Shown: piece after piece, positions 1 through 64,000 of the stretch
Layout of the letters: every line of letters starts with the position of its first letter
How positions within the stretch are numbered: position 1 is the first letter of the stretch
Assembly (NCBI GenBank): GCA_905178155.1
Contig: CAJINV010000006.1
Span: 688,398-752,397, forward strand
Source: Amoebophrya sp. A120
Taxonomy: Eukaryota > Protista > Dinoflagellata
Length of the DNA: 64,000 nucleotides
Direction: 5' to 3'
Made by a program: the position numbers and the translations under genes
Notes under the pieces: model-generated
What the model was told of the DNA's origin: nothing
Database searches by the model: none
What the model saw: the letters and a program-made list of their open reading frames with translations, nothing else

Positions 1-165
1 GGCTCCATTTGTATAGCATGAACAGCAAGACAAACACCAGCACACGGGGATGCTGTGCATGACAAGTTCATGCGATCAGTGTAGTACTGTTTGAGCTTCC
101 AAATGTTGTAATGCGAGCAGCACCATCAGGCAGAAACTGAATTTGCGACTTTGCATGACAAACTA
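1..165. mobile_element. Partial, decayed family F-like element at window edge
   Basis: catttgtatagcatgaacagcaa...gcatgacaa...ttccaaa.gttgtaatgc...actttgcatgacaaa aligns by eye with the interior of 49866-50082; terminal TIR not recognisable. Confidence 0.55.
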
Positions 166-1165
166 TGATGATCGGAGTCTAAAAATGAGAATTGGTCGAA
201 TCTGACTAGCGGATCTTTGTGTCCGCTGCTGTGCAGACTTACCTTTAAGCTCCCCCATCTGATTTGTTATTTCAACGGTTTGATGATGTCGCAAGATCTT
301 ACCTCCACAATGGCATATTATGCTTATTCATGCCCAGCACCATATCATGCAGGAACGATGAAAACACATTCACCGCAGAGGACGCTATGAATTTTCACTT
401 TACGACCCAGCAAGACCTGCCATTGACGAGATACCACAAAATGCGAAACCAATTTACTAATGTGCCTCAAGGAAAAATTTCCGGTCCGCAGCGAGCCGAT
501 TGCCGCTTGTTTTCCTAAGTGATTTCCGATGTTCCCCAGTGTCTCTTCATCTTGCATTGCACTTTCTTGAGTTTTATAGATGCGTCAACAGCTATTATGG
601 GTCGTATAGTCGCGTGAAAGGCGTGTTTCAAAGTGCCTCCGTTTAGGGCAGCAAAGATCAAAAGTATTTTGAGCTCTAGTCGTTGAAAAAAGTTTGGCTC
701 TGCACATTTCTAAATTTTCGTGGTGAAAACATAGTCTACTCGTGATTAAGGTCGCTCAGACCGTTTCGTAAATGGGTCGTCTGATTCGTTTCTCTCGGAA
801 GGTGCTTTTCGCTTGCACAGGACGCAATCGGTCTTTCCGTTATACAGCTTCACGTTGATGTCGTTGCGGGGTCGTGATAGAAATTATGTGTAGAAGAACG
901 AGACCCACCTAGCTTCCACTTCCGCCAGAAGGCAAGCGTGCTCTATCTACCGCAACTCTCATATGCTACTTTTCAAAACCTCCAGCTCGTCTTTTTTTTT
1001 CAACGAAATCAAAATTCGAGATAACGCGCACTACTGTTGTACCGAACTGTACGAAATTGATTGTGGAAACAACATCGTATCAGCACTACTTACTTACTTC
1101 TTATCTTTGGCCGTCAACTGTATAGTACAATCTCTTGCTGTCCTGTCCCAGCTACATAAAATAAA

Positions 1166-3154
1166 ATGGCGCACTATTCTTTCTTCCTCGTCTATCTCCT
1201 GCTGTTGCTTCAGGCACTGCATGCCCGAATTTTGCGTGGCGTGTTGAAGAAGCGAGCGCACACGGTACAGCAGCGGAAAGTGGTAGAGAAGCGACAACGA
1301 CGACGCGCAGCACGGGGTACAACTACTTCGGACGAAGACAATGGCGCTGTAACAACCTCTAGTAGTGCGGAAGATGATGATACTGGAGTTGAGAAAGAGG
1401 CAATTGGTGGTGCAAGATCGGAGAGAAGTAGGGCCACTTCCTCTAACACCCGCAAGTCCTCGTCCTTCCTCGGTAAACTCTTGTCCCGGAAGCAGAAGAC
1501 GCAAACACTAAAACTGCAGACGAAAAATTACAATGTGAACGAAGATACTTCATTGCCCTACGACGACGGGAAGAAACAAAAATCACGCAGCGCCGCAGCT
1601 ACCGGGCCTACAAGAGCCGCATCGTTTCTTGAGGAGAGAGAGGAGCAGCAGCATGAGCACAGGGCTGCTGCCTTGCACGAGCAGAAAGATGAGATTCGCG
1701 AGGATTTCGATACTCGGCGGTCGGTAGAAGGTCATCTGCAGTTTGGAGCGCGTGAAGATCTTCTGGACGTGGACACAGATAGCTTTCTGAACACGCAAGA
1801 AGAGACCACAGACGTTGGGGCGACGACGAGGATGCCCATTGCAGCCTCTACCCTAGCGGCCGACAGGAAGCTCCGGGAGAAGAAAACCAGTGTCGAGTTT
1901 CGTGCAGCGGACAGCGAGACTGATGATGATGACGATGATGATGTAGTTCAGCAGGAGCGCGGTGTGCCGGCGTCAGGAGCATCACCTTCTCTTCGCACAG
2001 CAACGGCATCTTCAAGAAAGAATCTCAGCGAGGACACGACAAGTCTGTTGGAACAAAACAAAGCCACCACGACCGCGTCGAAAATAGCAGAGACCAAAGC
2101 ACAACTAACCGTGACCCCGATCTATCTGAGCGAGCAAGAATCAATTGGAAAATCGATGCCCGGCCGCTGCCGGGCGAACACCGTGCAGTGGAGCACGTCT
2201 GCGGGGAGCACGATCGCGTGCTCCACGATTTGCGGCACTCGCCACGATGCTTACAGGTGCTTTTACCAGCCCCAGGGGAGGGAGTGTGAGTGCATCGACA
2301 AAGACGGTACTCACGCTCCGCTCTACGCGCGGCCATTAACCTACATTAACGCGCAGGAAGCGGCTCGGAAGACCGTGAAATGCACCGCGAAGAGCAAGCC
2401 CTCCAGCGTCGCGGTCACCTACGAAGACGTCGGAGCGGGCATGTGCGGCACGGAGAAGGGCCCGATCTTTGACTCCAGCTGGCGCGCGAAGCGGTTATGG
2501 CAGTGGGACGACCGGGAAGTACTACTACAGGGTCTGGCAACTCATGGGATAATGCAGTGGGACGGTTCTTCTCCTAGTCAACTGCCCGATGAGCACGTCG
2601 CGGCGGCGCGAAGCATGTGCGAACAAGCGTGCACGAACAGTGAGTGGCCGGAAACCTGGGCCGGGGCGGCGGCTTGGGGAAATTTAAACGGCCAGTTGTG
2701 GGCCGCGTGGCGCGAAAGCCACGTGATCGGGGAACCGTGCACGGGGTATAATTTCAAGAAATGGGGCACCTGTTTGATTTTCGTGAGAACGATCCCGACC
2801 AAGGGCATGGGGACGGAGCAGCCCGGTCCGGGTTGGGACGATAATGAAATCTGGTCTAGCCTGAGCTCGACCTCCGCGAAACAAGACCTGTTAGCCGACG
2901 TGCACTCCTGGGCCGCGCAGCCGAATATCTGGCCGCCAAGCCCCTGCATGCGGAAGCACACCACGGTGACGCCCGGCGACGAAACGGCGGGCGGTAGCAT
3001 CAACGTGAACGGCGTCTCGATCTGGTGTTCGCTCATCTGTGCCGGCCCGCTCCGCAGTAACGCGTGGCAGTGCTTCTTCGAGACGAGGGGCCGCGCGTGC
3101 ACGTGCCGCGACGGGAACGGAGCTTTCGCGCCCGAGTACGCAAAGCCCGTCGTC
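1166..3154 (+). CDS. Exon 1 of giant gene: signal peptide, low-complexity pro-region, two related Cys modules flanking a PAN-like module
   Basis: ORF 1166..3298 reads into the first introner at 3155. It contains CSTICG..RCFY..RECEC.D.DG..AP.YARP and CSLICAG..QCFF..RACTC.DG.G..AP.YAKP. Confidence 0.85.
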
Positions 3155-6100
3155 TATGAATGTGTCAGGATCGAAATCGACAAAATCGAAATGATTTGTC
3201 ATGCAAAAAACGGATTCCAGTTCGAAGTCGAACCCAGTTTCTTATTGGCGCATGACAAATTCTGGTGGTGCCTAAATCCAGTTTGTGACGCTGTTTAGCC
3301 AAAAAAGACTGATTCTCTCATGCTGCTTCAGCAGCTCGACCTATATAACCCCAAGCAGGCTTTTTACAATCGGCCTCACTTGCCTGCTCTGCAACACACG
3401 TATTTCGCGTCATGCATTTTATGCATCACAAGTTTTTCGATTTTGCCAATTTCGATTCTGACACTTCCATATCGTCCAGCCGCCACCTCCACCACTAAGC
3501 ACGCCGGCCCTGCTATCCTGAGTAAAAACGTCCCCACACCAGAGTTGTCATGCAGATTTGCCATGACAGGAACATTTGTGATGCGCAACCCCATGACAGG
3601 CATTTCCAATCGTGTTTGGGAACTTGTAATGCTGTAAACAGGATCAGCAGATCGATTTGTGATGCGGCTTTCCTTGCTAACTTGCACTACCTCACGGACT
3701 GAAACTTGTCATGCGTGACTCACAAAACTCCTAGGTTTGTGTTGCAAAATCCCCATCCTGACTCAGGTGTGGGTACGTTTTTACTCAGGATACCTGCCCC
3801 CGTCGAGCGGGATTTCCTGTGTGGGCGTCCCGGTTGAGTCAGATCTTCCCCTATCCAGGTGCAGCGCGGAACCCTTCGGGGCCGCGCCGACCTACGCCTT
3901 CCGAGGTCCGGCCCAGAAACCAGATTTCGCCGGGTTGTTCGCCCTGCTCGGGCGGGGAAGTAGCAGGTACAACCACCCCTGGGTACGGTTCACGCATTTC
4001 CGCCTAGAGGCAGCGGGCGGGCACGCGATCGCGAGGGCGGACTGGGATAACTTTTGGCGGGACAATATCCTGAGCAAAAATCTCTCCACCCCATAGTCCT
4101 CAACTGGGGAATTCTGCTAGACAAATCTACGAACTTAGGGTGTTGCGCATGACAACTTTGGCCTCGTAGTGAAATGCTGTTTAGCTCGCTCCGAAGCATC
4201 ACAAATCTAGCCCACTATGCTGATTGGAGCATTACAAATTCCAAAACACGACTAGGAATTGCTTCTCAGCATGGGTCTCCGCATGAGAAACATTTTGAGC
4301 CTGCGTTTTTGCATTACAAGCATGGGGTGGGGACGTGTTTACACAGGATAGACAAAACCGCGCGGCTCCACGACGCCAGCACGTTCGACGCAGCGGTCGC
4401 AAAGTCTTGCGGGGAAGTTTCCGAAACGCTTTGCGAGGCCGCTGACGTGCTGTTTCAGCTGCTGCAGGCGCGGCCCCGGACCAACCCGGATAGGGCGCGG
4501 GCGGTAAACCCTCACTGGGCAAGCTGGCTCACCACCGGCGACATCGATTATCTATCCGGCCCCAACCGGGACTGCAACCAGGAGGTCCTGACCAACTTTG
4601 AATGGGCGACGGTGGCCAAATATCCTGTGCAAAAGTATCCGATACTAGTATAAATTGCAACACCAATAATTCACTTGGCATTACAGATTAGATTTGCAAT
4701 GTTGCGGATCTGCCTTAATGTAAAGAGATTTGTAATGCATAAACGCAATCAGTATCAGAGTACGATACTTTTGCAATGCATACCAAAGACCAGGCGTGGG
4801 ACAACTCAGTGGCGCTGCACCACGTGAAGAAGGTCGATTGTGAGCCACGCTTTGTGAACAACTGGTGCAGGGTGGCGGAAAGTTTGCTGGGAACCGACGT
4901 TCTAGTCCTCCCCGAGGTAGAGAAGATGTGGGCGGAGTACGAGACTTTCCGGGAGGGAAACGGCTGCATCCGGGCGCTAGCTCGCGCCGAAACGGAGGGC
5001 GGTCCGGTCCCGCTACGAACGGAGACAACGAGCAGCACCCCGGTGCCGGCGGTGCCGGTTCCGAACCCCATGAACTGGGAGGACCGCATTCAGCCGACCG
5101 TGTTTAACAACTTACTCGACCCCGCGCAGCCGGACAGTCTCTTGTTGGAGGAACAGTTTACCCGGACGGAAAAAACTATGAAAGTGTCAGGATCGAAATC
5201 AACAAAATCGAAATAATCTGTGATGCATAAAACCGATACCAGTTGGAGCCTCAGTTTCCAAGTGGCGCATGACAAATTTCGGGAGCCCGGAAGTCGCGTC
5301 TGTCATGCTGTTTGGGCAAAGAAGGCTGCTCCTGTCATGCTACTCTGGCATCACATCTCCTTCCCCTGAACAGGCTGGCAAGCGGTCTCATTTGCTTGCT
5401 TCCCAACACAGGCCCTACGCGCCCTGCATTTTATGCATTACAAGTTTTTCGATTTTGTCGATTTCGATCCTGACAATCCCATAAAAACCTTGAAGAATAT
5501 CCGCGACGTTGTGCAGTCGGAAGTCGTACCGCAGTGCGAGGTATCAAATGCAAATATCCCTGGATGTCTGGAAGAACGCAACTTGTGATGCTGCGTTTGG
5601 ATTCCAAAAAAAATCTGTATTGCGTGAGCAGTAAAGGGAATGCAATTTTTGCAACGCGGAGTAGAGGGAATTTGTCATGCGGATTAGGCATTAAGAAGGC
5701 CTCAAAAAATCTGTGATGCTAGGAAATGCATCACAGACATCATGGCTCATGCAAAACGTGCATGACAAGGCTCAGAATCTTCCAGACCCAGACTTATTCG
5801 CAATGCATACGAGGCCTTGAAGGATAACACGCAGTTTGCCGTGACCAACTCCCTATCCTGTGCAAAAGTATCGTACTCGTATTGCCGTCATGCATTACAA
5901 ATCTTTTTCTTGAGGTAGTTCAGCATAACAAATTTTATTTCTCATGCTGAGGAAATTTGTAATGCATTTATAGTACGAGTGCGATACTTTTGCAATGCAT
6001 ACTTCCTCGCGCTAGGGCTCGCGGTGACGCCGAAATGCGACGGGTGCGAACCGCGACTGAACGAGTGTTGGGGGCAGTGCGGGCTGGAGGGCAAGCCAGG

Positions 6101-9100
6101 TAACGCGAACCGAGGCGGGTGGTGTAGTATTTGCGATCCGGTGCACAACCCCTACAACCTGAGAGGCGCCTGTTGCAAGTTTGAATTTACGGAGAATATC
6201 AACTGTAAAAATGTCTGGGTCTGGAAGATTGGAACTTGTGATGCTAACTTCGGACTGTAAAAAAATCTGTATTGCATGACCAGCAAGAGGAGTCTAGTTT
6301 GTGCTACGCGGGGAGGGCGTTTGTCATGCGCAGTAGGCATCGGGCAGCCCTCTCAAAATCTGTGATGCGCGGTCGTGCATTACAGACATCCTGGGTCATG
6401 CAAAACATGCATGACAAATCTCAGAATCTTCCAGACCCAGACATTTTTACATTTCATAGAGAACGGCGGCAAGCAAGGCGACGAATGCGGGCGGGTATCG
6501 CAAGAAAAAAGTGTTACAGTTACACACATAGTCTATGCAGGCCAAGCAAGACAGACCAGCTCTGTAATGCCGGATACGCATAGAAGCCTCGTTCTTTCAT
6601 AGGTGTTTTCCCGTAGGATTTCTGCATTACAAGTTTTCTCTCTCATGCTGAGAAATTTGTGTTGCTGAATTGACTACAAATGTGTAACTGGAACACTTTT
6701 TTCCTGGGATAGCGGGTTGAGGTCGAGCAGTACGTGTCGCGGCACAAACCCTACGAGGAGCGGTATCCTGAGTAAAAACGTCCCCACCCCAGATTTGTGA
6801 TGCAGTTTTGCAATGACAGGAATCGATTTGTGATGCGCATCCCCATGGTAGGCATTTTCAATCGTGGTTTGGAATTTGTAATGCTGTAAACAGGATCAGT
6901 AGATGGATTTGTAATGCGGCTGTTCCAGCATTGCTAAGTAACCTTTGCATTACACTACGGACTGCAACTACCAAATTGTCATGCGTGACTGCCAAAGTTT
7001 CTGGATTTGTGTTGCGAGCGCCCCAGCTTGCCTCTGGGGCGTGGGCCCCGTTTTTACACAGGAGAACCGGTGGCACGAGTGCGTGATTCCGGATCTGAGC
7101 CTCCGAAAATTCCACGAACAAATCTTCCCCCTGCGCCCGGTGCGGGGTATTCTCGGGATCCCGAAGTGCCGGATGTGCGGGGAGCGGGTGCGCGAGTGCT
7201 GGGACGCCTGCAACCGCATCAGCGGCTACTGCGACGCATGCAATTCCGTGGACTACCTCACCGGCTTCAAGTTGCGGGGCGCGTGCTGCCGACTGGACGA
7301 CGCCAGCGATGCAGCCGAGTGCAAAAACGAGGTCGACACGGAACAATATTTCACGGGGGCGTCGTATGGAGCCGTCAGGTTTGAAATCGTCAAAGTTGAA
7401 ATACTTTGTCATGCAGAAAATGGATGCCAGTTGGACCCCAGTTTCCAAGTGGCGCATGACAAATTTTGGCTGTGCCTAAATCCCGTTTGTAATGCTGTTT
7501 AGGTACAGAAGACTGATTCTCTCATGCTACTTCTGCAGTTCGAGCTCTAACCCCAAACAGGCTTACAATCGGCCTCACTTGCCTGCTCTGCAGCACACGT
7601 ATTCCGCGTCATGCATTTTACGCATGACAAATCATTTCAACTTTGACGATTTCGATCCTGACGCTTCCATACGTCGGTTCCGACGGAGGCGCGGCGGCAC
7701 GAGTGCGTGATCCCCAAGTTGCAGGCCCAGTGGCCGTATGCATTGCAAATTCGTCTGGGTCTGGAAGGATGCGAACTTGTAATGCTGGTCTCGCAAAAAT
7801 CCAGTTTAATCTGTATTGCATGTTGATCAACAAGAAAAGTCGCAGTGCCTCTTTGGTCACACAGAAACGCAGTTTCTCATGCGAGCTGCGTATGGGAGAG
7901 CGTTCTGGGAACAAGTTGTCATGCTTCCCTGCATCCGAAAGTGTAGTTTCCATCATCCACACTTCAGCATCACAAGTTTCCAGACCCGGGCGTATTTGCA
8001 ATGCATAGGCCGGAGTGGAAACGAAAACTGATCGACGCGTCGACCGCCAACGCCGCGGGGTCGAACGTGCATATGAGAGTGCACACCCCCCCCTCCCCTC
8101 ATTTGTCATGCAAAAAGCCAATTCCACGTCCTGCGTTGCAGCACTGTCTGCATGACAAATTTTGGAACCTCAGTGAGTACTGCAGATTATTTGTCATGCA
8201 GAAGGCCCATATCTGCCATTGCTTGTGTTGCTGCTCAGGCACTTCAAATGAAAGGACGGGCGGTCGTGCACTGTGATAGTGCACCGAGATCTGCGCCACA
8301 CGCTGCTGCAGCCCGCGTGGCCGCAGAATGTGATCCACGTCGACACCGATTACGTCAGCCAGCAGATTGGGCTATCAAGTGTAAAAATGTCTGGGTCTGG
8401 AACTTTGCTAGACTTGTCATGCAGGTTTTCCATGACCCATATAATCTGTAATGGAGGACCTAGCATGACAGATTCCGTGAGATCAATATCATGCCTATCC
8501 TGCATGAGAAAGTGCCTCTCAACTTGATCAAAAGTGGCCAGCATTTGCAAATCATGCAACACAGATTTTTGCATGATTCAGATTTAGCATGACAAGTTCC
8601 AACCTTCCAGACGGAGACATTTTTGCAATCCATACGGGCCGCACCGCTACTACGAAAACACGGGTGGGACGGTCGAGACCTGGGACATGTTCATGCTCGA
8701 CGAGAATCACTGGAAGCTTACGAACATGAAAAACCGGGTTTTCGCCGACTGCATGAAAGAGAAGGTTGCGGACCTGCTTCTGGCGAACGCGAACAGCAAC
8801 GTGCATGGGTGGAGCGGCATGGTACAGATGCACCCCGCTGTGAACGGGGACGTGCCGGGAATTAAAACCGAACCAGTCGAACCGTTCACGGAGGATAGGT
8901 TATTCTACTCCGGACCGGCGAGGCTGACCATCCCAGCCACCTACTACCCGACCAACCCGCGGTGCAAAGTGTGGCGGCGGCAAGAGGGGATTCGCTTTGA
9001 CCTGGGCGAGATTTGCGTCGTTGACACGACCGAGACATCTCCATCTAGCTCTGGGATCGCCCACGCGGTTCCCGCTGAAAATTTTGACGCCGCGCTGAAA

Positions 9101-12100
9101 ATTTTGGACCCGCCGCGCAACCGCGATGATGATGCACCGCTGCATCGCAGGTGCAAAGAGGCGCTGGTATACATGAATGATTGGCTGGTGCGAACGGAAG
9201 TGCCTTCGGCCCAGGAACTCCGCGGGAACGGGAACGACCGGCTGCCGGCGTTCAGCAAGCGGCAACTGGCGCAGGACACCTCGGTGGACGCGATTTTTCC
9301 GGGGGAGTACCTGGATTTGGCTGCATTGGGTAGTAGTGCCAGCCGTGCGGAGTGGCTCGAGACGGTAAACAACGACCGGATGGCGGTCGATGTGCCGGAG
9401 GAGGAGTGGAAATGCTTATCCATTGCAAAGGTAGCGTACTAGTTGTCGGAAACGCATTACAAATTTGCAGCTCAGCATGAGAAATCAAATTTGTAATGCG
9501 AATTTAGCTCAAGAAATTGATTTGTAATGCAAAAATGCAATTACTACGAGCACGATGCTTTTGCAGTGCATAATGCAAACTGATTTGCGACTCCATGGAC
9601 GACTGTGTGGGCTACTGGCTGTACCGGCGAGCCGATTCGGACGGAAAATGCCACCTCTTCGGCAACCGCGTCCGCTCGTTAATTCCTTTCCACAACGCCT
9701 GGACGTCTGTTTGCGTATAACCCGCTCAGGTGTTACAATCTCAGGCGTTACACTAGAGTCTGAGATTTGTCTTCCATGATGAGCATGACAGGCTCGCAGA
9801 GCGTTCCACTTTCTGCAATACAAATTTCGCCAGATTGTACTGGGGTTTGGGGCTCCGGAAGAACTTGTCATGCGCAATCCTATGAGATTTGGCTGGAGCA
9901 TGCACTTCTTGCATCACACATTTCCAGACTATATTGTAGCGTTTGAGATTGTAACACTTGAACGGGCTATATTGCGAAGACCGATTTTTCGCTTTGCCGG
10001 ATGGGTTGAAGATCATGAAAGACCCCCGGTTATGCATTGCAAATCCGTCTGGGTCTGGTTGGACGACCGCAAGATTTGTCAAGCAGGTTTTCCATGACCC
10101 ATGAGGTCTGGAATGCAGCACCTAGCATGACAAATCCTGTGAGATGATCTTCCCTCTCACCTATCATGCCTACCCTGCATGAGAAAATCCCTCTCAACTT
10201 GGTAAAAACGGGGGGCTGTTATGGTAAGCATGCAAAAGAGATTTTTTGCACGATTCAGATTTAGCATGACAAACTTGCACTCCTCCAGACCCCGACATTT
10301 ATTTGCGTTTGATACCGGTACAGCAACTCCTCGGGCCCGTACTACCTCCACGCGCTGCCGTATGGATCGAAATTGAGAAAATCGAAAAATTTGTGATGCA
10401 TAAAATGTAGGACACTGAAGGCCTGTATTGGGGAGCAGGCAAATGAGACCGATTGTAAGCCTGTTTAGTGGTATGCGATGTGCTGCCAGAGTAGCATGAC
10501 AGGAGCAGTCTTCTATGCCCAAACAGCATGACAGGCTGGATTTGGGTGCTCCCGAAATTTGTCATGCGCCGCTTGCAAACCGAGGCTCCAACTGGTATCG
10601 ATGTTATGCATCACAGGTTTTTCGATTTTGTCAATTGCGATCCTGACACTCCCATATGCCGCACCTCACGAAGAAGCCGCGCACCGCGGCAGAGGTGGCC
10701 GCCGCGGCCGAGGCGCGGGCGGTGGCCAGTCCGTACGACCCCAACAGCAACGATGCGGGGGCGGAAAAGCAGCCCTACCCCACCACGCCGTCGGTGGTCG
10801 GGTATGCGACCTTTGCACTGGAGGATACGGGAGACTTCATTCAGTGGCCCGCGCTGGAATACAGCATATCTATTGCAAAAGCATCGTAAGCTAGTAGTGA
10901 TTGCAATACAAATTTAGCTCAGCATGACAAACGGAATTTGTCATGCTGATTTAGCTCGGGAAAGAGATTTGTATTGCATGACTGCTATGAAAGCTTTTGG
11001 ACAGGATACAGCAACGCGAACTACCTGAAGCCGCATGAGGACGCGCGGTCGTCGGCCTGGTACGTGCGCTATGGATTGCAAACATGTCGGGGTCTACTTG
11101 AAGGATGCAAGGTTTGTCATGCTCGTCTGGCATGACTGAAGAGTTTGTGATGCGTGTCCAAGAAGAAAGTCTTTTGCTTGTCATGCAAAAACGGAGTTTG
11201 TCATGCGGAAAGCGCAACTACACGTAGGCACGCAAATTATTTCTCATGCTTGTCTGCGCATTACAGACAGCATTCACTACTTATTCACAACTCAGCATCT
11301 TCACAAGTTCCCAGACATTTGCAGTTGATATGCGCACCGCCACGGCAGGGTTGAAAAAGAACATCGTGATCGCGGTGGATTACTCGGTATCAAATGTAAA
11401 AATGTCTGGGTCTGGAAGAATCCAACTTGTCATGCTGATTTTGGATTCTAAAAAAATCTGTATTGCGTGAGCAGCAAAGAGAGTCCAAGTTTTGCTACAC
11501 GGAAAGAGCATTTGTCATGCGGTATAGGCATCAGGAAGCCCCCACAAAATCTGTGATGCTAGGGCATGCATCACAGACATCAGGAGTCATGCAAAATGTG
11601 CATGACAAAGACAAACCTGGCAATCTTCCAGACCCAGACATTTTTACATTTGATACTCGGGTTCGATGCGATCCGACGGCAAGTGGGATGCGGCCAAATA
11701 TCAAACGGAAAAATCCCCCTTCCACACGTCAAAACGAAGTTTCTGATGCTGGATTTCCCTACACAAATCAGAGCTGTCTTGCAGTAGAGGACTGCAGGCA
11801 TATGCCGTGCCTGAGTTGTACAGAGCTTGTGACGTGGACGCTTAGCATCACAAATGTCTGCGCTTTAAAGCCCAAGCAGCATGAGAAACCGTCCGCATAA
11901 TGCGGCGGAGACTGTAGAGTCGGCTTCTTGCAAGACAAAAAGATTTGTGGTCACAAATCAGCATTAGAACTTGTGCCTTTTTGACATGGGGAAGAGGGAT
12001 TTTTCATTTTGATACCAAAGAGGCTGTCTACATCGTGCTGGACTCGTTAACCGAGGGGGACCGGTTTAACCTCTTTCTCTGGAACGGGTACGTGCAATTG

Positions 12101-15100
12101 TCGTCCTTCGAGCTGTTGCCGGCCTACCCAGAGCTGATCAAGCGCGTGAAAACCTGGCTGGCCAACATTCCGTTTCCGTGGGCGACAACGCCCGACAGAT
12201 CTGGCTGGTGGACGAACATCGAATCCGCGCTGTCCTTTGGCCTCACGCTGGCGACTATCAAATGTAAAAATGTCTGGGTCTGGAAGATTGCCAGGTTTGT
12301 CATGCACATTTTGCATGACTCCGGATGTCTGTGATGCATGCCCTAGCATCGCAGATTTTGTGAGGGCTTCCTGATGCTTATACCGCATGACAAATGCTCT
12401 TTCTGTGTAGCAAAACTTGGACTCTCTTTGCTGTTCATGCAATACAGATTTTTTTAGAATCCAAAATCAGCATGACAAGTTGGATTCTTCCAGACCCAGA
12501 CATTTATACAGTTGATAGCGACGCTCGGCGTATTGCCTGCCGAAATTCGGAACACGTACGCGGACCCTAGCAAGTCGTGGAGCATGAATCGCTGGTCAGA
12601 CTCTTCCAAGAAATTGAAAGACTCGCCGTACGTCGGCGGGGAATTTGAAAACAACCCAGAGTACACATGGCAAATATCCCTGGACGTCTGGAAGATTTAT
12701 TCCAGATTTGTCATGCTTGTCTGACATGACTCGGAACTCTTGTAACATGCGTCGGTGCATCAAAAAGATCGTTTTGTCTGTGATACAAAAGCGCAGTCTT
12801 CCATGCGGAATAAGTACGCTACACAGAGCAGCTCAAAAACTTGTCATGCTTGGCCACGTATAATGACAGTGCGCCCAGCATAATTCCCTGGTTTGCATCA
12901 CAAGTTTCCAGACCCAGATCGATGTTTGCCTTTGATACGGAGCAGCCGTCGCCAGAATTCGAATGTTTGCAGGCCAACGATTTCTGCAGCGCGCGCTATT
13001 CTGAGTAAAACCGTCCCCACCCGAGAGGTGTCATGCAAATCTGCATGCTGAAAATGTTTCTCATGCGGAGCCCCATGAGATGCATTGTGTAGTCGTGTTT
13101 TGGAATTTGTCATGCTCCAATCAGAATGATATCCTAGATCTGTGATGCTGCTTAGTTAGCTCCAACAGCACTACACTACGAGTCCAAATTGGTCATGCAA
13201 AACAGCCGAAGCTTGGAGATTTGTCTAGCCGATTCTCCATCTTGACTATGGGGTGGGGGCGTTTTTACATGGGATACGCGGCTACTGTTACTCACCGACG
13301 CGGAAGAGGAGTGGACGGAGTCGCAGCAGTATCACATGCAAAAATGTCTGGGTCAGGGAGGATGGAGCTTGTCATGCTAAATCTGAACCAGGCAAAAAAC
13401 TGTGTTGCATGGTTGCCACAAGTTGTGCACTTTTGACCTAATCGAGAGGCAGTTTCTCATGCAGGAAAGGCATTAGAAAGGTCTCGCAGAATCTGTCATG
13501 CTATGTCCTACATACCAGACCTCATGGGGCATGGAAAACTTGCGTGACAAATCTGACGATCTTCCAGACCCAGACATTTCTGCAATCCATAAGCAGAACA
13601 AATTTAAAGACGAGTATTTCCTGAAGCAATGGGGCACCAAAATGTCGGTGTACATTTTGAAGGCCGCGACCAATGAAGACCCACCTTATGCTATCCTGAG
13701 CAAAAACGTACCCACACCAGAGTCAAGATGGTAAATCTGCTAGACAAATCAACCAGCTTTGGCTGTTTCGCATGACAAGTTTGTCCTTGTAATGTAATCC
13801 TGTTTAGGTAGTTCAGCAGCATCACAGGTCTAGCATATCATGCTGATTATAGCATCGCAAATCCCAAAACACGATTAGAATATGCCTTTCATGGGGCTCA
13901 GCATGAGAAACTTTTTTGGCATGCAGATTTGCATTACAACTCTGGTGTGGGTACGTTTTTACTCAGGATATATGCTCCCTTTTTTGACGAGGTAACCGCG
14001 GACTACGGTGGGAAGGTGCTGTATGGATGTGTCAGGTTTGAAACCGTCAGAGTTGAAATAGTTTGTCATGCATAAAATGGATGCCAGTTGGAGCCCAGTT
14101 TTCAAGTGGCGCATGACAAGTTTTGGTGGTGCCTAAATCCAGTTTGTAATGCTGTTTGGGTAAGGAAGACGCCTTTTGTCATGCTACTTTAGCAGCTCTA
14201 TTTCTACCCCTCAACAGGCTTGCAATATGCCTCCCTTGCCTACTCTGCAAGACAGGCGCTTTGCGGGTTGCATTTTATGCATCACAAATTATTTCAACTT
14301 TGACGATTTCAATCCTGACGCTTCCATATGCTGCTCATGAACAGCGGCGAGCCGGATCAGATCAAATCGCAACTGGCCAACTACTATCAAGTGCAAATAA
14401 ATATGTCTGGGTCTGGCAGCCTGTAAACCTCTCATGCAGGAGGTTTTCCATGACCCATGAGGTCTGGAATGCGGGACCTAGCATGACAGACTCTGCGACG
14501 TCTGTGTCATGCCTTTCCTGCGTGAGAAATTCTTTCCCAAAGGTGGACAGCTTTTGGCACTCATGCAACACAGATCTTTGCATGATTCAGATGTAGCATG
14601 ACAAGTTGCACTGTCCCAGACCCAGATCGATATTTGCAATTGATAACTACTGGCGGCAGTTGGAGGGCGAGATCCTGGCGGAAGAGCGGGACTTAGATCG
14701 CCCCGTGTGGACGAAGCACAGCTGGGACCGGCTGGTGACCACTGACGAGACGCAGCAAGACTTCAAACTCGTGCACCCACCCGTGCAAAAACTCTCCGCC
14801 TGTCTATCCTGAGTAAAAACGTCCCCACACCAGAGTTGTCATGCAGATATTTGCAATGACAGGAACATTTGTAATGCGCATCGCCAGGAGAGGAATTTTT
14901 AGTCGTGTTTTGGAATTTGTAATGCTGTAAACAGGATGAGCAGATGGATTTCTGATGCAGCTGGCCTTGCGAACCTGCACTACACTACGGACTGCAACTT
15001 GTGATGCGTGACCCCCAAAAGTTCTAGGTTTGTGTTGCAAAATCCCCATCTTGACTCTGGTGTGGGGATGTTTTTACTCAGGATACTGTCTGCCGGTCAC

Positions 15101-18100
15101 CTATTCCCCCCCGTCGGCAGCGAGGTTGGGCGTGCTGTGCCTGGACCTCTCTTTGTTCTCCGGTAGCACCAACACCGCCCCGCGGTACTACCCGCTGCTC
15201 CGTTGCTGGCCGGGGTTCAACCAGATTTTGGCGCGGCGCACGGACGCCGACATGCTGGAGAAGGCGTGCCCGGCCCGGGAATTCAAGGCGGACCGGTGCA
15301 ACACCGAAAGGCCGCTCATGTACAAGTATTGGGGGAAGAAGGACGGGTATCAAAAGGAAAAATCCGCCCTCCCCATATCGAAAACAAAATTTGTGATGCT
15401 GTATTTGAGTACACAAATCAGGTTTGTATTGCAGAGAGGCATTGCGGCCAGATCCCCAGGCTAGCTGGGGGCGTATGGTTCTAGTTGCGCAGCATGGCAA
15501 GCGGCTCCCTTTTAGGCCTCACAGCATGAAAAATCGCTTCCATAATGGGGCGGAAGCTTCTGCCCTTGTCTTCTTGCAAGACAAATGTGATTTGTGACCT
15601 CAAATCAGCAACACAAATTTCCGGAAACGTACCTGTTCGATATGGGGAGGGGGGATTTTTCTCTTTGATAACGGGGGCAACCACCGGCGGCGCAGCGCAC
15701 GCCGCCGCCGCCGTCGTACGCCGTCGTCGGACAAGTGGCTGCGCGAAACGGACTATGAATTGCAAATATGTCTGGGTCTGGAAGAATGCAAGTTTGTCAT
15801 GCTTGTCTGGCACGACTCGAGAATCTGTGTTGCATAGGCACGAAACGGCACTCTTACCTGTCATGCAAAAACGCAGTTTGCCATGCGGAATACCTAACAC
15901 ATGGCAGCCAAAAAATTTGTCATGCATAGCTGCGTATTGCAGTGCGTCTAGCATTCCTTTTTAGCATTACAAGTTTCCAGACCCAGACATACTTATTTGC
16001 AATCCATACGGACGTGACCGGTTGCTTGGACAGCTTGGACGACTCCACTTATCCCAAGGAGGTCGCGGTCCCCGACACCGACGAGAATTCCAACGTGCAC
16101 AAGGTGCGGCCCTGCTTTCCGGACTACTACTTGTATGAATTGCAAAAATGTCTGGGTCTGGAAGATTGCAACTTGTCATGGCAAATCTGAAGCATGCAAA
16201 AATCTGTGTTGCATGAGTGCCAAAAGCTGTCCACTTTGGACCAAGTTGGAACGGAGTTTCTCATGCAGAATAGGCATGGCAGAGACCTCGCAGCGTCTGT
16301 CATGCTAAGTCCCGCATTGTTCCAGACCTCATGGGTCATGGAAACTGTGCATGACAGGTCTACACTCTTCCAGACCCAGACATTTTTACATTTGATAACT
16401 TGGCAAAGAGCACGATGGACACGCTCGTAGTCCCCGATAGTGGCCAGCTCACGGCGGCGTCGAGCGGGGGGTCGAGTACTTCCCCTTCCGGGGAGGCGGT
16501 GCCGGAGAAGTTTTCGGCGGACTTATCAAAAGGAAAAATCCCCCCTCCCCATATCGAAGTGGAAATCTGTGATGCGGGATTTGTGTACACAAATCGGCTT
16601 TGTCTTGCAGTAGAGGACTGCAGGCAGATGCAAAGCCGGAGTAGGGGCATTTTGGTGTAGGCGCCTAGCAAAGCAGGCATATCCTCCGTGAGCCATATAG
16701 CATTACAAATTGCCTGCAGGACGCGGCGAGGTTTTTGCATTTGCCTTCTTGCAAAACAGAGACGATTTGTGGTCTCAAATCAGCATGACAAATTTTCAAA
16801 AGTATACCGGTTTGGTATGGGGAGGGGGGATTTTTCCTCACAATAGGACTACGACGCGGAGCAGCAGCGAGCCTGCCCGGTGAATTGCGTGATGAATCTA
16901 TCAGAATGAAAAATCCCCCTTCCCCATATCAAAACGAAGTTTCTGATGCTGGATTTGCGTACACAAATCAGATTTGTCATGCTGGCGAGGACTGCAGGCC
17001 GATATCAAGCCTGAAAAGACAGGTTTTGGCCTAGGCGCTTAGCATGACAGAGGTCTACGCTTTAGGAGCATGAGCATGACAAACCGCCTGTAGAATGCGG
17101 CGGTTGTCTGTGGGGTTGCCTTCGTGCAACATAGAGATGATTTGTGGCCACAAATCAGCAACACAAATTTTCGAAAACGTACCTTTTCGATATGGGGAGG
17201 GGGGATTTTTCCTTTTGATAGAACCCCTGGACCGCCTGGTCTGCCTGCTCCTTGTCCTGCGGAACCGGGGAGCAGAGCCGCACCCGGACCATTGCCCTGC
17301 ACCCGATGTTCAACGGCCAGGCGTGTGACGCCGTGGCCGAGATATGGAATGCAAATATCGATCTGGGTCTGGAAACTTGTGATGCTGAATTGCACATGAC
17401 TGCAACGCCGGCAGCGGCAGCCCAGCATGACAAACTTTCGGAACGCTTTTTGCTGCGTGACGCGCATGACAAATTGCCTGTAATGTATTTTGCATAACAA
17501 AAAAAGCTGCTCATTTGCTGCTCATGCAACACAGATTTTCCAGGAAAGCAAGATACGCATTACAAGTTGTTACAACCTTCCAGACCCAGACATATTTGCA
17601 AGGCATACGAGATCCAGAACTGCAACGAGCAGCCCTGTCCCGTGGACTGCGATTTTAGCGAGTGGTCGGAGTGGACTGATTATGCATTGCAAATATGTCT
17701 GGGTCGGGAAACCTGTAATGCTGGGCTGGGTATAGTGAATGCTCTGTAATGCACAGCCAAGCATGACAAGTATTTCCGCCGATTAGTGTTGCCGTTTCCG
17801 CATGACAAACTGCGTTTTTGCATGACAAGCCGAAGAGTGTCTCGTCTTGGACACGCATCACAAACTCTTCAGTCATGCCAAACAAGCATGACAATCCTTG
17901 CATCCTTCCAGACCCGGACATATTTGCAATTGATACCGATTGCACCGTCTCTTGTGGTCCCCCCGCGGGAATCCGCACCCGAACGATTACCATTAACAGC
18001 GGGTCGCTGAACGGCGGAGCGGCGTACCCTGAGTAAAAACGTACCCACACCAGAGTTGTAATGCAAATCTGCATGCCAAAAGAGTTTCTCATGTTGAGCC

Positions 18101-21100
18101 CCATGAAAGGCATTTTCTAATCGTGTTTTGGGATTTGTGATGCTATAATCAGCATGATATGCTAGGCCTGTGATGCTGCTGAACTACCTAAACAGGATTA
18201 CATTACAAGGACAAACTTGTCATGCGAAACAGCCAAAGCTGGTTGATTTGTCTAGCAGATTTACCATCTTGACTCCGGTGTGGGTACGTTTTTACTTAGG
18301 ATACGGCGTGTCCTTTGAGTACCCAAGAAACGAAAGCGTGTCATGATGGCAATACCTATCAAATACAAAAATGTCTGGTGTTTTGTCTGGACGAAACAAG
18401 ACCTTGGTACAGCACGGGGAAGAGAACGACTTGAACTTTTTGAAGAAAGAAAATAAAAGAGAACTACGTGGATGCACTATGTAGAGAGAGAGATTAAAAC
18501 ATGCTATTATGTCCACCGGTAGAACTAACTACTACTACTTATACTATCACTTGCGCAACATACAAATCGGGTGCAATGAACTTCTGCCCACGGGGTCCCG
18601 CAGGCTCTACCAAAGTGCTACGCTGGCCAAAGCGCTAGGCACCTGGGAGCCCGTGGGTGCTCGCGTAGTATGTAGTGAGGTCACCGAACGGTTCTAACCG
18701 GGGAGTTTTCTTGCCATGCATCGCGCAAAACGACCGGCAGTTTTCAAGCGGGCGGAAGTGTTTTTTGACAAAAAAGATTTTCAATTATAAAGCGGCTTTG
18801 GCTGTGTCGGCACCGAATCGCCAGCGGATTCTATCGATCGCCGCTGGGTAAAACGACGCAGAGGAGCCAGCAAAAGGAGCGCCATTCTGAGGCGCCCACC
18901 GCCTTAGTTTCTGGCGGTTTGGGGCGCCCAAAAAGGGGCGCGAAAAAAACGCGCCTAAAATCAGAACAGCGAAACAGCACGGCACGGCCGCGATTTCGGA
19001 GCATTTTGGGCGGCAGCGAAAGCGGCCGAATTTTCGCCGGTTTCAGAGCCTGGGAAGCTTTGCAAAAAGCGCCGGCGCGAAAAATAAAAACGCAAAAAAG
19101 CAAAAGCGCGCCAGACGCGCAAAGCCAACCCGCATGCTACGGGCCCGATTTCCCTTCGCTTTTTGGGCGCCCCCAGTGGCACCCGGATCGGCCCCATAGC
19201 ATGGGGGCTGGCTTTCGGAAAGGAATATCGGGAATTTGCAAAAATTTGCGACGTTTACAAAGCGGCCGCCATACCGTGCGGCCTAACGTTACTCACGACG
19301 GTATGGCGAACCCAGGAAAAGCACAGCCGCGGCCAAAGCGACGGCCGGCAAGAAAACGCCCACGACCTCACTACCTCCGCCCCGGCGGCTATATTTGGTA
19401 GTGTCATGGCCGTGCGAATAGCACACCGTGGGTGCGTGCGAATAGCACACCGTGGGTGCAAAAATGTCTGGGTCGGGAAGATTCTGACACTTGTCATGCA
19501 CGTTTTGCATGAGCCCTGATGTTTGTGATGCATGCCCTAGCATCACAGATTTTTTGAGAGCTTCTTGATGCCTATTCCGCGTTACAAATGCCCTCTCCGC
19601 GTAGCAAAAATTACATTCCCTTATTTGGTCCTCATGCAATACAGATTTTTCTGGAATCCAAATGCAGCATCACAAGTTGCATTCTTCCAGACCCAGACAC
19701 TTTTGCATTTGATAAGCTGGAGAAGTGCACGCCGCCCGAGGGCCCCAACAAGCCGAATGCCGTCTACCTGCTGCTATCCTGTGCAAAAGTATCGTATTCG
19801 TATAATAAATGCAAGTCTTGCATTACAAAAAGGTAAATCACCATTACAAATTCCATTTCTCATGCTGAGAAAATTTGTAATGCATTTATAATTATACGAG
19901 TACGACTACGATACTTTTGCAGTTCATAGCTGCCGACGGGCAGTTATTTGGAAGGGGCGACGGTGGGGAAGGCCGACCGAGACGATCCCCACGTGAACTG
20001 CACAAGCCCCACCTCTACCGACCCCGGTTGTGCGGACCCCCCGTCAACGGGGACGCTCTCCGTGTGGCCGGCAAAGCTGGCCGGGGAAGCGTGGAAGAAA
20101 GTGTTCGAGGACGCGGCGCAGGATCCTCTCGACCCGTACCACCCCGGCAACGTGGTGTACCTTGTGTCCCCCCTCCGGCGCGCCATGGAGGCGGCCGCCA
20201 ACTTCATCATTTCGGCACGGTCTACAAAGACACCGCCTCGAGTGGGGGGCTCCTGGGGGTAATCTCCCACGGCTATCTGAACGGAGAAGGCAGCAAGTCC
20301 TTGGCGGAAAATTTTCCCGAAATTTTTTTGGTGCCGCAACTACGGGAGGCCGGTCTGCGCCCGCCGCGGCCGCGTGCCAACGAGGGCACGCGCGTGGGGA
20401 GATGGAAGGACATGGTGAAGTATTGGCCCCTTCTATCCTGAGTAAAAAGGTACCCACACCAGAGTCAGGATGGGGATTTTGCAACACAAACCTAGGAGTT
20501 TTGTGAGTCACGCATGACAAGTTGCACTCTGCAGTGTAGTGCAGGTTAGCAAGTGCAGCCGCATCGCAGATTCATCTGCTGCTCATCCTGTTCACAGCAT
20601 CACAAATTCCAAAACACGATCGGAAGTGGCTCTCATGGGGATGCGCATTACAAGTCTTCCTGTCTTTGCAAATCTGCATTACAACTCTGGTGTGGGTACG
20701 TTTTTACTCAGGAAACTTTCGGTTGTTGAGCCCCACATTTACGCTGTGGGAGCTGACCGACGGACCGACGGACGCGGAACGACACCAGGCACTATCAAGT
20801 GTAAAAATGCCTGGGTCTGGAAACTTGTGATGCTGTGTGGCGTCTCATGATGAGGCCACAAGTGCTGGCTCAGCATGACAAGTTTCTGAGCTTCTAGGTA
20901 TTGCCTATTCTGCATGACAAACTGCGTCTCTGCATCACAGAAAAATGAAGCTCTTGGGTAACGTGCATGACAGATTTAAAAGTCATGCCAGACAAGCATG
21001 ACAAACATGCAGCATTCTTCCAGATCCAGACATCCTTACACTTGATAGGCACTGAGTGACTACAACCTGGACGAAAGTGCGAAGCTTGTCAAGTGGCTTG

Positions 21101-24100
21101 ACGAAGAAAAGTATGGTGCCGACTACTGGGACCACCACCTGCAAGACGTGCCGGAAGACAAGCAGTACTTTGAAACCTGGTACCGTAACACCCTCATGTC
21201 GGGCCACGGCCCGGCGGCGCTCAAGGACAAGGTGGTGATTCTGGTGACCGGACTCGACCTAGCCAACATGGCGTTTGAATTGTTCGCTGCCGACGGCGTC
21301 GCCAAGTGGGACCTGCAGTCACGTCTGGTTCCGCAGAGCGCTGCTGGAAACGGGCAATGGTGGAGCGAGTTGAGCGGGATGTACAGCGGGAGCATCCTGA
21401 CCCCCTTTCGCGCCGACGACCCAACTACGTGTTCAACAACGGACGGCCACGCCGCAGCAGGCCAGTGCGGCCGCACTGCCCGCGCCCTGTGGGAACTGAT
21501 AGAGCAGGGCCCCAAGACGCCGCTGCGAGACGAGCGTCCGACCCACGAGGATTGGTTCGGGGCGGCCAATACGCAGCCTCTACTCTCCGAGGCAGAAACC
21601 GTGACGCCTCCCGGGAGACCACCCGGCGCCACGTGGCCCGTCAACTGCGAGCTCGAGCAGGGGTATGACGGTGGATGGAGCCCCTGCAGCTGCGCGGACG
21701 GTGTTGCGGCGGAAAAGACCCAGCACCGAATCAGGTGGGTTGAGCGGGAGAATGCGACTCGGTGGGCCGGCAGCTTTTACGAGGAGCTGGGGTGGTACAA
21801 GTTGCAGGTCTATCAACTGTAAAAATGTCTGGGTCTGGAAGATTCCAGGATTTGTGATGCATATTTTGTATGATCCGTGATGCATGTAATGCATGATCTA
21901 GCATCACAGATTTTTAGAGGGCTTTCTGATGCCCATTCTGCATGAGAAATGCCCTCTCCGCGTAACACAAACTGGACTCCTGTTGCTGGTCACGCAATAC
22001 AGATTTCTTTGGAATCCAAAGACAGCATGACAAGTTTAGAATCTTCCAGACCCAGACACTTTTACATTTGATAAGGTCGGTGGGGTGGTGCAACCGCCGG
22101 TAGAGGCCACCTGCGAGGGCCGTTTCCCGTATCAAAAGGAAAAATCCCCCCTCCCCATATCAAAAAGGAAATTTGTGATGCTGATTTGTGACCACAAATC
22201 AGCTTTGTATTGCAGAGAGGCACTGCGGCCAGATCCCCAGGCTAGGTAGGGGCGTATGGGTCTAGTAGTTCAGCATGGCAAGCGCCCCCCTTTAGGCCCA
22301 ACAGCATGACAAACCGCTTCGATAATGGGGCGGAAGCTTCTGTCCTTGTCTTCTTGCAAGACAGACATGATTTGTGACCTCAAATCCGCAACACAAATTT
22401 TTGGAAACATACCTTTTCAAAATGGGGAGGGGGGATTTTTCCTCTCAATATCCCGGGTTTGAAGTTCTTGATGGGTACCGACGAGGACGGGAAGAGACGA
22501 CGCTACTCGCAGGAAACGAAGACCTGTCCCGGAACCTCGTGCGAGAAAAAAGCACACTGTTATGAATTGCAAAAAAGTCTGCGTCTGAAAGATTGCAACT
22601 TGTCATGGAAAATCTGAAGCATGCAAAAATCTGTGTTGCATGAGTGCCAAAAGCTGAAAACTTTTGACCAAGTCGGAACTGAGTTTCTCATGCAGGATAG
22701 GCATGGCAGAGACCTCGCAGAGTCTGTCATGCTAAGTCCCGCATTCCAGACCTCATGGGTCTTCAGGGAAAATCTGCATGACAAGGCAACACTTTTCCAG
22801 ACCCAGACATTCTGCTCCCAGGTGCCCAGCGCTTTGGCCAGCGTAGCACCTTGGTAGAGCCTGCGGGACCCCGTGGGCAGAAGTTCACTGCACCCAATTT
22901 GTATGTTGCGCAATAGTAGCTTATCGTAGTATAGTGGACGCAATAGCATGTATTTATTTTAGTTCTCTCTACCTGAATCTACGTCGTTTTCGTTTTTTAC
23001 TTTTCAAAATTTCAAGTCGTTCTCTTCCCTGTGCTGTACCACGGTCTTGTTTCCAGACAAAACGCCAGACATTCTCGCACTTGATAATACCGACGGTGAT
23101 ACGATTCGTTGCCCCATCGACTGCGTGATGCACCCCTGGGGGGCGTTCTATCAACTGCAAATATTCCTGGGTCTGGAGAGGATGGGATTTGTGTTGCTAA
23201 CTTTCGATCATGTAAAAAGCTGTATTGCATAAGCCGCACAAGGTGCTCAGATTTTTGCAACGCAGAGGGCATTTCTCGTGCAGGATACGCATGAGCAACC
23301 CTTCGCGAAAGGGAAAGCTGTGATGCTAGACAATGCATGATCTCCGGACTCGCTGGTCCTGTACATGTACAATCTGCATGACAAAGTTCCCCTTCCAGAC
23401 ATCCAGACATATGTGCATTTGATACGTTCACGGCCTGCTCGAAAACGTGCGGCCCGGACGGGACGAAAACGCAAACGCGGAGTGTGCAGGTTCATCCGGA
23501 ATTCGGGGGCGAAGAGTGTCCGAAGATCGCTGCAAACGAGAACGGCGAACAAACGGGCGGGGGTGTAGTACTTCTCCAGCTCAAGGAATCTTCCGGATTT
23601 GTCGACATCGAAGAAGGAATGTTGGACGGTACTTACGCTGAAAACGAGTGGGACAAGTATGGCCCGAACGACCAGGACCCGTTTCTGGGGCCCTTCCCCG
23701 CGGCGCTGCAGAAGGTGATGCACGAGGAGTTCGGCACGGAGAATCCGACCGACGCCGTATCAAAAGGAAAAATCCCCCCTCCCCATATCGAAAAGGTATG
23801 TTTCCGAAAATTTGTGTTGCTGATTTGAGGTCACAAATCGCATTTGTCTTGCAAGGAGACAAGGGCAGAAGCTTGCGCCCCATTATGGAAGCGATTTGTC
23901 ACGCTGTTGGGCCTAAAGGGGAGCCGTTTGCCATGCTGAGCAACTAGTAGGCCCCTACCTAGCTGGGCACCTGGCCGCAGTGCTTCTCTGCAATACAAAC
24001 CTGATCTGTGTACTCAAATACAGCAACACAGATTCCGTTTTCGATATGGGGAGGGGGGATTTTTCCTTCTGATACGCCGAGACGGAGCTGTTTGTCCCGA

Positions 24101-27100
24101 ACCCGAAGGCGCAGTGGAACTGGGACTACAGAGACACCTACATATCCCCAACAGAGCTGATATCAAGTGCACTTCTGTCTGGGTCTGGAAATTTGTGATG
24201 CTAAAATGTGCATGATGAAAACACGTCCTCATGCAGGAAAGCACAACAAGTCTGGTGCACAAGAACGCTTTATCATGCGAACTCCGCATGACGAGAAGGG
24301 AAGCTGCATTTTTCAATGACGTGACAGACTTCTGCCACTTTTGTTCGTCATGCAATACAGTTTTCACAGGAATGCAAGACCAGCATTACAAATTCCAACT
24401 TTCCAGACCCAGACATTTTTGCGCTCCATAGCTGAACCGGTGTGAGCAGGAGGTTTTCGTCAAAGCGCTGGAAGCTTACTCCGGCACCGGTTACGGCTAT
24501 CGAATGCAAATATCGATCTGGGTCTGGAAGAATGCGCGACTTGTCATGCGGCTTTTCCATGACCCATGAGGTCCGGAATGCAGAACCTAGCATGACAGGT
24601 TCTGTGCGATCTCTCTCATGCCTATCCTGCATGAGAAACTCCCTCCCGACTTGGTCAAAACTGGACGACTTTTGGTAATCATGCAACACAGATTTTTGCA
24701 TGCTTCAGACTTAGCATGACAAGGCGCCATCTTCCAGACCCAGACATTTTTACATTTCATAACGGCGGTCCTGAACTGAACGTGCGCGAGATCCCGGATG
24801 CCGTGTATCGCAAGAAAAAACTGTTTCACTGTGAACTTGTGATGCAGAAAATGGAACACAGAACTCTTTGTCTTGCTACACCTGCATAGAGCATTGGAGT
24901 TTCAACCGTGTTTTCCCCTATGGGAAATGCGCGCACTACAAATTTTCAGTGTCATGTGTAGCAAACTTGTGACGCAGCTCCTGCAAAGTCATCACAGTGA
25001 AACAGTTTTTTCTTACGATGCCGCGCTTGGCGAGATCAATACTGAAGCAGAGGCGGAGAACTTCCGCGCTTTGGTACACGAGGCAGGGAGCAGAACTTCC
25101 GCGTGTGGCAGTACTAGATGGACCACGGCGGTGCCCAGCACCACGACCACCACCTCGACCACCACCTCGACCACCACCTCTACGGCCAATCTGGTTACTT
25201 GGACTGTCAATACCGTGAGCTGCAACACCCACGTGGTCTGCCCGATTCACTGCGAAATGGAGGAGTGGACACTTTGGTCGGCGTGCAGCACCAGCTGCAA
25301 CGCAGACAAACAAGTCTACCCCGGCAGCCCCGTCCCCACCCGAACGCGCACACGCGGAGTGAAAACTCCGCCGGAACACAACGGCGCGACCCCCTGTCCC
25401 CCAGATTGGAGCCAAACCGAGGAGTGCAACGCGGCCGTGTTTTGCCCGGTGGAATGCGTGGTTGACGACTGGACGGATTGGTCGACTTGTGCCGTGTCTT
25501 GCGGCGGAACAGACTCGACCATCCACGAACGAACCAGACAGGTGACGCAAACCAATTTGCACGGCGCGCCCATATGTCCGGGAGTCACCGAGCAGAAGAA
25601 GTGCGGACAGGACCCGTGCCCGGTCCACTGCGAAATGACTGAGTGGACCGACTGGGGCCCGTGTTCCAAATCTTGCTACGATCCTGATTTTCCTTTGAAG
25701 GGCAAACGAGGGCGAACCAGAAGCGTGGTTACTCAGCCGGCCAACGTATCAAATGCAAAAATGTCTGGGTCTGGAAGATTCCGAGACTTCTGATGCAGTT
25801 TCTCTAAGCTCCACTAAGTGTGGAATGCAGGACCTAGCATCAGAGGATCTGCAGCCCCTCTGTGATGCCTGTTCTGCATGAGAAATGCCCCCTCAGCATG
25901 GCCAGAAATGGCCACCTTTTGCAAGTCACGCAACACAGATTTTTGTTTGATGCGGAACATGCATCACAAGTTCCAAGCTTCCAGACCCAGACATTTTTGC
26001 AATTCATACAACGGGGGAGATGACTGCCCGATCATCCAGTCACAGTTATGCGTTGCAAATATGTCTGGGTCTGGAAGTTTGGAACTTGTATTGCTAGCTC
26101 TGCATTCCTGGGAAACCTGTATTGCATAAAAACCAACAACAGGAGGCGCGGCCTCTTTTGTCATGCAATGCACGCAGCTTCTCATGCGGGTTGCCTATGA
26201 GAAAGCGTTCTGGGAAGTTGTCATGCTGGCCTGCGTTCGGAAGTGTTTCACCATCATTCACAGTTTAGCATCACAAGTTCTTTCCAGACCCAGACCACAT
26301 ATTTGCATCCTATAGCAGACAGAGGTCTGTGGCGAGGTGGAGTGCCCGATCCATTGCGAAGTGTCCGCCTGTGTCGAGTGCAAATATGTCTGGGTCTGGA
26401 AGAGTCCGAACTTGTGATGCTGCAATTGGATTCCAAAAAAATCTGTATTGCATAAGCAGCAAAGGGAATGCAATTTTGGCTACGCGGAGAGGGCATTTGT
26501 CATGTGGAATAGGCATCGCGAAGCCCTCACAAAGTCTGCGATGCTAGGGCATGCATCACAGACATCATGCCCCATGCAAGACGTGCATGACAAGTCTCAG
26601 AATCTTCCTGACCCAGACACTTTTGCATTCGATAGCCTGGAGCGAGTGGTCCGCTTGCTCGGCGGGCTGTAGGCGCGATCCGCAGCACGATCCGCTCTAT
26701 GATCCTTCGGCGCCGCTGCCGATCCTGTTCCGAACCAGAACTGTCACCAAGCCGCCGGAATTTGGGGGAGCCGGCTGTGGTGATCTGCGGCAAGAGGAGC
26801 CGTGCAACCGGGATACGTTTTGTCCGATCGACTGCGAACTGTCCGAGTGGGGCGCCTTTGGGGACTGCACCGAAACCTGCCGGACGGACGAGACCGACTT
26901 GTCCAACACGCAACGGCGGACGAGAACGAAGCTGGTGGAAAAACGACACGGCGGCAACAGTTGTCCCGACAACGGAACTTTGGAAGAGATCCGGCAGTGT
27001 GCGGACCCGGACAACAACGCCCTCTGTCCCATCGACTGCTTGATGGGCGACTGGTCGGTGTGGGGCTCGTGCCCGGGGCCGTGTCTGCCGCACGAACAGG

Positions 27101-30100
27101 ACAAAAGCGTGTTGCCAACGGTTACATATGATCCGAAATACCTAACCGAAGCCGATATTACAATGAAAAATCTCCCCTTCCCATACTCAAACGGAAATTT
27201 GTGTAGCATGATTTGTGATCACAAACCACGTTGTCATGCTAGAATGGAAGAGATGCGGTCTGTAGTGCTGGTTGGCGTGGGTCAACCTTGCGTCTTCAGC
27301 ATAACAGGAAGCAACTGGAAGCGGGAAACAGCATGACAGATTGCCTGCATACGAGGCCGCGTCTGCGTCTCTTGGCCTTCTTGCAATACAACTAGATTTG
27401 TGTACTCAAATCCAGCATCACAAATTTCCTTTTCGATATGGGGAGGGGAGCTTTTTCCTCACAATAGCCGACTTCTCATCTTTCGCCGACTTCTCCCTCT
27501 GGCGGAAGCAAAAAAGAAGCCGGGAAATAGCGGTGAATTACCGCGCGCCCGGGAAGACATGCGCTGATGTTTACGGGGTCGTGGAAATCTTCGATGTGCT
27601 CAACGCCCGACACGACGAAGCGCCAGCGGGCTATGGGGGTGTCAGGATTGAAATCGTCAAAGTTGAAATAGTTTGTGATGCATAAAATGCAACCCACAAA
27701 GCGCCTGTCTTGCAGAGTAGGCAAGTGAGGCAGATTGTAAGCCTTTTGAGGGGTAGAAACTGAGCTGCTGAAGTAGCAAAACAAAAGGCGCCTTCCTTAC
27801 CCAAACAGCATGACAAACTGGATTTAGGTTCTTCCTAAATTTGTCATGCGCCACATGAAAACTGGCCGCCAACTGGTAACCGTTTTATGGATCACAAATT
27901 ATAATTTGAACTTTGACGAATTTCGATCCTGACACTCCCATACGGGCGATAAAAAAGTGAAGTTCGTCGATCACGACAGTAACGGGTCCGGGGACTTAGA
28001 CGAGGCAGAAATCAAGACATTCGTGTACGATAGTGATTTAGTCACGAGTAAATTCCTGCAGTGGTTTGACCGAGACAAAAACGGCAAGGTCTCGCTCGCT
28101 GAGTGGAAGCAGAAATTCTTCGGAAACGCGTATTTGGATGAAAGTATACTGCGGCAACTAAACGCGTTGCGAACGCTCGATCCTACCCCCCACCACTTCC
28201 AGTTCACCGACTACAAGTACTGCGAGCCCACGGCGTGCAAAATTCACTGCGAGGTCTCGCAGTGGTCGGAATGGTCGGCTTGTCCGAAAACCTGCGACGA
28301 GTTCCAGCAGACCAGGACGCGCGAAATTGTAACCAGCCCACACTTCGGCGGCGACAACTGTCCCGGATCGTTGAGTGAGACCAAAGTCTGCAACGAAAAC
28401 AACCCCTGCCCCGTGGATTGCGTTCTGGGCCCCTGGGTAGACGACACGGAGTGCAGCGCGAGCTGCGGCGACGGCGCGACCAAAACCCGGAAACGCGCGC
28501 TGTTTATCAACTGTAAAAATGTCTGGGTCTGGAAGATTCTGACACTTGTCATGCACTTTTTGCATGAGCCCTGATGTCTGTGATGCATGCCCTAGCATCA
28601 CAGATTTTTTGAGAGCTTCTTGATGCCTATTTCGCATGACAAATGCCCTCTCCGCGTAGCAAAAATTACATTTCTTTTGGTACTCATGCAATACAGATTT
28701 TTCTGGACTCCAAATGCAGCATCACAAGTTGCATTCTTCCAGACCCAGACATTTTTACACTTGATACTGTTGGAGGATGCGCAAAACGGGGGCAGTTGTG
28801 GCGACGTGATTGACACGAACTACCAGCTATGCGTTGCAAATATCGATCTCGCTCCTCTGGACCACTGCAACTTGTTATGCTAAGTCTGGAGCGTGCAAAA
28901 ATCTGTGTTGCATGATTGCCCATAGTAGTTGTCCACTTTTGACCTCCAAGTCGAGTGATAGTTTCTGAGGCAGTTTCTCATGCGCTATAGGCATGATATA
29001 GATCTTCATCTCACGGAATTTGTCATGCTAAGTCCTGCATTCCAGATCCAGCCTTCATGGGAGGTCATGGAAAATCTGCATGACAAACCTTGCGCTCTTC
29101 CAGACTACTCAGATCGGTGTTTGCAATGCATACCATTGCGATTTGGCCCCCTGCCCGATCGACTGCGTTTTGTCTCAGTGGGTAGCGGAAGACGTCTCCC
29201 AGTGCTCGCTTACTTGTATGCACTGCAAATATAATGTCTGGGTCTGGAAGAGTGCGACATTGATTTGTCATGCTAGTCTGGCATGACAGTAACCTCTGTA
29301 TTGCGTCGCCACGAAGAGCTCCCCTTTTGTGTCATGCAAAGTGGCCGCTTCTCATGCGGAATACGCAACACAGAGCCACGGAAAAATCTGTCATGCTTGT
29401 CGGTGCATTACGGTGTGCTTACTTTTCACTGACGTGCATCACAAGTTTCCAGACCCAGACGTATTTGCAATGCATAACTTGCGGCACAGGGCAATTGAAG
29501 CGAACGCGGAAAATCGATACACCGCCCGATCATGGGGGGAAGGCCTGTGTGGAACCGGAGGGGGCGGTTCTGGTGCTAGAGGATACCATTCCCTGCAACA
29601 CACAACTCTGCCCGGTTGACTGCGTGCTGACGCCGTGGCGGCCGGAAGACACGGCCTTGTCCGTGGATGAGCAGTGCTCAAAGTCCTGTGGCGGTGGCAC
29701 GTACAAAGAGGTGCGGGGGGTGAAAACCGCTGTGGCAAATGGAGGGAAAGCCTGCGACGCCGAGGGGCTGCAGAGTGACGGCACGTATTTGAGGCAGACG
29801 AGTACGTGCAACACGCAGGCCTGCCCTGTGGATTGCGCGTTCAGCGATTGGATGGAGGATGGAATTTGTTCGATCAGTTGTAGCACCGACGCCTTTCCCG
29901 AGGGCGCGCAGCAGTGGAAACGGACCCGACTCAACGAGGCGATGCACGGGGGAAAGGCCTGCACACTACCGGTTTTCGGCGGGAACGTCACGGAGAAGAC
30001 CGAATCTTGTTTCAAAGACCCCTGTCCGATCGACTGCGTAATTTCTCCCTGGTCGGGCGACGTATCCTCTTGCACCAAGACCTGTGGCGGTGGACAGTAC

Positions 30101-33100
30101 ACCCGAACTAGGTCGACCCCAACCTCCTCCGCCCACGGTGGGAAGACGTGCGTAGAGGTCGACACCGAGCAATCGTCTGATAATCAGCCAATTTTAGATC
30201 CGGATGATTCTACGAAGATCGCGTTAACGCAGACGCTTTCGTGCAATGCAGACCCGTGTCCGGTGGACTGCGTTTTGTCTCCGTGGGTCGGGGATCCGGA
30301 CACTTGCACTGTGACCTGCGGTGGCGGAACGTACAAGCAGACGAGAACGTCGACTGGGCCGGAGCATGGGGGGAAGACTTGCGACGACCAGACTGTGGAT
30401 CCGAGTAACTTGCAGGGGGTTCTGGAACAGTTTCTGTCCTGCAAGACGTCTCCCTGCCCGATTCACTGCGAGCTGGAAGAATGGGTTTCCGACATCGACA
30501 CCTGCGCCGCTAGCTGTACTGATTCCACGAAGAACATCGCGGACGATGACATTTCCCAAGGCCCAACCTTGCAGCGGACGCGGGGGATCAAAGTGCACCC
30601 AGACCACGGGGGCGCCGCGTGTGGGGATCTGGAAGAAACGGTCCCGTGCAACCGCGACGTTTTCTGCCCCATCGACTGCGTTGTGTCCCCCTGGTCCTGG
30701 GAGCAGCCCGCGCAGGTGAAAAAGTGCGACTTTGAACATGGCGTCGACTACTACGGGGGAGACATTTACGACCCTCCGCAGACGCCGACGGAGACGGGCG
30801 AGCAGTGTCGAGTTCGGTGCGAGAACATGCCGGAATGCACCGCCTTTTCCTGGGTTTACGGGGTGACTGAGCACACGACAGGGGACAAAAACTGCGCCGT
30901 CAAGATATAACCTGCTCAGGTGTTACAATCTCGAACGTTACAATAGAATCTGGAATTTGTGTTGCAAGAAGTGCATGATCTACCCAAGTCTCATAGGATT
31001 GCGCATGACAAGTTCTGGAGTCCCAATCCGCACTACAATCTGGCGAAATTTGTATTGCAGAAAGTGGAATGCTGTCCGAGTCTGTCATGCTCATCACGCA
31101 ATACAAAACCCACACGCTATTGTAACGTTTGAGATTGTAACGTTTGAGCAAGTTATACAAGCGACTGGCGGACACGACGGTCAGAACCGCGACGGGTTGC
31201 TGCGACGGCGGCAAGTGCTCCACGATCGAAGAAGGAGAATGTAGTCACACCTGCGGACCCGACGGGGTGATGACGAAAAAACGAATTGCCACGACGCCAG
31301 CGAATTTCGACGGCGAGGAGTGCGGGGACCTGGAACTCCAGGTTCCCTGCAACACCGAAATTGACTGCCCGGTGGACTTATCAACTGCAAAAATGTCTGG
31401 GTCTGGAAACCTGTGATGCAAGGAAAGGAATAGTGAGCACACTGTGGTGCGCTCCCCAGCATGACAAGTTTTTCGGTGCCTCTGAGTTACGTACTCCGCA
31501 TGAGAATCCACGTTTTTGCATGACAGACCAGAGGACCTTGTCGCGGGCACGCAATACAGAGTTTAGAGTCATGCCAAACTAGCATGACAAGTCTCAGAGT
31601 CTTCCAGACCCAGACATTTTTGCACTTGATAAGACTGCGTGGTTTCCGAGTGGATTGATGACGACCCCGTGGGCAACTGCTCGCACACTTGCGGCGGGGG
31701 CAAGTACACGAAAAAAAGAAACATCAAGGTCTATCAAAGTGGAAAATCCCCCCTCCCCATATTGAAACGGAAATCTGTGACGCGGGATTTGTGTACACAA
31801 ATCACGTCTGTCTTGCAGCGGGGCACTGCAGGCAGACCCTAAGCCTGTGCAGGGGTGTTTTGGTGTAGGTGCTTAGCATAGCAGAGGCCTGCCATGTTGG
31901 TGAAACAGCATCACAAACCGCCTCCATAAGGCGGCGGGTTCTTTGGATTTGCCGTCTTGCAAGAGAGACAGGATTTGTGGTCACAAATCAGCATCACAAA
32001 TTTTTAGGAACGTACCTTTTCAGTATGCGGAGGGGGGATTTTTCATCGCAATAAGGTCCCTCGGGTCGGCGACGGAGCGGCCTGCTTGCCGCTCGAAGTG
32101 GTGGACGACTGCCAAACCCAGCCTTGCCCCGTCGACTGCGTAGTCGGGGACTGGTACGAAACGTCGGAATGCACGCACACCTGCGGCGACCTGGGGACCC
32201 GCACAGAACAAAGAGACGTTACGCAGCCCCTGTATGGGAGCGAGTGTCAGGATTGAAATCGCCATGACAAATTTTGGCACTGTCTAAATCCAGTTTGTCA
32301 TGCTGTTTAGGGACAGAAGGCGCCTTTTGTCATGCTGCTTTAGCAGTTCTATCGTAGACCCCAAACAGGCTCACAGTCGGCCTCACTTGCCATCCCTGCA
32401 AGAGAGACACTTCACGCCTTGCAATTTATGCATGAGAATTCAATCCTGACGCTTCCATACCCTGCACGGGGGCCTGGCCTGTCCCACGGAAGTGACCAGG
32501 ACGCTGTCCTGCAACCGGGAGAAGGCCTGTCCGGTGGATTGCGTGTATGAGAGTGGTCCACAACTCCGCCGTCCCTCATTCGCATGGCCTCTACAGCAAT
32601 ACAACTCCCAGTACGAATGGAGCTTGCGCATGACAAATTTACGTGCCCCGGGTAGTACTGTTTTTGCTTCCGAGATTTGTCATGCAAACAATGCCGCAAG
32701 GCAGCAGCTGGAGTTTGGATTTAGCATGACAAATGAGGGGGACGAGCGGGGGTTGTGCACTCTTATAGCACGCTGGGTAACTGGAAACCGGATCCGAACG
32801 GATGTTCTAAGACCTGTGGCGACGAAGGTTTGCTGATCAAAACGCGGGAAATTCTTGTCGACCCCGACCACGGCGGAAAGGAGTGCGGGGACCTGACGAC
32901 GACGGAGCCCTGCAATCGGCTGGCGTGCCCGATCCACTGTGTTTTGAAGGAGTGGGAGGCCTGGGAAGCGTGCTCGCATACCTGCACGCCCCGCGACCAC
33001 GGGGAACCGATTCAGGATTTCTACGGCACGCGAAGCCGGACGAGAGGGATCGAAACCCACCCTGCGAACGGTGGGACGAAGTGTGAGCAGATTGGGTCGC

Positions 33101-36100
33101 AAACCGAGACGGGCTTCTGCGGAAAAGACCTCTGTCCCATCCCGGCGGTGGACTGTGTGTTGTCGGATTGGAATATGCATCGCAAAAGTATCGTACTAGT
33201 ATAAATCGCATTACAAATTTGCTTAGCATGAGAAATGGAATTTGTCATGCAGTTTTACCTTGAGAAGAAGAGTTGTCATGCATATCTGCAATTAGTACGA
33301 GAACGAGTACGATACTTTTGCGCTGCATATGGAAGCGGGATGAGGGTACGTGCGCCCGGGACTGCAAAGACAGTGACGACGAAAAAGTGTTCGAACGGTG
33401 GTATCGGTCTATCGATCAAGAGCCGTCGGTCACCGGCGTGCAGTGCGACCCGAATCAGGAAGAACAGCGCCGCTGCGACGCCGCCCTACCGCGGTGCAAG
33501 ATCCACTGCGTGACGTCCGCGTGGACTGCGTTTGGAGAGTGTAGTGAATCTTGCGGCGGCGGGCAGAAAACGCGAACGAGGGAAGTGACCACCCCCGCGG
33601 AGTTCGGGGGCACCCCCTGTCCACCGGACGAAGATCTGACCGAATCGGAAATTATCAATTGCAATATATAATGTCTGGGTCTCGGAACTTGTAATGCAAG
33701 TCTGCGATTGATGGGCGCACTTGAATGGGCAGCCACGCATGACAAATTTTTGACGTCCCGCTATGTGCTGCGTATTCCGCATGGCAAATGGCGTTTCACA
33801 ATCACATGACAGGAAAGGGGGATCCTGTTCCTCGTGCGTATGCATCATAGACCTCAGAGTCATGCCAGAGAAGCATGACAAATCCATTGCATTCTTCCAG
33901 ACTCAGATCGGTATTTGCAATGCATAGAAATCTGCAAGACGCAAGCGTGCCCGGTGGACTGCGAGCTTTATGGATTGCAGAAGTGTCTGGGTCTGGAAGA
34001 TTCTAAACTTGTAATGCTGTCGCTGGATTCTAAAAAAGTTTGTACTGCATGACCAGCAAGAGGACTCCAGTTTGTGCTACACGGGGAGGGCATTTCTCAT
34101 GCGGTAGAGGCATCGCAAAGGCCTCTAAAAATCTGTGATGCTAGGTCATGCATCATAGACATCGTTGGCCATTCAAAATATGCATGACAAACTTGGCAAT
34201 CTTCCAGACCCAGACATTTTTGCATTTGATAAGCTTTCGGCGTTTACGAAAGAGGGCGACTGCAGCCTGACTTGCGGGATAGGCGTGCAGAAGTGGACCC
34301 GAGTTGTAACGAAGTCTTCGGCCCATATGGAAGCGTCAGGTTGGAAATTGACAAAGTCGAAAAATTTGTGATGCATAAAATCGATACCAGTTGGAGCCTC
34401 AGTTTGTAAGTGGCGCATGACAAATTTCGGGAGCACGACCCAAATCCAGTCTGTCATGCTGTTTGGGCAAAGAAGACTGCTCCTGTCATGCTACTCCGGC
34501 AGCACATTCTTGCATACCCCCAAACACGCTCACAATCGGTCTAATTTGCTCGCTCCCCTCCAATACAGGCCTCCAGTGCCCTACATTTTATGCATCACAA
34601 ATTTTATTTCGATTTTGTCAATGTCGATTCTGACACTTCCATAGCCCACGGGGGTTTAACTTGCGCAGACGTGGATCCGGAGAACCTGGATGGGGTTTTA
34701 GAAAAAAACACTGACTGCAACACAAAACCCTGTCCAATCGATTGCGAGTTCTCTGCCTGGGAAGATGAAGGAACATGTAGCGAATCCTGCGGGTTGAGTG
34801 GGTCGCAAGTGCAGAAACGATCGGTGCTGAAACCGATGGAGCACGCTGGGAAAAGTTGTGAGGCGTTAGCAACGGAGCAAGACAATTTCTTCCTTGGAAA
34901 GAGTGGCGGCGAGCTGTTGACCCGGGTGTTGACCCCTTGTCCCAACGCTAACGACACGAAACCCTGCCCAATCGACTGTGTTTTGTCGCAGTGGGTGGAT
35001 GGGGACTGTTCGGAGACTATCCTAAGAAAAAACGTCCCCACCCCAGAGTTGTCATGCAGATTTGCGATTACAGGAACATTTGTAATGCGCATCACCAAGA
35101 AGGAATGCATTTCCAGTTGTGTTTTGGCATTTGTAATGCTGCAAACAGGATAAGCAGATGGATTTGTGATGCAGTTGTCCTTGCTAACGTGCGCGACTCT
35201 ACGGACTGCAACTTGTCATGCGTGGTTCCCAAAACTTCTGGATTTGTGTTGCTAAGTCCCCAGCTTGACTATGGGATGGGGAGGTTTTTGCATAGGATAG
35301 AAACTTGTGGCGGAGGGACGTATATCCGAACGCGGACGATCGAGCAAAATATGGAACACGAGGGGAAGCCCTGCGAGGCCCGGAAAGAGCAGAAGGAGTG
35401 CAACACGCAAGCCTGTCCGATCGACTGCGTGCTGTCGGACTGGGCGGTGTTTGTTGAGCCCGCGACAACCTGTCCCTGCAAGTTCCGAAAGCTACCTCCC
35501 CCTGCGGTCATCCCCCCTCCGCCGGATGCCTACGAGATTACCCTGCAGAAAAGCGACTTAGAAACCCGACTCCCGACAGCTTTGCCGAGTTATCAACAGG
35601 TCGGCGGCCAGTACAACGGTGACTCCATCGAGCTGTCGGAGTTCCGCATGGCCCAGTTTTACGGGATAGACGAAACAGACGACGCACAGATGGCTTTTGC
35701 AGAAAAGTTGTTCATGTGCATTGACGCGGACAAAGGTGGGTATATTGAAGAACAGGAGTACAATGACTTTGTCACCGACCACACCTCCATCTGCGATTTA
35801 CTCCCCGGCACACCCGCGATCTGCGACAAGAAGTGCTATCAAATGCAAGTATGGCTAAGTCTGGAAGAGTGCACTTGTTTGGCATGCACGTTTTGCATGA
35901 CCCAGGATGTCTGTGATGCATGCCCTAGCGTCACAAGATGTTTTGAGGGGTTCCTCATCCCTAATGCGCATGCCCTCGTCTCCGCGTAGCAAAAACAGGA
36001 CTTCATTTGCTGCTCATGCAATGCAGCTTTTCTTTCGAATCGAAACGCAGCATCACAAGTTGTATCCTTCCAGACCCAGACATATTTGCAATGCATACGT

Positions 36101-39100
36101 GCGGCGGGGGAAAGATAAAACACGTTCGGACGATCACGACACAACCGGAACACGGTGGGGTGGCATGCAAGGACCTGCCGGGGAATCTAAAAGGCGATTT
36201 ACTCGAGTTCTTTTTCGACTGCAATGAGCAGGATTGTTATGCAAGAAAAAAACTGTGTAAGTGTAAATCTGTGATGCAGAAAATGCAAAACAGTTACACT
36301 TGTTATGCCGGATATGCATCAGAGGCTATTTTAATACGTGTTTTCGCGTAGTAGCTACGCGTACGCATGACGGGTTTTCTGTCATGCAAAACAAATCTGT
36401 GATGCTGTTCCTGCAAAAAAGTTACACTTACACAGTTTTTTTCTTGGATAATTGTCCGGTCCATTGTGAGATGAACGAATGGGAAATCACCACGCCCTGC
36501 CCGGTAACCTGTATCGACAGCACGTTGACCCCGGATCAGCAAGCGATGATCACGAAAACTATGAAACGCACCGTGAAAGTGCCTCCGAACCAGTACGGGA
36601 ATGCCTGTCCGAGTGATGTGGAGAAGATTGTATCCTGTAGTACCAAACCAGTGGCCGAGGGCGGCGACGGGTTACCTTTCTGCGAGATCGACTGCGAAGT
36701 CTCCGATTGGACGTCGGGGGACAATCAATGTAGCCGGACCTGCGGCGGCGGGCAACTGAAATTCACGTATCCTGTGCAAAAGTATCGTACTCGTAGTTGT
36801 AATTGCATTTATGGAATACAAATCCCTTTCTCAAGGTAAATCCGCGATACAGATTATGTTTGTAATGCTGGGCCAATTTGTAATGCAATTTATACTATGT
36901 GTAGGTAGTGCGATGCTTTTGCATTGCATATCACGCGAGAAGTGACCAACGGGGGCGCGAAGCACGGCGGGGAGGAATGTCCCGAAGAGTCGGAAATGGA
37001 GAAGCTCGAACCCTGTAAGCCGGATCCCTGCCCGGTGGACTGCGTCTTATCTCAGTGGGCAAACGACGGACAATGCAGTAAAAGCTGCGGCGGCGGAACG
37101 CAGCGCCGGAAGCGGGATGTTTTGACAGCTGCGGATATCGTAAGGAAAAATCCCCCCTCCCCATATCGAAAACGTATCCGTCTGAAAATTTGTGATGCGC
37201 ATTTGTGACCTCAAATCCTGTCTGTCTTGCAAGAAGCCAAGTCCAGAAAGCGCTTCGCATTTTGCAGGCGGTTTGTGATGCTGTTGGGCTTAGAGCATAC
37301 ACGTTTGCCATGCTAGGCGCCCACGTCAAAACCTCTCGACCGAGGCTTGACATATGCCTGCAATCCTCTACTGCAAGACAAATCTGATTTGTGTACGGGA
37401 ATCCAGAATCAGAAACTTCGTTTCGATATGGGGAGGGGGGATTTTTCCTCTCAATAGCGGACCACGGGGGCAAGCAGTGCGACAAGAAGAGCGACGAAAT
37501 TCCCTGTAACGAGCAATCGTGTCCCATCGACTGCGTGCTGAAAGAGTGGGAAGACAGTACGTCCTGCTCCCACTCTTGCGGAGAATTAGGGGAGAAACAG
37601 CAAACCCGGGAAATTATCAAATGTAAAAATGTCTGGGTCTGGAAGAATGCAGCTTGTGATGCTGCATTTGGATTCCAAAAAAATATGTATTGCAGGAGCA
37701 GCAAAGGGAACGCATTTTTTGCTACGCGGAGAGGGCATTTGTCATGCCTTTTATGCATCAAGAAGCCCTCAAAAAATCTGTGATGCTAGGGCATGCATCA
37801 CAGACATCATGGCTCATGCAACACGTGCATGACAAGTCTAGAATCTTCCAGACCCAGACATTTTTACAGTTGATAGAAATCGAAATCAAAGCCGATCACG
37901 GCGGAAAAGCCTGTGGCGCCCTAACGCAGACCGTTCCCTGCAACCGGGGGATCAATTGCCCGATTGACTGTGTGCAAACCGCGTGGGAAAAGGCGCCGGG
38001 AGAAAGTTGTTCCGAAACCTGCGGCGACTCCGGGCTGCAAAAGTGGTCGCGCAACACGACTGTCGAGGCTGATTTCGGGGGCGCTGCGTGCAATGCCACC
38101 GTGGATTTCCGCCCCTGCAACCGGAAACCGTGTCCGATCGACTGCGTGCTTTCCCACTGGCAGAACGCGGGCAATTGTAGCGTGACGTGCGGTATGGATT
38201 GCAAAAATGTCTGGGTCTGGAAGGTTGGTGGAACTTGTCATGGTAAATCTGAATCATGCAAAAATCTGTGTTGCATGAGTGCCAAAAGCTGTACCCTTTT
38301 GACCAAGTTGGAGGGGAGTTTCTCATGCAGGATAGGCATGGCAGAGACCTCGCAGAGTCTGTCATGCTAAGTGCCGCACTCTAGACCTCATGGGTCATGG
38401 AAAATCTGCATGACAAGTCTACACTTTTCCAGACCCAGACATTTTTACATTTGATATGCGGGGGCGGACAACGAAAATTGGTGCGGAATGAGACCGTCAG
38501 TCCGGCGAACGGGGGTAAGGCGTGTGACAAGAAGGAAGATTTTGTCCCCTGCAACGACTTCGAGTGCGCGCGGGACTGTAAGACGTCCAACTGGACCATC
38601 AAAAAAGATGCGTCTGGAAACGAGGTCTCTTGCTCCCAGTCCTGCAAAGCGGAAAACGGTCCCGTAGGGCAAATCGAGTACGTGCGGACCATTCTCGAAA
38701 GCGGGAACGATTCCGGCGAGAAGTGCGGAGACTTGAGCCAGTTCCGCGCCTGTAACCAGGATCCCTGCCCAATCGACTGCACTTTGTCGGATTGGGCTTT
38801 GGCGGAGGGTGCCACATGCACCCACACCTGCGGTCCGGATGGGTTGGAGGAGTGGGTGCGGAGCGTCACACGCTCGGGCAGCCACAACGGGGATGACTCG
38901 TGCAAGGATCAACCCATGTCCGAGATGCGGTCCTGCAAGACGGATGTGAATTGTCCGGTAGACTGCGTGTTGGACGACTGGGTGGTGGATCCCACGGTAA
39001 ATTGCACTGCAACCTGCGGCGGCGGCGTGCGAAAGCGGACCCGGGCCGTCAAGGTGCCTGCTGACCACGGGGGGAAGGCATGCGGGGAGACCGTCGATGA

Positions 39101-42100
39101 AGTGTACCCGTGCAACCAGCAGCCCTGTCCGATCGACTGCGTCCTCACCGCATGGGTGTTTGACATCGGTATAAATTATTTTGATTCATCTTTTATTGTC
39201 ATGCAGAAACACCTACCTGCAGCTGCATCGCTGCTCTCATGCAGACTGGCCTACTCACTAACCTCTCTTGGTCAAAGTAGCCATTCGTCCGGCATGAAAA
39301 GTAGAAGCGAAATTTTACCATTTTCTCCCGAAGTGGTGTTTTTAGCAAGGCTATTCTGGCTACCCTGCATTACAAATTTCTTTATACTCTCAATGAGGCT
39401 GGTGAAGGGATGTTAGACGAGTGTTGAGCATTCGCTTTCCTCGGGCGCCCTCCGGATCGGCCCCAAAAAGTACCTCCAGGACGATCCCCAAATACTAAGA
39501 ACTAGCCCGCCAGTCTCCTTTTTTTGTATTGCAAAACCCGCATAACAGATGAGGTCTGTCATGCGGGAAACACATGACAGCTAGTGCTTTCCTCGAGCTC
39601 GCACTCCGGATCGGCCCCACAAAGTACCTCCAGGACGATCCCCAAACTAAGAACTAGCCCGGCAGTCTCCTTTTTTCGTTCTTGCAAAACCCGCATGACA
39701 GATGAATGCGAGTAACTAATGCGAATTCTACAACCATGTATCTTCATCTATCAAAATCAAACAGATACCTGTACGAAGAGCTGCGGCGGAGGGTATCCTG
39801 AGTAAAAACGTACCCACACCAGAGTTGTCATGCAGATTTGCCATGACAGGAACATTTGTGATGCGCAACCCCATGACAGGCATTTCCAATCTTGTTTGGG
39901 AACTTGTAATGCTGTAAACAGGATCAGTAGATCGATTTGTGATGCGGCTTTCCTTGCTAACTGGCACTACCTTACGGACTGAAACTTGTCATGCGTGACT
40001 CCTAAAACTCCTAGGCTTGTGTTGCAAAATCCCCATCTTGACTCTGGTGTGGGTACGTTTTTACTCAGGATAGAGGCACGTTGATCCGAACCCGATCCGT
40101 GAAGGTATCAAGAATAAAAATCCCCCCTCCCCATATAAAAACGGAAATCTGTGATGCAGATTTGTGGTCACAAATCAGCTTTGTCATGCTAGAAGGGAAA
40201 AGATGCGGACTCTAGTGCTGGAATGCGTGGGGTGAAAGCTTTGCATCTTCAGCATCACAGGAGGCAGCTGGAAGTGGGAAACAGCATGACAAATTGCCTG
40301 CAAGCGAGGCCACGACTGCGCCTCTTTGCCTTCTAGCAATACAAGTCGATTTGTGTACTCAAATACAGCATCACAAATTTCGTTGTCGATATGGGGAGGG
40401 GGATTTTTCCTTTTGATAGAAGGTGCAAGATGCCCACGGTGGCATTACCTGCGAGTCATTAGGCGTTCTCTCCGAAACCATCGGTTGCAAGCAGCAGGAC
40501 TGCCCGATCGACTGCAAGCTACTCGACTGGCAGCAGGCCAGCGAGTGCAGCATTCCCTGCACGGATACGACCCAACTCGGGTTAAATGTCGACTTCGACC
40601 CGGATAACCCAAGTCACACCGCGCTTGCCACGGGGGGCACCATGAAGTACACCCGGGGGATTGATATCCAGCCAAACGAGTACGGAAAAGCTTGTGAGGC
40701 TTTGGAGAAAACCGAAATTGGCTGTAATAAGGATAAATATTGCCCCATTGACTGCGAAGTCTCTACCTGGGGTACTTGGTCGGAGTGTTCGTTAAGTTGT
40801 GGTGGCGGGGGGGTGAAGAACCGAGCGAGGAGTGTCACTGTGCAGCCGCAGTTTGAAAACGCGGCTCCGTGTCCAGAGTTGGAAGAGACCAACGTGAAAT
40901 GCAAAGAAGATCCGTGTCCGATCGACTGTGTGTTGTCCCCCTGGGAAAACGACCCGGATAATCCAACCTGCTCGAAGACCTGCGGTGATGCTACGCGTTG
41001 CAACACCAGTACCATCGCACTAGTATCAAGTCTGCATGACAAATTTACTCAAAAGAAAAAATGGAAGTTGTGATGCGGAAAGGGGTAAGTGAGTAGATCT
41101 GTCATGTTACACTGCAATTGGTAGTACAAGTGCGATAGAAGTTGTACTTTTTCCTACAATAGGTCAGGGCCTGCAGAAAATGGTCCGGAGGATCGACCAA
41201 TCGCCGAATCACAATGGGAAGGAGTGCGAGAAAACGGAAGTACCCTTGAATTCCGGGAACATGGTTGTGCAATTGCAAAAATCGGTGGAGTGCAACAGAC
41301 ACATCGGCTGTCCGGTGGACTGTGTTTTGTCCAACTGGGTGAATACCGGGGACGGCAGCTGCAGTAAACCTTGTGGTGGCGGCACGTATGAGCGGACGAG
41401 AATGATAACCCAGCCGATGGAGAATGCTGGGAAATCCTGCCTGGAACTGCAAGACGAATTAATCGCAGCTTTAGATGACCCCGCGAAGTACGGGTGGGGA
41501 ACCCAGACAGACGTCGTGTTAAAGCAGAACGTCGCGTGCAACACGCAGCACTGCCCGATTGACTGTAAATTATCTGCCTGGGATAGCGGAACGGAGTGTA
41601 CAAAAACCTGCGGGACGGGGACAAAAACCTTCACGAGAACAATAGAAGTCCACCCTGAGCACAACGGGAAAAAATGCGATGAAGCCTTGACCAGAAACGA
41701 AGCCTGCAACACGGACCCCTGCCCTATTGATTGCGTCTTGAGTGAGTGGACCAATGACAGTAATCCTTGTAGCGAAACCTGCGGGCCGACGGGGAAGCAG
41801 GGCCAAATCCGGTCGGTGGAAACCGCGCCGCAGCACGGCGGGGCGGAATGTGAGGGGGCGGATCAAGCGAATGGCATAGTAGCTTCGCTTTCTCGAGAAG
41901 TATCCTGCAACACGGGCACGAATTGCCCCATCGACTGCGTCGTGACCGACTGGTATCTTGCTATCAAGTGCCCGGTGACGTGTGGGGGGGCGGAAAAGCA
42001 CTTCAAGCGGAACATCACAATAGCACCGGACTTTGGCGGAAAAGAGTGCGGAGAGCTGCACAAAACGGAAGCGTGCGGCACAAAGCCCTGTCCGATCGAC

Positions 42101-45100
42101 TGCGAGATGTCGGATTGGAAAAATGAGGGGGAATGTATCCCATGTAAAAACGTCCCCACCCAATAGTCGAGTTGGGAACTTAGCAACACAAATCTGGAAG
42201 TTTTGGGAGCTACGCATGACAAGTCGCAGTCCGTAGTGTAGTGCAGGTTCGTAAGGACAGCCGCGGCACAAATCCATCAGCTCGTCCTGTTTCCAGCATT
42301 ACAAATCCCAAAACACGACTAGAAATGCTTCTCATCATGGGGACCCGCATTACAAATGTTTCTGTAGATGCAAATCTGCATGACAACTCTGGGTTGGGGA
42401 CGTTTTTGCTCAGGATAGAATGTTCGAAAGACTGCATTCCTATCACCGGTTTCGAAATCGACCCCAACGGCACGTCAAGCCTACTTCCGGTTCTCGGCGA
42501 CCCCGGCACGCAAACCCAAACGAGATTCAAAACCAACGGCGGGGCCAAGCATGGGGGTAACGAGTGTGGAGACGAGACCCAGGAAATCCCGTGTAACGAA
42601 TTCGAGTGCCCGGTGAATTGTGAAGTGTCCGAATGGGTTGATAATGGCAGTTGTTCGGTGAGTTGTGGCGGTGGTCGGAAAACGTTAACGCGAAATGTAA
42701 CGCAAGAAATGTTTTTCAACGGCAAAGCGTGCCCGCAATTGACAAAGGAGGAGGATTGTAACGAGGACGTTTTATGCAAAGATGACTGCGTGTTCTCCCC
42801 ATGGGTTGACGACGCCAACGGCTGCTCGGCGAGTTGTATCGATTCCCAGCAAAACCCGCTCCCCCCGGCTCCAACGAAGCAACAGACCAGAACAGTTACC
42901 AACAGTGACGGAAAAGACACGAGCGCGTGCGGCGCTGTGGCGCGGACGGTGGAGTGCAACGCGGATAAGTTTTGTCCCATTGCCTGTGTGATGTCGGAGT
43001 TATCAACTGCAAAAATCTCTGGGTCTGGAAGAATGCATGTTTGTCATGCTTGTCTGGCATGACTCTTAAATCTGTCATGCACCTTACCCAAAAGCTCCAT
43101 TTTTCTGTGATGCAGAAACGCAGTTTGTCATCCAGAATAGGCAAGAACACCTAGAAGCTCATAAACTTGTCATGCTGCGCCAGCACTTGTGGCCTCATCA
43201 TGAGACGCCACCTAGCATCACAAGTTTCCAGACCCAGACAGTTTTGCAGTGCATAGAAGTGGGAAGATGACGAGAACAACCCAGACTGTTCGAAAACCTG
43301 CGGTATCCTGTGCAAAGGTATCGTACTCGTACTAATTGCAAACATGCATATACAAATCTTGTTCTTACGGTAAATCCGCATTACAGATTTTATTTCTCAT
43401 GCTGAGTCAAAATTTGTACTGCATTTATACGAGGACGATACTTTTGCAATTCATATGCGGCCCAGACGGTTTGTTGAAGCAGGTGCGAAGGAAGACGCAG
43501 CCGGCTCTGCACGGCGGTGCGGCTTGCTATGGATGTGTCAGGATTGAAATCGACCAAATCGAAGAACTTGTGATGCATGAAATGTAGGGCACTGAAAGCT
43601 TGTATTGGGGAGCAGGCAAATGAGACCGATTATGAGCCTGTTTATGGGTATACAATGTGCTGCCAGAGTAGCATGACAGGAGCAGTCTCCTTTGCTCAAA
43701 CAGCATGACAGACTGTATTTGGGTGCTCTCGAAATTTGTCATGCGCCACTTGGAAACTGAGGCTCCAACTGACATCAATTTTGTGCATCGCAAATTTTTC
43801 TACTTTATCAATTTCGATTCTGACACTTCCATACTTGTGATGAAAACGGGATCACGAGTAAGGAAATCAGCTGCAATATCCCTTGTAGAAACGTCCCCAC
43901 CCCAGAGTTGTCATGCAGATTTGCCATGACAGAAACATTTGTGACGCGCAACCCCACAACAGGCATTTTCAATCGTGTTCGGGAACTTGTAATGCTGTAA
44001 ACAGGATACGCAGATCGATTTGTGATGCGGCTTTCCTTGCTAACTTGCACTACCTTACGGACTGCAACTTGTCATGCATGACTCCCAAAAATCCGAGGTT
44101 TGTGTTGCAAAATCCCCATCTTGACTCTGGGGTGGGGACGTTTTTGCTTAGGATATGCAACACCGACATTAACTGTCCTATCGATTGCAAAATGTCAGAG
44201 TGGGTTGATGACGGGACTTGTTCAGAAACTTGTCACGACACAGACAACCCGGATGTCACCCCCTTGCAGAAGCGGAGGAGGGAACACATCGAGGGTCCGG
44301 AATTCAATGGAGCCGCTTGCGACAAAAACGGCACTTTAACGGAATTTGTCCCTTGCAATTTAGCCAAGCCCTGTCCGATCAATTGCGTGGTTACGGACTG
44401 GACGCCTGCGGATTCCGAAATCGACACAGCATGCACCAAAAGCTGCGGACCAGACGGGGTTTTCAAGCAAACCAGGCAAATTACGCGGCAAGCCGCGCAC
44501 GGGGGAACGGCGTGTCCCCGACCTGATGAGTTGGAGATGGAGTCAGAATGCAATCGCCACATCCCCTGCCCCATCGACTGCAAATTATCGGCCTGGGTTC
44601 CGGCGGATATCAACGACGCGCCGTGCAGCCATTCCTGCGGGAGTGCCGGGGTTCGAATTCGCACCCGGTCGGTTGCTGTGCAGGGGAAACACGGTGGGGA
44701 TGAGACTTGCAAGGACGAGCCGCTCGAAGAATCATTCGCGTGCAAGCCCGAGGACTCCCAGCCCTGCCCGGTGCACTGCGAACTTTCCCAGTGGGTGTCG
44801 GACACTGACGGCTGCACAGCAACGTGCGGCGGCGGAACTCTTCGCCGGGAGCGGATGATCACGACGGCTCCCTTGCACGGTGGTATCCCGTGCGAAACCG
44901 ACCCGGAACAGCCGAACAGCGTTGACCCCTGGTTGGTGCACTTGCAGCCTTGCGGGGAAAAGCCCTGTCCGGTAGACTGCGAGTTGTCTGAATGGGAGGA
45001 TAACGGCCCGTGCGACAAAACCTGCGGTGGCGGGGTGAAACCAAGGAAAATATCAAAAGGAAAAATCCCCCTTCCCCATATCGAAAACGAAATTTGTGAT

Positions 45101-48100
45101 GCTGTACTTATTTGAGTACACAAATCGACTTGTAATGCGCAAGACCAAGAGACGCAGCTGTGGCCTCGTTTGCAGGCAATTTGTCATGCTGTTTCCCACT
45201 TCCAGCTGCCCCCTGTCATGCTGAAGATGCAAGGCTTTCCCACGCCAACCAGCACTACAGTCCGAATCTTTTCCCCTCTAGCGTGACAAATTTGTGGCCA
45301 CAAATCTGCGTCACAAATTTCTAGTTTGAGTATGGGGTGGGGGGATTTTTCATTTTGATAGAAAAGAGAGGTGACGCAAATAGCGTTGCATGGCGGGAAA
45401 ACCTGCGAGGAAGTGCATCAAGACACGACGGACGGAACAACGGCGGGACTGGTGTATAGTCTCGAGCACAACGCAGTTTGCGAAACAGATCCTTGTCCGG
45501 TCGATTGCCAAGTTTCCGAGTGGACGGTGACGAAAACCTGTTCCGTGATTTGTAACGAAAACATCGACTCAAACGGCGACTCGGGTGGTTTCCTGGTCAA
45601 GGAGCGCACAGTCCAGCAAGAGGCGGCAAACGGCGGGCAAGCGTGCCCTAAATTGTCGGAAACAATCGAGAACTGCAACAACGACAAGGGCTGTCCGAAA
45701 GAATGTGAATTAACCGACTGGCAGGACGACGGGAATGGGTGTTCGGCTGACTGTGTGCCGGTGGATTTGGAAACGGGAGTGCCCCTGGACATGACTTTTC
45801 AGGGGGAGAGAAGGTATCCTGTGCAAAAGCATCGTACTCGTAGTAATCGTAATCATGCATTACAAATTTCCATCCCAAGGTAAAACAGCACGACAAATTC
45901 CATTTGTCATGCTGACCGAATTTGTAATGCGATTTCTACTAGTACGATGCTTTTGCAATGCATAGAACGAAAGTTCGCGCGATCCTGAACGAGGCGAAAT
46001 ACGGGGGAACGGAATGTTCTTCGTTCGAACTGGAAAAAACTATTCCCGGCTGCCAACCGCCGCTGAATTTTTGCCCCGTGGACTGCGTGCTTGCGGAGTG
46101 GGCGATTGGGTCGGATGCCTCCTGCTCCGTCGCGTGCGGGGGCAGTGGGGAGATCACGGAGAAAAGGGATATCAAATGCAAAAATGTCTGGGTCTGGAAG
46201 GTTGGAGCTTGTGATGCTAACCTTGGACTCTAAAAAAATCTGTATTGCATGACCAGCAGGACAAGTCTCGTTTATGCTACGCGGGGAGGGCATTTGTCAC
46301 GCGGAATAGGCATCAGGGAGCCCTCTAAAGATCTGTGATGCTAGGTCATGCATAATACAGACATCCTGGGTCATGCACAATATGCATGACAAACCCGGCA
46401 ATATTCCAGACCCAGACATTTTTGCATTTGATAAGGGAAATCCTTCGCCACCCCCGGAACGGCGGAAATCAATGTGCGACCCCGCATATCCTGTGCAAAA
46501 GTATCGTACTCGTAGTAATTGCGATCATGCAAAACAAATTTTTATCTCAAGGTAAATCCGCATGACAAATTTTATTTCACATGCTGAGGAAATTTGTCAT
46601 GCATTTCTACGAGTGCGATACTTTTGCAGTTCATACCGCAAACGCGCCCGGCGGCTTGTCCAGCCCAGCACGAGTGTCCGGTGGACTGTGTTTTGTCCGA
46701 GTGGAATTCCTGGGAACCCTGTACGAAAACTTGCGATGGGGGATACAGAAAACGAACCAGGACAATTGTACACAATCCAGACCACGGGGGCAGGGCTTGT
46801 GAGAATTTGATGGAAACGGAAGAGTGTACCAATTCTGCTTGTAACCCAGACTGTTCCTTCACGGAGTGGAGTGGAGATGCGACTCAAGGTTGCAGCGGTA
46901 GTTGTGGTGACGGAAACACGTTTACCAGGAGTAGAAGTTTACTATCAGCTTCACCAGGTACCGATCCCGCCGACTGCGGCTCTCTCACCGACACAGCCCC
47001 TTGCCAGGAAAGCCCCTGTCCGATCGACTGTGAACTAGGCGAATGGGGACAATTTGGGGACTGTTCGGAAACTTGCTACGACAGCGAACTAGACCAACAA
47101 GAGTTGACAGCGAACTGGGATTCTGTCCGGACGCGCACCAGACCCGTGAAGGTCCGCGCGGCGTTTGGAGGAAATTCTTGTCCGAGCACTGTGAGTGAGA
47201 TGGACCAGTATGAAGAGACCGAAATCTGTCAGAAAGACACCGACGTTCCGCCCTGTCCGATCGACTGCGTAGTCGCGGATCAGTGGACACTGGTGGATCC
47301 AAGCGCTACCTGCTCGACCACTTGTGGTGCCGATATGCAATACAACTTTCCCGTGCACGACGTACAAAATGCATCACAAATCTCGCCTAGCTAGACCATA
47401 TGCCACTTGTCATGCTGAACACGATTGAGGGAACGTTTTGTCATGCAGAAGCTGCATTTATCTTTGTACGTGAACGTCGTGTACGGGAGAATTTTTTCTG
47501 TCAATAGCCGACGGCGTTGTCGAACAGGAGAGGAAAACGCTCGTTGCCCCGCAATTCGAGAATGCATTAGAATGCCCAGCGGAGGAGGACTTGAAGCGAA
47601 GTGTGAAGTTATGAGAGTGTACAACTCCCCCTCGTCCCCCTTATTTGTCATGCAAAGTACCGAATCCAATTGCTGCCTTGTGGCACTGTTTGCATGACAA
47701 ATTCCCGAAGCCCAACCAGTACTACACTAGGCACGTGAACTTGTCATGCACCGGCCCCACCTGTGCTGGTGTTTGTATTGCTGTTCATGCCATACAAATG
47801 AGGGGGAGGGGGAGTTGTGCACTCTCATACAAGTGCAACAGTCCGAATTCGTTACTACCGGAGCAATATCAAATGTAAAAATGTCTGGGTCTGCAAGAAT
47901 CCGAACTTGTGATGCTGCATTTGGATTCCAAAAAAATCTGCATTGCATGAGTACCAAAGGGAATGCAATTTCTGCTACGCTGAGAAGGCATTTGTCATGC
48001 GGAATAGGCATCAAGAAGCCCTCCAAAAATCTGTATTGCTAGGGTATGCATCACAGACATCATGGCTCATGCAAAACGTGCATGACAAGTGTCAGAATCT

Positions 48101-51100
48101 TCCAGACCCAGACATTTTTACATTTGATAAGCAAACAGATCCGGAAACAAACGACGTGATTCCATACAACTTACCCTGTCCAATAGACTGTGTGTTGCAC
48201 GAATGGGCGGATGACATTTACCACACTTGTGACCAAAAGACCTGCTGGACGGCGGCGGAGCAGGAAGCGCGAACAGCGGGTGAAAACAGCACAAACAGCA
48301 CATCCTCTTCCTCCCAACTGACGAAGCACCAGCACCGCGCCATCAAAGTCAACGGGCAGTTTGGCGGGGTCGAGTGTCCTATCAAATGCCAAAGTGTCTG
48401 GGTCTGGAAGAATGCGAGCTGTGTCATGCTAGTCTGGCACGACTCTTAAATCTGTCATGCACGACGTTACCCAAGAGCCCCATTTTGCTGTCATGCAGAA
48501 ACGCAGTTTGTCATGCAGAATAGGCAACACCAAGAAGCTCAAAAGCTTGTCATGCTGAGCCAGCACTTGTGGCCTCTTCATGATACGCCACCCAGCATCA
48601 CAAGTTTCCAGACCCAGACATTTTTACAATCCATATGCCCGGCCGCGGATTCGGAAGAACGGGAGAGAATTGTGGACTGCGACTTGGACCACTTGCCCAT
48701 ATGCATTGCAAATATGTCTGGGTCTGGAAGAGTCTAACTTGTCATGCTATATCTGGATCGTGGAAAAATTTGTGTTGCATGATTACCAAAAGAGGTCCAC
48801 TTTTGAACAAGTTTAGGGGCAGGTTCTCATGCAGGAAAGGCATGATAGAGATCTGACAGAACCTGTCATGCTAGGCCGTGCATGCCAGACCGCGTGGGTC
48901 ATGGAAACCCTGCATGACAAGCCTAGCACTCTTCCAGACCCAGACATTTTTGCATTTGATAGCCCACCTGTCCAATCGATTGCGTCTTGTCGAATTGGCA
49001 CGACGAACCAAATGCCGTGTGTTCCGCGACCTGCGGCCCCACCGGGCGGTATCGGCGGGTGCGGGAAATTTTGGTACAGCCACAGGGGGAACTGGCGAAA
49101 ACGTGTTTATATGCACTGCAAAAGGATCGCTCTCGTACTAATTGCAATAAATGCATGACAAATCGCCCGTCTTAGACAGATCAGCATTACAAATTTCATA
49201 GTCTTGTTTGGGAAAAAATTGTATATTCGATTCATACTTAGTACGGTGCTTTTGCAAGGCATAGCTTGGAAGTAGCCCCCACGACAACCTCCACTAGTTC
49301 CACTTCAGCGGAGGTGGTTGTGCCGACCCCGAGCCCTGGAGGAAGTAGTAGTACCACCGGCAACCCTCTTTTCCCGACCCCGAGTCCGAGTCCGAGTGGG
49401 GGCGGAATTCCAGTATTTCCGAATCCGACTCCGGGTGGGGGCGGATTTCCGGTAATCCCAACTCCTGGACCTGCCAGCACCCTTTTTCCCGGTCAGCCCG
49501 TCACCACGTATCCTGAGTAAAAACGTCCCGACCCTAGAGTTGTCATGCAAATCTGCATGCCTAAAAACATTTTAAAAATGTTTCTCATGCGCAACCCCAT
49601 GAGCAGCGCGACTTTCTCACACTGTCTGGTACTTTGTCATGCGCTAGTCAGGATAGGGAGCTGGATTTGTGATGCGACTTTACTAGCCAATAAACACCAC
49701 TACACTAGAGACCCAAACTTGTCATGCGCAACAGCCAAAACTTGCTAACTTGTGTAGCACGAATCCCATCTTGACTCTTGGGTGGGGACGTTTTTACACA
49801 CGAGACCACGCCACCACCCTTCACGTGGGCGCCCGCGTTCCCCGTTGTTACAACGCAAGCACCAGTATGACAGTGCACAACCTCCCCTCCCCCTCATTTG
49901 TATGGCATGAACAGCAACACAAGCAACAGCAGAAAAGGGGCTTTCGCATGACAAATCTTCATGCGGATTGTTGTACTTCTTGACGTTCCAAAATTTGTCA
50001 TGCTAGCAGTGCTTACGAGCAAGATAGGAATTTGGTACTTTGCATGACAAATGAGGGGGAGTGGGAGTTGTGCACTGTCATAACCCGGCGGGGGAATTCC
50101 GCAGCCCGAAGCGCCCCCCGTGCGAACCACGCCACCGGCGAACACGTGGACGCCAGTGGAGACGCTTTCGACGTTCCCGCCGATTCCGCAGCCGGAAGGA
50201 CCCCCGCCGGTTAACACGCCAGCGCCGTTCACATGGACGCCATCTTTTCTACAGCTGGAAGCTTTGATGTCTCGCCGCGACGATCCAGCTGCTTCGACGG
50301 TGTGGTTGGAAGAACTCGTCCCCTGTAACACGGAGATCCAGTGCGAAACAGATGTCGACGGAGGTGGTGGTCTCACCATTTCCCCCACGCCTGACCAGAC
50401 TAACGGAACAACTTCGGGGGGGGGAGATGATGATGCAGGCGGTACAAATACATCTCAAACTCCCCTGTCTAATTCAGCGACGAAAGGACCGGAGGCCCAG
50501 CAGCAGCAAGTGTCGGAAATCGTGTTTAGCAACGACATATCAAATGGAAATATGTCCGGGTCTGGGAGGATGCGAGGTTTGTCATGCTTGTCTGGTATAA
50601 CTGAAGAGTTTGTGATGCGTGTCCAAGAAGAGACCCTTTTTCTTGTCAGGCAGAAATAACGCAGATTGTCATGCGGAAACTGCAACGCTAAGCAGCGCAG
50701 ATATTTCTCATGCTTGGCTGTGCATTAGTACAGAGCATTCACTATTCCCAACCCAGCATTACAAGTTTCCAGACCCAGATATGTTTGCAGTTGATACGAC
50801 ACCAGGGGCTTGGAAGAGGGCGGTGAAGAAGAGGGCACAGAAGATGAGTCGAACACTATCAAAAGAAAAAATCCCCCCTCCTCATATCAAAATGAAGTTT
50901 ATCATGCTGGATTTGCGTACACAAATCAGATTTGTCTTGCTGGCGAGGACTGCAGGCCCAGATGAAGCCTGAGTAGACAGGTTTTGGCCTAGGCACTTAG
51001 CATGACGCACGTCTACGCTGTAGGAGCAACAGCATGACAAACCGCCTGTAGAATGCGGCGGAGCCTGTAGAGTTGCCGCCATGCAACACAGAGCCGATTT

Positions 51101-54100
51101 GTGGTCACAAATCAGCTATACAAATTTTCGAAATGCACGTACCTGGTCAATATGGGGAGGGGGGATTTTTCCTCGCGATAAACACGGCCCTCGACGCCGA
51201 TGACACCGAATGCAACCCTATCCTGTGTTAAAACGTCCCCACCTCATAGTCGGGATTGGAAATCTGCTAGACAAATCAGCCAGCTTTGGTTGTTGCGCAT
51301 GACGCGTTTGGCCTTGTAGTGTCTGTCATCCTGTTGAGGTAGTTAAGAAGCAGCACAGATCTAGCATATCGTGCTGACTATAGCATCACAAATTCCAAAA
51401 CGCGACTAGGGAATGCTTGTCATGGGGCTCCGCATGAGAAACATTCTGGGCATGCAAAATTGCATGACAACTATGTTGCGGCTGGGACGTTTTTACACAG
51501 GATAAACCCGGTGCTGATTCTCGTCGCACTTTTAGTGATTGGGCTACTCGCCCTCGCTGGTGTCTACTTTATGTTCAAGGAATTCTTCTTTCCATCGTCT
51601 TCATCTCCAACTGCTGCGCCATCAAACGCTTCGCCGCGATCCTCCGGACAAGACGCTCAAAAGAAAAACAAGAAGCGACTACCAGGAAGGCAGGAGAAGG
51701 CGGCCAATTTGCAGGCGGAATCTTTACTCGCCGGACAAACCGCCGTGCCAGAGAAAGCGCTTCTGTCCGCGGGCTTTTCCTATCAAATGCAAAAATGTCT
51801 GGGTCTGCAAGGTTGGAACTTGTCATGCTAAATCTGAATCACGCAAAAACCTGTGTTGCATGATTACCAAACGCTGCCCACTCTTGATCAAGTCGAGAGG
51901 TAGTTTCTCATGCGGGATAGGCATGATAGTGATCTCACGGAACCTTTCATGCTAGGTCCTCCATTACAGATCATATGGGTCATGGAAAACCTGCATGACA
52001 AGGCAAGCAAAGTTCCAGACCCAAACATTTTTGCAGTTGATATTTCCCCCGGCTACGCCAAAAAGGCTGCGAAACAGATCGCGAAAGCCGACGAACTACC
52101 AAAAGATGCTACATTAAGTAAGCCGGACAGCGACGCGGATAGGAAACTGTTAAAAAAATTGCACAAGAAGATCAACAAACAAAAGATCAAAGACGCGGAA
52201 GAAGCCGGGGAAGAAGAGGTATCGAATGTAAAAGTGTCTGGGTCTGGAAGAATGCAACTTGTCATGCTAAATCTGCAGCATACAAAAAGCTGTGTTGCAT
52301 GATTACCAAAAGTCGTCCAGTTTTGACCAAGTCGGGAGGCAGTTTCTCATGAAGGATAGGCATTAGAAAGGTCTCGCAGAATCTGTCATGCTAGCTCCGG
52401 CATTCCAGACCTCATGGGTCATGGAAAAGCAGCATGACAAATCGCGCATTCTTCCAGACCCAGACATTTTTACACTTGATAGGAGGTGGAGATAAGCAAA
52501 ACGCCGACTATTTCCGAGGTGAAACATTACCTCGCGGAAAAAGTGAAGGAGCAACTCGGCCAGGATTTTCTCTTAGAAGCGACGGAGAAGGTAGAGAAAT
52601 TAGACGTCGCAACAATGTATCAATTGCAAAAATGTCTGGGTCTGAAAGGTTGGAGCTTGTGATGCTAACTCTGGACTCTAAAAAAATCTGTGTTGCATGA
52701 TCAGCAAGAGGAGTCTAGTTTGTGCTACGCGGGGAGGGGCATACATTTGTCATGCGGATGAGGCAGCAGGAAGCCCTCCAAAAATCCGTGATGCTAGGTC
52801 ATGCATTACAAACAGCCTGGGTCATGCAAAATATGCATGACAAACACAAACCCGGCAACATTCCAGACCCAGACATTTTTGCATTTGATACAATGGAAAA
52901 AATGCTCCTCTCCCAGGGGTTCAGTCCGGGTACAGCGAAAAAGCTCGCTCCGATTATGACCTGCTCAAACGTTACAATCTCAAACGTTACAATAGAGTTT
53001 GGATTTTGTGTTGCATGACGAGCATGACAGACTCGGACAGCATTCCACTTTCTGCAAGACAGATTTATTCGCCAGATTGCAGTGCGGTTTGGGACTCCGG
53101 AACTTGTCATGCGCAACCCGATGAGACTTGACTACATAATGCACCTCCTGCATCTTCACAGATTTCGATATTCTATTGTAAGGTTTGAGATCATTGTAAC
53201 ACCTGAGCAGGTTATACCGATTATTCAGGAAAAAATGGTGGTGAAGGAGAAGGACAAGGTAGAAAAGCCGAGGTCTTCTGCCGCTTTGGCCGAGGGCGTT
53301 CCGGAAGAGGCCGGTGCGTATCAAAAGTAAAAATGTCTGGGTCTGGAAAAGTGTAAACTTGTCATGCAGATTTTCCATGATCCATGAGGTCTGGAATGCG
53401 GGACTTAGCATGACAGACTCTGCGAGGTCTCTGCCATGCCTATCCTGCATGACAAACTCCCTTCCAACTTGGTCAAAAGTGGACAGCTTTTGGCACTCAT
53501 GCAACACAGATTTTTGCATGCTTCAGTTTTACCATGACAAGTTGCATTCTTCCAGACCCAGACATTTTTACACTTGATAGTGCGGTCGCCGGGGAGCACG
53601 AAGTCGTCGTCGCGCCGCTTTTATCCTTTGCAAAAGTATTAGTAGTAATTGCATTTATGCATTACAAATCTTTTTCGCAAGGTAAATCCGCATCACAAAT
53701 TTTATCTCTCATGCTGAGGAAATTTGTAATGCATTTTTATACAAGAGTATCGGATACTACTTTTGCAGTTCATAGCTTTTCACCCCTGCGGAGATTATGA
53801 ATGTGAAAAAATCGATCTGGGACAGGAAGATAATTCTGAGACTTGTCATAGTCATACACGTTTATTTGCATGAGCAGCCATGACGTGGTCTGTGATGCAT
53901 GCCCTAGCATCTACTTCACAGTTTTTTTGAGGGATTCTCGATACCTATTTTTCCGCATGTTGACAAATGCCCCTACTGCCGCGTAGCAAAAATGAGAATT
54001 TTCCTTTTGCTGGTCATGCAACACAAATTTTTTAGACATCCAAATGCAGCATCACAAGTTGCATTCTTCCAGGGATTTTTGCAATCCATACAGATTGCGA

Positions 54101-57100
54101 GTCTGCAATTAGAGGGCCAGGATAAGGCGTTGTTCGAGCAGAACTTCGGAATCGACACCGTAAATCCGGAAAGCTTCGGGCAGCTGGAGGGCGCGAGTGA
54201 CAAACTCGCTTTTTTCCTAGAGGAAAAGCTCGGGTCGAAGTACAAGGAGATTTCCGATGGCAATACCGACGAGATGCTGCATGTATCCTGTGCAAAATTA
54301 TCGTACTCGTATTGCAATCATGCATTACAAATTTTATTCTGAAGCTAAATCCGCAATACAAATTTCATTTCTTATGCTGAGGAAATTTGTAATGCTAATG
54401 CATTTATACGGTTACGATACAACTTTTGCAATGCATAGCATGATATGGAGAAAGTCTTCACCGACGCTGGGTTTTCCGACGCGGTAGCGCACCACTTGGC
54501 GGAAAAAGCGAAAGAGGACTTGCTCCACTCCGCGGTGTCCATCGGAAAAAACATCGACTTGGGAAAGGTGGACAGATCGGACGAAATCTATCAATTGCAA
54601 CCATGTCTGGGTCTGGGACATTGCGAGAGTTTTCATGCTAGTTCGGCATGACTCTGAACTCTGTGCTGCGTGGCCGCGAAGAGCTCCTCTGGTCTGTCAT
54701 GCAAAAACGCAGTTTCTCATGCGAAGTACGCAACTCCGAACCACGAAAAAACTTGTCATGGTCGGCAGCGCATTACAGTGTGCTCACTATTCCCTTTCTT
54801 GCATCACAAGTTTCCAGACCCAGACATTTTTGCAATGCATAAAATCTTGCTTTTGACGAAAACGGAAATGAAACAGATCGAGGCGGTGACGGGCCGGAAT
54901 TCGTGGGCACAGATATTACAATGAAAAATGCCCCCACCCCCGAACTTGGGAGCATTTGTATTGCAAACCTTTCCAAATGAAACATTCGCCCTCTTGCATC
55001 TATCAGCATCACAGGTTTCCAATCGTAAATAGCAAAAAATTGTATTGCAAAAGTCCCCAGCAAGAGATGCGCTTGTCATGCAAGCGACGCGATACACCCC
55101 TAGACTCTGCATCAGAAAGATTCATACTCCTTTCATGCATGACAAAAAGTTTTCATTTGGAAACTCCGCATCACAAATTTTTGCAATTTCAGGGGTGGGG
55201 GACACTTTTCACTGTAATAACAGAAGGACGGCGTCGAGGCCGAGCACCGCGACACTCTAGAAGCGAATTTCAAGCTGCTGGAAGAGCACTTTCTTTTCGA
55301 CGACGCGCAGGAAGAACTGGCGATGGATATGGTGAGAAAAAACGTCTGCGCCCCAGAGTCAAGATGGCAAATCTGCTACACAAATCAACCAGCTTTTGCA
55401 GTTGCGCATCAGAAATTTGGGCTCGCAATGTAAGTAGTCGTGTTTCGCTAGTGAAGCAGCATCACAGATGTAGCACACCATGCGGATATGAGCATCACAA
55501 ATCGCAAAACACCAACAGAAACGGCTTCTCATGGGTCTCCGCATGAGAAACATTTCCAGCATGCAGATTTGCATTACAACTCTGGGGTGGGGACGTTTTT
55601 ACAAATGATAATGGAACGAACTAGCACCGCGTCACCGGTGCTCGACTCGAAGAACAGCTCAGCGCAAAATAAATTGAACTCTTCGGCCAGTGGTCAGCAC
55701 CAGCAGCACCCCTCGGATGTGCGCACCCTGATCGCGCAGGACCTGCGGGAGAAATACAATGCTATGGATCCCGATACGCATATCCTATGTAAAAACGTCC
55801 CCACCCCATAGTCAAGATGGGCACTCGGCTAGACAAATCCGCAAGTTTTGGATGTTTTGCATGACAAATTTTGACTCGTAGTGTAGTGCTGTTTGAGCTA
55901 GCTCAGCAGCATCACAGATCTAATGCATCATGCTGATTGGAGCATGACAAATTCCAAAACACGACTAGAAAATGCTTCTCATGGTGCTCCGCATGAGAAA
56001 CATTTTCAGCGTGCAGATTTGCATGACAACTCTGGTGTGGGGACGTTTTTCCTCAGGATAACGCAGAAGTCACAGATGACCCCGGAAAATATCCGTGCGG
56101 ACATTGCAGACTATCCTGTGCAAAAGTATCGTACTCGTATTGCAATCATGCATTACAAATTTTTTTCTTAACCTTAATCAGCATTACAAATTTTATTTAT
56201 CATGCTGAGGAAATTTGTGATGCATTTATACGAGTACGATACTTTTGCAGTTCATACAGATGCGTTGGTGACGAAAGTCGGGTTTTCCAAGAATTTCGTG
56301 GAAAAAGCGAATTTAGCGGAGAAGCTGGAACAGAAACTCCACACGGATTTGGTGACAAAATCTGGGGAAAAGATGAGTAAAATGCTCGCAAGCGACTTTG
56401 ACGACATGTGGGATCATGATCAGGACGACCTGAACATGCACATTTACCAGTCTGTCAAGGAAAAGCCTGCAGAAGTGCGGAACCTAATCGCGGAAGAGCT
56501 GAAAGAAAAGTACTCAACCCTGGATCCCGAAACGCAGAAACTGCAAATGACACCCGAGAACATCCGCGCAGATATCGAGACCGCGTTGGTGACGAAGCTC
56601 GGCTTCTCGAAGAATTTTGTGAAAAAGGCGAAGATAGCGGAAAAGATGGAACAGAAAATGAACACCGATTTGTTGGTGACCACAAAGGACGGGCAGCCGC
56701 AACGAACGAGTCAGATGTTCGCGCCAGATTTTGACGACCTGTGGGACCACGACGAGCTGAACATGCACATTTACCAAACCGGTGGGAAAAAATCTCCAGA
56801 GCAACAGCCCGGAAGCAGTGGGACGACAAAGTCAGAATTGTCCCCCGGTAGTTATCAAATGCAAAAATGTCTGGGTCTGGAAGGTTGGATAACTTGTGAT
56901 GCTAACTCTGGACTCTAAAAAAATCTGTATTGCATGACCAGCAAGACGAGGAGTCTAGTTTGTGCTACGCGGGGCGGGCCTTTGTCATGCGGAGTAGGCA
57001 TCAGGAAGCCCTCTAAAAATCTGTGAGGCTACGTCGTGCATTACAGACATCCTGGGCCATACAAAATATGCATGACAAACCAGACAACATTCCAGACCCA

Positions 57101-59325
57101 GACATTTTTACATTTGATAGTAGTGGTGCCGCCGACGCCCAACCTCTCCTCGGCGCGGAAACGATCGGGGGGGAGACCAGTTTCGGGAAAGTGGAGACAT
57201 TGAACGTGATTCAGGGGTTTACCATGATGAAACCGCTGAAAATAACCGCGCAGGATTTGGAGGGCAGAAATTGGACGGAAAAGGACAAAAAATTGTTGCA
57301 GAAAAATTTCCTGAAGAAAACCAAGATGGTGCACGACATGGAGAAGAAAATGCACGAGAAAGCCATGGACAAGGTCCGAGAAAAGCTCACGATCAATCTC
57401 CAAGACGATTTTGAAGGGGAGGCAGAGGCAGACGATTTCGACGAGGGGGAAAGCGACCTTAGCAGCGCGGAAGAAAGCGAACAGTCTGATGCGCCGGTGG
57501 AAATTGCGGTAGACAGCGAAGGGGGCGAATCTTCGGCCGCCGAACCACTGCTGGGGAGCAACAACAGCGTCGAGAAAAAAAAGAAGAAGAAGGACAAACT
57601 CTTGAAGAAAAACAAAAAAGCTGCTGGTGATCATCCGAAAAAGAAGAAAAAAATCGGGGATTCATCTGCAAGTGCCGAGAACAAAAGTGCAGCTCATGAG
57701 GAAGCGGACAACGCGGCAGTAGGAGAAGAGGCAGAACAAGTTGTTACCATCGAAGCTGCATCTCTCCCGGGAGAGAAGACGGCAGGAGTAAGCGACATGT
57801 ACGACGAGATGTTCGATGATCAATCCTCCGCGCCGCTGCCCGACAGTAGGACCACCGACCCCCAGCCCGCTTCTCTTTCCGCCGAACAGCTCCACCAGGC
57901 GTTTGAGGCCGAAGCCAGGCAAGCTCTAGAATCCATCGGCTTCCAGAAAGCCACCGCGACCAAGATTGCGAAGCAGCTGGTGGCGACTGGAGCCGACTTA
58001 TCCACTGCAAATGTTTCTGCGTCTGGAGTTAGGTGAAACTTGTGACGCTGTCTCTGGATTCAAAAAACAACTGTATTTTTGCATGACCAGCAAGAGGAGT
58101 CCAGTTTGTGCTACGCGCAGTGGGCATTTCTCATGCGGAATAGGCATCAGGAAGCCCTATAAAAATCTGTGATGCTAGGTCACGCATTACAGGCACCACG
58201 GCTCATGCGAAATATGCATGACAAACCTGCCATCAATCTTCCAGACCCAGATGACATGTTTGCAATGCATAAGACTTAGGTGTGGACAAAATGGAACTCG
58301 GCGAGGCGGAGATAATCACCGCGACGCAGGGCTTCCAAAAAGTGGCGGGGAATAAAAAGAAGAACATCAAGATAGAAAATCTCCAGGATTTAGCTACTGA
58401 ATTAATCTCCTGCAGACCGGAGATCTTTGTCAAGTCTTTATCCCCCACCTCCTTCGCCGCCTTCGAGCACGACAAGCAGGCAGGAACCGTGATGAGCATC
58501 TTGCAGTTATCCTGAGTAAAAACGTACCCACACCAGAGTCAGGATGGGGATTTTGCAACACAAACCTAGGAGTTTTGTGAGTCACGCATGACAAGTTGCA
58601 CTCTGCAGTGTAGTGCAGCTTAGCAAGTGCAGCCGCGTCACAGATTTATCTGCTCATCCTGTTCACAGCATCACAAATTCCAAAACACGACTGGAAATGG
58701 CTCTCATGGAGATGCGCATTACAAGTCTTCCTGTCTTTGCAAATCTGCATTACAACTCTGGTGTGGGTACGTTTTTACTCAGGATAGCAGTCCTGCATGC
58801 TGCAGTCGGGGCTGCACGGGGGAGCAGGTTTATCGCAAGAAAAAACTGTTTCACTGTAAACTTGTAATGCAGAAAGTGTATCTCAGAAGTGTTTGTCTTG
58901 CGTCACAGGCAAGACAGGCGATTTTTAGCTGTGTTTTCCCTTGGGATGAACCTCGCATGGTAAGTTTTCCCTGTCGTGTAGTAGAGCAAACTTGTGATGC
59001 AAAACTTGCAAAATGCTTACAGTGAAACACTTTTTTCGTACGATAAGGTTTGAGCGACGGCATGACGGCGTACGAAGCCCCTGCTCCAGCTGAAACCGCC
59101 GCGGAAAAAAAGAAGAGGATTAAGAACCAGGTCGCGGCGCAGAAAGTGAAAGCGGGTCAACAAGAAAAATCTGCAAATGAGGAAGAGTCCTCAGTGGCGT
59201 CTTCGACCAAATCGACTAAATCGAAGACGAAAAGTGGAACATCCAAGTCCGGGAAAACGACGAAGACGAAAACGGCTTCGTCCGCCAAATCGAAAACCAA
59301 GACAAAAACGGGTTCCAAGAAGTGA
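1166..59325 (+). CDS. Giant type I membrane adhesin-like protein (~8,250 aa, ~110 exons): signal peptide, Cys-rich/PAN modules, VWA+Cache, ~60 TSP1 repeats, EF-hands, Apple domain, TM helix, long cytoplasmic tail
   Basis: ATG 1166 with hydrophobic signal peptide MAHYSFFLVYLLLLLQALHA. Deleting each TAT..ATA element plus one 5-bp direct repeat joins ORF fragments in frame, e.g. ...WRD|KTARL..., ...VDYS|GSMR..., ...HDGNT|DGDTIRCPIDC. Span 58,160 nt minus 33,410 nt of introns (hand sum) = 24,750 nt, divisible by 3. Stop TGA ends at 59325 after ...TKTGSKK. Confidence 0.88.
3155..3471. mobile_element. Introner family B (TIR TATGGAAG(T/C)GTCAGGAT(C/T)GAAATCG, ~300-318 bp); representative, 9 copies
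   Basis: TSD tcgtc. Others: 5177-5483 (aaaac), 7365-7671 (cgtcg), 10361-10656 (tgccg), 14022-14328 (tgctg), 27632-27942 (cgggc), 32233-32459 (ccctg, internally deleted), 34326-34643 (gccca), 43528-43833. Confidence 0.92.
3514..3792. mobile_element. Introner family C (TIR TATCCTGAGTAAAAACGT(A/C)CCCAC, ~280-300 bp); representative, 16 copies
   Basis: TSD cctgc. Others: 4066-4350, 6764-7065, 12997-13276, 13692-13970, 14805-15085, 18025-18303, 35018-35299, 39794-40072 (near-identical to this copy), 42136-42417, 43877-44155, 49509-49805, 51219-51504, 55328-55610, 55781-56060, 58508-58786. Confidence 0.93.
4621..4782. mobile_element. Introner family D (TIR TATnnnnTGCAAAAGTATCGTACT, ~142-163 bp); representative, 13 copies plus 1 decayed
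   Basis: TSD ccaaa. Others: 5854-6001, 9417-9572, 10867-11008, 33174-33329, 36768-36930, 43304-43455, 45815-45964, 46487-46635, 49110-49263, 53622-53774, 54284-54437, 56112-56256; decayed 40992-41161. Confidence 0.92.
6496..6711. mobile_element. Introner family E (TIR TATCGCAAGAAAAAA.TGT, ~215 bp); 4 copies
   Basis: TSD gcggg. Others: 24806-25020, 36238-36450 (attgt), 58831-59045 (aggtt). Confidence 0.88.
9716..9971. mobile_element. Introner family G (TIR TATAACCYGCTCA..GTTACAATCTC, ~252-262 bp); 3 copies
   Basis: TSD ttgcg. Others: 30906-31157, 52955-53216 (ccgat). Carries subterminal tandem GTTACAAT motifs. Confidence 0.88.
10800..15150 (+). CDS. alpha2delta/CACHD1-like VWA_N + VWA (MIDAS) + Cache-like region of the giant protein
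   Basis: Spliced translation: FIQWPALEYSNANYLKPHEDARSSAWYVRTATAGLKKNIVIAVDYSGSMRSDGKWDAAKEAVYIVLDSLTEGDRFNLFLWN...TNIESALSFGL...RLLLLTDAE...ACLPVTYSPPSAARLGVLCLDLSL. DxSxS, TN..AL and LLTD are VWA hallmarks. D.R..WY before the VWA and GV.xxDl after it match alpha2delta-type Cache architecture. Confidence 0.75.
11388..11655. mobile_element. Introner family A (TIR TATnnnTG(C/T)AAAAATGTCTGGGTCTGGAA, ~253-305 bp); representative copy, 44 copies in giant gene
   Basis: TSD ctcgg here. Other copies: 5542-5809, 6197-6458, 7737-8007, 8373-8634, 10031-10314, 11070-11330, 12256-12517, 12662-12937, 13330-13591, 14385-14645, 15754-16008, 16134-16397, 17343-17607, 17681-17935, 23149-23424, 24161-24430, 24498-24761, 25747-26008, 26047-26314, 26372-26634, 28505-28766, 28828-29132, 29217-29476, 31379-31631, 33653-33926, 33969-34231, 35837-36097, 37615-37875, 38193-38456, 43001-43255, 46170-46433, 47867-48129, 48380-48635, 48700-48961, 50538-50796, 51781-52042, 52220-52481, 52618-52890, 53319-53579, 53796-54090, 54589-54841, 56853-57119, 57999-58271. 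Several distinct internal subtypes. Confidence 0.93.
15348..15670. mobile_element. Introner family H (TIR TATCAAAAGGAAAAATCCCCCCTCCCCATAT, ~310-324 bp); 11 copies
   Basis: TSD acggg. Others: 11699-12014, 16524-16845, 16899-17220, 23758-24074, 27156-27466, 31732-32053, 37136-37456, 40106-40418, 45051-45360, 50857-51180. Confidence 0.92.
16870..50345 (+). CDS. Array of ~60 thrombospondin type-1 (spondin-like) repeats
   Basis: Recurring CP(V/I)DC..S.W..W..CS.TCGGG...RTR......HGG..C......C unit across exons; about 60 CPxxC starts counted by eye. Confidence 0.93.
18357..18650 (+). repeat. Left long TIR of composite element
   Basis: Pairs with 22814-23086; the ORF track shows the same peptide LRNIQIGC.ELLPTGSRRLYQ.ATLAKALGTWE on opposite strands. 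Confidence 0.9.
19412..19459 (+). repeat. Perfect 24-bp tandem duplication at the left cargo junction
   Basis: gtgcgaatagcacaccgtgggtgc x2, running directly into a 5'-truncated family A TIR (tgcaaaaatgtctggg). Confidence 0.85.
19715..22560 (+). pseudogene. Captured fragment of another gene (histidine-phosphatase-like motifs plus a TSP1-like unit), frameshifted
   Basis: Exons join in frame after removing nested introners 19775-19928 (D), 20434-20715 (C), 20793-21047 (A), 21811-22073 (A) and 22130-22450 (H). Motifs YLVSPLRRAME, LVPQLRE, KVVILVTG, PVNCELEQGYDGGWSPCSC. One apparent 1-bp loss near 20210-20212. No start or stop; bounded by truncated A copies 19457-19714 and 22561-22811. Confidence 0.7.
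22814..23086 (-). repeat. Right long TIR of composite element
   Basis: gctcccaggtgcccagcgctttggccagcgtagcac...ccagacattctcgcacttgata is the reverse complement of the left TIR, with indels in the AT-rich part. Confidence 0.9.
27960..28115 (+). CDS. EF-hand pair inserted in TSP1 array
   Basis: DHDSNGSGDLDEAEI and FDRDKNGKVSLAEW fit the DxDxxGxxxxxE loop; a further EF-like loop IDADKGGYIEEQEY lies at ~35715-35765. Confidence 0.75.
30724..31220 (+). CDS. PAN/Apple domain inserted in TSP1 array
   Basis: CDFEHGVDYYGGDI...EQCRVRCENMPECTAFSW...NCAVK|RLA...GGKC: typical Apple pattern C..GVDY.G.D..C...C....C..FS/T...C.LK. Confidence 0.8.
39169..39764 (+). other. Canonical GT-AG intron (596 bp), the only clear one in the giant gene
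   Basis: atcg|GTATAA...taactaat...AAACAG|atacc gives WVFDIDTCTKSCGGG, matching the paralogous WVSDIDTCAASC. No 5-bp TSD. Confidence 0.8.
39434..39706 (+). repeat. ~120-bp imperfect direct repeat inside the canonical intron
   Basis: gctttcctcg..ctccggatcggcccc..aagtacctccaggacgatcccca..ctaagaactagccc..cagtctcc..ttgcaaaacccgcat.acagatga at ~39434-39552 and ~39586-39706. Confidence 0.85.
47334..47506. mobile_element. Singleton introner (own subterminal inverted repeat)
   Basis: TAT..ATA ends, TSD gccga, inverted tcccgtgcacgacgt / acgtcgtgtacggga; frame restored (CGAD|GVVEQ). Confidence 0.8.
47610..47829. mobile_element. Introner family F (TIR TATGAGAGTGCACAAC, ~207-222 bp); 4 copies
   Basis: TSD gaagt/caagt. 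Others: 8072-8278 (gtgca), 32546-32767, 49866-50082. Confidence 0.88.
51511..51576 (+). CDS. Single transmembrane helix of the giant protein
   Basis: VLILVALLVIGLLALAGVYFMF followed by K and later KKNKKR (positive-inside). Confidence 0.85.
54914..55219. mobile_element. Singleton introner (TIR TATTACAATGAAAA..CCCCACCCC, distantly H-like)
   Basis: TSD acaga; ends ...ggggtgggggacacttttcactgtaata; frame restored. Confidence 0.82.
55709..56790 (+). repeat. Two tandem ~105-aa repeats in the cytoplasmic tail
   Basis: VR.LIA..L.EKY...DP.TQK.QMTPENIRADI..ALVTK.GFSKNFV.KA..AEK.EQK..TDL...DFDD.WDHD..LNMHIYQ occurs twice. Confidence 0.85.
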
Positions 59326-61173
59326 ACTGGTTGAGAAGTTTTTAAACCTTTGAAGATACTTCGTGCTAGTACCACAGACAGATTGCATTTTTCATCTCAA
59401 TATACACATACAATTTTTTATTCGCAGATACTGACTTACTACACTTTTGACAATTTTAACTTACTTGACAGATATTCGAAGAAATTCTATCCCGTTTCAC
59501 TTTTGACAGATGCAAATTACCTTTTCAGATTTTAGCCAAGGACAAACCGAGAATTGCTTCCACGTTTCACAAGGCACAGTTTTTGTACAGTTCGGAGGTA
59601 CTCGAGTTTCACTCTCAGAAAAACACATGTGTACTGTTTTAGCAAAAAACTATCGAAGGTTTCTTTTTGTAATACGGAAATTGAAACAACACGACTAGAA
59701 GTCAGGTTACTATTTCCACAAGCACACTCTGAATTTTCCAAAAATTATCCAACTTTTGATCTGCCTGTACAATGTAGTTTCGCTTTGACAGCGTGGTAAT
59801 AGAAGAAAGGTTCGTTTTATTTCCGCCACAGACACAATTCTTCCCGACAGTAGTAGCATTTTCAACGACAGAAAGAGGCTGAGGTTCTTCTTCCAATCGC
59901 CTGCTAAGTAGTAATCGCGTAAATTTAAATTTTATCAACGGAACAATTTCAACATCATACACCTTATGGTTTTGTCTTAAACTTTCGATATCAGTTTTGT
60001 TACGAAGAACTTGATTATGTATACGCCTTGTCCACTTCTTTTTCGACTACAACATGTAAATTATCGCTTTTGAACAAGATGAACGTACTTACAAAGTTGC
60101 AGAGATAGTTTTTCGTTTTAGATTTGGTGACCATAAATGCAGCAGTACTGGTAGACCACTTGCACAGAATGTTTGAACAACAAAAAAAAGCGCCACCTTC
60201 GGGGCTGTTTGTCGGCTCTAGTATCTCGGCTGCTCTGCAAGAACTTCTGTTTGTTGTTCGCAAGGTGTGCTTGAGTTGTCAACAAAAGGAAATCGTGTCT
60301 GCGAGCAGTGAGCATCTATGTGAGTCAACTATTTCGGTTCTAGGACAACTATTCATCATACGACACAGCCGCGGGCAAGAAAGGACTACTGATACGCATA
60401 ATTTCGAACATGATAAACAAACAGTTCTTTGGATCAAAAGCGAGAAATCCTCCAAATACAGATCTTGGGAAGAAATCGCCGGTCTTGGTCTTCATCCGTG
60501 AGATCATAGTTCAGAAGTCGGTTTTATTCTCGAAAATTTGATCAATGTGAAAAAGAATAAAAATCCGATCGTCGTGTCCGAAAATAATGCTTGTGCACAG
60601 GTCTTGGTGCAGTTCTGAGAAAGCCCCCAAATTTATCCTTGACCACTTCGTGCTGACAAAAAATCTAGAAATTGACACATAATACAACTCAATTCCGCTT
60701 ACAGCAGCTTTCATCGCGAGAAACCAAGTGCGATTCGATAAAACATTTATAGTTTTTCCACACAACTTTTTTACACGCCTTTCAAACACAAACACTTCTA
60801 CTGGAAAGCACGATTATTACGTAGTAGCGTCAACACCCGCTTAATAGTATTTACACTACAGATAGGGCGGAAATAGACACAAGCGTTGTTTAGAAATTTT
60901 CTTCCAACTACGAGCTAAATCTGTCAATAAATTGTCGTACAAGTTTACAAACATTCATAAGGATAGTACGAATCCACTCGAGTAGTTCTAACCTGAGACC
61001 GAATAGGAAACTATACATTTGTGCACATTTACCAGTAGAAACACAGACATCCTCTCGTAAAAAGAAAATAGCTGTACTACCTGTACAAATCATACACTAA
61101 AAATCTGGTAAAAGCCTGGAATTATCGTTGGTTACTACTTCTTGGTGTTACTTAATCTCATTTCATCGAAAAA

Positions 61174-64000
61174 ATGTTTTCCAAACTCGTAGTCCTTTTT
61201 ACCGCCACGGTGGTGCAAACGTCTTTGAGCTCCGGCAGCGGGGGAGGTCACGAGACGACCGGCCCCGGCTCGAGTAAGACGAGGAGAGGTGGTCGCAGAG
61301 GACACCAGCACCCGAAAGGGGCCGCAAACAGTGGCTCCAGCTCCTCCTCGTCCTCCTCTCGTCCCCTACTGCCTCCGTCCGCTCTCATCCCCGGCACGCA
61401 AGGCATTGTCGCGGATGAAGCTACTGCGAGGTTGATGGGATACGATGGGGGGTACCACCCCGGGAAAGGTACCTGCCCGAAGGGAAAGGGGAGTGGACGA
61501 CAGGGGCAGGAGCATCGGTCCTCTGCAGAACACCGACAGGGCCTCCTGCAGGGCGTCCCGGCGGTTGCGGCAGCCGGAAATACTGTTCCGCACCGTCCCC
61601 CCGTTGTGGTTTCGGTTGCAGCAGCGCTAGAGCAGCAAGGCCAGCACGGCGGCGGTGAAAATCAGGTGCCTGCTATTGGAGCGACGGACACTGGCGATGC
61701 TGGCTACCTGTTCCAACATCCACTGGCGGCACAACAGGCTCTCGTGCAGGCGGTGCAACCACCCATGCAGCAGATGCAGCAGTCGCAACAGATGCAGCAG
61801 GCGCAACAAATGCAGCAGTCGCACCCAGGTGTAGGTCCAGCTGCAGCTCCGCAAGGTGTCCTTGCTGTGCCGACGGTCGTGCCAATGCAACCTGGTGTTG
61901 CCGTGCCGATGGGCAACATGCAAACCGTTCTGACACATTTCACCGGTTGGACCAGCGCACTGAATCCTGTTCCCGCGACAGGAGTGGTTCCAGCGGCTGC
62001 TCAACATCCTGTGATGCAACAGCAGCAACAACAGCAGCAGCAGCAGAAACAGCAGTCTAATACTGTCCCCCCAGCAGCCGTGGGAGTTGCCATTCCTGGC
62101 GTCGGAACAACAACTACGATGCGACATCCACCCCCACCACCACCCGCACCGCCAGTACTTGTGCCAACTCTTTTGGCAACGGAAAGCCATGATGGAAAAA
62201 ATGTGGCACAGCAGCAACAGCAGAATGTGTTCCAGCAGCAACCACCTTCCGTCCAGCCCTGCAACCACCACAATTGGGCAGATTCGAAAACACCTGTCAG
62301 TGGTGCTACGACTAGCTGCGAACACTCTCAATCGAAACCAACGCCACTAAATTCCCAGGCGTCCTGTTCCTCCTCCGATAACCACTCTGTCAAGTCAGAC
62401 CGATATTCCAGGCGCGCGATGGAGCGGCAGGCTCGTGCAGCAGAGAGAATTGCCTCGGGAAAAAATAAACTTCCTGACCCTCTGCCGGTCGGGCAGCTAC
62501 CGAGGGAAGTACAGAGCCAGAGGACTGCTCCTTCTATGGTGAGTGTTCCCGAGGTGACTGTCGCGAGCACTGGTCGTGGGACCGCAACCTCTGCACCTGC
62601 AGGAAATATTAAAAATACATCCGAGGCACCCGCTCCCACGACAGAAAATAACTCTTCTGGGTTTACCGGCCCGATGTGGTTTCGCAAAGACGCAATTCCA
62701 CTCCCGGATAAGGGCGTCGCGAGTGCAGAGCCTGTCTCGAAAGGCTTCGCACAGCACGTCCAAGGCAAGCGTTGCCCCCGGATCTGCAAGTACATGCACA
62801 AACCGGGCGGGCCGTCGTGTAAGGACGGAAAAGATTGCGACTTCTGCCACCTCTGCCCCCGACCGGGGAGAACGGAAAGTGGGAAGCTCGAGACCTGGGG
62901 GTCTGACCAGCCAGTGAGGCGGAATGCGGACGGGAGTTCCCGGTGGAAAGGGTACTATATGCATTGCAAATATGTCTGGGCCTGGAAGAGTGTAACTTGT
63001 CATGCTACATCTGGATCGTGGAAAAATCTGTGTTGCATGATTACCGAAAGAGATCCACTTTTGAACAAGTTTAGAGGCAGTTTCTCATGCAGGAAGGGCA
63101 TGATAGAGATCTCACAGAACCTGTCATGCTAGGCCGTGCATGGCAGACCGCGTGTGTCATGGAAAACCTGCATGACAAACCTACCAATCTTCCAGACCCA
63201 GACATTTTTGCATTTGATATACTACGAATCGAAGCAGTATGGAAAGATGGACGAGAATGTTGTAGCGCCGGAGGCGCAGCATCAGCAAGCTTCAGTGCCA
63301 AGGGCGCCGGGACCATCTACTTCCTGGGAGATGATGCGGCACAACGACGCTAGGGCCAGGCAAGCGAAGCAAGCTGGTCGAAGTACTTCTTCTAGAACTA
63401 TGGGGCCACAGCTTAGCAACAGCAGTGCGGCTTCTTCTTCAACGGCGTCGAGCTCCGCAGCACGGTATCATCATCCAGGAACATCACGAAGGGGCAGTAC
63501 AATTTCTACGGCAGCCTCTTCCAACGCAGGATCATCTTCCCGCGCGCCGTCTAGTTGTACAACAACTCGAAAGGCCGCCCGCTCTAGATCCAGATCGTCA
63601 TCTCGTGATGAAAATAGGAACAAGAAGATGAACATCAAGCGCAACAACGAGATGAAGGGTCGTCAACAGCGCTCGGTCTCTCCCAAGATGAGCAGAAATG
63701 AACATCAACAACGACAGCCGGTGAAGGACGTTGTTGAACCAACAGCAGCCGCCAGTTCCGCCGCGGCCTCAAGTGCGGCCTCAAGTGCGAGTGTGATCGC
63801 GGAATACGACCGAAATCACGTCCCGACGAAGCGTCTTCTATCTGACAGGATTAACGCCTTGTGCCTAGACAGGCCGAGGTACGAGAAAAGTAAAGAGGCG
63901 GATAGTATATTCGGGCAGAGGTGTAAACCTAAAGAGGCAGGCAGCCGTTCTTCGTCCAGCAGTTCCTCTTCGGGGTTAGAAACGGACACGGAGGACGAAA
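61174..64000 (+). CDS. Low-complexity Q/P/S-rich protein with dinoflagellate-type C3H1-like zinc finger; 3' end beyond window
   Basis: ORF from 61174. Motif SKGFAQHVQGKRCPRICKYMHKPGGPSCKDGKDCDFCHLC at ~62735-62855. After removing introner 62958-63219 the frame continues (KGYY|ESKQYGKMDE...) open to the window end. Confidence 0.8.
62958..63219. mobile_element. Family A introner in second gene
   Basis: TSD tacta on both sides; sequence very similar to copy 48700-48961. Confidence 0.92.

Follow-up and report, generated by a model that had tools for sequence, protein, structure and literature searches.

One Amoebophrya sp. A120 gene interrupted by 107 introners of a known type, with clues to how they may be cut

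The closest described systems are the introners of Amoebophrya sp. A120 itself, which have TAT-N7-AAA ends, direct repeats of 3-5 bp (5 bp in the legend to Fig. S19) and a mean length of ~240 nt. They were validated by RNA-seq as non-canonical introns lacking a GT-AG consensus and mixed with canonical introns, in an organism that has spliceosomal proteins and U2, U4, U5 and U6, with U1 not found (PMC7789003, Farhat 2021). Gozashti et al. 2025 described A120 TIR DNA introners of 150-320 bp, with “tens of introns in a single gene”; their family 38, labelled Ginger, has a 5-bp target-site duplication (TSD) and TA/TA termini, and some families contain elements of 0.7-1.2 kb (PMC12130899). The removal of tens of thousands of non-GT-AG introns in Amoebophrya is an open question (PMC7789003; PMC11282704).

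The nonconventional introns of euglenids share the terminal inverted repeat (TIR) hairpin, TSD-like repeats and non-canonical junctions with the elements described here, and a MITE origin was proposed for them. However, they belong to another lineage and differ in their CAG/CTG pairing, pyrimidine-to-purine junctions and demonstrated circular products (PMC11282704). The introners of Micromonas and Aureococcus and the non-canonical introns of Fritillaria are likewise MITE-derived and restore the exon via the TSD, but their splice dinucleotides are fixed, being either kept or co-opted, whereas GT-AG is usable at only 5 of our 107 junctions (PMC7789003, PMC11282704). In addition, the TA..TA termini resemble those of IS3EU-GingerRoot transposons and the repeat length the 4-5-bp TSD of Ginger2; the IS3EU TSD is usually 6 bp compared to 5 bp here (PMC10045372). 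The window, the whole 64,000-nucleotide stretch analysed, contains no transposase by which to classify the elements.

A blind search of this window for segments running from TAT to ATA over at most 600 bp, flanked by a perfect 5-bp direct repeat and complementary at 10 or more of the 20 terminal bases, yielded 78 elements, compared to a mean of 0.23 and a maximum of 2 in 100 dinucleotide shuffles, confirming the initial annotation of a gene split by TIR/TSD elements. A nearest-neighbour scan of ends then added elements with imperfect repeats or ends. At the level of the host gene, 106 small elements of 142-324 bp (median 264) between 3155 and 59045, together with one composite of 4,730 bp, make 107 removals, close to the 108 counted initially; five further complete and two truncated elements are nested within the composite (Table 1). 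The TAT...ATA bounds and 5-bp repeat first described hold generally, except that 6 of 214 ends deviate and the repeat is inexact in 28 of 107 cases (79 exact, 24 with one mismatch and four with two). The end profile of TAT, seven variable nucleotides and then at least three A is the A120 introner pattern; mismatch to the nearest relative is 1.4% at end positions 1-3, 24.6% at 4-10 and 7.2% at 11-15. The 112 elements of 142-324 bp fall into 15 clusters, and both insertion orientations occur in all ten families with at least three members. The summed depth of element sequence in DNA run X1 is very high. Searches detected no transposase within the 64-kb window, no Rfam match at gathering score across it, and no match of the commonest element end in viral and metagenome contigs.

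In ends, repeats and length, the 107 elements match the introners of Farhat 2021 with no difference in kind (PMC7789003). The Amoebophrya introner kind named in the initial annotation is thus the published one, and its proposal of a new splicing system is not supported, since elements of this kind, with this end motif and these 5-bp repeats, have been published (PMC7789003; PMC12130899). The intron type is already known in Amoebophrya; the new aspects here are its scale and a handful of clues as to how the cut is made. The text of PMC7789003, as far as available to us, describes no case of 107 in one open reading frame (ORF), phased internal motif, register bound or elements beyond its 40-1,000-bp analysis window. 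In the accessible parts of the literature, we likewise found no published account of a cut within the repeat, a phased TGTVATGC motif, a 4.73-kb composite with a gene fragment, or a decayed element that became a GT-AG intron.

Table 1. Positions of the host gene, its introners and related features within the window
Feature	Position	Strand	Evidence or remark
Host gene	1166..59325	+	stop-free ORF after removals, exon sizes, hydropathy
Composite element, 4,730 bp	18357..23086	.	TAT..ATA ends, exact 5-bp repeat
Putative captured gene piece in composite, 1,541 nt without its introners	19450..22818	+	coding-like exons
GT-AG intron 1, 596 nt	39169..39764	+	internal 120-bp duplication
GT-AG intron 2, 178 nt	40985..41162	+	decayed member of 150-bp family
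Register-informative junction	9412..9577	+	upstream repeat kept whole gives a TAA stop
Register-informative junction	28823..29137	+	TSP1 cysteine only from downstream copy of repeat position 5 (+17.5 bits)
Register-informative junction	53791..54095	+	P0121 residue is upstream copy of repeat position 1
Gene part covered by P0121 (CAD7953218.1 / GSA120T00013472001, 1,683 aa)	47200..59325	+	identity over 28 junctions
Intragenic duplicate	55776..56660	+	elements 55781 and 56112 have empty sites in copy 2
Introners with exact 5-bp repeat and strong TIR, 73 in total	within 3155..59045	.	blind search
Exact-repeat introners a	3155-3471, 3514-3792, 4066-4350, 4621-4782, 5177-5483, 5542-5809, 6197-6458, 6496-6711, 7365-7671, 7737-8007, 8072-8278, 9716-9971		
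Exact-repeat introners b	10031-10314, 10867-11008, 11070-11330, 11388-11655, 11699-12014, 12256-12517, 13330-13591, 13692-13970, 14022-14328, 14385-14645, 14805-15085, 15348-15670		
Exact-repeat introners c	15754-16008, 16134-16397, 16524-16845, 17343-17607, 23149-23424, 23758-24074, 24161-24430, 24498-24761, 25747-26008, 27156-27466, 27632-27942, 28505-28766		
Exact-repeat introners d	29217-29476, 31732-32053, 32233-32459, 33174-33329, 33653-33926, 33969-34231, 34326-34643, 36238-36450, 36768-36930, 37136-37456, 37615-37875, 38193-38456		
Exact-repeat introners e	40106-40418, 42136-42417, 43304-43455, 43877-44155, 45051-45360, 46170-46433, 46487-46635, 47867-48129, 48700-48961, 50538-50796, 50857-51180, 51219-51504		
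Exact-repeat introners f	51781-52042, 52618-52890, 52955-53216, 53319-53579, 53622-53774, 54284-54437, 54589-54841, 54914-55219, 55328-55610, 55781-56060, 56853-57119, 58508-58786, 58831-59045		
Introners with mismatched repeat, variant end or weak TIR, 33 in total	within 5854..58271	.	end scan
Variant introners a	5854-6001, 6764-7065, 8373-8634, 9417-9572, 10361-10656, 12662-12937, 12997-13276, 16899-17220, 17681-17935, 18025-18303, 24806-25020		
Variant introners b	26047-26314, 26372-26634, 28828-29132, 30906-31157, 31379-31631, 32546-32767, 35018-35299, 35837-36097, 39794-40072, 43001-43255, 43528-43833		
Variant introners c	45815-45964, 47334-47506, 47610-47829, 48380-48635, 49110-49263, 49509-49805, 49866-50082, 52220-52481, 53796-54090, 56112-56256, 57999-58271		

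Among the sizes of 0-8 nt tried, the element plus 5 nt was the sole stop-free removal, compared to 178-227 stops with 0, 1, 3, 4, 6 or 7 nt, one with 2 nt and three with 8 nt. Removal of the 107 elements with 5 nt each and of two GT-AG introns leaves an ORF of 8,248 amino acids in 110 exons of 16-1,984 nt (median 110), and the frame is restored as had been claimed. The initial span of 3155..59045 holds for the elements, whereas the gene itself extends past both limits. The DYS/GS motif at element 11388 is rebuilt on removal, as proposed, and so are TSP1 repeats, within which 39 of the 107 junctions fall; at 29 of these 39, the element plus 5 nt is the best-scoring removal. In addition, copy 2 of the intragenic duplicate aligns gap-free to copy 1 once the elements with 5 nt each are removed.

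The protein of this marine parasite begins with a hydrophobic N-terminus, followed by a vWA/MIDAS-like region (residues ~1700-1960), assigned by eye from the rebuilt DxSxS motif, and a TSP1 array of 62 repeats (residues 2199-6803; HMM built from homologues only), with a single transmembrane helix near residue 7081 and a charged C-terminal tail. Two EF-hand regions and a PAN domain are also present (Pfam TSP1_spondin, EF-hand and PAN_4 on single exons). We describe the product as an adhesin-like surface protein. The single vWA exon tested gave no Pfam match and no credible PDB match, exon 8636-9412 had no match against 1.84 billion representatives, and exon 29477-30898 retrieved only generic TSP1 proteins of 29-37% identity among the best 120 of 656 matches; no related locus was confirmed for the largest exon. 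The public A120 protein P0121 is identical to the last 1,683 residues and joins the exons as predicted at all 28 junctions spanned, whereas no matching public protein was found for the 5' 6,565 residues. A120 gene models were derived from transcript alignments (PMC7789003).

Sequencing reads give sparse cover of this locus. Seven runs listed as RNA, guessed RNA or metagenome gave no junction-bridging read or contig among the joints listed (15 of 3,293 and 15 of 77). Raw reads of RNA runs X6-X8 on 5000-24999 comprised element-like pieces only (90-99%), with no exon. On 26600-38200, contigs of X4, X9, X10 and X3 matched exons exactly in a few places (X4 30454-30610, X9 26741-27012), with no joint across an element among the joints listed. 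The sparse RNA cover does not imply a silent gene. The evidence for a single transcript and for removal of the 4.73-kb unit is the continuity of the ORF alone.

The sequence itself points to a living host gene. Where repeat copies differ, the mismatch is synonymous in 19 of 32 cases, compared to 24-31% under neutrality (p<=0.001), no stop is seen against 26-31 expected at 3% neutral drift, and 6 of 642 bases in the element tips changed after insertion against 19 expected at 3%, the drift rate here being that of the repeats and not A/T-matched. Purifying selection acted after insertion. The caveat that this might be a dead gene riddled with MITEs is countered by the synonymous excess and the 8,248 codons without a stop, and the claim of a live gene that needs more than 100 base-precise, non-GT-AG removals is supported, at 107, with P0121 agreeing wherever it spans a junction.

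The reported absence of GT-AG ends is mostly correct: the elements do not carry U2-type GT/GC-AG ends, and different registers give 16-80 different dinucleotide pairs at the junctions, but seamless GT-AG is possible at the five junctions above (eight with GC/GA donors), and the gene has its two GT-AG introns besides. Of the five junctions that carry the example repeats first cited as offering no in-frame GT/GC-AG, four do have in-frame pairs at most 15 nt away, use of which would change the protein. Such shifted sites were rejected as the splice sites, being no commoner in frame than in off-frame controls. Three junctions (Table 1) exclude register 0 at elements 9417 and 28828 and register 5 at 53796, so that, presupposing one common register for all elements, the cut probably falls 1-4 nt inside the repeat rather than at the edge of the element. 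Weak signals at four junctions (0.5-1.4 bits) are mutually inconsistent on register. Register 1 matches the published top nine A120 dinucleotide pairs at 20 of 107 junctions, compared to 8, 4, 1, 0 and 0 for the others, an aligner-dependent agreement that we take as a hint only.

GT-AG intron 2 resembles six members of the 150-bp family (blastn 72-79% over 43-67 bp, with the alignment agreeing), and by this likeness is a decayed element without TAT/ATA tips. GT-AG intron 1 contains four strict and six relaxed copies of the internal motif TGTVATGC. This motif occurs 345 times against ~2 expected, is strand-symmetric, and is spaced at 31-33 bp, three DNA turns, across dissimilar element families. 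It was rejected as a general intron mark, intron 2 having it through element ancestry, and so was its avoidance by exons (none seen against 1.1-1.9 expected, not significant).

The composite is inserted in the linker between two TSP1 repeats and has inverted arms of ~290 bp, 81% identical over 297 bp, which lack TGTVATGC; its terminal 22 nt are common to the commonest small element family. Only removal of the entire composite together with 5 nt leaves the host ORF unbroken. Its cargo, apparently a captured fragment of a foreign gene, is bounded by two introners (19450-19714 and 22561-22818), each short of ~7-8 terminal nt, and contains five complete ones (19775-19928, 20434-20715, 20793-21047, 21811-22073 and 22130-22450). 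Read as exons, the cargo is in the host frame at entry and exit, but it changes frame once near 20200-20270 and meets a stop at 20260; with mismatched repeats as well, the reading of 18357+19714 and 22561+23086 as two ordinary elements was rejected. The cargo exon had no homologue and no donor gene in the searches made, the internal ORF no Pfam match, and the arm no relatives in viral and metagenome contigs and only three sub-threshold Rfam matches. The composite resembles Pack-type transposons (Pack-MULE, Pack-CACTA) in its long TIRs round a putatively captured gene fragment, but differs in sitting in a live exon, from which it would need to leave as one intron, and in the trimmed introner ends that flank its cargo. 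By description rather than sequence, no gene-capturing composite is among 41 of the 58 A120 family rows (PMC12130899).

We favour, with some reserve, a reading in which the elements are A120-type introners likely removed from pre-mRNA, a judgement that covers the whole account below, including the transposase, the modified spliceosome and the role of the motif. Introners would be DNA transposons of a non-autonomous, inverted-repeat kind. Their insertion, which can take either orientation and duplicates 5 bp of target, would be the work of a DDE transposase of integrase type (Ginger/IS3EU-like) encoded elsewhere, for which the phased TGTVATGC may most simply be a double-stranded-DNA binding site. 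The pre-mRNA would lose the element and one repeat's worth, giving the full-length protein, through a modified U2-type spliceosome lacking a recognisable U1. GT/AG would not be read; instead, the element ends, with their invariant TAT tip and an A-tract conserved at 11-15, would be the reference from which the cuts are measured, one lying 1-4 nt inside the upstream repeat and the other at the complementary distance within the downstream repeat. Fold-back of the TIRs would draw the ends together. The structural guidance suggested initially is possible in view of the hairpin (z = -10.7; ends paired in the minimum free energy fold of 100 of 107 elements), but no RNA-strand signature accompanies it: TIRs have no excess of G-U over A-C (89 vs 84, p=0.76), so that G-U asymmetry was rejected as proof of RNA pairing, sub-windows reach a nominal p of ~0.04 in opposite directions, and sense and antisense folding do not differ (p=0.17).

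The same strong fold-back, together with orientation-independent elements and arbitrary junction bases, would suit a non-spliceosomal endonuclease and ligase guided by the terminal hairpin and releasing circles, as proposed for the euglenid introns, a precedent in which TIRs and TSD-like repeats accompany circular products (PMC11282704). We regard this as possible yet unlikely, as the stem base is no clean ruler (pairing at TIR positions 4-7 reaches only 40-72%), G-U bias is absent, the A120 spliceosome is nearly complete, and one decayed element is now a GT-AG intron in the same gene. It is improbable that no splicing occurs and that the transcribing polymerase passes over the element, jumping from one direct repeat to the other across an extruded DNA cruciform. 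Strand symmetry, helical phasing of the motif, the absent RNA asymmetry and the exact loss of an element with a single repeat would all fit, and the synonymous share of repeat mismatches slightly exceeds the one-copy-free expectation (p=0.01-0.12). Against it stand the 28 mismatched repeats, four of them doubly so, and the presence of elements, in part still joined to flanks, in sequencing runs given as RNA (DNA carry-over possible). We also know of no precedent for such skipping at comparable scale. Hairpins with direct repeats are a classic template-switching substrate, and the public model covers only the 3' 1,683 residues with little RNA cover here, as would suit a gene dead throughout or from its 5' end as far as the 4.73-kb insertion, with reported splicing being reverse-transcriptase switching at hairpins; with no stop or frameshift on either side of the composite, a synonymous excess in the repeats and 62 intact TSP1 repeats, this is very improbable. 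Transposon anatomy and DNA-like motif phasing notwithstanding, programmed precise DNA excision to an element-free transcribed copy, also raised initially, is the least probable of all, as DNA contigs of run X1 retain element-exon joins at 43-47x, the single-copy depth of plain exon, no precise empty site is among the 15 joints listed, and no germline/soma split is known to us in Amoebophrya.

We raise as a speculation, and a doubtful one, that the elements carry a single code for transposition and splicing alike, with a protein on the phased TGTVATGC DNA marking every introner during transcription and setting the cut inside the target duplication. If true, any insertion would be seamless, even a 4.7-kb composite with a foreign gene piece that is in frame at either end, exon shuffling would become possible, and introns would be defined by a DNA-marked, dinucleotide-free system. 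TGTVATGC offers a mutable candidate signal, the motif-free arms make the composite a test of whether end geometry alone suffices, and the 28 junctions with mismatched repeats would reveal the cut position straight from RNA reads. This TSP1/vWA surface protein is very large, and public annotation appears to span just a fifth of it. The locus sharpens the excision question rather than answering it: one message demands 107 exact removals, and at 99% accuracy per removal only around one transcript in three would come through intact.

A search run blind recovered 81 TAT...ATA segments (60-600 bp) bordered by an exact 5-bp direct repeat; in 78 of them, 10 or more of the 20 terminal bases are complementary, compared to a mean of 0.23 and a maximum of 2 in 100 dinucleotide shuffles. 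The remaining elements, recovered by a scan for ends resembling those already found, bring the host gene to 107 elements within 3155-59045, namely 106 small ones (142-324 bp) and a 4,730-bp composite (18357-23086) in which five complete and two truncated elements are nested. Three inter-element stretches lack an open frame: two contain GT-AG introns, and the other corresponds to the composite's right half. Once each element plus 5 nt and both introns are removed, a single 8,248-aa ORF starts with the ATG at 1166 and ends with the stop codon 59323-59325; removal of 0, 1, 3, 4, 6 or 7 extra nucleotides leaves 178-227 stops, removal of 2 leaves one and of 8 three. Continuity of the ORF means that the gene contains no overlooked frame-breaking element, and element-based counts therefore carry little ascertainment bias. 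No exon is longer than the first (1166-3154, 1,984 nt), which is element-free, and the first tenth of the coding sequence has 3 junctions versus 24 in the third tenth. A 120-bp direct duplication (39434-39705, 90% identical) lies within intron 1.

Canonical introns of the host gene and features of the neighbouring gene
Feature	Position	Strand	Remarks
GT-AG intron 1	39169-39764	+	inter-element stretch without open frame
GT-AG intron 2	40985-41162	+	inter-element stretch without open frame
Second gene	61175-64000	+	Gln/Pro/Ser-rich; visually, a CCCH-like Cys/His cluster around 62780-62860
Introner in second gene	62958-63219		exact 5-bp repeat

The host gene is alive. It encodes a vWA-like domain, a TSP1 array, EF-hands, PAN, one membrane helix and a charged tail, an architecture that we take to resemble apicomplexan TRAP/MIC adhesins. 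An HMM built from homologous repeats only (400 of 842) detected 62 TSP1 repeats in the spliced protein, and among the 39 junctions within these repeats the best-scoring removal is +5 at 29, +8 at 6, +2 at 3 and +11 at 1. In an intragenic duplicate, the sites of two elements are empty, and its alignment is gap-free at both junctions. The two copies of the direct repeats mismatch at 32 of 535 positions (19 synonymous, 12 residue-changing and 1 stop), against a neutral expectation of 24-31% synonymous (p<=0.001), or 38-47% if one copy is free and the other limited to synonymous change (p=0.01-0.12). Neutral drift of 3% would be predicted to produce 26-31 stops; none was observed. Moreover, exon 56259-56849 as query retrieved, with 100% identity, the public Amoebophrya sp. 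A120 protein P0121 (CAD7953218.1, GSA120T00013472001), which constitutes the final 1,683 aa of the spliced protein, gap-free at 28 of 28 junctions. Section 25 of PMC7789003 states that A120 annotation models rest on aligned transcripts, non-canonical sites having defeated ab initio prediction tools. The 5' 6,565 aa gave no public match with either of two exons used as query, which 3'-biased cover of the 24.7-kb message may explain.

Live-gene evidence and the identity of P0121 indirectly, and the published RNA-seq validation of 66,565 A120 introns, 65% non-canonical (PMC7789003), support removal of the element and one repeat at the RNA level, which we regard as very probable; among the matches listed, no RNA read or contig bridges a junction. 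The remover would probably be a modified U2-type spliceosome that measures from the element ends, since A120 has retained almost the full set of spliceosomal proteins and four snRNAs, with U1 not detected (PMC7789003), one transcript carries both canonical and element introns, and an element has decayed into a GT-AG intron in the host gene. The main rival, a euglenid-like nuclease/ligase route, is possible at clearly lower probability. The predicted fold pairs both ends in 100 of 107 elements (z = -10.7 in one example), and G-U versus A-C pairs of the inverted repeats on the transcribed strand (89 and 84) and sense versus antisense folding (p=0.17) give no sign of pairing selected as RNA. Polymerase skipping of the element is unlikely, and an artefact or dead gene, set beside the synonymous excess, is more unlikely still. 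DNA excision is the least probable; run X1 is DNA-like, with exon contigs at 43-47x that have element ends attached. Its summed depth over elements reaches about 5.6e5, which is no measure of copy number yet points to thousands of relatives. Mainly open-access literature, judged largely by description, yielded no account of excision chemistry in Amoebophrya.

Across the six seamless registers, GT-AG is possible at 5 of 107 junctions, GT/GC/GA-AG at 8 and AT-AC at 1. For in-frame cuts shifted within 6-21 nt, GT/GC-AG is no commoner than in two off-frame controls (at 9 nt, 49 versus 56 and 45). The initial annotation had claimed that its example repeats offer no GT/GC donor with AG acceptor in any in-frame register; this holds for the seamless registers, but shifted in-frame options exist within 15 nt at four of the five example-repeat junctions. 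P0121 uses the seamless form at both such junctions within its span. Base usage in the direct repeat shows no preference once exon composition is accounted for. Retaining the full upstream repeat creates a stop at element 9417 and loses a TSP1 cysteine (17.5 bits) at element 28828, and keeping the whole downstream repeat at element 53796 conflicts with P0121. If one register is common to all elements, the cut would lie 1-4 nt inside the repeat, in agreement with the Fig. S23 legend of PMC7789003, where inverted repeats are 1-5 nt away from splice sites; four weaker junctions contradict one another.

The 112 small elements fall into 15 clusters; each of the 10 with at least three members contains both orientations, so the element signals are symmetric. 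Nearest-relative mismatch is 1.4% at end positions 1-3, 24.6% at 4-10, 7.2% at 11-15, 9.1% at 16-30 and 14.6% in the interior, revealing bipartite ends, with 6 of 642 tip bases deviating versus 19 expected at 3%. A partial element upstream of the gene (6-162) belongs to a 207-222-bp family and matches those at 47610, 49866 and 32546 at 68-79%. The interiors of the 107 elements contain 345 copies of TGT[ACG]ATGC versus 2.2 in shuffles, and the 24.7 kb of exon none (1.1-1.9 by chance). A relaxed form is present in 112 of 112 elements, and 30-50 nt from the ends it points inward at 128 of 224 and outward at 40. Neighbouring copies in the same direction are spaced at 31-33 bp in 128 cases versus 7.3 under random placement, a control that overstates significance because spacing is inherited among related copies; with the motif masked, the spacing occurs in 28/34, 14/17, 8/9 and 6/9 elements of the four largest lineages. 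A spacing of three helical turns, together with strand symmetry, suggests a candidate motif bound by protein on double-stranded DNA, most simply read as putative transposase sub-terminal sites. We found no mention of it in mainly open-access text on Amoebophrya introners, judged largely by description.

Flanked by an exact 5-bp repeat, the composite has arms of about 290 bp that are 81% identical and a terminal 22 nt common to the commonest small family, with no internal motif in the 1,361 bp of arms and spacer. Inserted between two TSP1 repeats, it contains non-coding DNA (about 0.8 kb) and a fragment of another gene (the cargo, 19450-22818) with five introners of its own, flanked at both sides by introners that have lost 7-8 nt. 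The host ORF is intact when the composite is skipped whole. If the composite is instead read as two chimeric introns, the cargo is in the host frame at both its entry and its exit (1 in 9 by chance), with one frame change and a stop at 20260; these are not an assembly slip, since an X1 contig matches the stretch exactly. Because the frame stays open for 5,900 codons downstream, we infer that the composite leaves as one unit; most likely, a larger element captured a two-introner segment and later inserted here. Around 20150-20270, the cargo translation has motifs presumably reminiscent of a histidine-phosphatase fold, interrupted by the frame change, and no Pfam match; a candidate 35-nt GT-AG intron could in principle mend the frame. 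The spacer/cargo junction (19410-19457) contains a 24-bp tandem duplication and short palindromes; the last 10 nt of the duplication recur at the left arm's inner edge, which suggests a possible templated repair junction. About 550 and 500 read ends of RNA runs X6 and X7 match a 60-bp spacer piece (18726-18787) at 90-95% and continue into unrelated sequence on both sides; X1 summed depth is also high there, and Rfam gave no match. The published A120 intron analysis covered 40-1,000 bp only (PMC7789003), and no gene-capturing introner was found in mainly open-access literature or in 41 of the 58 A120 rows of the PMC12130899 dataset.

The second gene has no Pfam match. Elements make up about 56% of the host gene span versus none, and no internal motif, in the 1.9-kb intergenic region (59326-61154), a hint of insertion or retention bias toward coding DNA.

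This introner kind, its end motif, its repeat size and single genes carrying tens of these introns are already published (PMC7789003; PMC12130899; review PMC11282704); the PMC12130899 dataset labels one A120 family Ginger (5-bp TSD, TA/TA termini). PMC12005148 notes that the trait is restricted to some strains. Altogether, the elements are of a known kind, and the host gene is an extreme and useful test case.

Follow-up and report, generated by a model that had tools for sequence, protein, structure and literature searches.

The genome of Amoebophrya sp. A120 contains non-canonical introns by the tens of thousands, which have so far been described in print as a large number of unrelated families. 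To our knowledge, neither the enzyme that mobilises these introns nor the machinery that removes them is known. The locus analysed here, a stretch of 64,000 nt on contig CAJINV010000006.1 referred to as the window, raises the question of what purpose is served by a short internal word, TGTVATGC, that recurs in introns of different families. An earlier note on this DNA had taken the word for a shared recognition code, read either by a transposase on DNA or as stems or protein sites on RNA. Our analysis supports a shared code, of which the transposase-site branch fits best, but not the RNA-stem branch.

Introners and their host gene

The elements are introners with TAT...ATA inverted repeats (TIRs) and 5-bp target site duplications (TSDs). 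The features on which this section draws are the following:

3155..63219, no strand assigned: 113 catalogued small introners carrying the motif, 142-324 nt long, about 14 families
1166..59325, plus strand: host gene with an open reading frame of 8,248 aa, each removed element taken with one 5-nt TSD copy
18357..23086, no strand assigned: TAT...ATA insertion of 4.73 kb, TSD ATACC, with arms of ~295 nt that are 81% identical

The families have the terminal consensus TAT(C/G)NNN(T)G(C/T)AAA in common; among 224 ends, T, A and T are found in 100%, 98% and 99%, and A at positions 11-13 in 85-93%. Perfect 5-bp TSDs flank 83 of 112 elements; the element search presumed this length, and when 4, 5 and 6 bp were compared, duplications of 4 or 6 bp were present in none of the 112. 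The GC content of the TSDs (60%) is close to that of the exons (58%). Removal of 108 TIR elements and one GT-AG intron restores the single frame of the host gene, in which the exon tested contains TSP1/spondin and PAN domains. Raw RNA reads on 3000-18400 and 44200-64000 matched only other copies of the elements, with no exon-exon joint among the matches listed, and are uninformative on expression and splicing.

Short, with TIRs, a fixed TSD, many copies and no transposase ORF, the introners fit the description of MITEs or non-autonomous TIR transposons. According to the accessible text of Farhat et al., an A120 introner is defined by an inverted repeat that starts with TAT, followed by seven variable nucleotides and at least three A (PMC7789003). 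As far as the available portions of the two published accounts extend, the window elements agree with these introners in the TAT repeat, the A-run, the short direct repeats and the non-canonical borders (PMC7789003; PMC12130899), and the family lengths of about 106, 149, 209, 252-260, 278, 305 and 320 nt match rows in the accessible part of the published A120 dataset. The direct repeat is resolved here as an exact 5-bp TSD outside TAT...ATA. Covariation of the TIR arms is clear in 2 of 8 families and borderline in 1, and the TIR pattern had no match in viral contigs. The 4.73-kb insertion, whose cargo is a piece of a host-like gene with nested introners, has the same ends and TSD length as the small elements and no motif site in either arm, a counter-example that argues against a strict need for the motif in transposition.

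Abundance, conservation and spacing of the motif

The motif is real in the window, where TGTVATGC has 379 strict matches compared with 8.75 ± 3.0 in shuffled sequences. Inside the 112 delimited elements lie 363 of them; the other 16, assigned to places by reading the sequence, comprise six in two truncated elements, two in a degenerate element (40989-41161), four in a GT-AG intron, three in a relic at 6-162 and just one in a true exon (position 62010). In its extended form the motif has 12 nt, RYYTGTVWTGCD, and 470 of 471 elements contain one or more such sites in their interior. The 12-nt matrix finds 608 sites in 28,911 nt of elements and 8 in 26,519 nt of exon, a contrast that is partly circular since the matrix was trained on the window's own elements. 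However, it also holds on 358 held-out elements from another assembly, among which are five multi-copy families, and one further family, that have no member in the window. The motif is thus rare in exons and carried across families, as the earlier note had claimed. No description of it was found in print. It may resemble the sites of ApiAP2 (TGCATGCA), RBFOX (GCAUG) and SKN-1 (WWTRTCAT), but the variable fourth base fits them poorly.

Agreement with the family consensus reaches 0.94 in the motif-core columns, 0.89 in the terminal 30 nt and 0.76 in the other interior columns, and in each of the 10 families with at least 8 members the core scores above the interior. The families were said to be largely different; this applies to the interiors, most of which cannot be aligned from end to end (partial relatedness is seen in the 262/253-nt and 322/311-nt pairs), but the TIRs, with their common end consensus, share more than that. 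Homology of the families throughout, with a motif kept no better than its flanks, can be set aside because the core is better conserved than the flanks in all ten families and the interiors mostly do not align. The element terminus as a copy of the motif was rejected as a general rule, 13% of ends scoring above 5. Likewise rejected was the motif as a general intron signal, as it is absent from 54 of 73 intron-like segments.

The fixed helical spacing of the motif is a new piece of anatomy, which the earlier note had missed: its "tens of nucleotides apart" was correct in scale, but the spacing is set, with doublets of 31-33 bp, about three turns of DNA, and first sites at distances that step by whole turns from the end. 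Among adjacent same-direction gaps in 15 family consensuses, 24 of 50 measure 31-33 bp, and 26 pairs with this distance compare with 5.0 expected and a maximum of 15 in 5,000 random layouts. Such doublets are present in 17 of 18 families and often hold a weak inverted site in between. Between families the doublet spacers are 36% identical, compared with 30% after shuffling, and 4 of 263 pairs reach 63%; therefore, the spacing is kept while the sequence is not. The doublet length did not vary significantly less than other intervals (p=0.07). At 26 family ends with an inward-pointing first site, this site lies at 36-39 bp in 11, at 45-49 bp in 12 and at 57-60 bp in 3, and at none at 40-44 or 50-56 bp. 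These distances have a period of about 10.5 bp (R=0.81, p=0.0002; R=0.13-0.21 at 16-17 bp), unchanged with the 18 ends left after related families were dropped. Outward first sites gave no phasing (8 ends, p=0.34).

Direction is less regular. The elements used as examples are these:

5542..5809, no strand assigned: introner of the 262-nt family, TSD CGAGG, TAT...ATA ends, convergent layout; sites 5584>, 5616>, 5673>, 5712>, 5728<, 5760<, with doublets 5584/5616 and 5728/5760, each 32 apart
5854..6001, no strand assigned: introner of the 150-nt family, divergent layout; sites 5892<, 5940> (weak), 5958>
6197..6458, no strand assigned: introner of the 262-nt family, TSD GAGAA; sites 6237>, 6268>, 6322>, 6361>, 6377<, 6409<, with doublets 31 and 32 apart
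3514..3792, no strand assigned: introner of the 280-nt family, TSD CCTGC; the centres of six sites, all in the same direction, lie 37, 68, 116, 149, 198 and 229 nt from the left end

When the outermost sites of each element are compared, the layout is convergent in 290 of 471 elements, tandem in 108 and divergent in 69, and 4 have fewer than two sites; the 113 window elements divide into 70, 27 and 16, respectively. By family, 8 of 15 are convergent, 4 tandem and 3 divergent, so that the convergent arrangement put forward earlier is not a general rule, and the interval chosen to illustrate it includes the divergent element 5854-6001, with GCATTACA at 5892 and TGTAATGC at 5958. Elements do sit both ways round, as had been proposed; the symmetry to which this was ascribed is not the source, because tandem families do so as well. 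The all-tandem 280-nt family, with its six same-direction sites, is found 10 times in sense and 11 times in antisense (4066-4350, for example, is reversed). The copy at 3514..3792 has an extra inverted site at 80.

Candidate readings of the motif

The families have their end, their TSD length and a helically phased internal word in common, which argues for a single machine acting at the level of DNA, and the motif probably provides double-stranded-DNA binding sites for a transposase, or its partner, shared by all families. Like subterminal repeats, the sites are short, repeated, conserved above their flanks and placed at fixed distances from one another and from the element end. Several copies of the protein would line up along a single face of the helix, in phase with protein on the element end, and would contribute to assembly of the machinery for cutting out and reinserting the element. 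The end together with at least one phased doublet would then be enough to mobilise an otherwise unrelated interior, the 109-nt family perhaps being the smallest case, and removal of the intron from RNA would rely on the paired ends, not on the motif.

Private core changes amount to 2.0, 3.7 and 4.0% in young, middle and old window copies, and TSD mismatches to 4.0, 6.9 and 7.6%. The core rate is thus half the TSD rate, the ratio predicted for a core that decays without constraint once inserted; these TSD-clock tests are weak, with all intervals including zero, and leave room for up to twofold protection. At low power, copies with mismatched and perfect TSDs did not differ in the core. A Pfam scan of the 140 longest of 415 ORFs of the locus and 10 further ORFs gave no transposase or integrase domain, and the available part of Farhat et al. 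reports no transposase in A120 (PMC7789003).

Doublets survive in GT-AG introns without TIRs, which speaks against the transposase reading and makes a host mark the main rival. Here, a DNA-binding protein of the host, which might be a domesticated transposase domain, would sit on the phased doublets and recruit the removal machinery of non-canonical introns during transcription, and introners would have spread because they carry the mark. We consider this unlikely. One such intron illustrates the case:

39169..39764, plus strand: intron with GT-AG borders and neither TIR nor TSD recognisable; it contains six motif sites, among them a doublet spaced by 32 nt with an inverted site in between (39529>, 39542<, 39561>)

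Of 32 same-direction pairs outside family-like sequence, 9 have a spacing of 30-35 nt, and for 8 of these the end scores are at background level; several lie inside GT-AG introns (L054, L069, L060 and L032) that leave an open frame when removed, and in such intron-like segments the motif is oriented both ways (11:11). Among GT-AG introns predicted blind to the motif, 10 of 51 contain a strong site compared with 2.5% of shuffles, but 41 of 51 contain none, and their doublets (1 of 51 by strict, 3 of 51 by relaxed scoring) are near the ceiling for neutral relics (1.5% and 3.5%). A host mark would also be consistent with the correlation of site number with element length (r=0.59), although motif-free inserts of 350-650 nt are tolerated inside some elements. 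A GT-AG or GC-AG reading is possible in just 8 of 112 elements, whichever TSD register is taken, although removal of every element keeps the frame, and U1 snRNA was not detected in A120 according to the accessible text of PMC7789003. Against the mark, the core is kept equally in 13 non-coding or nested copies and 198 coding copies, although the cases are few, and phasing to the element end is explained less simply than by a transpososome.

A role as a splicing mark is conceivable provided that the mark is read on DNA. It is doubtful, though worth stating, that non-canonical introns of Amoebophrya are defined on DNA, with a protein on phased doublets in either orientation, perhaps a domesticated transposase, directing the exact removal of the element and one target-site copy from nascent RNA without GT-AG signals or U1; the mark would then persist in some former introners turned GT-AG introns without inverted ends. 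If the binder were indeed a host protein needed for removal, this definition of introns on DNA would be a real surprise. The motif offers a defined bait for protein capture, a duplex with two sites 32 bp apart, which makes the questions of both mobilisation and removal testable.

A role of the motif in RNA, where it would define the intron by forming local stems or by offering single-stranded sites to a protein, appears very improbable. In several families the interior folds better than its shuffled versions do (z -2.4 to -4.6), two families lean in orientation (209-nt, 13:2, p=0.007; 253-nt, 19:6, p=0.015; both uncorrected among 13), and the 11-nt period of A-form RNA fits the end distances about as well as 10.5 bp (R 0.79-0.80). 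However, the 280-nt family with its six same-direction sites in both orientations means that stems between motifs cannot be general. Its site-to-site pairing is 0.07-0.15 (0.07 to 0.62 across families) and its folding weak (z -0.65 and -1.26), and the 109-nt family has two sites in total, in the same direction. Furthermore, 33 convergent site pairs gave no covariation (mean z -0.45), strict sites are balanced (193 plus, 170 minus) and Rfam yielded 0 matches.

Least credible of all is the descent of every family from one ancient 32-bp repeat array with the motif as a functionless remnant: spacers with a weak inverted half-site still present and a similarity slightly above chance, and a 16-17-nt lattice in the gaps (between blocks, a 17-nt period fits better than 10.5, 0.53 vs 0.43), favour it, but it is largely refuted by core columns far better kept than their neighbours in ten of ten families, with simulated doublets falling to about 1-2% at 20% added decay and 10-bp steps to the end that are not multiples of 16 or 32. 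Common ancestry may account for the origin of the motif, not for its retention.

Comparison with known systems

Judged only from the end type and a published note, the enzyme may by analogy be an integrase-like DDE transposase near IS3EU, GingerRoot and IS481EU. The note, in the accessible part of Gozashti et al., describes A120 family 38 as "Ginger, 5-bp TSD, TA/TA termini" with LTR-like ORFs (PMC12130899). The window elements have the TA...TA termini of IS3EU/GingerRoot and the TNT..AYA termini of IS481EU, and share the absence of a target sequence preference; GingerRoot, with TIRs of 100-150 bp and captured gene fragments, can be compared with the 4.73-kb insertion (PMC6839031; PMC10045372). 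However, TSDs are mostly 6 bp in GingerRoot/IS3EU and about 4, 15 or 25 bp in IS481EU, as opposed to 5 bp here, and the word "subterminal" is absent from the main text of both papers (PMC6839031; PMC10045372). Ginger2/TDD shares the 5-bp TSD (TDD-4 and TDD-5) and the integrase-like enzyme that has been proposed for A120 family 38, but Ginger termini are TGTNR (TGT at 1 of 224 ends here) and Ginger2 prefers AT-rich targets, in contrast to the 60% GC of the TSDs here (PMC2836005).

Neither the internal motif common to the families nor its spacing rule is described in the available portions of Farhat et al. (2021) and Gozashti et al. (2025) (PMC7789003; PMC12130899). The nonconventional introns of euglenids share ends paired by TIRs, TSD-like repeats, non-canonical junctions and an unknown removal machinery, but a repeated, phased internal motif is not described in the accessible text (PMC11282704). 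The available parts of the literature on IS21 (with Mu and Tn7) and Emigrant describe several short repeats near the end, at set spacing and bound by the transposase (PMC10122671; PMC1636448): two direct repeats are required at each end of IS21, which produces duplications of 5 bp (PMC10122671), and Lemi1 binds subterminal repeats of the Emigrant MITE cooperatively (PMC1636448). IS21-type repeats abut the end in a fixed direction, 23 bp apart in IS21, as stated in the part of PMC10122671 available, whereas the introner sites start 36-60 bp in, are 31-33 bp apart and run through the whole element in either direction. Outward-pointing sites, found at one end or both in tandem and divergent families, set these elements apart from IS21, Mu and Tn7 and tell against the transposase reading.

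Host gene and its small insertions

One plus-strand gene (1166-59325) occupies most of the window and is interrupted by small elements, of which 112 were delimited by their paired ends and one more (40989-41161) by the reading frame. All start with TAT and end with ATA (deviant bases 9/678) and have the common end consensus TAT(C/G)NNN(T)G(C/T)AAA; their 5-bp flanking target-site duplication (TSD), which has no sequence preference, is perfect in 83/112, and 4-bp or 6-bp duplications were found in 0/112. A GT-AG or GC-AG reading is possible in only 8/112, whatever the register. When 108 elements with terminal inverted repeats (TIRs) are taken out together with one copy of the TSD at each, as well as a single GT-AG intron, one ORF of 8,248 aa with its own stop results, and since excision restores this ORF, we infer that the elements would be removed exactly, as introns. 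Among the RNA read matches listed for 3000-18400 and 44200-64000, none spans an exon-exon junction, and the raw RNA reads matched other copies of the elements only. In these features the elements agree with the Amoebophrya A120 introners of Farhat et al. (PMC7789003), as do the family lengths with rows of the Gozashti et al. Dataset (PMC12130899).

TSP1/spondin domains were detected in the tested exon of this gene. The encoded protein has an apparent signal peptide, a PAN domain, about 53 TSP1-like repeats, CP(I/V)(D/H/N)C, and a hydrophobic segment near 51510-51570, and resembles the microneme adhesins of apicomplexans, as a giant protein of the cell surface. Exons between insertions (3155-59045) are shorter than 30 nt in 2/107 cases (14 expected) and 30-70 nt long in 40/107 (16 expected), which suggests that exons have a lower size limit and that insertions cluster next to elements already present. 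The element at 9417-9572 has an imperfect TSD and a stop arises if the left copy is kept whole, so the 5' cut has to lie ahead of the final base of the TSD; the cut register could be mapped with such imperfect duplications. Different families draw on the same small set of 13-nt end variants (e.g. TATCAAATGCAAA, TATGCATTGCAAA), and the variant at one end of an element is nearly independent of that at the other, a hint of end exchange.

A shared word and its spacing

The core TGTVATGC of a word of about 12 bp, RYYTGTVWTGCD, has 379 matches in the window against 8.75 expected, 363 of them inside the 112 elements and one in an exon. A held-out set of 164 loci came from 11/64 parts of one other assembly and was fetched by a pattern of the TIRs found in the two most common families, for which it is enriched. 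It contained 358 elements (0 in shuffled controls); as the best copies share 79-97% identity with families of the window, this assembly probably belongs to the same species or a close one and does not represent an independent lineage. Together, 470/471 elements contain an interior site, including families missing from the window. Column conservation in ten families is 0.94 in the core, 0.89 in the terminal 30 nt and 0.76 in the remaining interior. The proposal of the earlier note that the families share a motif, rare in exons, is therefore borne out, and the motif is more conserved than the interior around it. Neither motif nor spacing was described in the literature searched, although subscription papers and further supplements could hold a description; together they make up a real and conserved cis-element architecture, apparently undescribed so far, in an already known introner class.

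The convergent arrangement, also proposed there, holds for 8/15 families, and in a count by element for 290/471, but not as a general rule: four families are tandem and three divergent, as are 108 and 69 single elements. Six sites run in the same direction in the 280-nt family and two in the 109-nt family, and those of the 150-nt family point outward. Insertion was 10 sense to 11 antisense in the 280-nt family and occurred both ways in 11/13 families, the other two (n=3 each) lying one way only and two leaning to one orientation (13:2 and 19:6, uncorrected); these counts exclude 224/358 locus elements of unassignable strand.

The rule for the sites is their spacing, by tests that were all picked after the site maps had been seen. 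Adjacent same-direction gaps measure 31-33 bp in 24/50 cases, and such doublets number 26 against 5.0 in random layouts and occur in 17/18 families; their spacers, with 36% likeness between families (30% shuffled), contain a weak inverted half-site. Inward first sites lie 36-39 bp (11 ends), 45-49 bp (12) or 57-60 bp (3) from the terminus, with none between these classes among the 26 ends. These distances are phased at 10.5 bp (R=0.81, p=0.0002), with the same outcome when only 18 ends of unrelated families are used; outward first sites show no phasing (p=0.34), and doublet intervals are less variable than others without significance (p=0.07). Gaps between doublet blocks are also phased at 10.5 (p=0.001, 40 gaps; p=0.009, 31 gaps) but add little, because 17 nt fits better.

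Candidate role in mobilisation

The rigid three-turn pairs, the whole-turn steps to the end and the strand indifference point to duplex DNA as the recognised form. The most likely reading, which we consider fairly probable, is that the word is a DNA site of the mobilising protein or a partner, of which several copies would bind on one helix face in register with the element end; any interior with an end and a phased doublet could then move. TSD copies are identical when inserted, so that their mismatch dates an element copy: in young, middle and old window copies, private core changes (2.0, 3.7, 4.0%) are half the TSD mismatch (4.0, 6.9, 7.6%), and the increase in older copies is about 1% whether in core, TIR or interior, every interval including zero. 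This fits selection during transposition only, and moderate protection after insertion may also be compatible. Deviation is lower in TAT/ATA than in TSD bases (1.3% vs 3.0%, p=0.025), a hint that the ends matter in removal.

Against this role, a Pfam scan of the 140 longest of 415 locus ORFs and ten others contained no transposase, and Farhat et al. report none in A120 (PMC7789003). Since TA...TA ends define IS3EU/GingerRoot and TNT..AYA ends IS481EU (PMC6839031, PMC10045372), and the annotation of A120 family 38 lists a 5-bp TSD, TA/TA termini and LTR-like ORFs (PMC12130899), our guess is an integrase-like enzyme. The elements were filed in none of these groups, because the TSD length (5 bp here) does not fit IS3EU/GingerRoot and IS481EU, and the termini do not fit Ginger (PMC2836005). 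Two kinds of sequence also speak against the role in mobilisation:

18357-23086: 4.73-kb TAT...ATA insertion with arms of about 295 nt, a perfect TSD and ends like those of the small elements
L054, L069, L082, L032, L060 (loci of the other assembly) and 39169-39764 (window): GT-AG introns with doublets and no TIR

The arms of the 4.73-kb insertion contain no motif sites, and it may be an assembly artefact. It resembles GingerRoot elements, which capture genes; it contains part of a host-like gene in which seven introners are nested, two of them truncated, and the host ORF stays in frame when the insertion is removed whole.

Sites without terminal repeats and other roles

Outside family-like sequence, 9/32 same-direction pairs are spaced 30-35 nt, eight of them with background end scores. 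In a motif-blind set of 51 predicted GT-AG introns, a strong site is present in ten (against 2.5% of shuffles), but doublets (1/51 strict, 3/51 relaxed) are near the simulated neutral-relic ceiling (1.5%, 3.5%). The doublets without TIRs may therefore be left over from families that are old or were not sampled, or they may be kept by the host, as a DNA mark for intron removal would have it; we regard such a mark as unlikely. The RNA stems between motifs suggested earlier found no support: predicted site-site pairing is only 0.07-0.15 for the 280-nt family and reaches 0.62 at most elsewhere, covariation is absent from 33 convergent site pairs, and Rfam gave no match. The two element ends are paired in every predicted fold (0.71-0.90), and an 11-nt RNA helix period matches the end distances about as well as 10.5, yet an RNA-level role appears very improbable. 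That the motif is a functionless remnant is hardly credible; a dual role or other causes take the remaining probability.

The GT-AG introns of L054, L060 and L082 (109-113 nt) have the size and two-site layout of the 109-nt introner family, with neither TIR nor sequence similarity to it, and are possibly ex-introners turned canonical. The window intron contains a 122-nt direct duplication (39434-39705, 90% identical). The introners at L024 505-1608, L033 632-1465 and L069 3862-4492, the last of them in frame within a gene that we take to be acyl-CoA-oxidase-like, contain foreign sequence of about 350-800 nt without the motif. Among the introner-bearing loci, L021 (2-2083) contains a C-5 cytosine DNA methylase gene.

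Follow-up and report, generated by a model that had tools for sequence, protein, structure and literature searches.

In Ac/Ds alternative transposition and macrotransposons, the ends of two separate elements jointly move the DNA between them, while Pack-MULEs of the Mutator superfamily are characterised by a target duplication of 8-11 bp and G/C termini. Capture of gene fragments by long-TIR elements with TA..TA termini, such as GingerRoot (PMC6839031) and Pack-TIRs (PMC8277862), is already known, and so are kilobase-size introners of Amoebophrya. In Amoebophrya sp. A120, no U1 snRNA and no transposase have been reported (PMC7789003). The PMC12130899 supplement classes A120 family 38 as 'Ginger, 5-bp TSD, TA/TA termini' and gives family 65 a MULE-type duplication of 8-9 bp with GG/CC termini. 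The element described here can probe the splicing mode of these non-canonical introns and the agent that moves them.

The window, that is, the whole 64,000-nt stretch of A120 DNA analysed, holds a giant element of 4,730 bp (18357-23086) within a coding exon of an adhesin gene of this marine parasite (Table 1). Its size is 18.0 times that of the median local introner (4730/263; n=88 small elements of the window), in agreement with the roughly 18-fold excess noted earlier. We give an even chance to the reading that it is a non-autonomous long-arm TIR element which captured a decayed 3.36-kb gene piece via two introner tips and is removed by pairing of its arms.

Table 1. Positions of the giant element, its cargo and the surrounding host gene in the window
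Feature	Position	Strand	Remark
Host gene	1166..52000	+	giant TSP1-repeat protein with PAN domain
Host exon upstream	18304..18356	+	ends in left ATACC
Left long arm	18357..18670	+	inverted repeat 18357-18650; first 22 nt are a family-A-type tip
Nested repeat	18671..19397		727 bp; 3-bp GTA duplication; 11-bp subterminal inverted repeat
Left arm continuation	19398..19460	+	24-bp tandem duplication 19412-19435 / 19436-19459 at cargo junction
TGCA microhomology	19457-19460		end of left arm continuation / start of cargo introner
Left cargo end	19457..19714	+	family-A introner lacking ~7 nt of outer tip and left duplication
Cargo	19715..22560	+	six exon pieces of another gene; 1,546 nt without nested introners
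Cargo exon pieces	19715-19774, 19929-20433, 20716-20792, 21048-21810, 22074-22129, 22451-22560	+	
Intact nested introner	19775..19928		duplication GCTGC
Intact nested introner	20434..20715		duplication with one mismatch; one terminal base changed
Intact nested family-A introner	20793..21047		duplication GGCAC
Intact nested family-A introner	21811..22073		duplication AGGTC
Intact nested introner	22130..22450		duplication TCCCG
Right cargo end	22561..22815	+	family-A introner lacking ~8 nt of outer tip and right duplication
Right long arm	22814..23086	-	273 bp; family-A-type tip
Host exon downstream	23087..23148	+	starts with right ATACC

Arms, tips and the nested repeat

The target duplication proposed in the first-pass annotation was confirmed as perfect copies of ATACC at 18352-18356 and 23087-23091, as in introners, which show a direct repeat of 3-5 nt at the exon boundary. 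Together with the TA..TA termini, this 5-bp duplication agrees with the ends expected of Ginger/GingerRoot (TA..TA or TG..CA termini, short duplication), as in A120 family 38, and not with those of the Mutator Pack-MULEs. Autonomous Ginger members carry an integrase-related DDE transposase, and the contigs yielded no autonomous copy. The inverted arms (18357-18650, 294 bp; 23086-22814, 273 bp) share 241 of 270 aligned bases with 27 gap positions (BLAST E 3e-70), and the first 22 nt on the left match family-A introner tips of the window at up to 21/22 positions. Hence, the TIRs of about 280 bp with family-A tips that had been described are borne out. The left tip also fits the introner TIR rule (TAT, about 7 variable bases, at least 3 A), the A run of the right tip being degenerate.

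The left arm is interrupted at 18671-19397 by a stretch missing from other arm copies in runs X1 and X7 as well as from that of contig L001 (see below). This absence marks it as a separate insertion. Its summed contig depth was 13,000-17,000 versus about 45 for single-copy exons. The '0.8 kb of unique sequence' reported earlier is thus mostly a high-copy repeat. By size alone, it resembles A120 families 26 and 71 (PMC12130899); six motifs looked for in the supplements of that paper gave no sequence match. A search of Rfam with 18300-19500 returned just three weak matches far below threshold, and arm and nested-repeat patterns were absent from viral contigs.

BLAST detected no second arm match within the window. 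Among contigs, the arm reached a depth of 331.6 versus about 45-48 for single-copy sequence, summed depth being a rough guide only, and the window arm differed from other copies at 4/121 and 11/~293 positions. The arm is therefore a repeated family as expected of introners, while the cargo itself is unrepeated. No transposase was recognised among the window ORFs looked over, which made up part of the list. Derivation from a large parental transposon, as had been suggested, holds in so far as the element is a non-autonomous long-TIR member of a multi-copy family; no such parent was recognised in the window. The multi-copy arm could serve as a specific probe for this missing autonomous parent.

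Captured cargo and its junctions

The previous count of five intact and two truncated nested introners was correct. That the cargo is a fragment of another gene stands in that it is genomic DNA with exons and introners, but its reading frame is interrupted: codon usage switches frame near 20212-20215, which amounts to a frameshift. Taken by itself, the contrast between a single frameshift in the cargo and none in the host falls short of significance; the cargo makes up about 7% of the coding bases examined. Exact X1 contigs cover 19899-20461, 20983-21833 and, in one contig, 22440-22619 at a depth of 43-45. The exon bins at 21237-21758 gave a depth of 44.7 and a single exact contig at 90% likeness, which corresponds to a single copy, and no second copy at that likeness was present over these bins among X1 contigs. 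At 19932-20192 the depth was 83.9, about twice the single-copy value; the excess is probably spill-over from the adjoining repeat. Protein searches gave no donor match for the cargo exon and no Pfam family, tblastn of the cargo against the window yielded nothing significant, and Atlas matches to Peptidase_C13 at 0.83-0.84 are a lead only. Because of the frameshift, the single-copy depth and the lack of a donor in these searches, we do not uphold the proposal that the element is a route for dispersal. Pack-type capture of host DNA is upheld: TIRs and a duplication enclose genic host DNA that comprises both exons and introns, and there is a second relative with cargo.

This relative lies at 476-2934 of L001, an independent metagenome contig. 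It combines the same arm (286/305 positions identical to the window left arm, 94%) and 1.9 kb of different cargo with a family-A introner that lacks its first 22 nt as the other end; TTCCT is found on both sides and excision is in frame. One duplication thus flanks hybrid ends, a long arm and an introner. An alternative reading of this arrangement is that arm and cargo went into the tip of a resident introner, with no hybrid having moved. The L001 cargo ORF had no homolog besides itself and no usable Atlas match. A third junction of arm and family-A-type sequence was seen as a loose end in run X8 contigs.

In the window element, each cargo end is at most 10 nt from an outward family-A tip, for which the chance was estimated post hoc at about 2e-5 (62 tips/64 kb), and the right cargo end shares GC microhomology with the right arm. 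Viewed as a composite transposon, the cargo is bounded by two family-A tips, but these are trimmed and devoid of duplication. In the capture that we favour, an integrase-like (Ginger-type) transposase would make no distinction between the tips of arms and those of family-A introners. It would have cut one family-A introner at its left tip and a second one, at a distance of 3.4 kb, at its right tip. The piece so released would have lost 7-8 nt per end before microhomology repair placed it in a break within an element with long arms, and the cargo would then have decayed as intron sequence. Cutting rather than copying fits the single-copy depth of the exon bins. Against the favoured reading, no donor scar, donor protein or transposase was found in the searches of the window, contig sets and protein databases. 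A broader version is possible but doubtful: introner tips would be interchangeable ends, and a pair of them, or a single one together with a long arm, would mobilise the intervening exons as a composite unit that inserts into an exon and is spliced out by end pairing alone.

The same element with the same splicing could instead have had its cargo copied by gap filling, with template switches at introner hairpins and a donor that diverged, was lost or was missed. In its favour, both junctions show microhomology and one of them a tandem duplication, single-copy Pack-TIRs usually arise by gap filling (PMC8277862), and contig sets, which drop some records, could miss a donor. Against it, the exon bins had no second match at 90% likeness although the arm is only about 3-4% from its family, and the near-symmetric trimming of both outward tips resembles processed transposon ends. 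We regard gap filling as unlikely.

Another reading accepts arms and duplication, and takes the cargo to be misplaced by an assembly join through introner repeats. An exact X1 contig (23034-23711) bridges the right tip and host exon, whereas no X1 contig bridges either arm-cargo junction or the left tip junction, and none from the locus covers 22830-23013 in the right arm, a hole that may reflect contig simplification and speaks neither for nor against a misjoin. Repeats do stand at both cargo ends, and single-copy cargo depth agrees with a misjoin too. But the introners that bound the cargo stand in inverted orientation with a likeness of only 68%, so that no single repeat could account for both joins; trimmed, novel sequence forms the junctions instead of shared repeat interior, the frameshift of the cargo in an exact contig is unexpected for a live gene, and the same architecture recurs in the independent assembly of L001. 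Misassembly is improbable.

Removal from the host gene

Removal of the element with one ATACC copy restores the TSP1 frame, as had been claimed of its excision. Without introners, the host frame runs for 5,081 stop-free codons (1166-39180) and a further 1,874 (41200-52000), 39180-41200 being not exactly resolved; downstream of the element, 2,769 + 1,874 = 4,643 host-frame codons contain no stop. In the minimum free energy fold of 18304-23148, 237 of the 294 left-arm bases are predicted to pair with the right arm, with T18357-A23086 closing the stem. The arm duplex is predicted at -393 kcal/mol, compared with -34 and -17 kcal/mol for 44-nt pairings of arm tip and nested tip. The stop-free codons and the predicted stem closing at the duplication lend indirect support to the view that the giant element is probably removed in its entirety as a single, outsized intron. 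The arm-arm stem would end precisely at the duplication, which is also where small introners close, and the same non-canonical splicing would then remove everything inside, with no prior splicing of nested introners. Since the arms are predicted to pair directly, the nested or recursive splicing suggested previously is not required.

The analysis drew on six of 13 listed runs (X1, X5, X6, X7, X8, X11). Flanking host exons had no piece in the five RNA or probable-RNA runs among them (X5, X6, X7, X8, X11), and X11 raw reads gave no cover on host or cargo exons. Depths of 0.44 and 0.62 near the host exons in X6 might have indicated a spliced contig, but they were gone at 97% likeness and this reading is rejected. 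Our protein search with the host (query 194-2,000 aa only) returned just paralog P0001; the length of the host product probably keeps it from turning up.

The element might be real and unspliced, a recent insertion truncating the adhesin in this strain. In favour of this, its duplication is perfect, read-through runs into a stop whichever frame is used (after 28 codons in that of the host), P0001 might buffer the loss, and published A120 intron analyses covered only 40-1,000 bp (PMC7789003). A dead gene would be expected to gather about 3 stops at 0.5% divergence and about 19 at 3.3%; arm divergence may predate insertion, which might be so young that stops have not yet had time to accumulate. 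Against truncation stand the stop-free downstream codons, the predicted stem like that of small introners, L001 as a second exon insertion of this kind, and A120 introner families of about 0.8-2.5 kb catalogued in PMC12130899. An unspliced insertion is not a likely explanation.

It would be very improbable that the host mRNA includes, or formerly included, the cargo exons by splicing of two hybrid introns (18357-19714 and 22561-23086), so as to encode a shuffled protein. In the usual element-plus-5-nt register, phase is kept at the two outer junctions; the cargo (1,541 nt) misses a multiple of three by a single base, and each hybrid intron has TAT..ATA ends. Yet phase would match at both ends in 1 of 9 cases by chance, entry in the natural frame now hits a stop near 20260, and the hybrid stems are predicted to be far weaker than the arm duplex and have no matching duplications.

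With five complete introners and mismatched tips inside it, the giant element is a natural test of intron definition: a cDNA join of 18356 to 23092 would mean that pairing of the ends suffices to define the intron, whatever its length or inner signals.

Comparison with known systems

If removed as an intron, as is likely, elements of this kind could bring pieces of one gene into another and leave the recipient functional. If introner tips were interchangeable, thousands of introns would form a standing, host-tolerated mover of gene fragments, at times in a phase that permits exon shuffling. Two cargo-bearing elements with introner-tip junctions suggest that introners can rearrange exons besides adding introns. 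The first-pass annotation knew of no such description. We found none in the literature searched for the combination of cargo capture and giant introner; its parts, Pack-type capture and kilobase-size A120 introners, were already in print. Among 50 of the 58 A120 families of PMC12130899, there is no multi-kb element with such arms.

Like Pack-MULEs and Pack-TIRs (PMC8277862), the giant element is a non-autonomous TIR element with host DNA, breakpoint microhomology and a single copy. It differs in having breakpoints at the tips of other small elements, in that no donor was found and in its likely removal as an intron. With macrotransposons of the Ac/Ds type, the proposed capture shares the joint action of ends from two separate elements. 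It differs in that the tips of the window cargo piece are gone and no duplication accompanies its joining; in L001, a long arm and an introner end share one duplication. Euglenid nonconventional introns (PMC11282704, PMC12501133), as far as the available parts describe them, have ends joined by TIR pairing and span dozens to thousands of nt, but they use a CAG/CTG end code with fixed spacers and have no captured genes described.

With GingerRoot (PMC6839031), the giant element shares TA..TA termini, long TIRs, a size within 4-13 kb and captured exons plus introns, and most cargo-bearing GingerRoot copies likewise have no transposase. GingerRoot has a 6-bp duplication versus 5 bp here and arms of 100-150 bp versus about 280, and lies far from genes whereas the giant element sits in an exon, with no transposase or donor found for it. 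The A120 introners (PMC7789003, PMC12130899) are unlike the giant element in its 4.7 kb, its arms of about 280 bp, its foreign exons and its splicing, which is predicted here; they share with it TAT..ATA ends, a 5-bp duplication, exon insertion, a restored frame and the tips of the commonest family of the window.

A long-armed element in a TSP1-repeat gene

The element is bordered on both sides by copies of ATACC, as claimed in the first-pass annotation, and spans 4,730 bp. The arms, put there at ~280 bp, measured 294 bp (left) and 273 bp (right) in their alignment, where 241 of 270 positions were identical and 27 further positions were gaps, and the first 22 nt of the left tip agreed as proposed with tips of family A, the commonest introner family of the window (up to 21 of 22 identical). 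Reading through the element met stops in all three frames, while removing it with one duplication copy left an open TSP1 frame, which bore out the excision claim. The five intact and two truncated introners reported inside were also recovered.

At 7,000 codons or more by rough count, the host gene is very large; it contains numerous TSP1 repeats as well as a PAN domain, and roughly 90 introners interrupt it. Its next exon after the element gave a Pfam TSP_1 match, and the single homolog found for one host exon was an A120 protein (81% identity over 47% of the query). Small elements of 150-320 bp with TAT..ATA ends and 5-bp duplications are dense across the window (88 small introners, median 263 bp) and fit the A120 introner motif in the covered part of PMC7789003. 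Motif and homolog together suggest an A120-like organism. Counted with six removed elements placed by hand, with the cut position inside mismatched duplications picked so as to avoid stops, and leaving out 39180-41200, a region with two apparent canonical introns, the host frame cleared of 68 elements had no stop in 5,081 codons of 1166-39180 (2,769 of them downstream of the element) and none in 1,874 codons of 41200-52000. Those two introns lie amid introners. Stretches resembling vWA and EF-hand were also judged by eye in the host gene.

Features of the element, its host gene and the second case (window positions unless stated)
Feature	Position	Remark
Host gene	1166-52000	plus strand
Element	18357-23086
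Left arm	18357-18650
Right arm	23086-22814	inverted
Nested repeat	18671-19397	727 bp, GTA duplication
Cargo with bounding introners	19457-22815
Bounding truncated introners	19457-19714; 22561-22815	mutually inverted, 68% alike
Module in common with P0001 (A120 paralog of host gene)	23598-25106	non-TSP1; four exons, 53-86% identity; context differs
Apparent canonical-type intron	~39169-39764	internal direct duplication, ~100 bp
Apparent canonical-type intron	~40990-41165
Element in metagenome contig L001	476-2934 of L001	TTCCT on either side

Exact contigs of X1, a sequencing run that behaves as DNA, covered 19899-20461, 20983-21833, 22440-22619 and 23034-23711 at depths of 43-48. Because the last of these spans the boundary, the join of right tip and host exon was seen in independent data. 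Among the matches listed, no contig bridged the left tip junction or either arm-cargo junction, and no X1 contig of the element's locus fell on 22830-23013.

Nested repeat and cargo

The ~0.8 kb earlier described as unique proved instead to be largely a nested repeat, since arm copies in L001 (an independent metagenome contig; 286 of 305 identical), in X1 (depth 331.6) and in X7, one of the RNA or probable-RNA runs, pass directly from window 18670 to 19398. Depth over 18627-19409 was 13,000-17,000, a summed contig depth serving as a rough guide only. A120 families 26 and 71 (721-730 bp, 10-11 bp TIR; covered part of PMC12130899) are close to the repeat in size. In run X11, ~600 raw RNA reads matched 62 nt of it (18726-18787) at 90-95%, with one consistent differing flank per side, which suggests that an abundant transcript carries a conserved piece of the repeat.

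The cargo has six exon pieces (1,546 nt in total), and one frame is open throughout. Over the initial ~125 codons, codon usage speaks for a different frame, and a two-frame model with a switch at ~20212-20215 beats the single frame by 46 log units. As an exact contig covers the switch place, the frameshift is genomic. X1 depth was 44.7 over cargo bins 21237-21758 at 90% likeness, where X1 contigs held no second copy, and 83.9 over bin 19932-20192. We saw no sign of multiplication of the cargo-bearing copy. No relatives of the cargo protein were found among proteins of 446-2,000 aa, and 1.84 billion representatives gave 0 matches.

Cargo ends and further cases

The cargo starts at a family-A tip lacking ~7 nt, preceded by a 24-bp tandem duplication and TGCA microhomology, and ends at one lacking ~8 nt, with GC microhomology. 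With 62 family-A tips in 64 kb, the chance of two random ends both lying <=10 nt from outward tips is ~2e-5, as estimated post hoc. For the preferred account we infer a transposase, a donor scar, an order of events and splicing. An integrase-type transposase would cut at family-A tips and at arm tips without distinction; a piece excised between two introners would lose nucleotides at its ends and enter a long-arm element through microhomology joining. Splicing would remove the whole element, and the cargo would decay.

The second case, in the sole metagenome match (L001), strengthens the find; it is weakened in that neither RNA on the host exons nor a donor, a parent element or spanning reads came to light. 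Its left end is the long arm and its right end a family-A introner without the first 22 nt. The whole may have transposed as a hybrid unit; alternatively, a resident introner may have received arm and cargo via the common 22-nt tip. The 1.9-kb interior is unrelated sequence and contains an ORF of ~390 codons, which found no homolog except itself; this cargo consists of the 3' part of an ORF and an AT-rich tail. Removal of the element and one small introner restored a host frame on the minus strand. In run X8, a loose end at window 22814 showed family-A-type tip sequence directly abutting a third copy of the arm.

Proposed removal as an intron and comparison with known systems

Among the matches listed, five RNA or probable-RNA runs gave no piece on the host exons flanking the element. 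Indirect evidence for removal as an intron comes from the stop-free host frame and the predicted fold. Had the gene been dead, its 14 kb should have gathered ~3 stops at 0.5% divergence and ~19 at 3.3%; the arm differs by 3-4% from other copies, a divergence that may predate insertion. In the predicted fold of 18304-23148, 237 of the 294 left-arm bases paired with the right arm, closing at T18357-A23086, and pairings of arm tips with nested tips were much weaker. Hence one-step removal by end pairing would be the simplest model, making the recursive splicing suggested earlier unnecessary. The predicted fold also continues the arm stem inwards through the bounding truncated introners. Both outer cargo junctions are in phase with the host (chance 1 in 9), so that shuffling of the cargo exons into the host product stays alive as a reading, at low odds.

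In the result listings and abstract openings of the literature searched, which took in a minority of subscription papers, there was no report of a gene-carrying introner. In the covered parts of the cited sources, A120 introner families of ~0.8-2.5 kb are catalogued and family 38 is listed under Ginger (5-bp duplication, TA/TA termini; PMC12130899); the 50 A120 family rows covered, out of 58 in supplement file 8 of that paper, included no multi-kb element with ~280-bp arms. The intron analysis of Farhat was confined to 40-1,000 bp (PMC7789003). Gene fragments with introns occur in 22 of 77 GingerRoot elements, a group whose ends are TA..TA, whose TIRs measure 100-150 bp and whose duplications are 6 bp long (PMC6839031); single-copy Pack-TIRs arise mostly by gap filling with microhomology (PMC8277862), and in euglenids, introns with paired ends can run to thousands of bases (PMC11282704, PMC12501133). 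The element is real and unusual, and combines known kinds, the introner and Pack-type capture.
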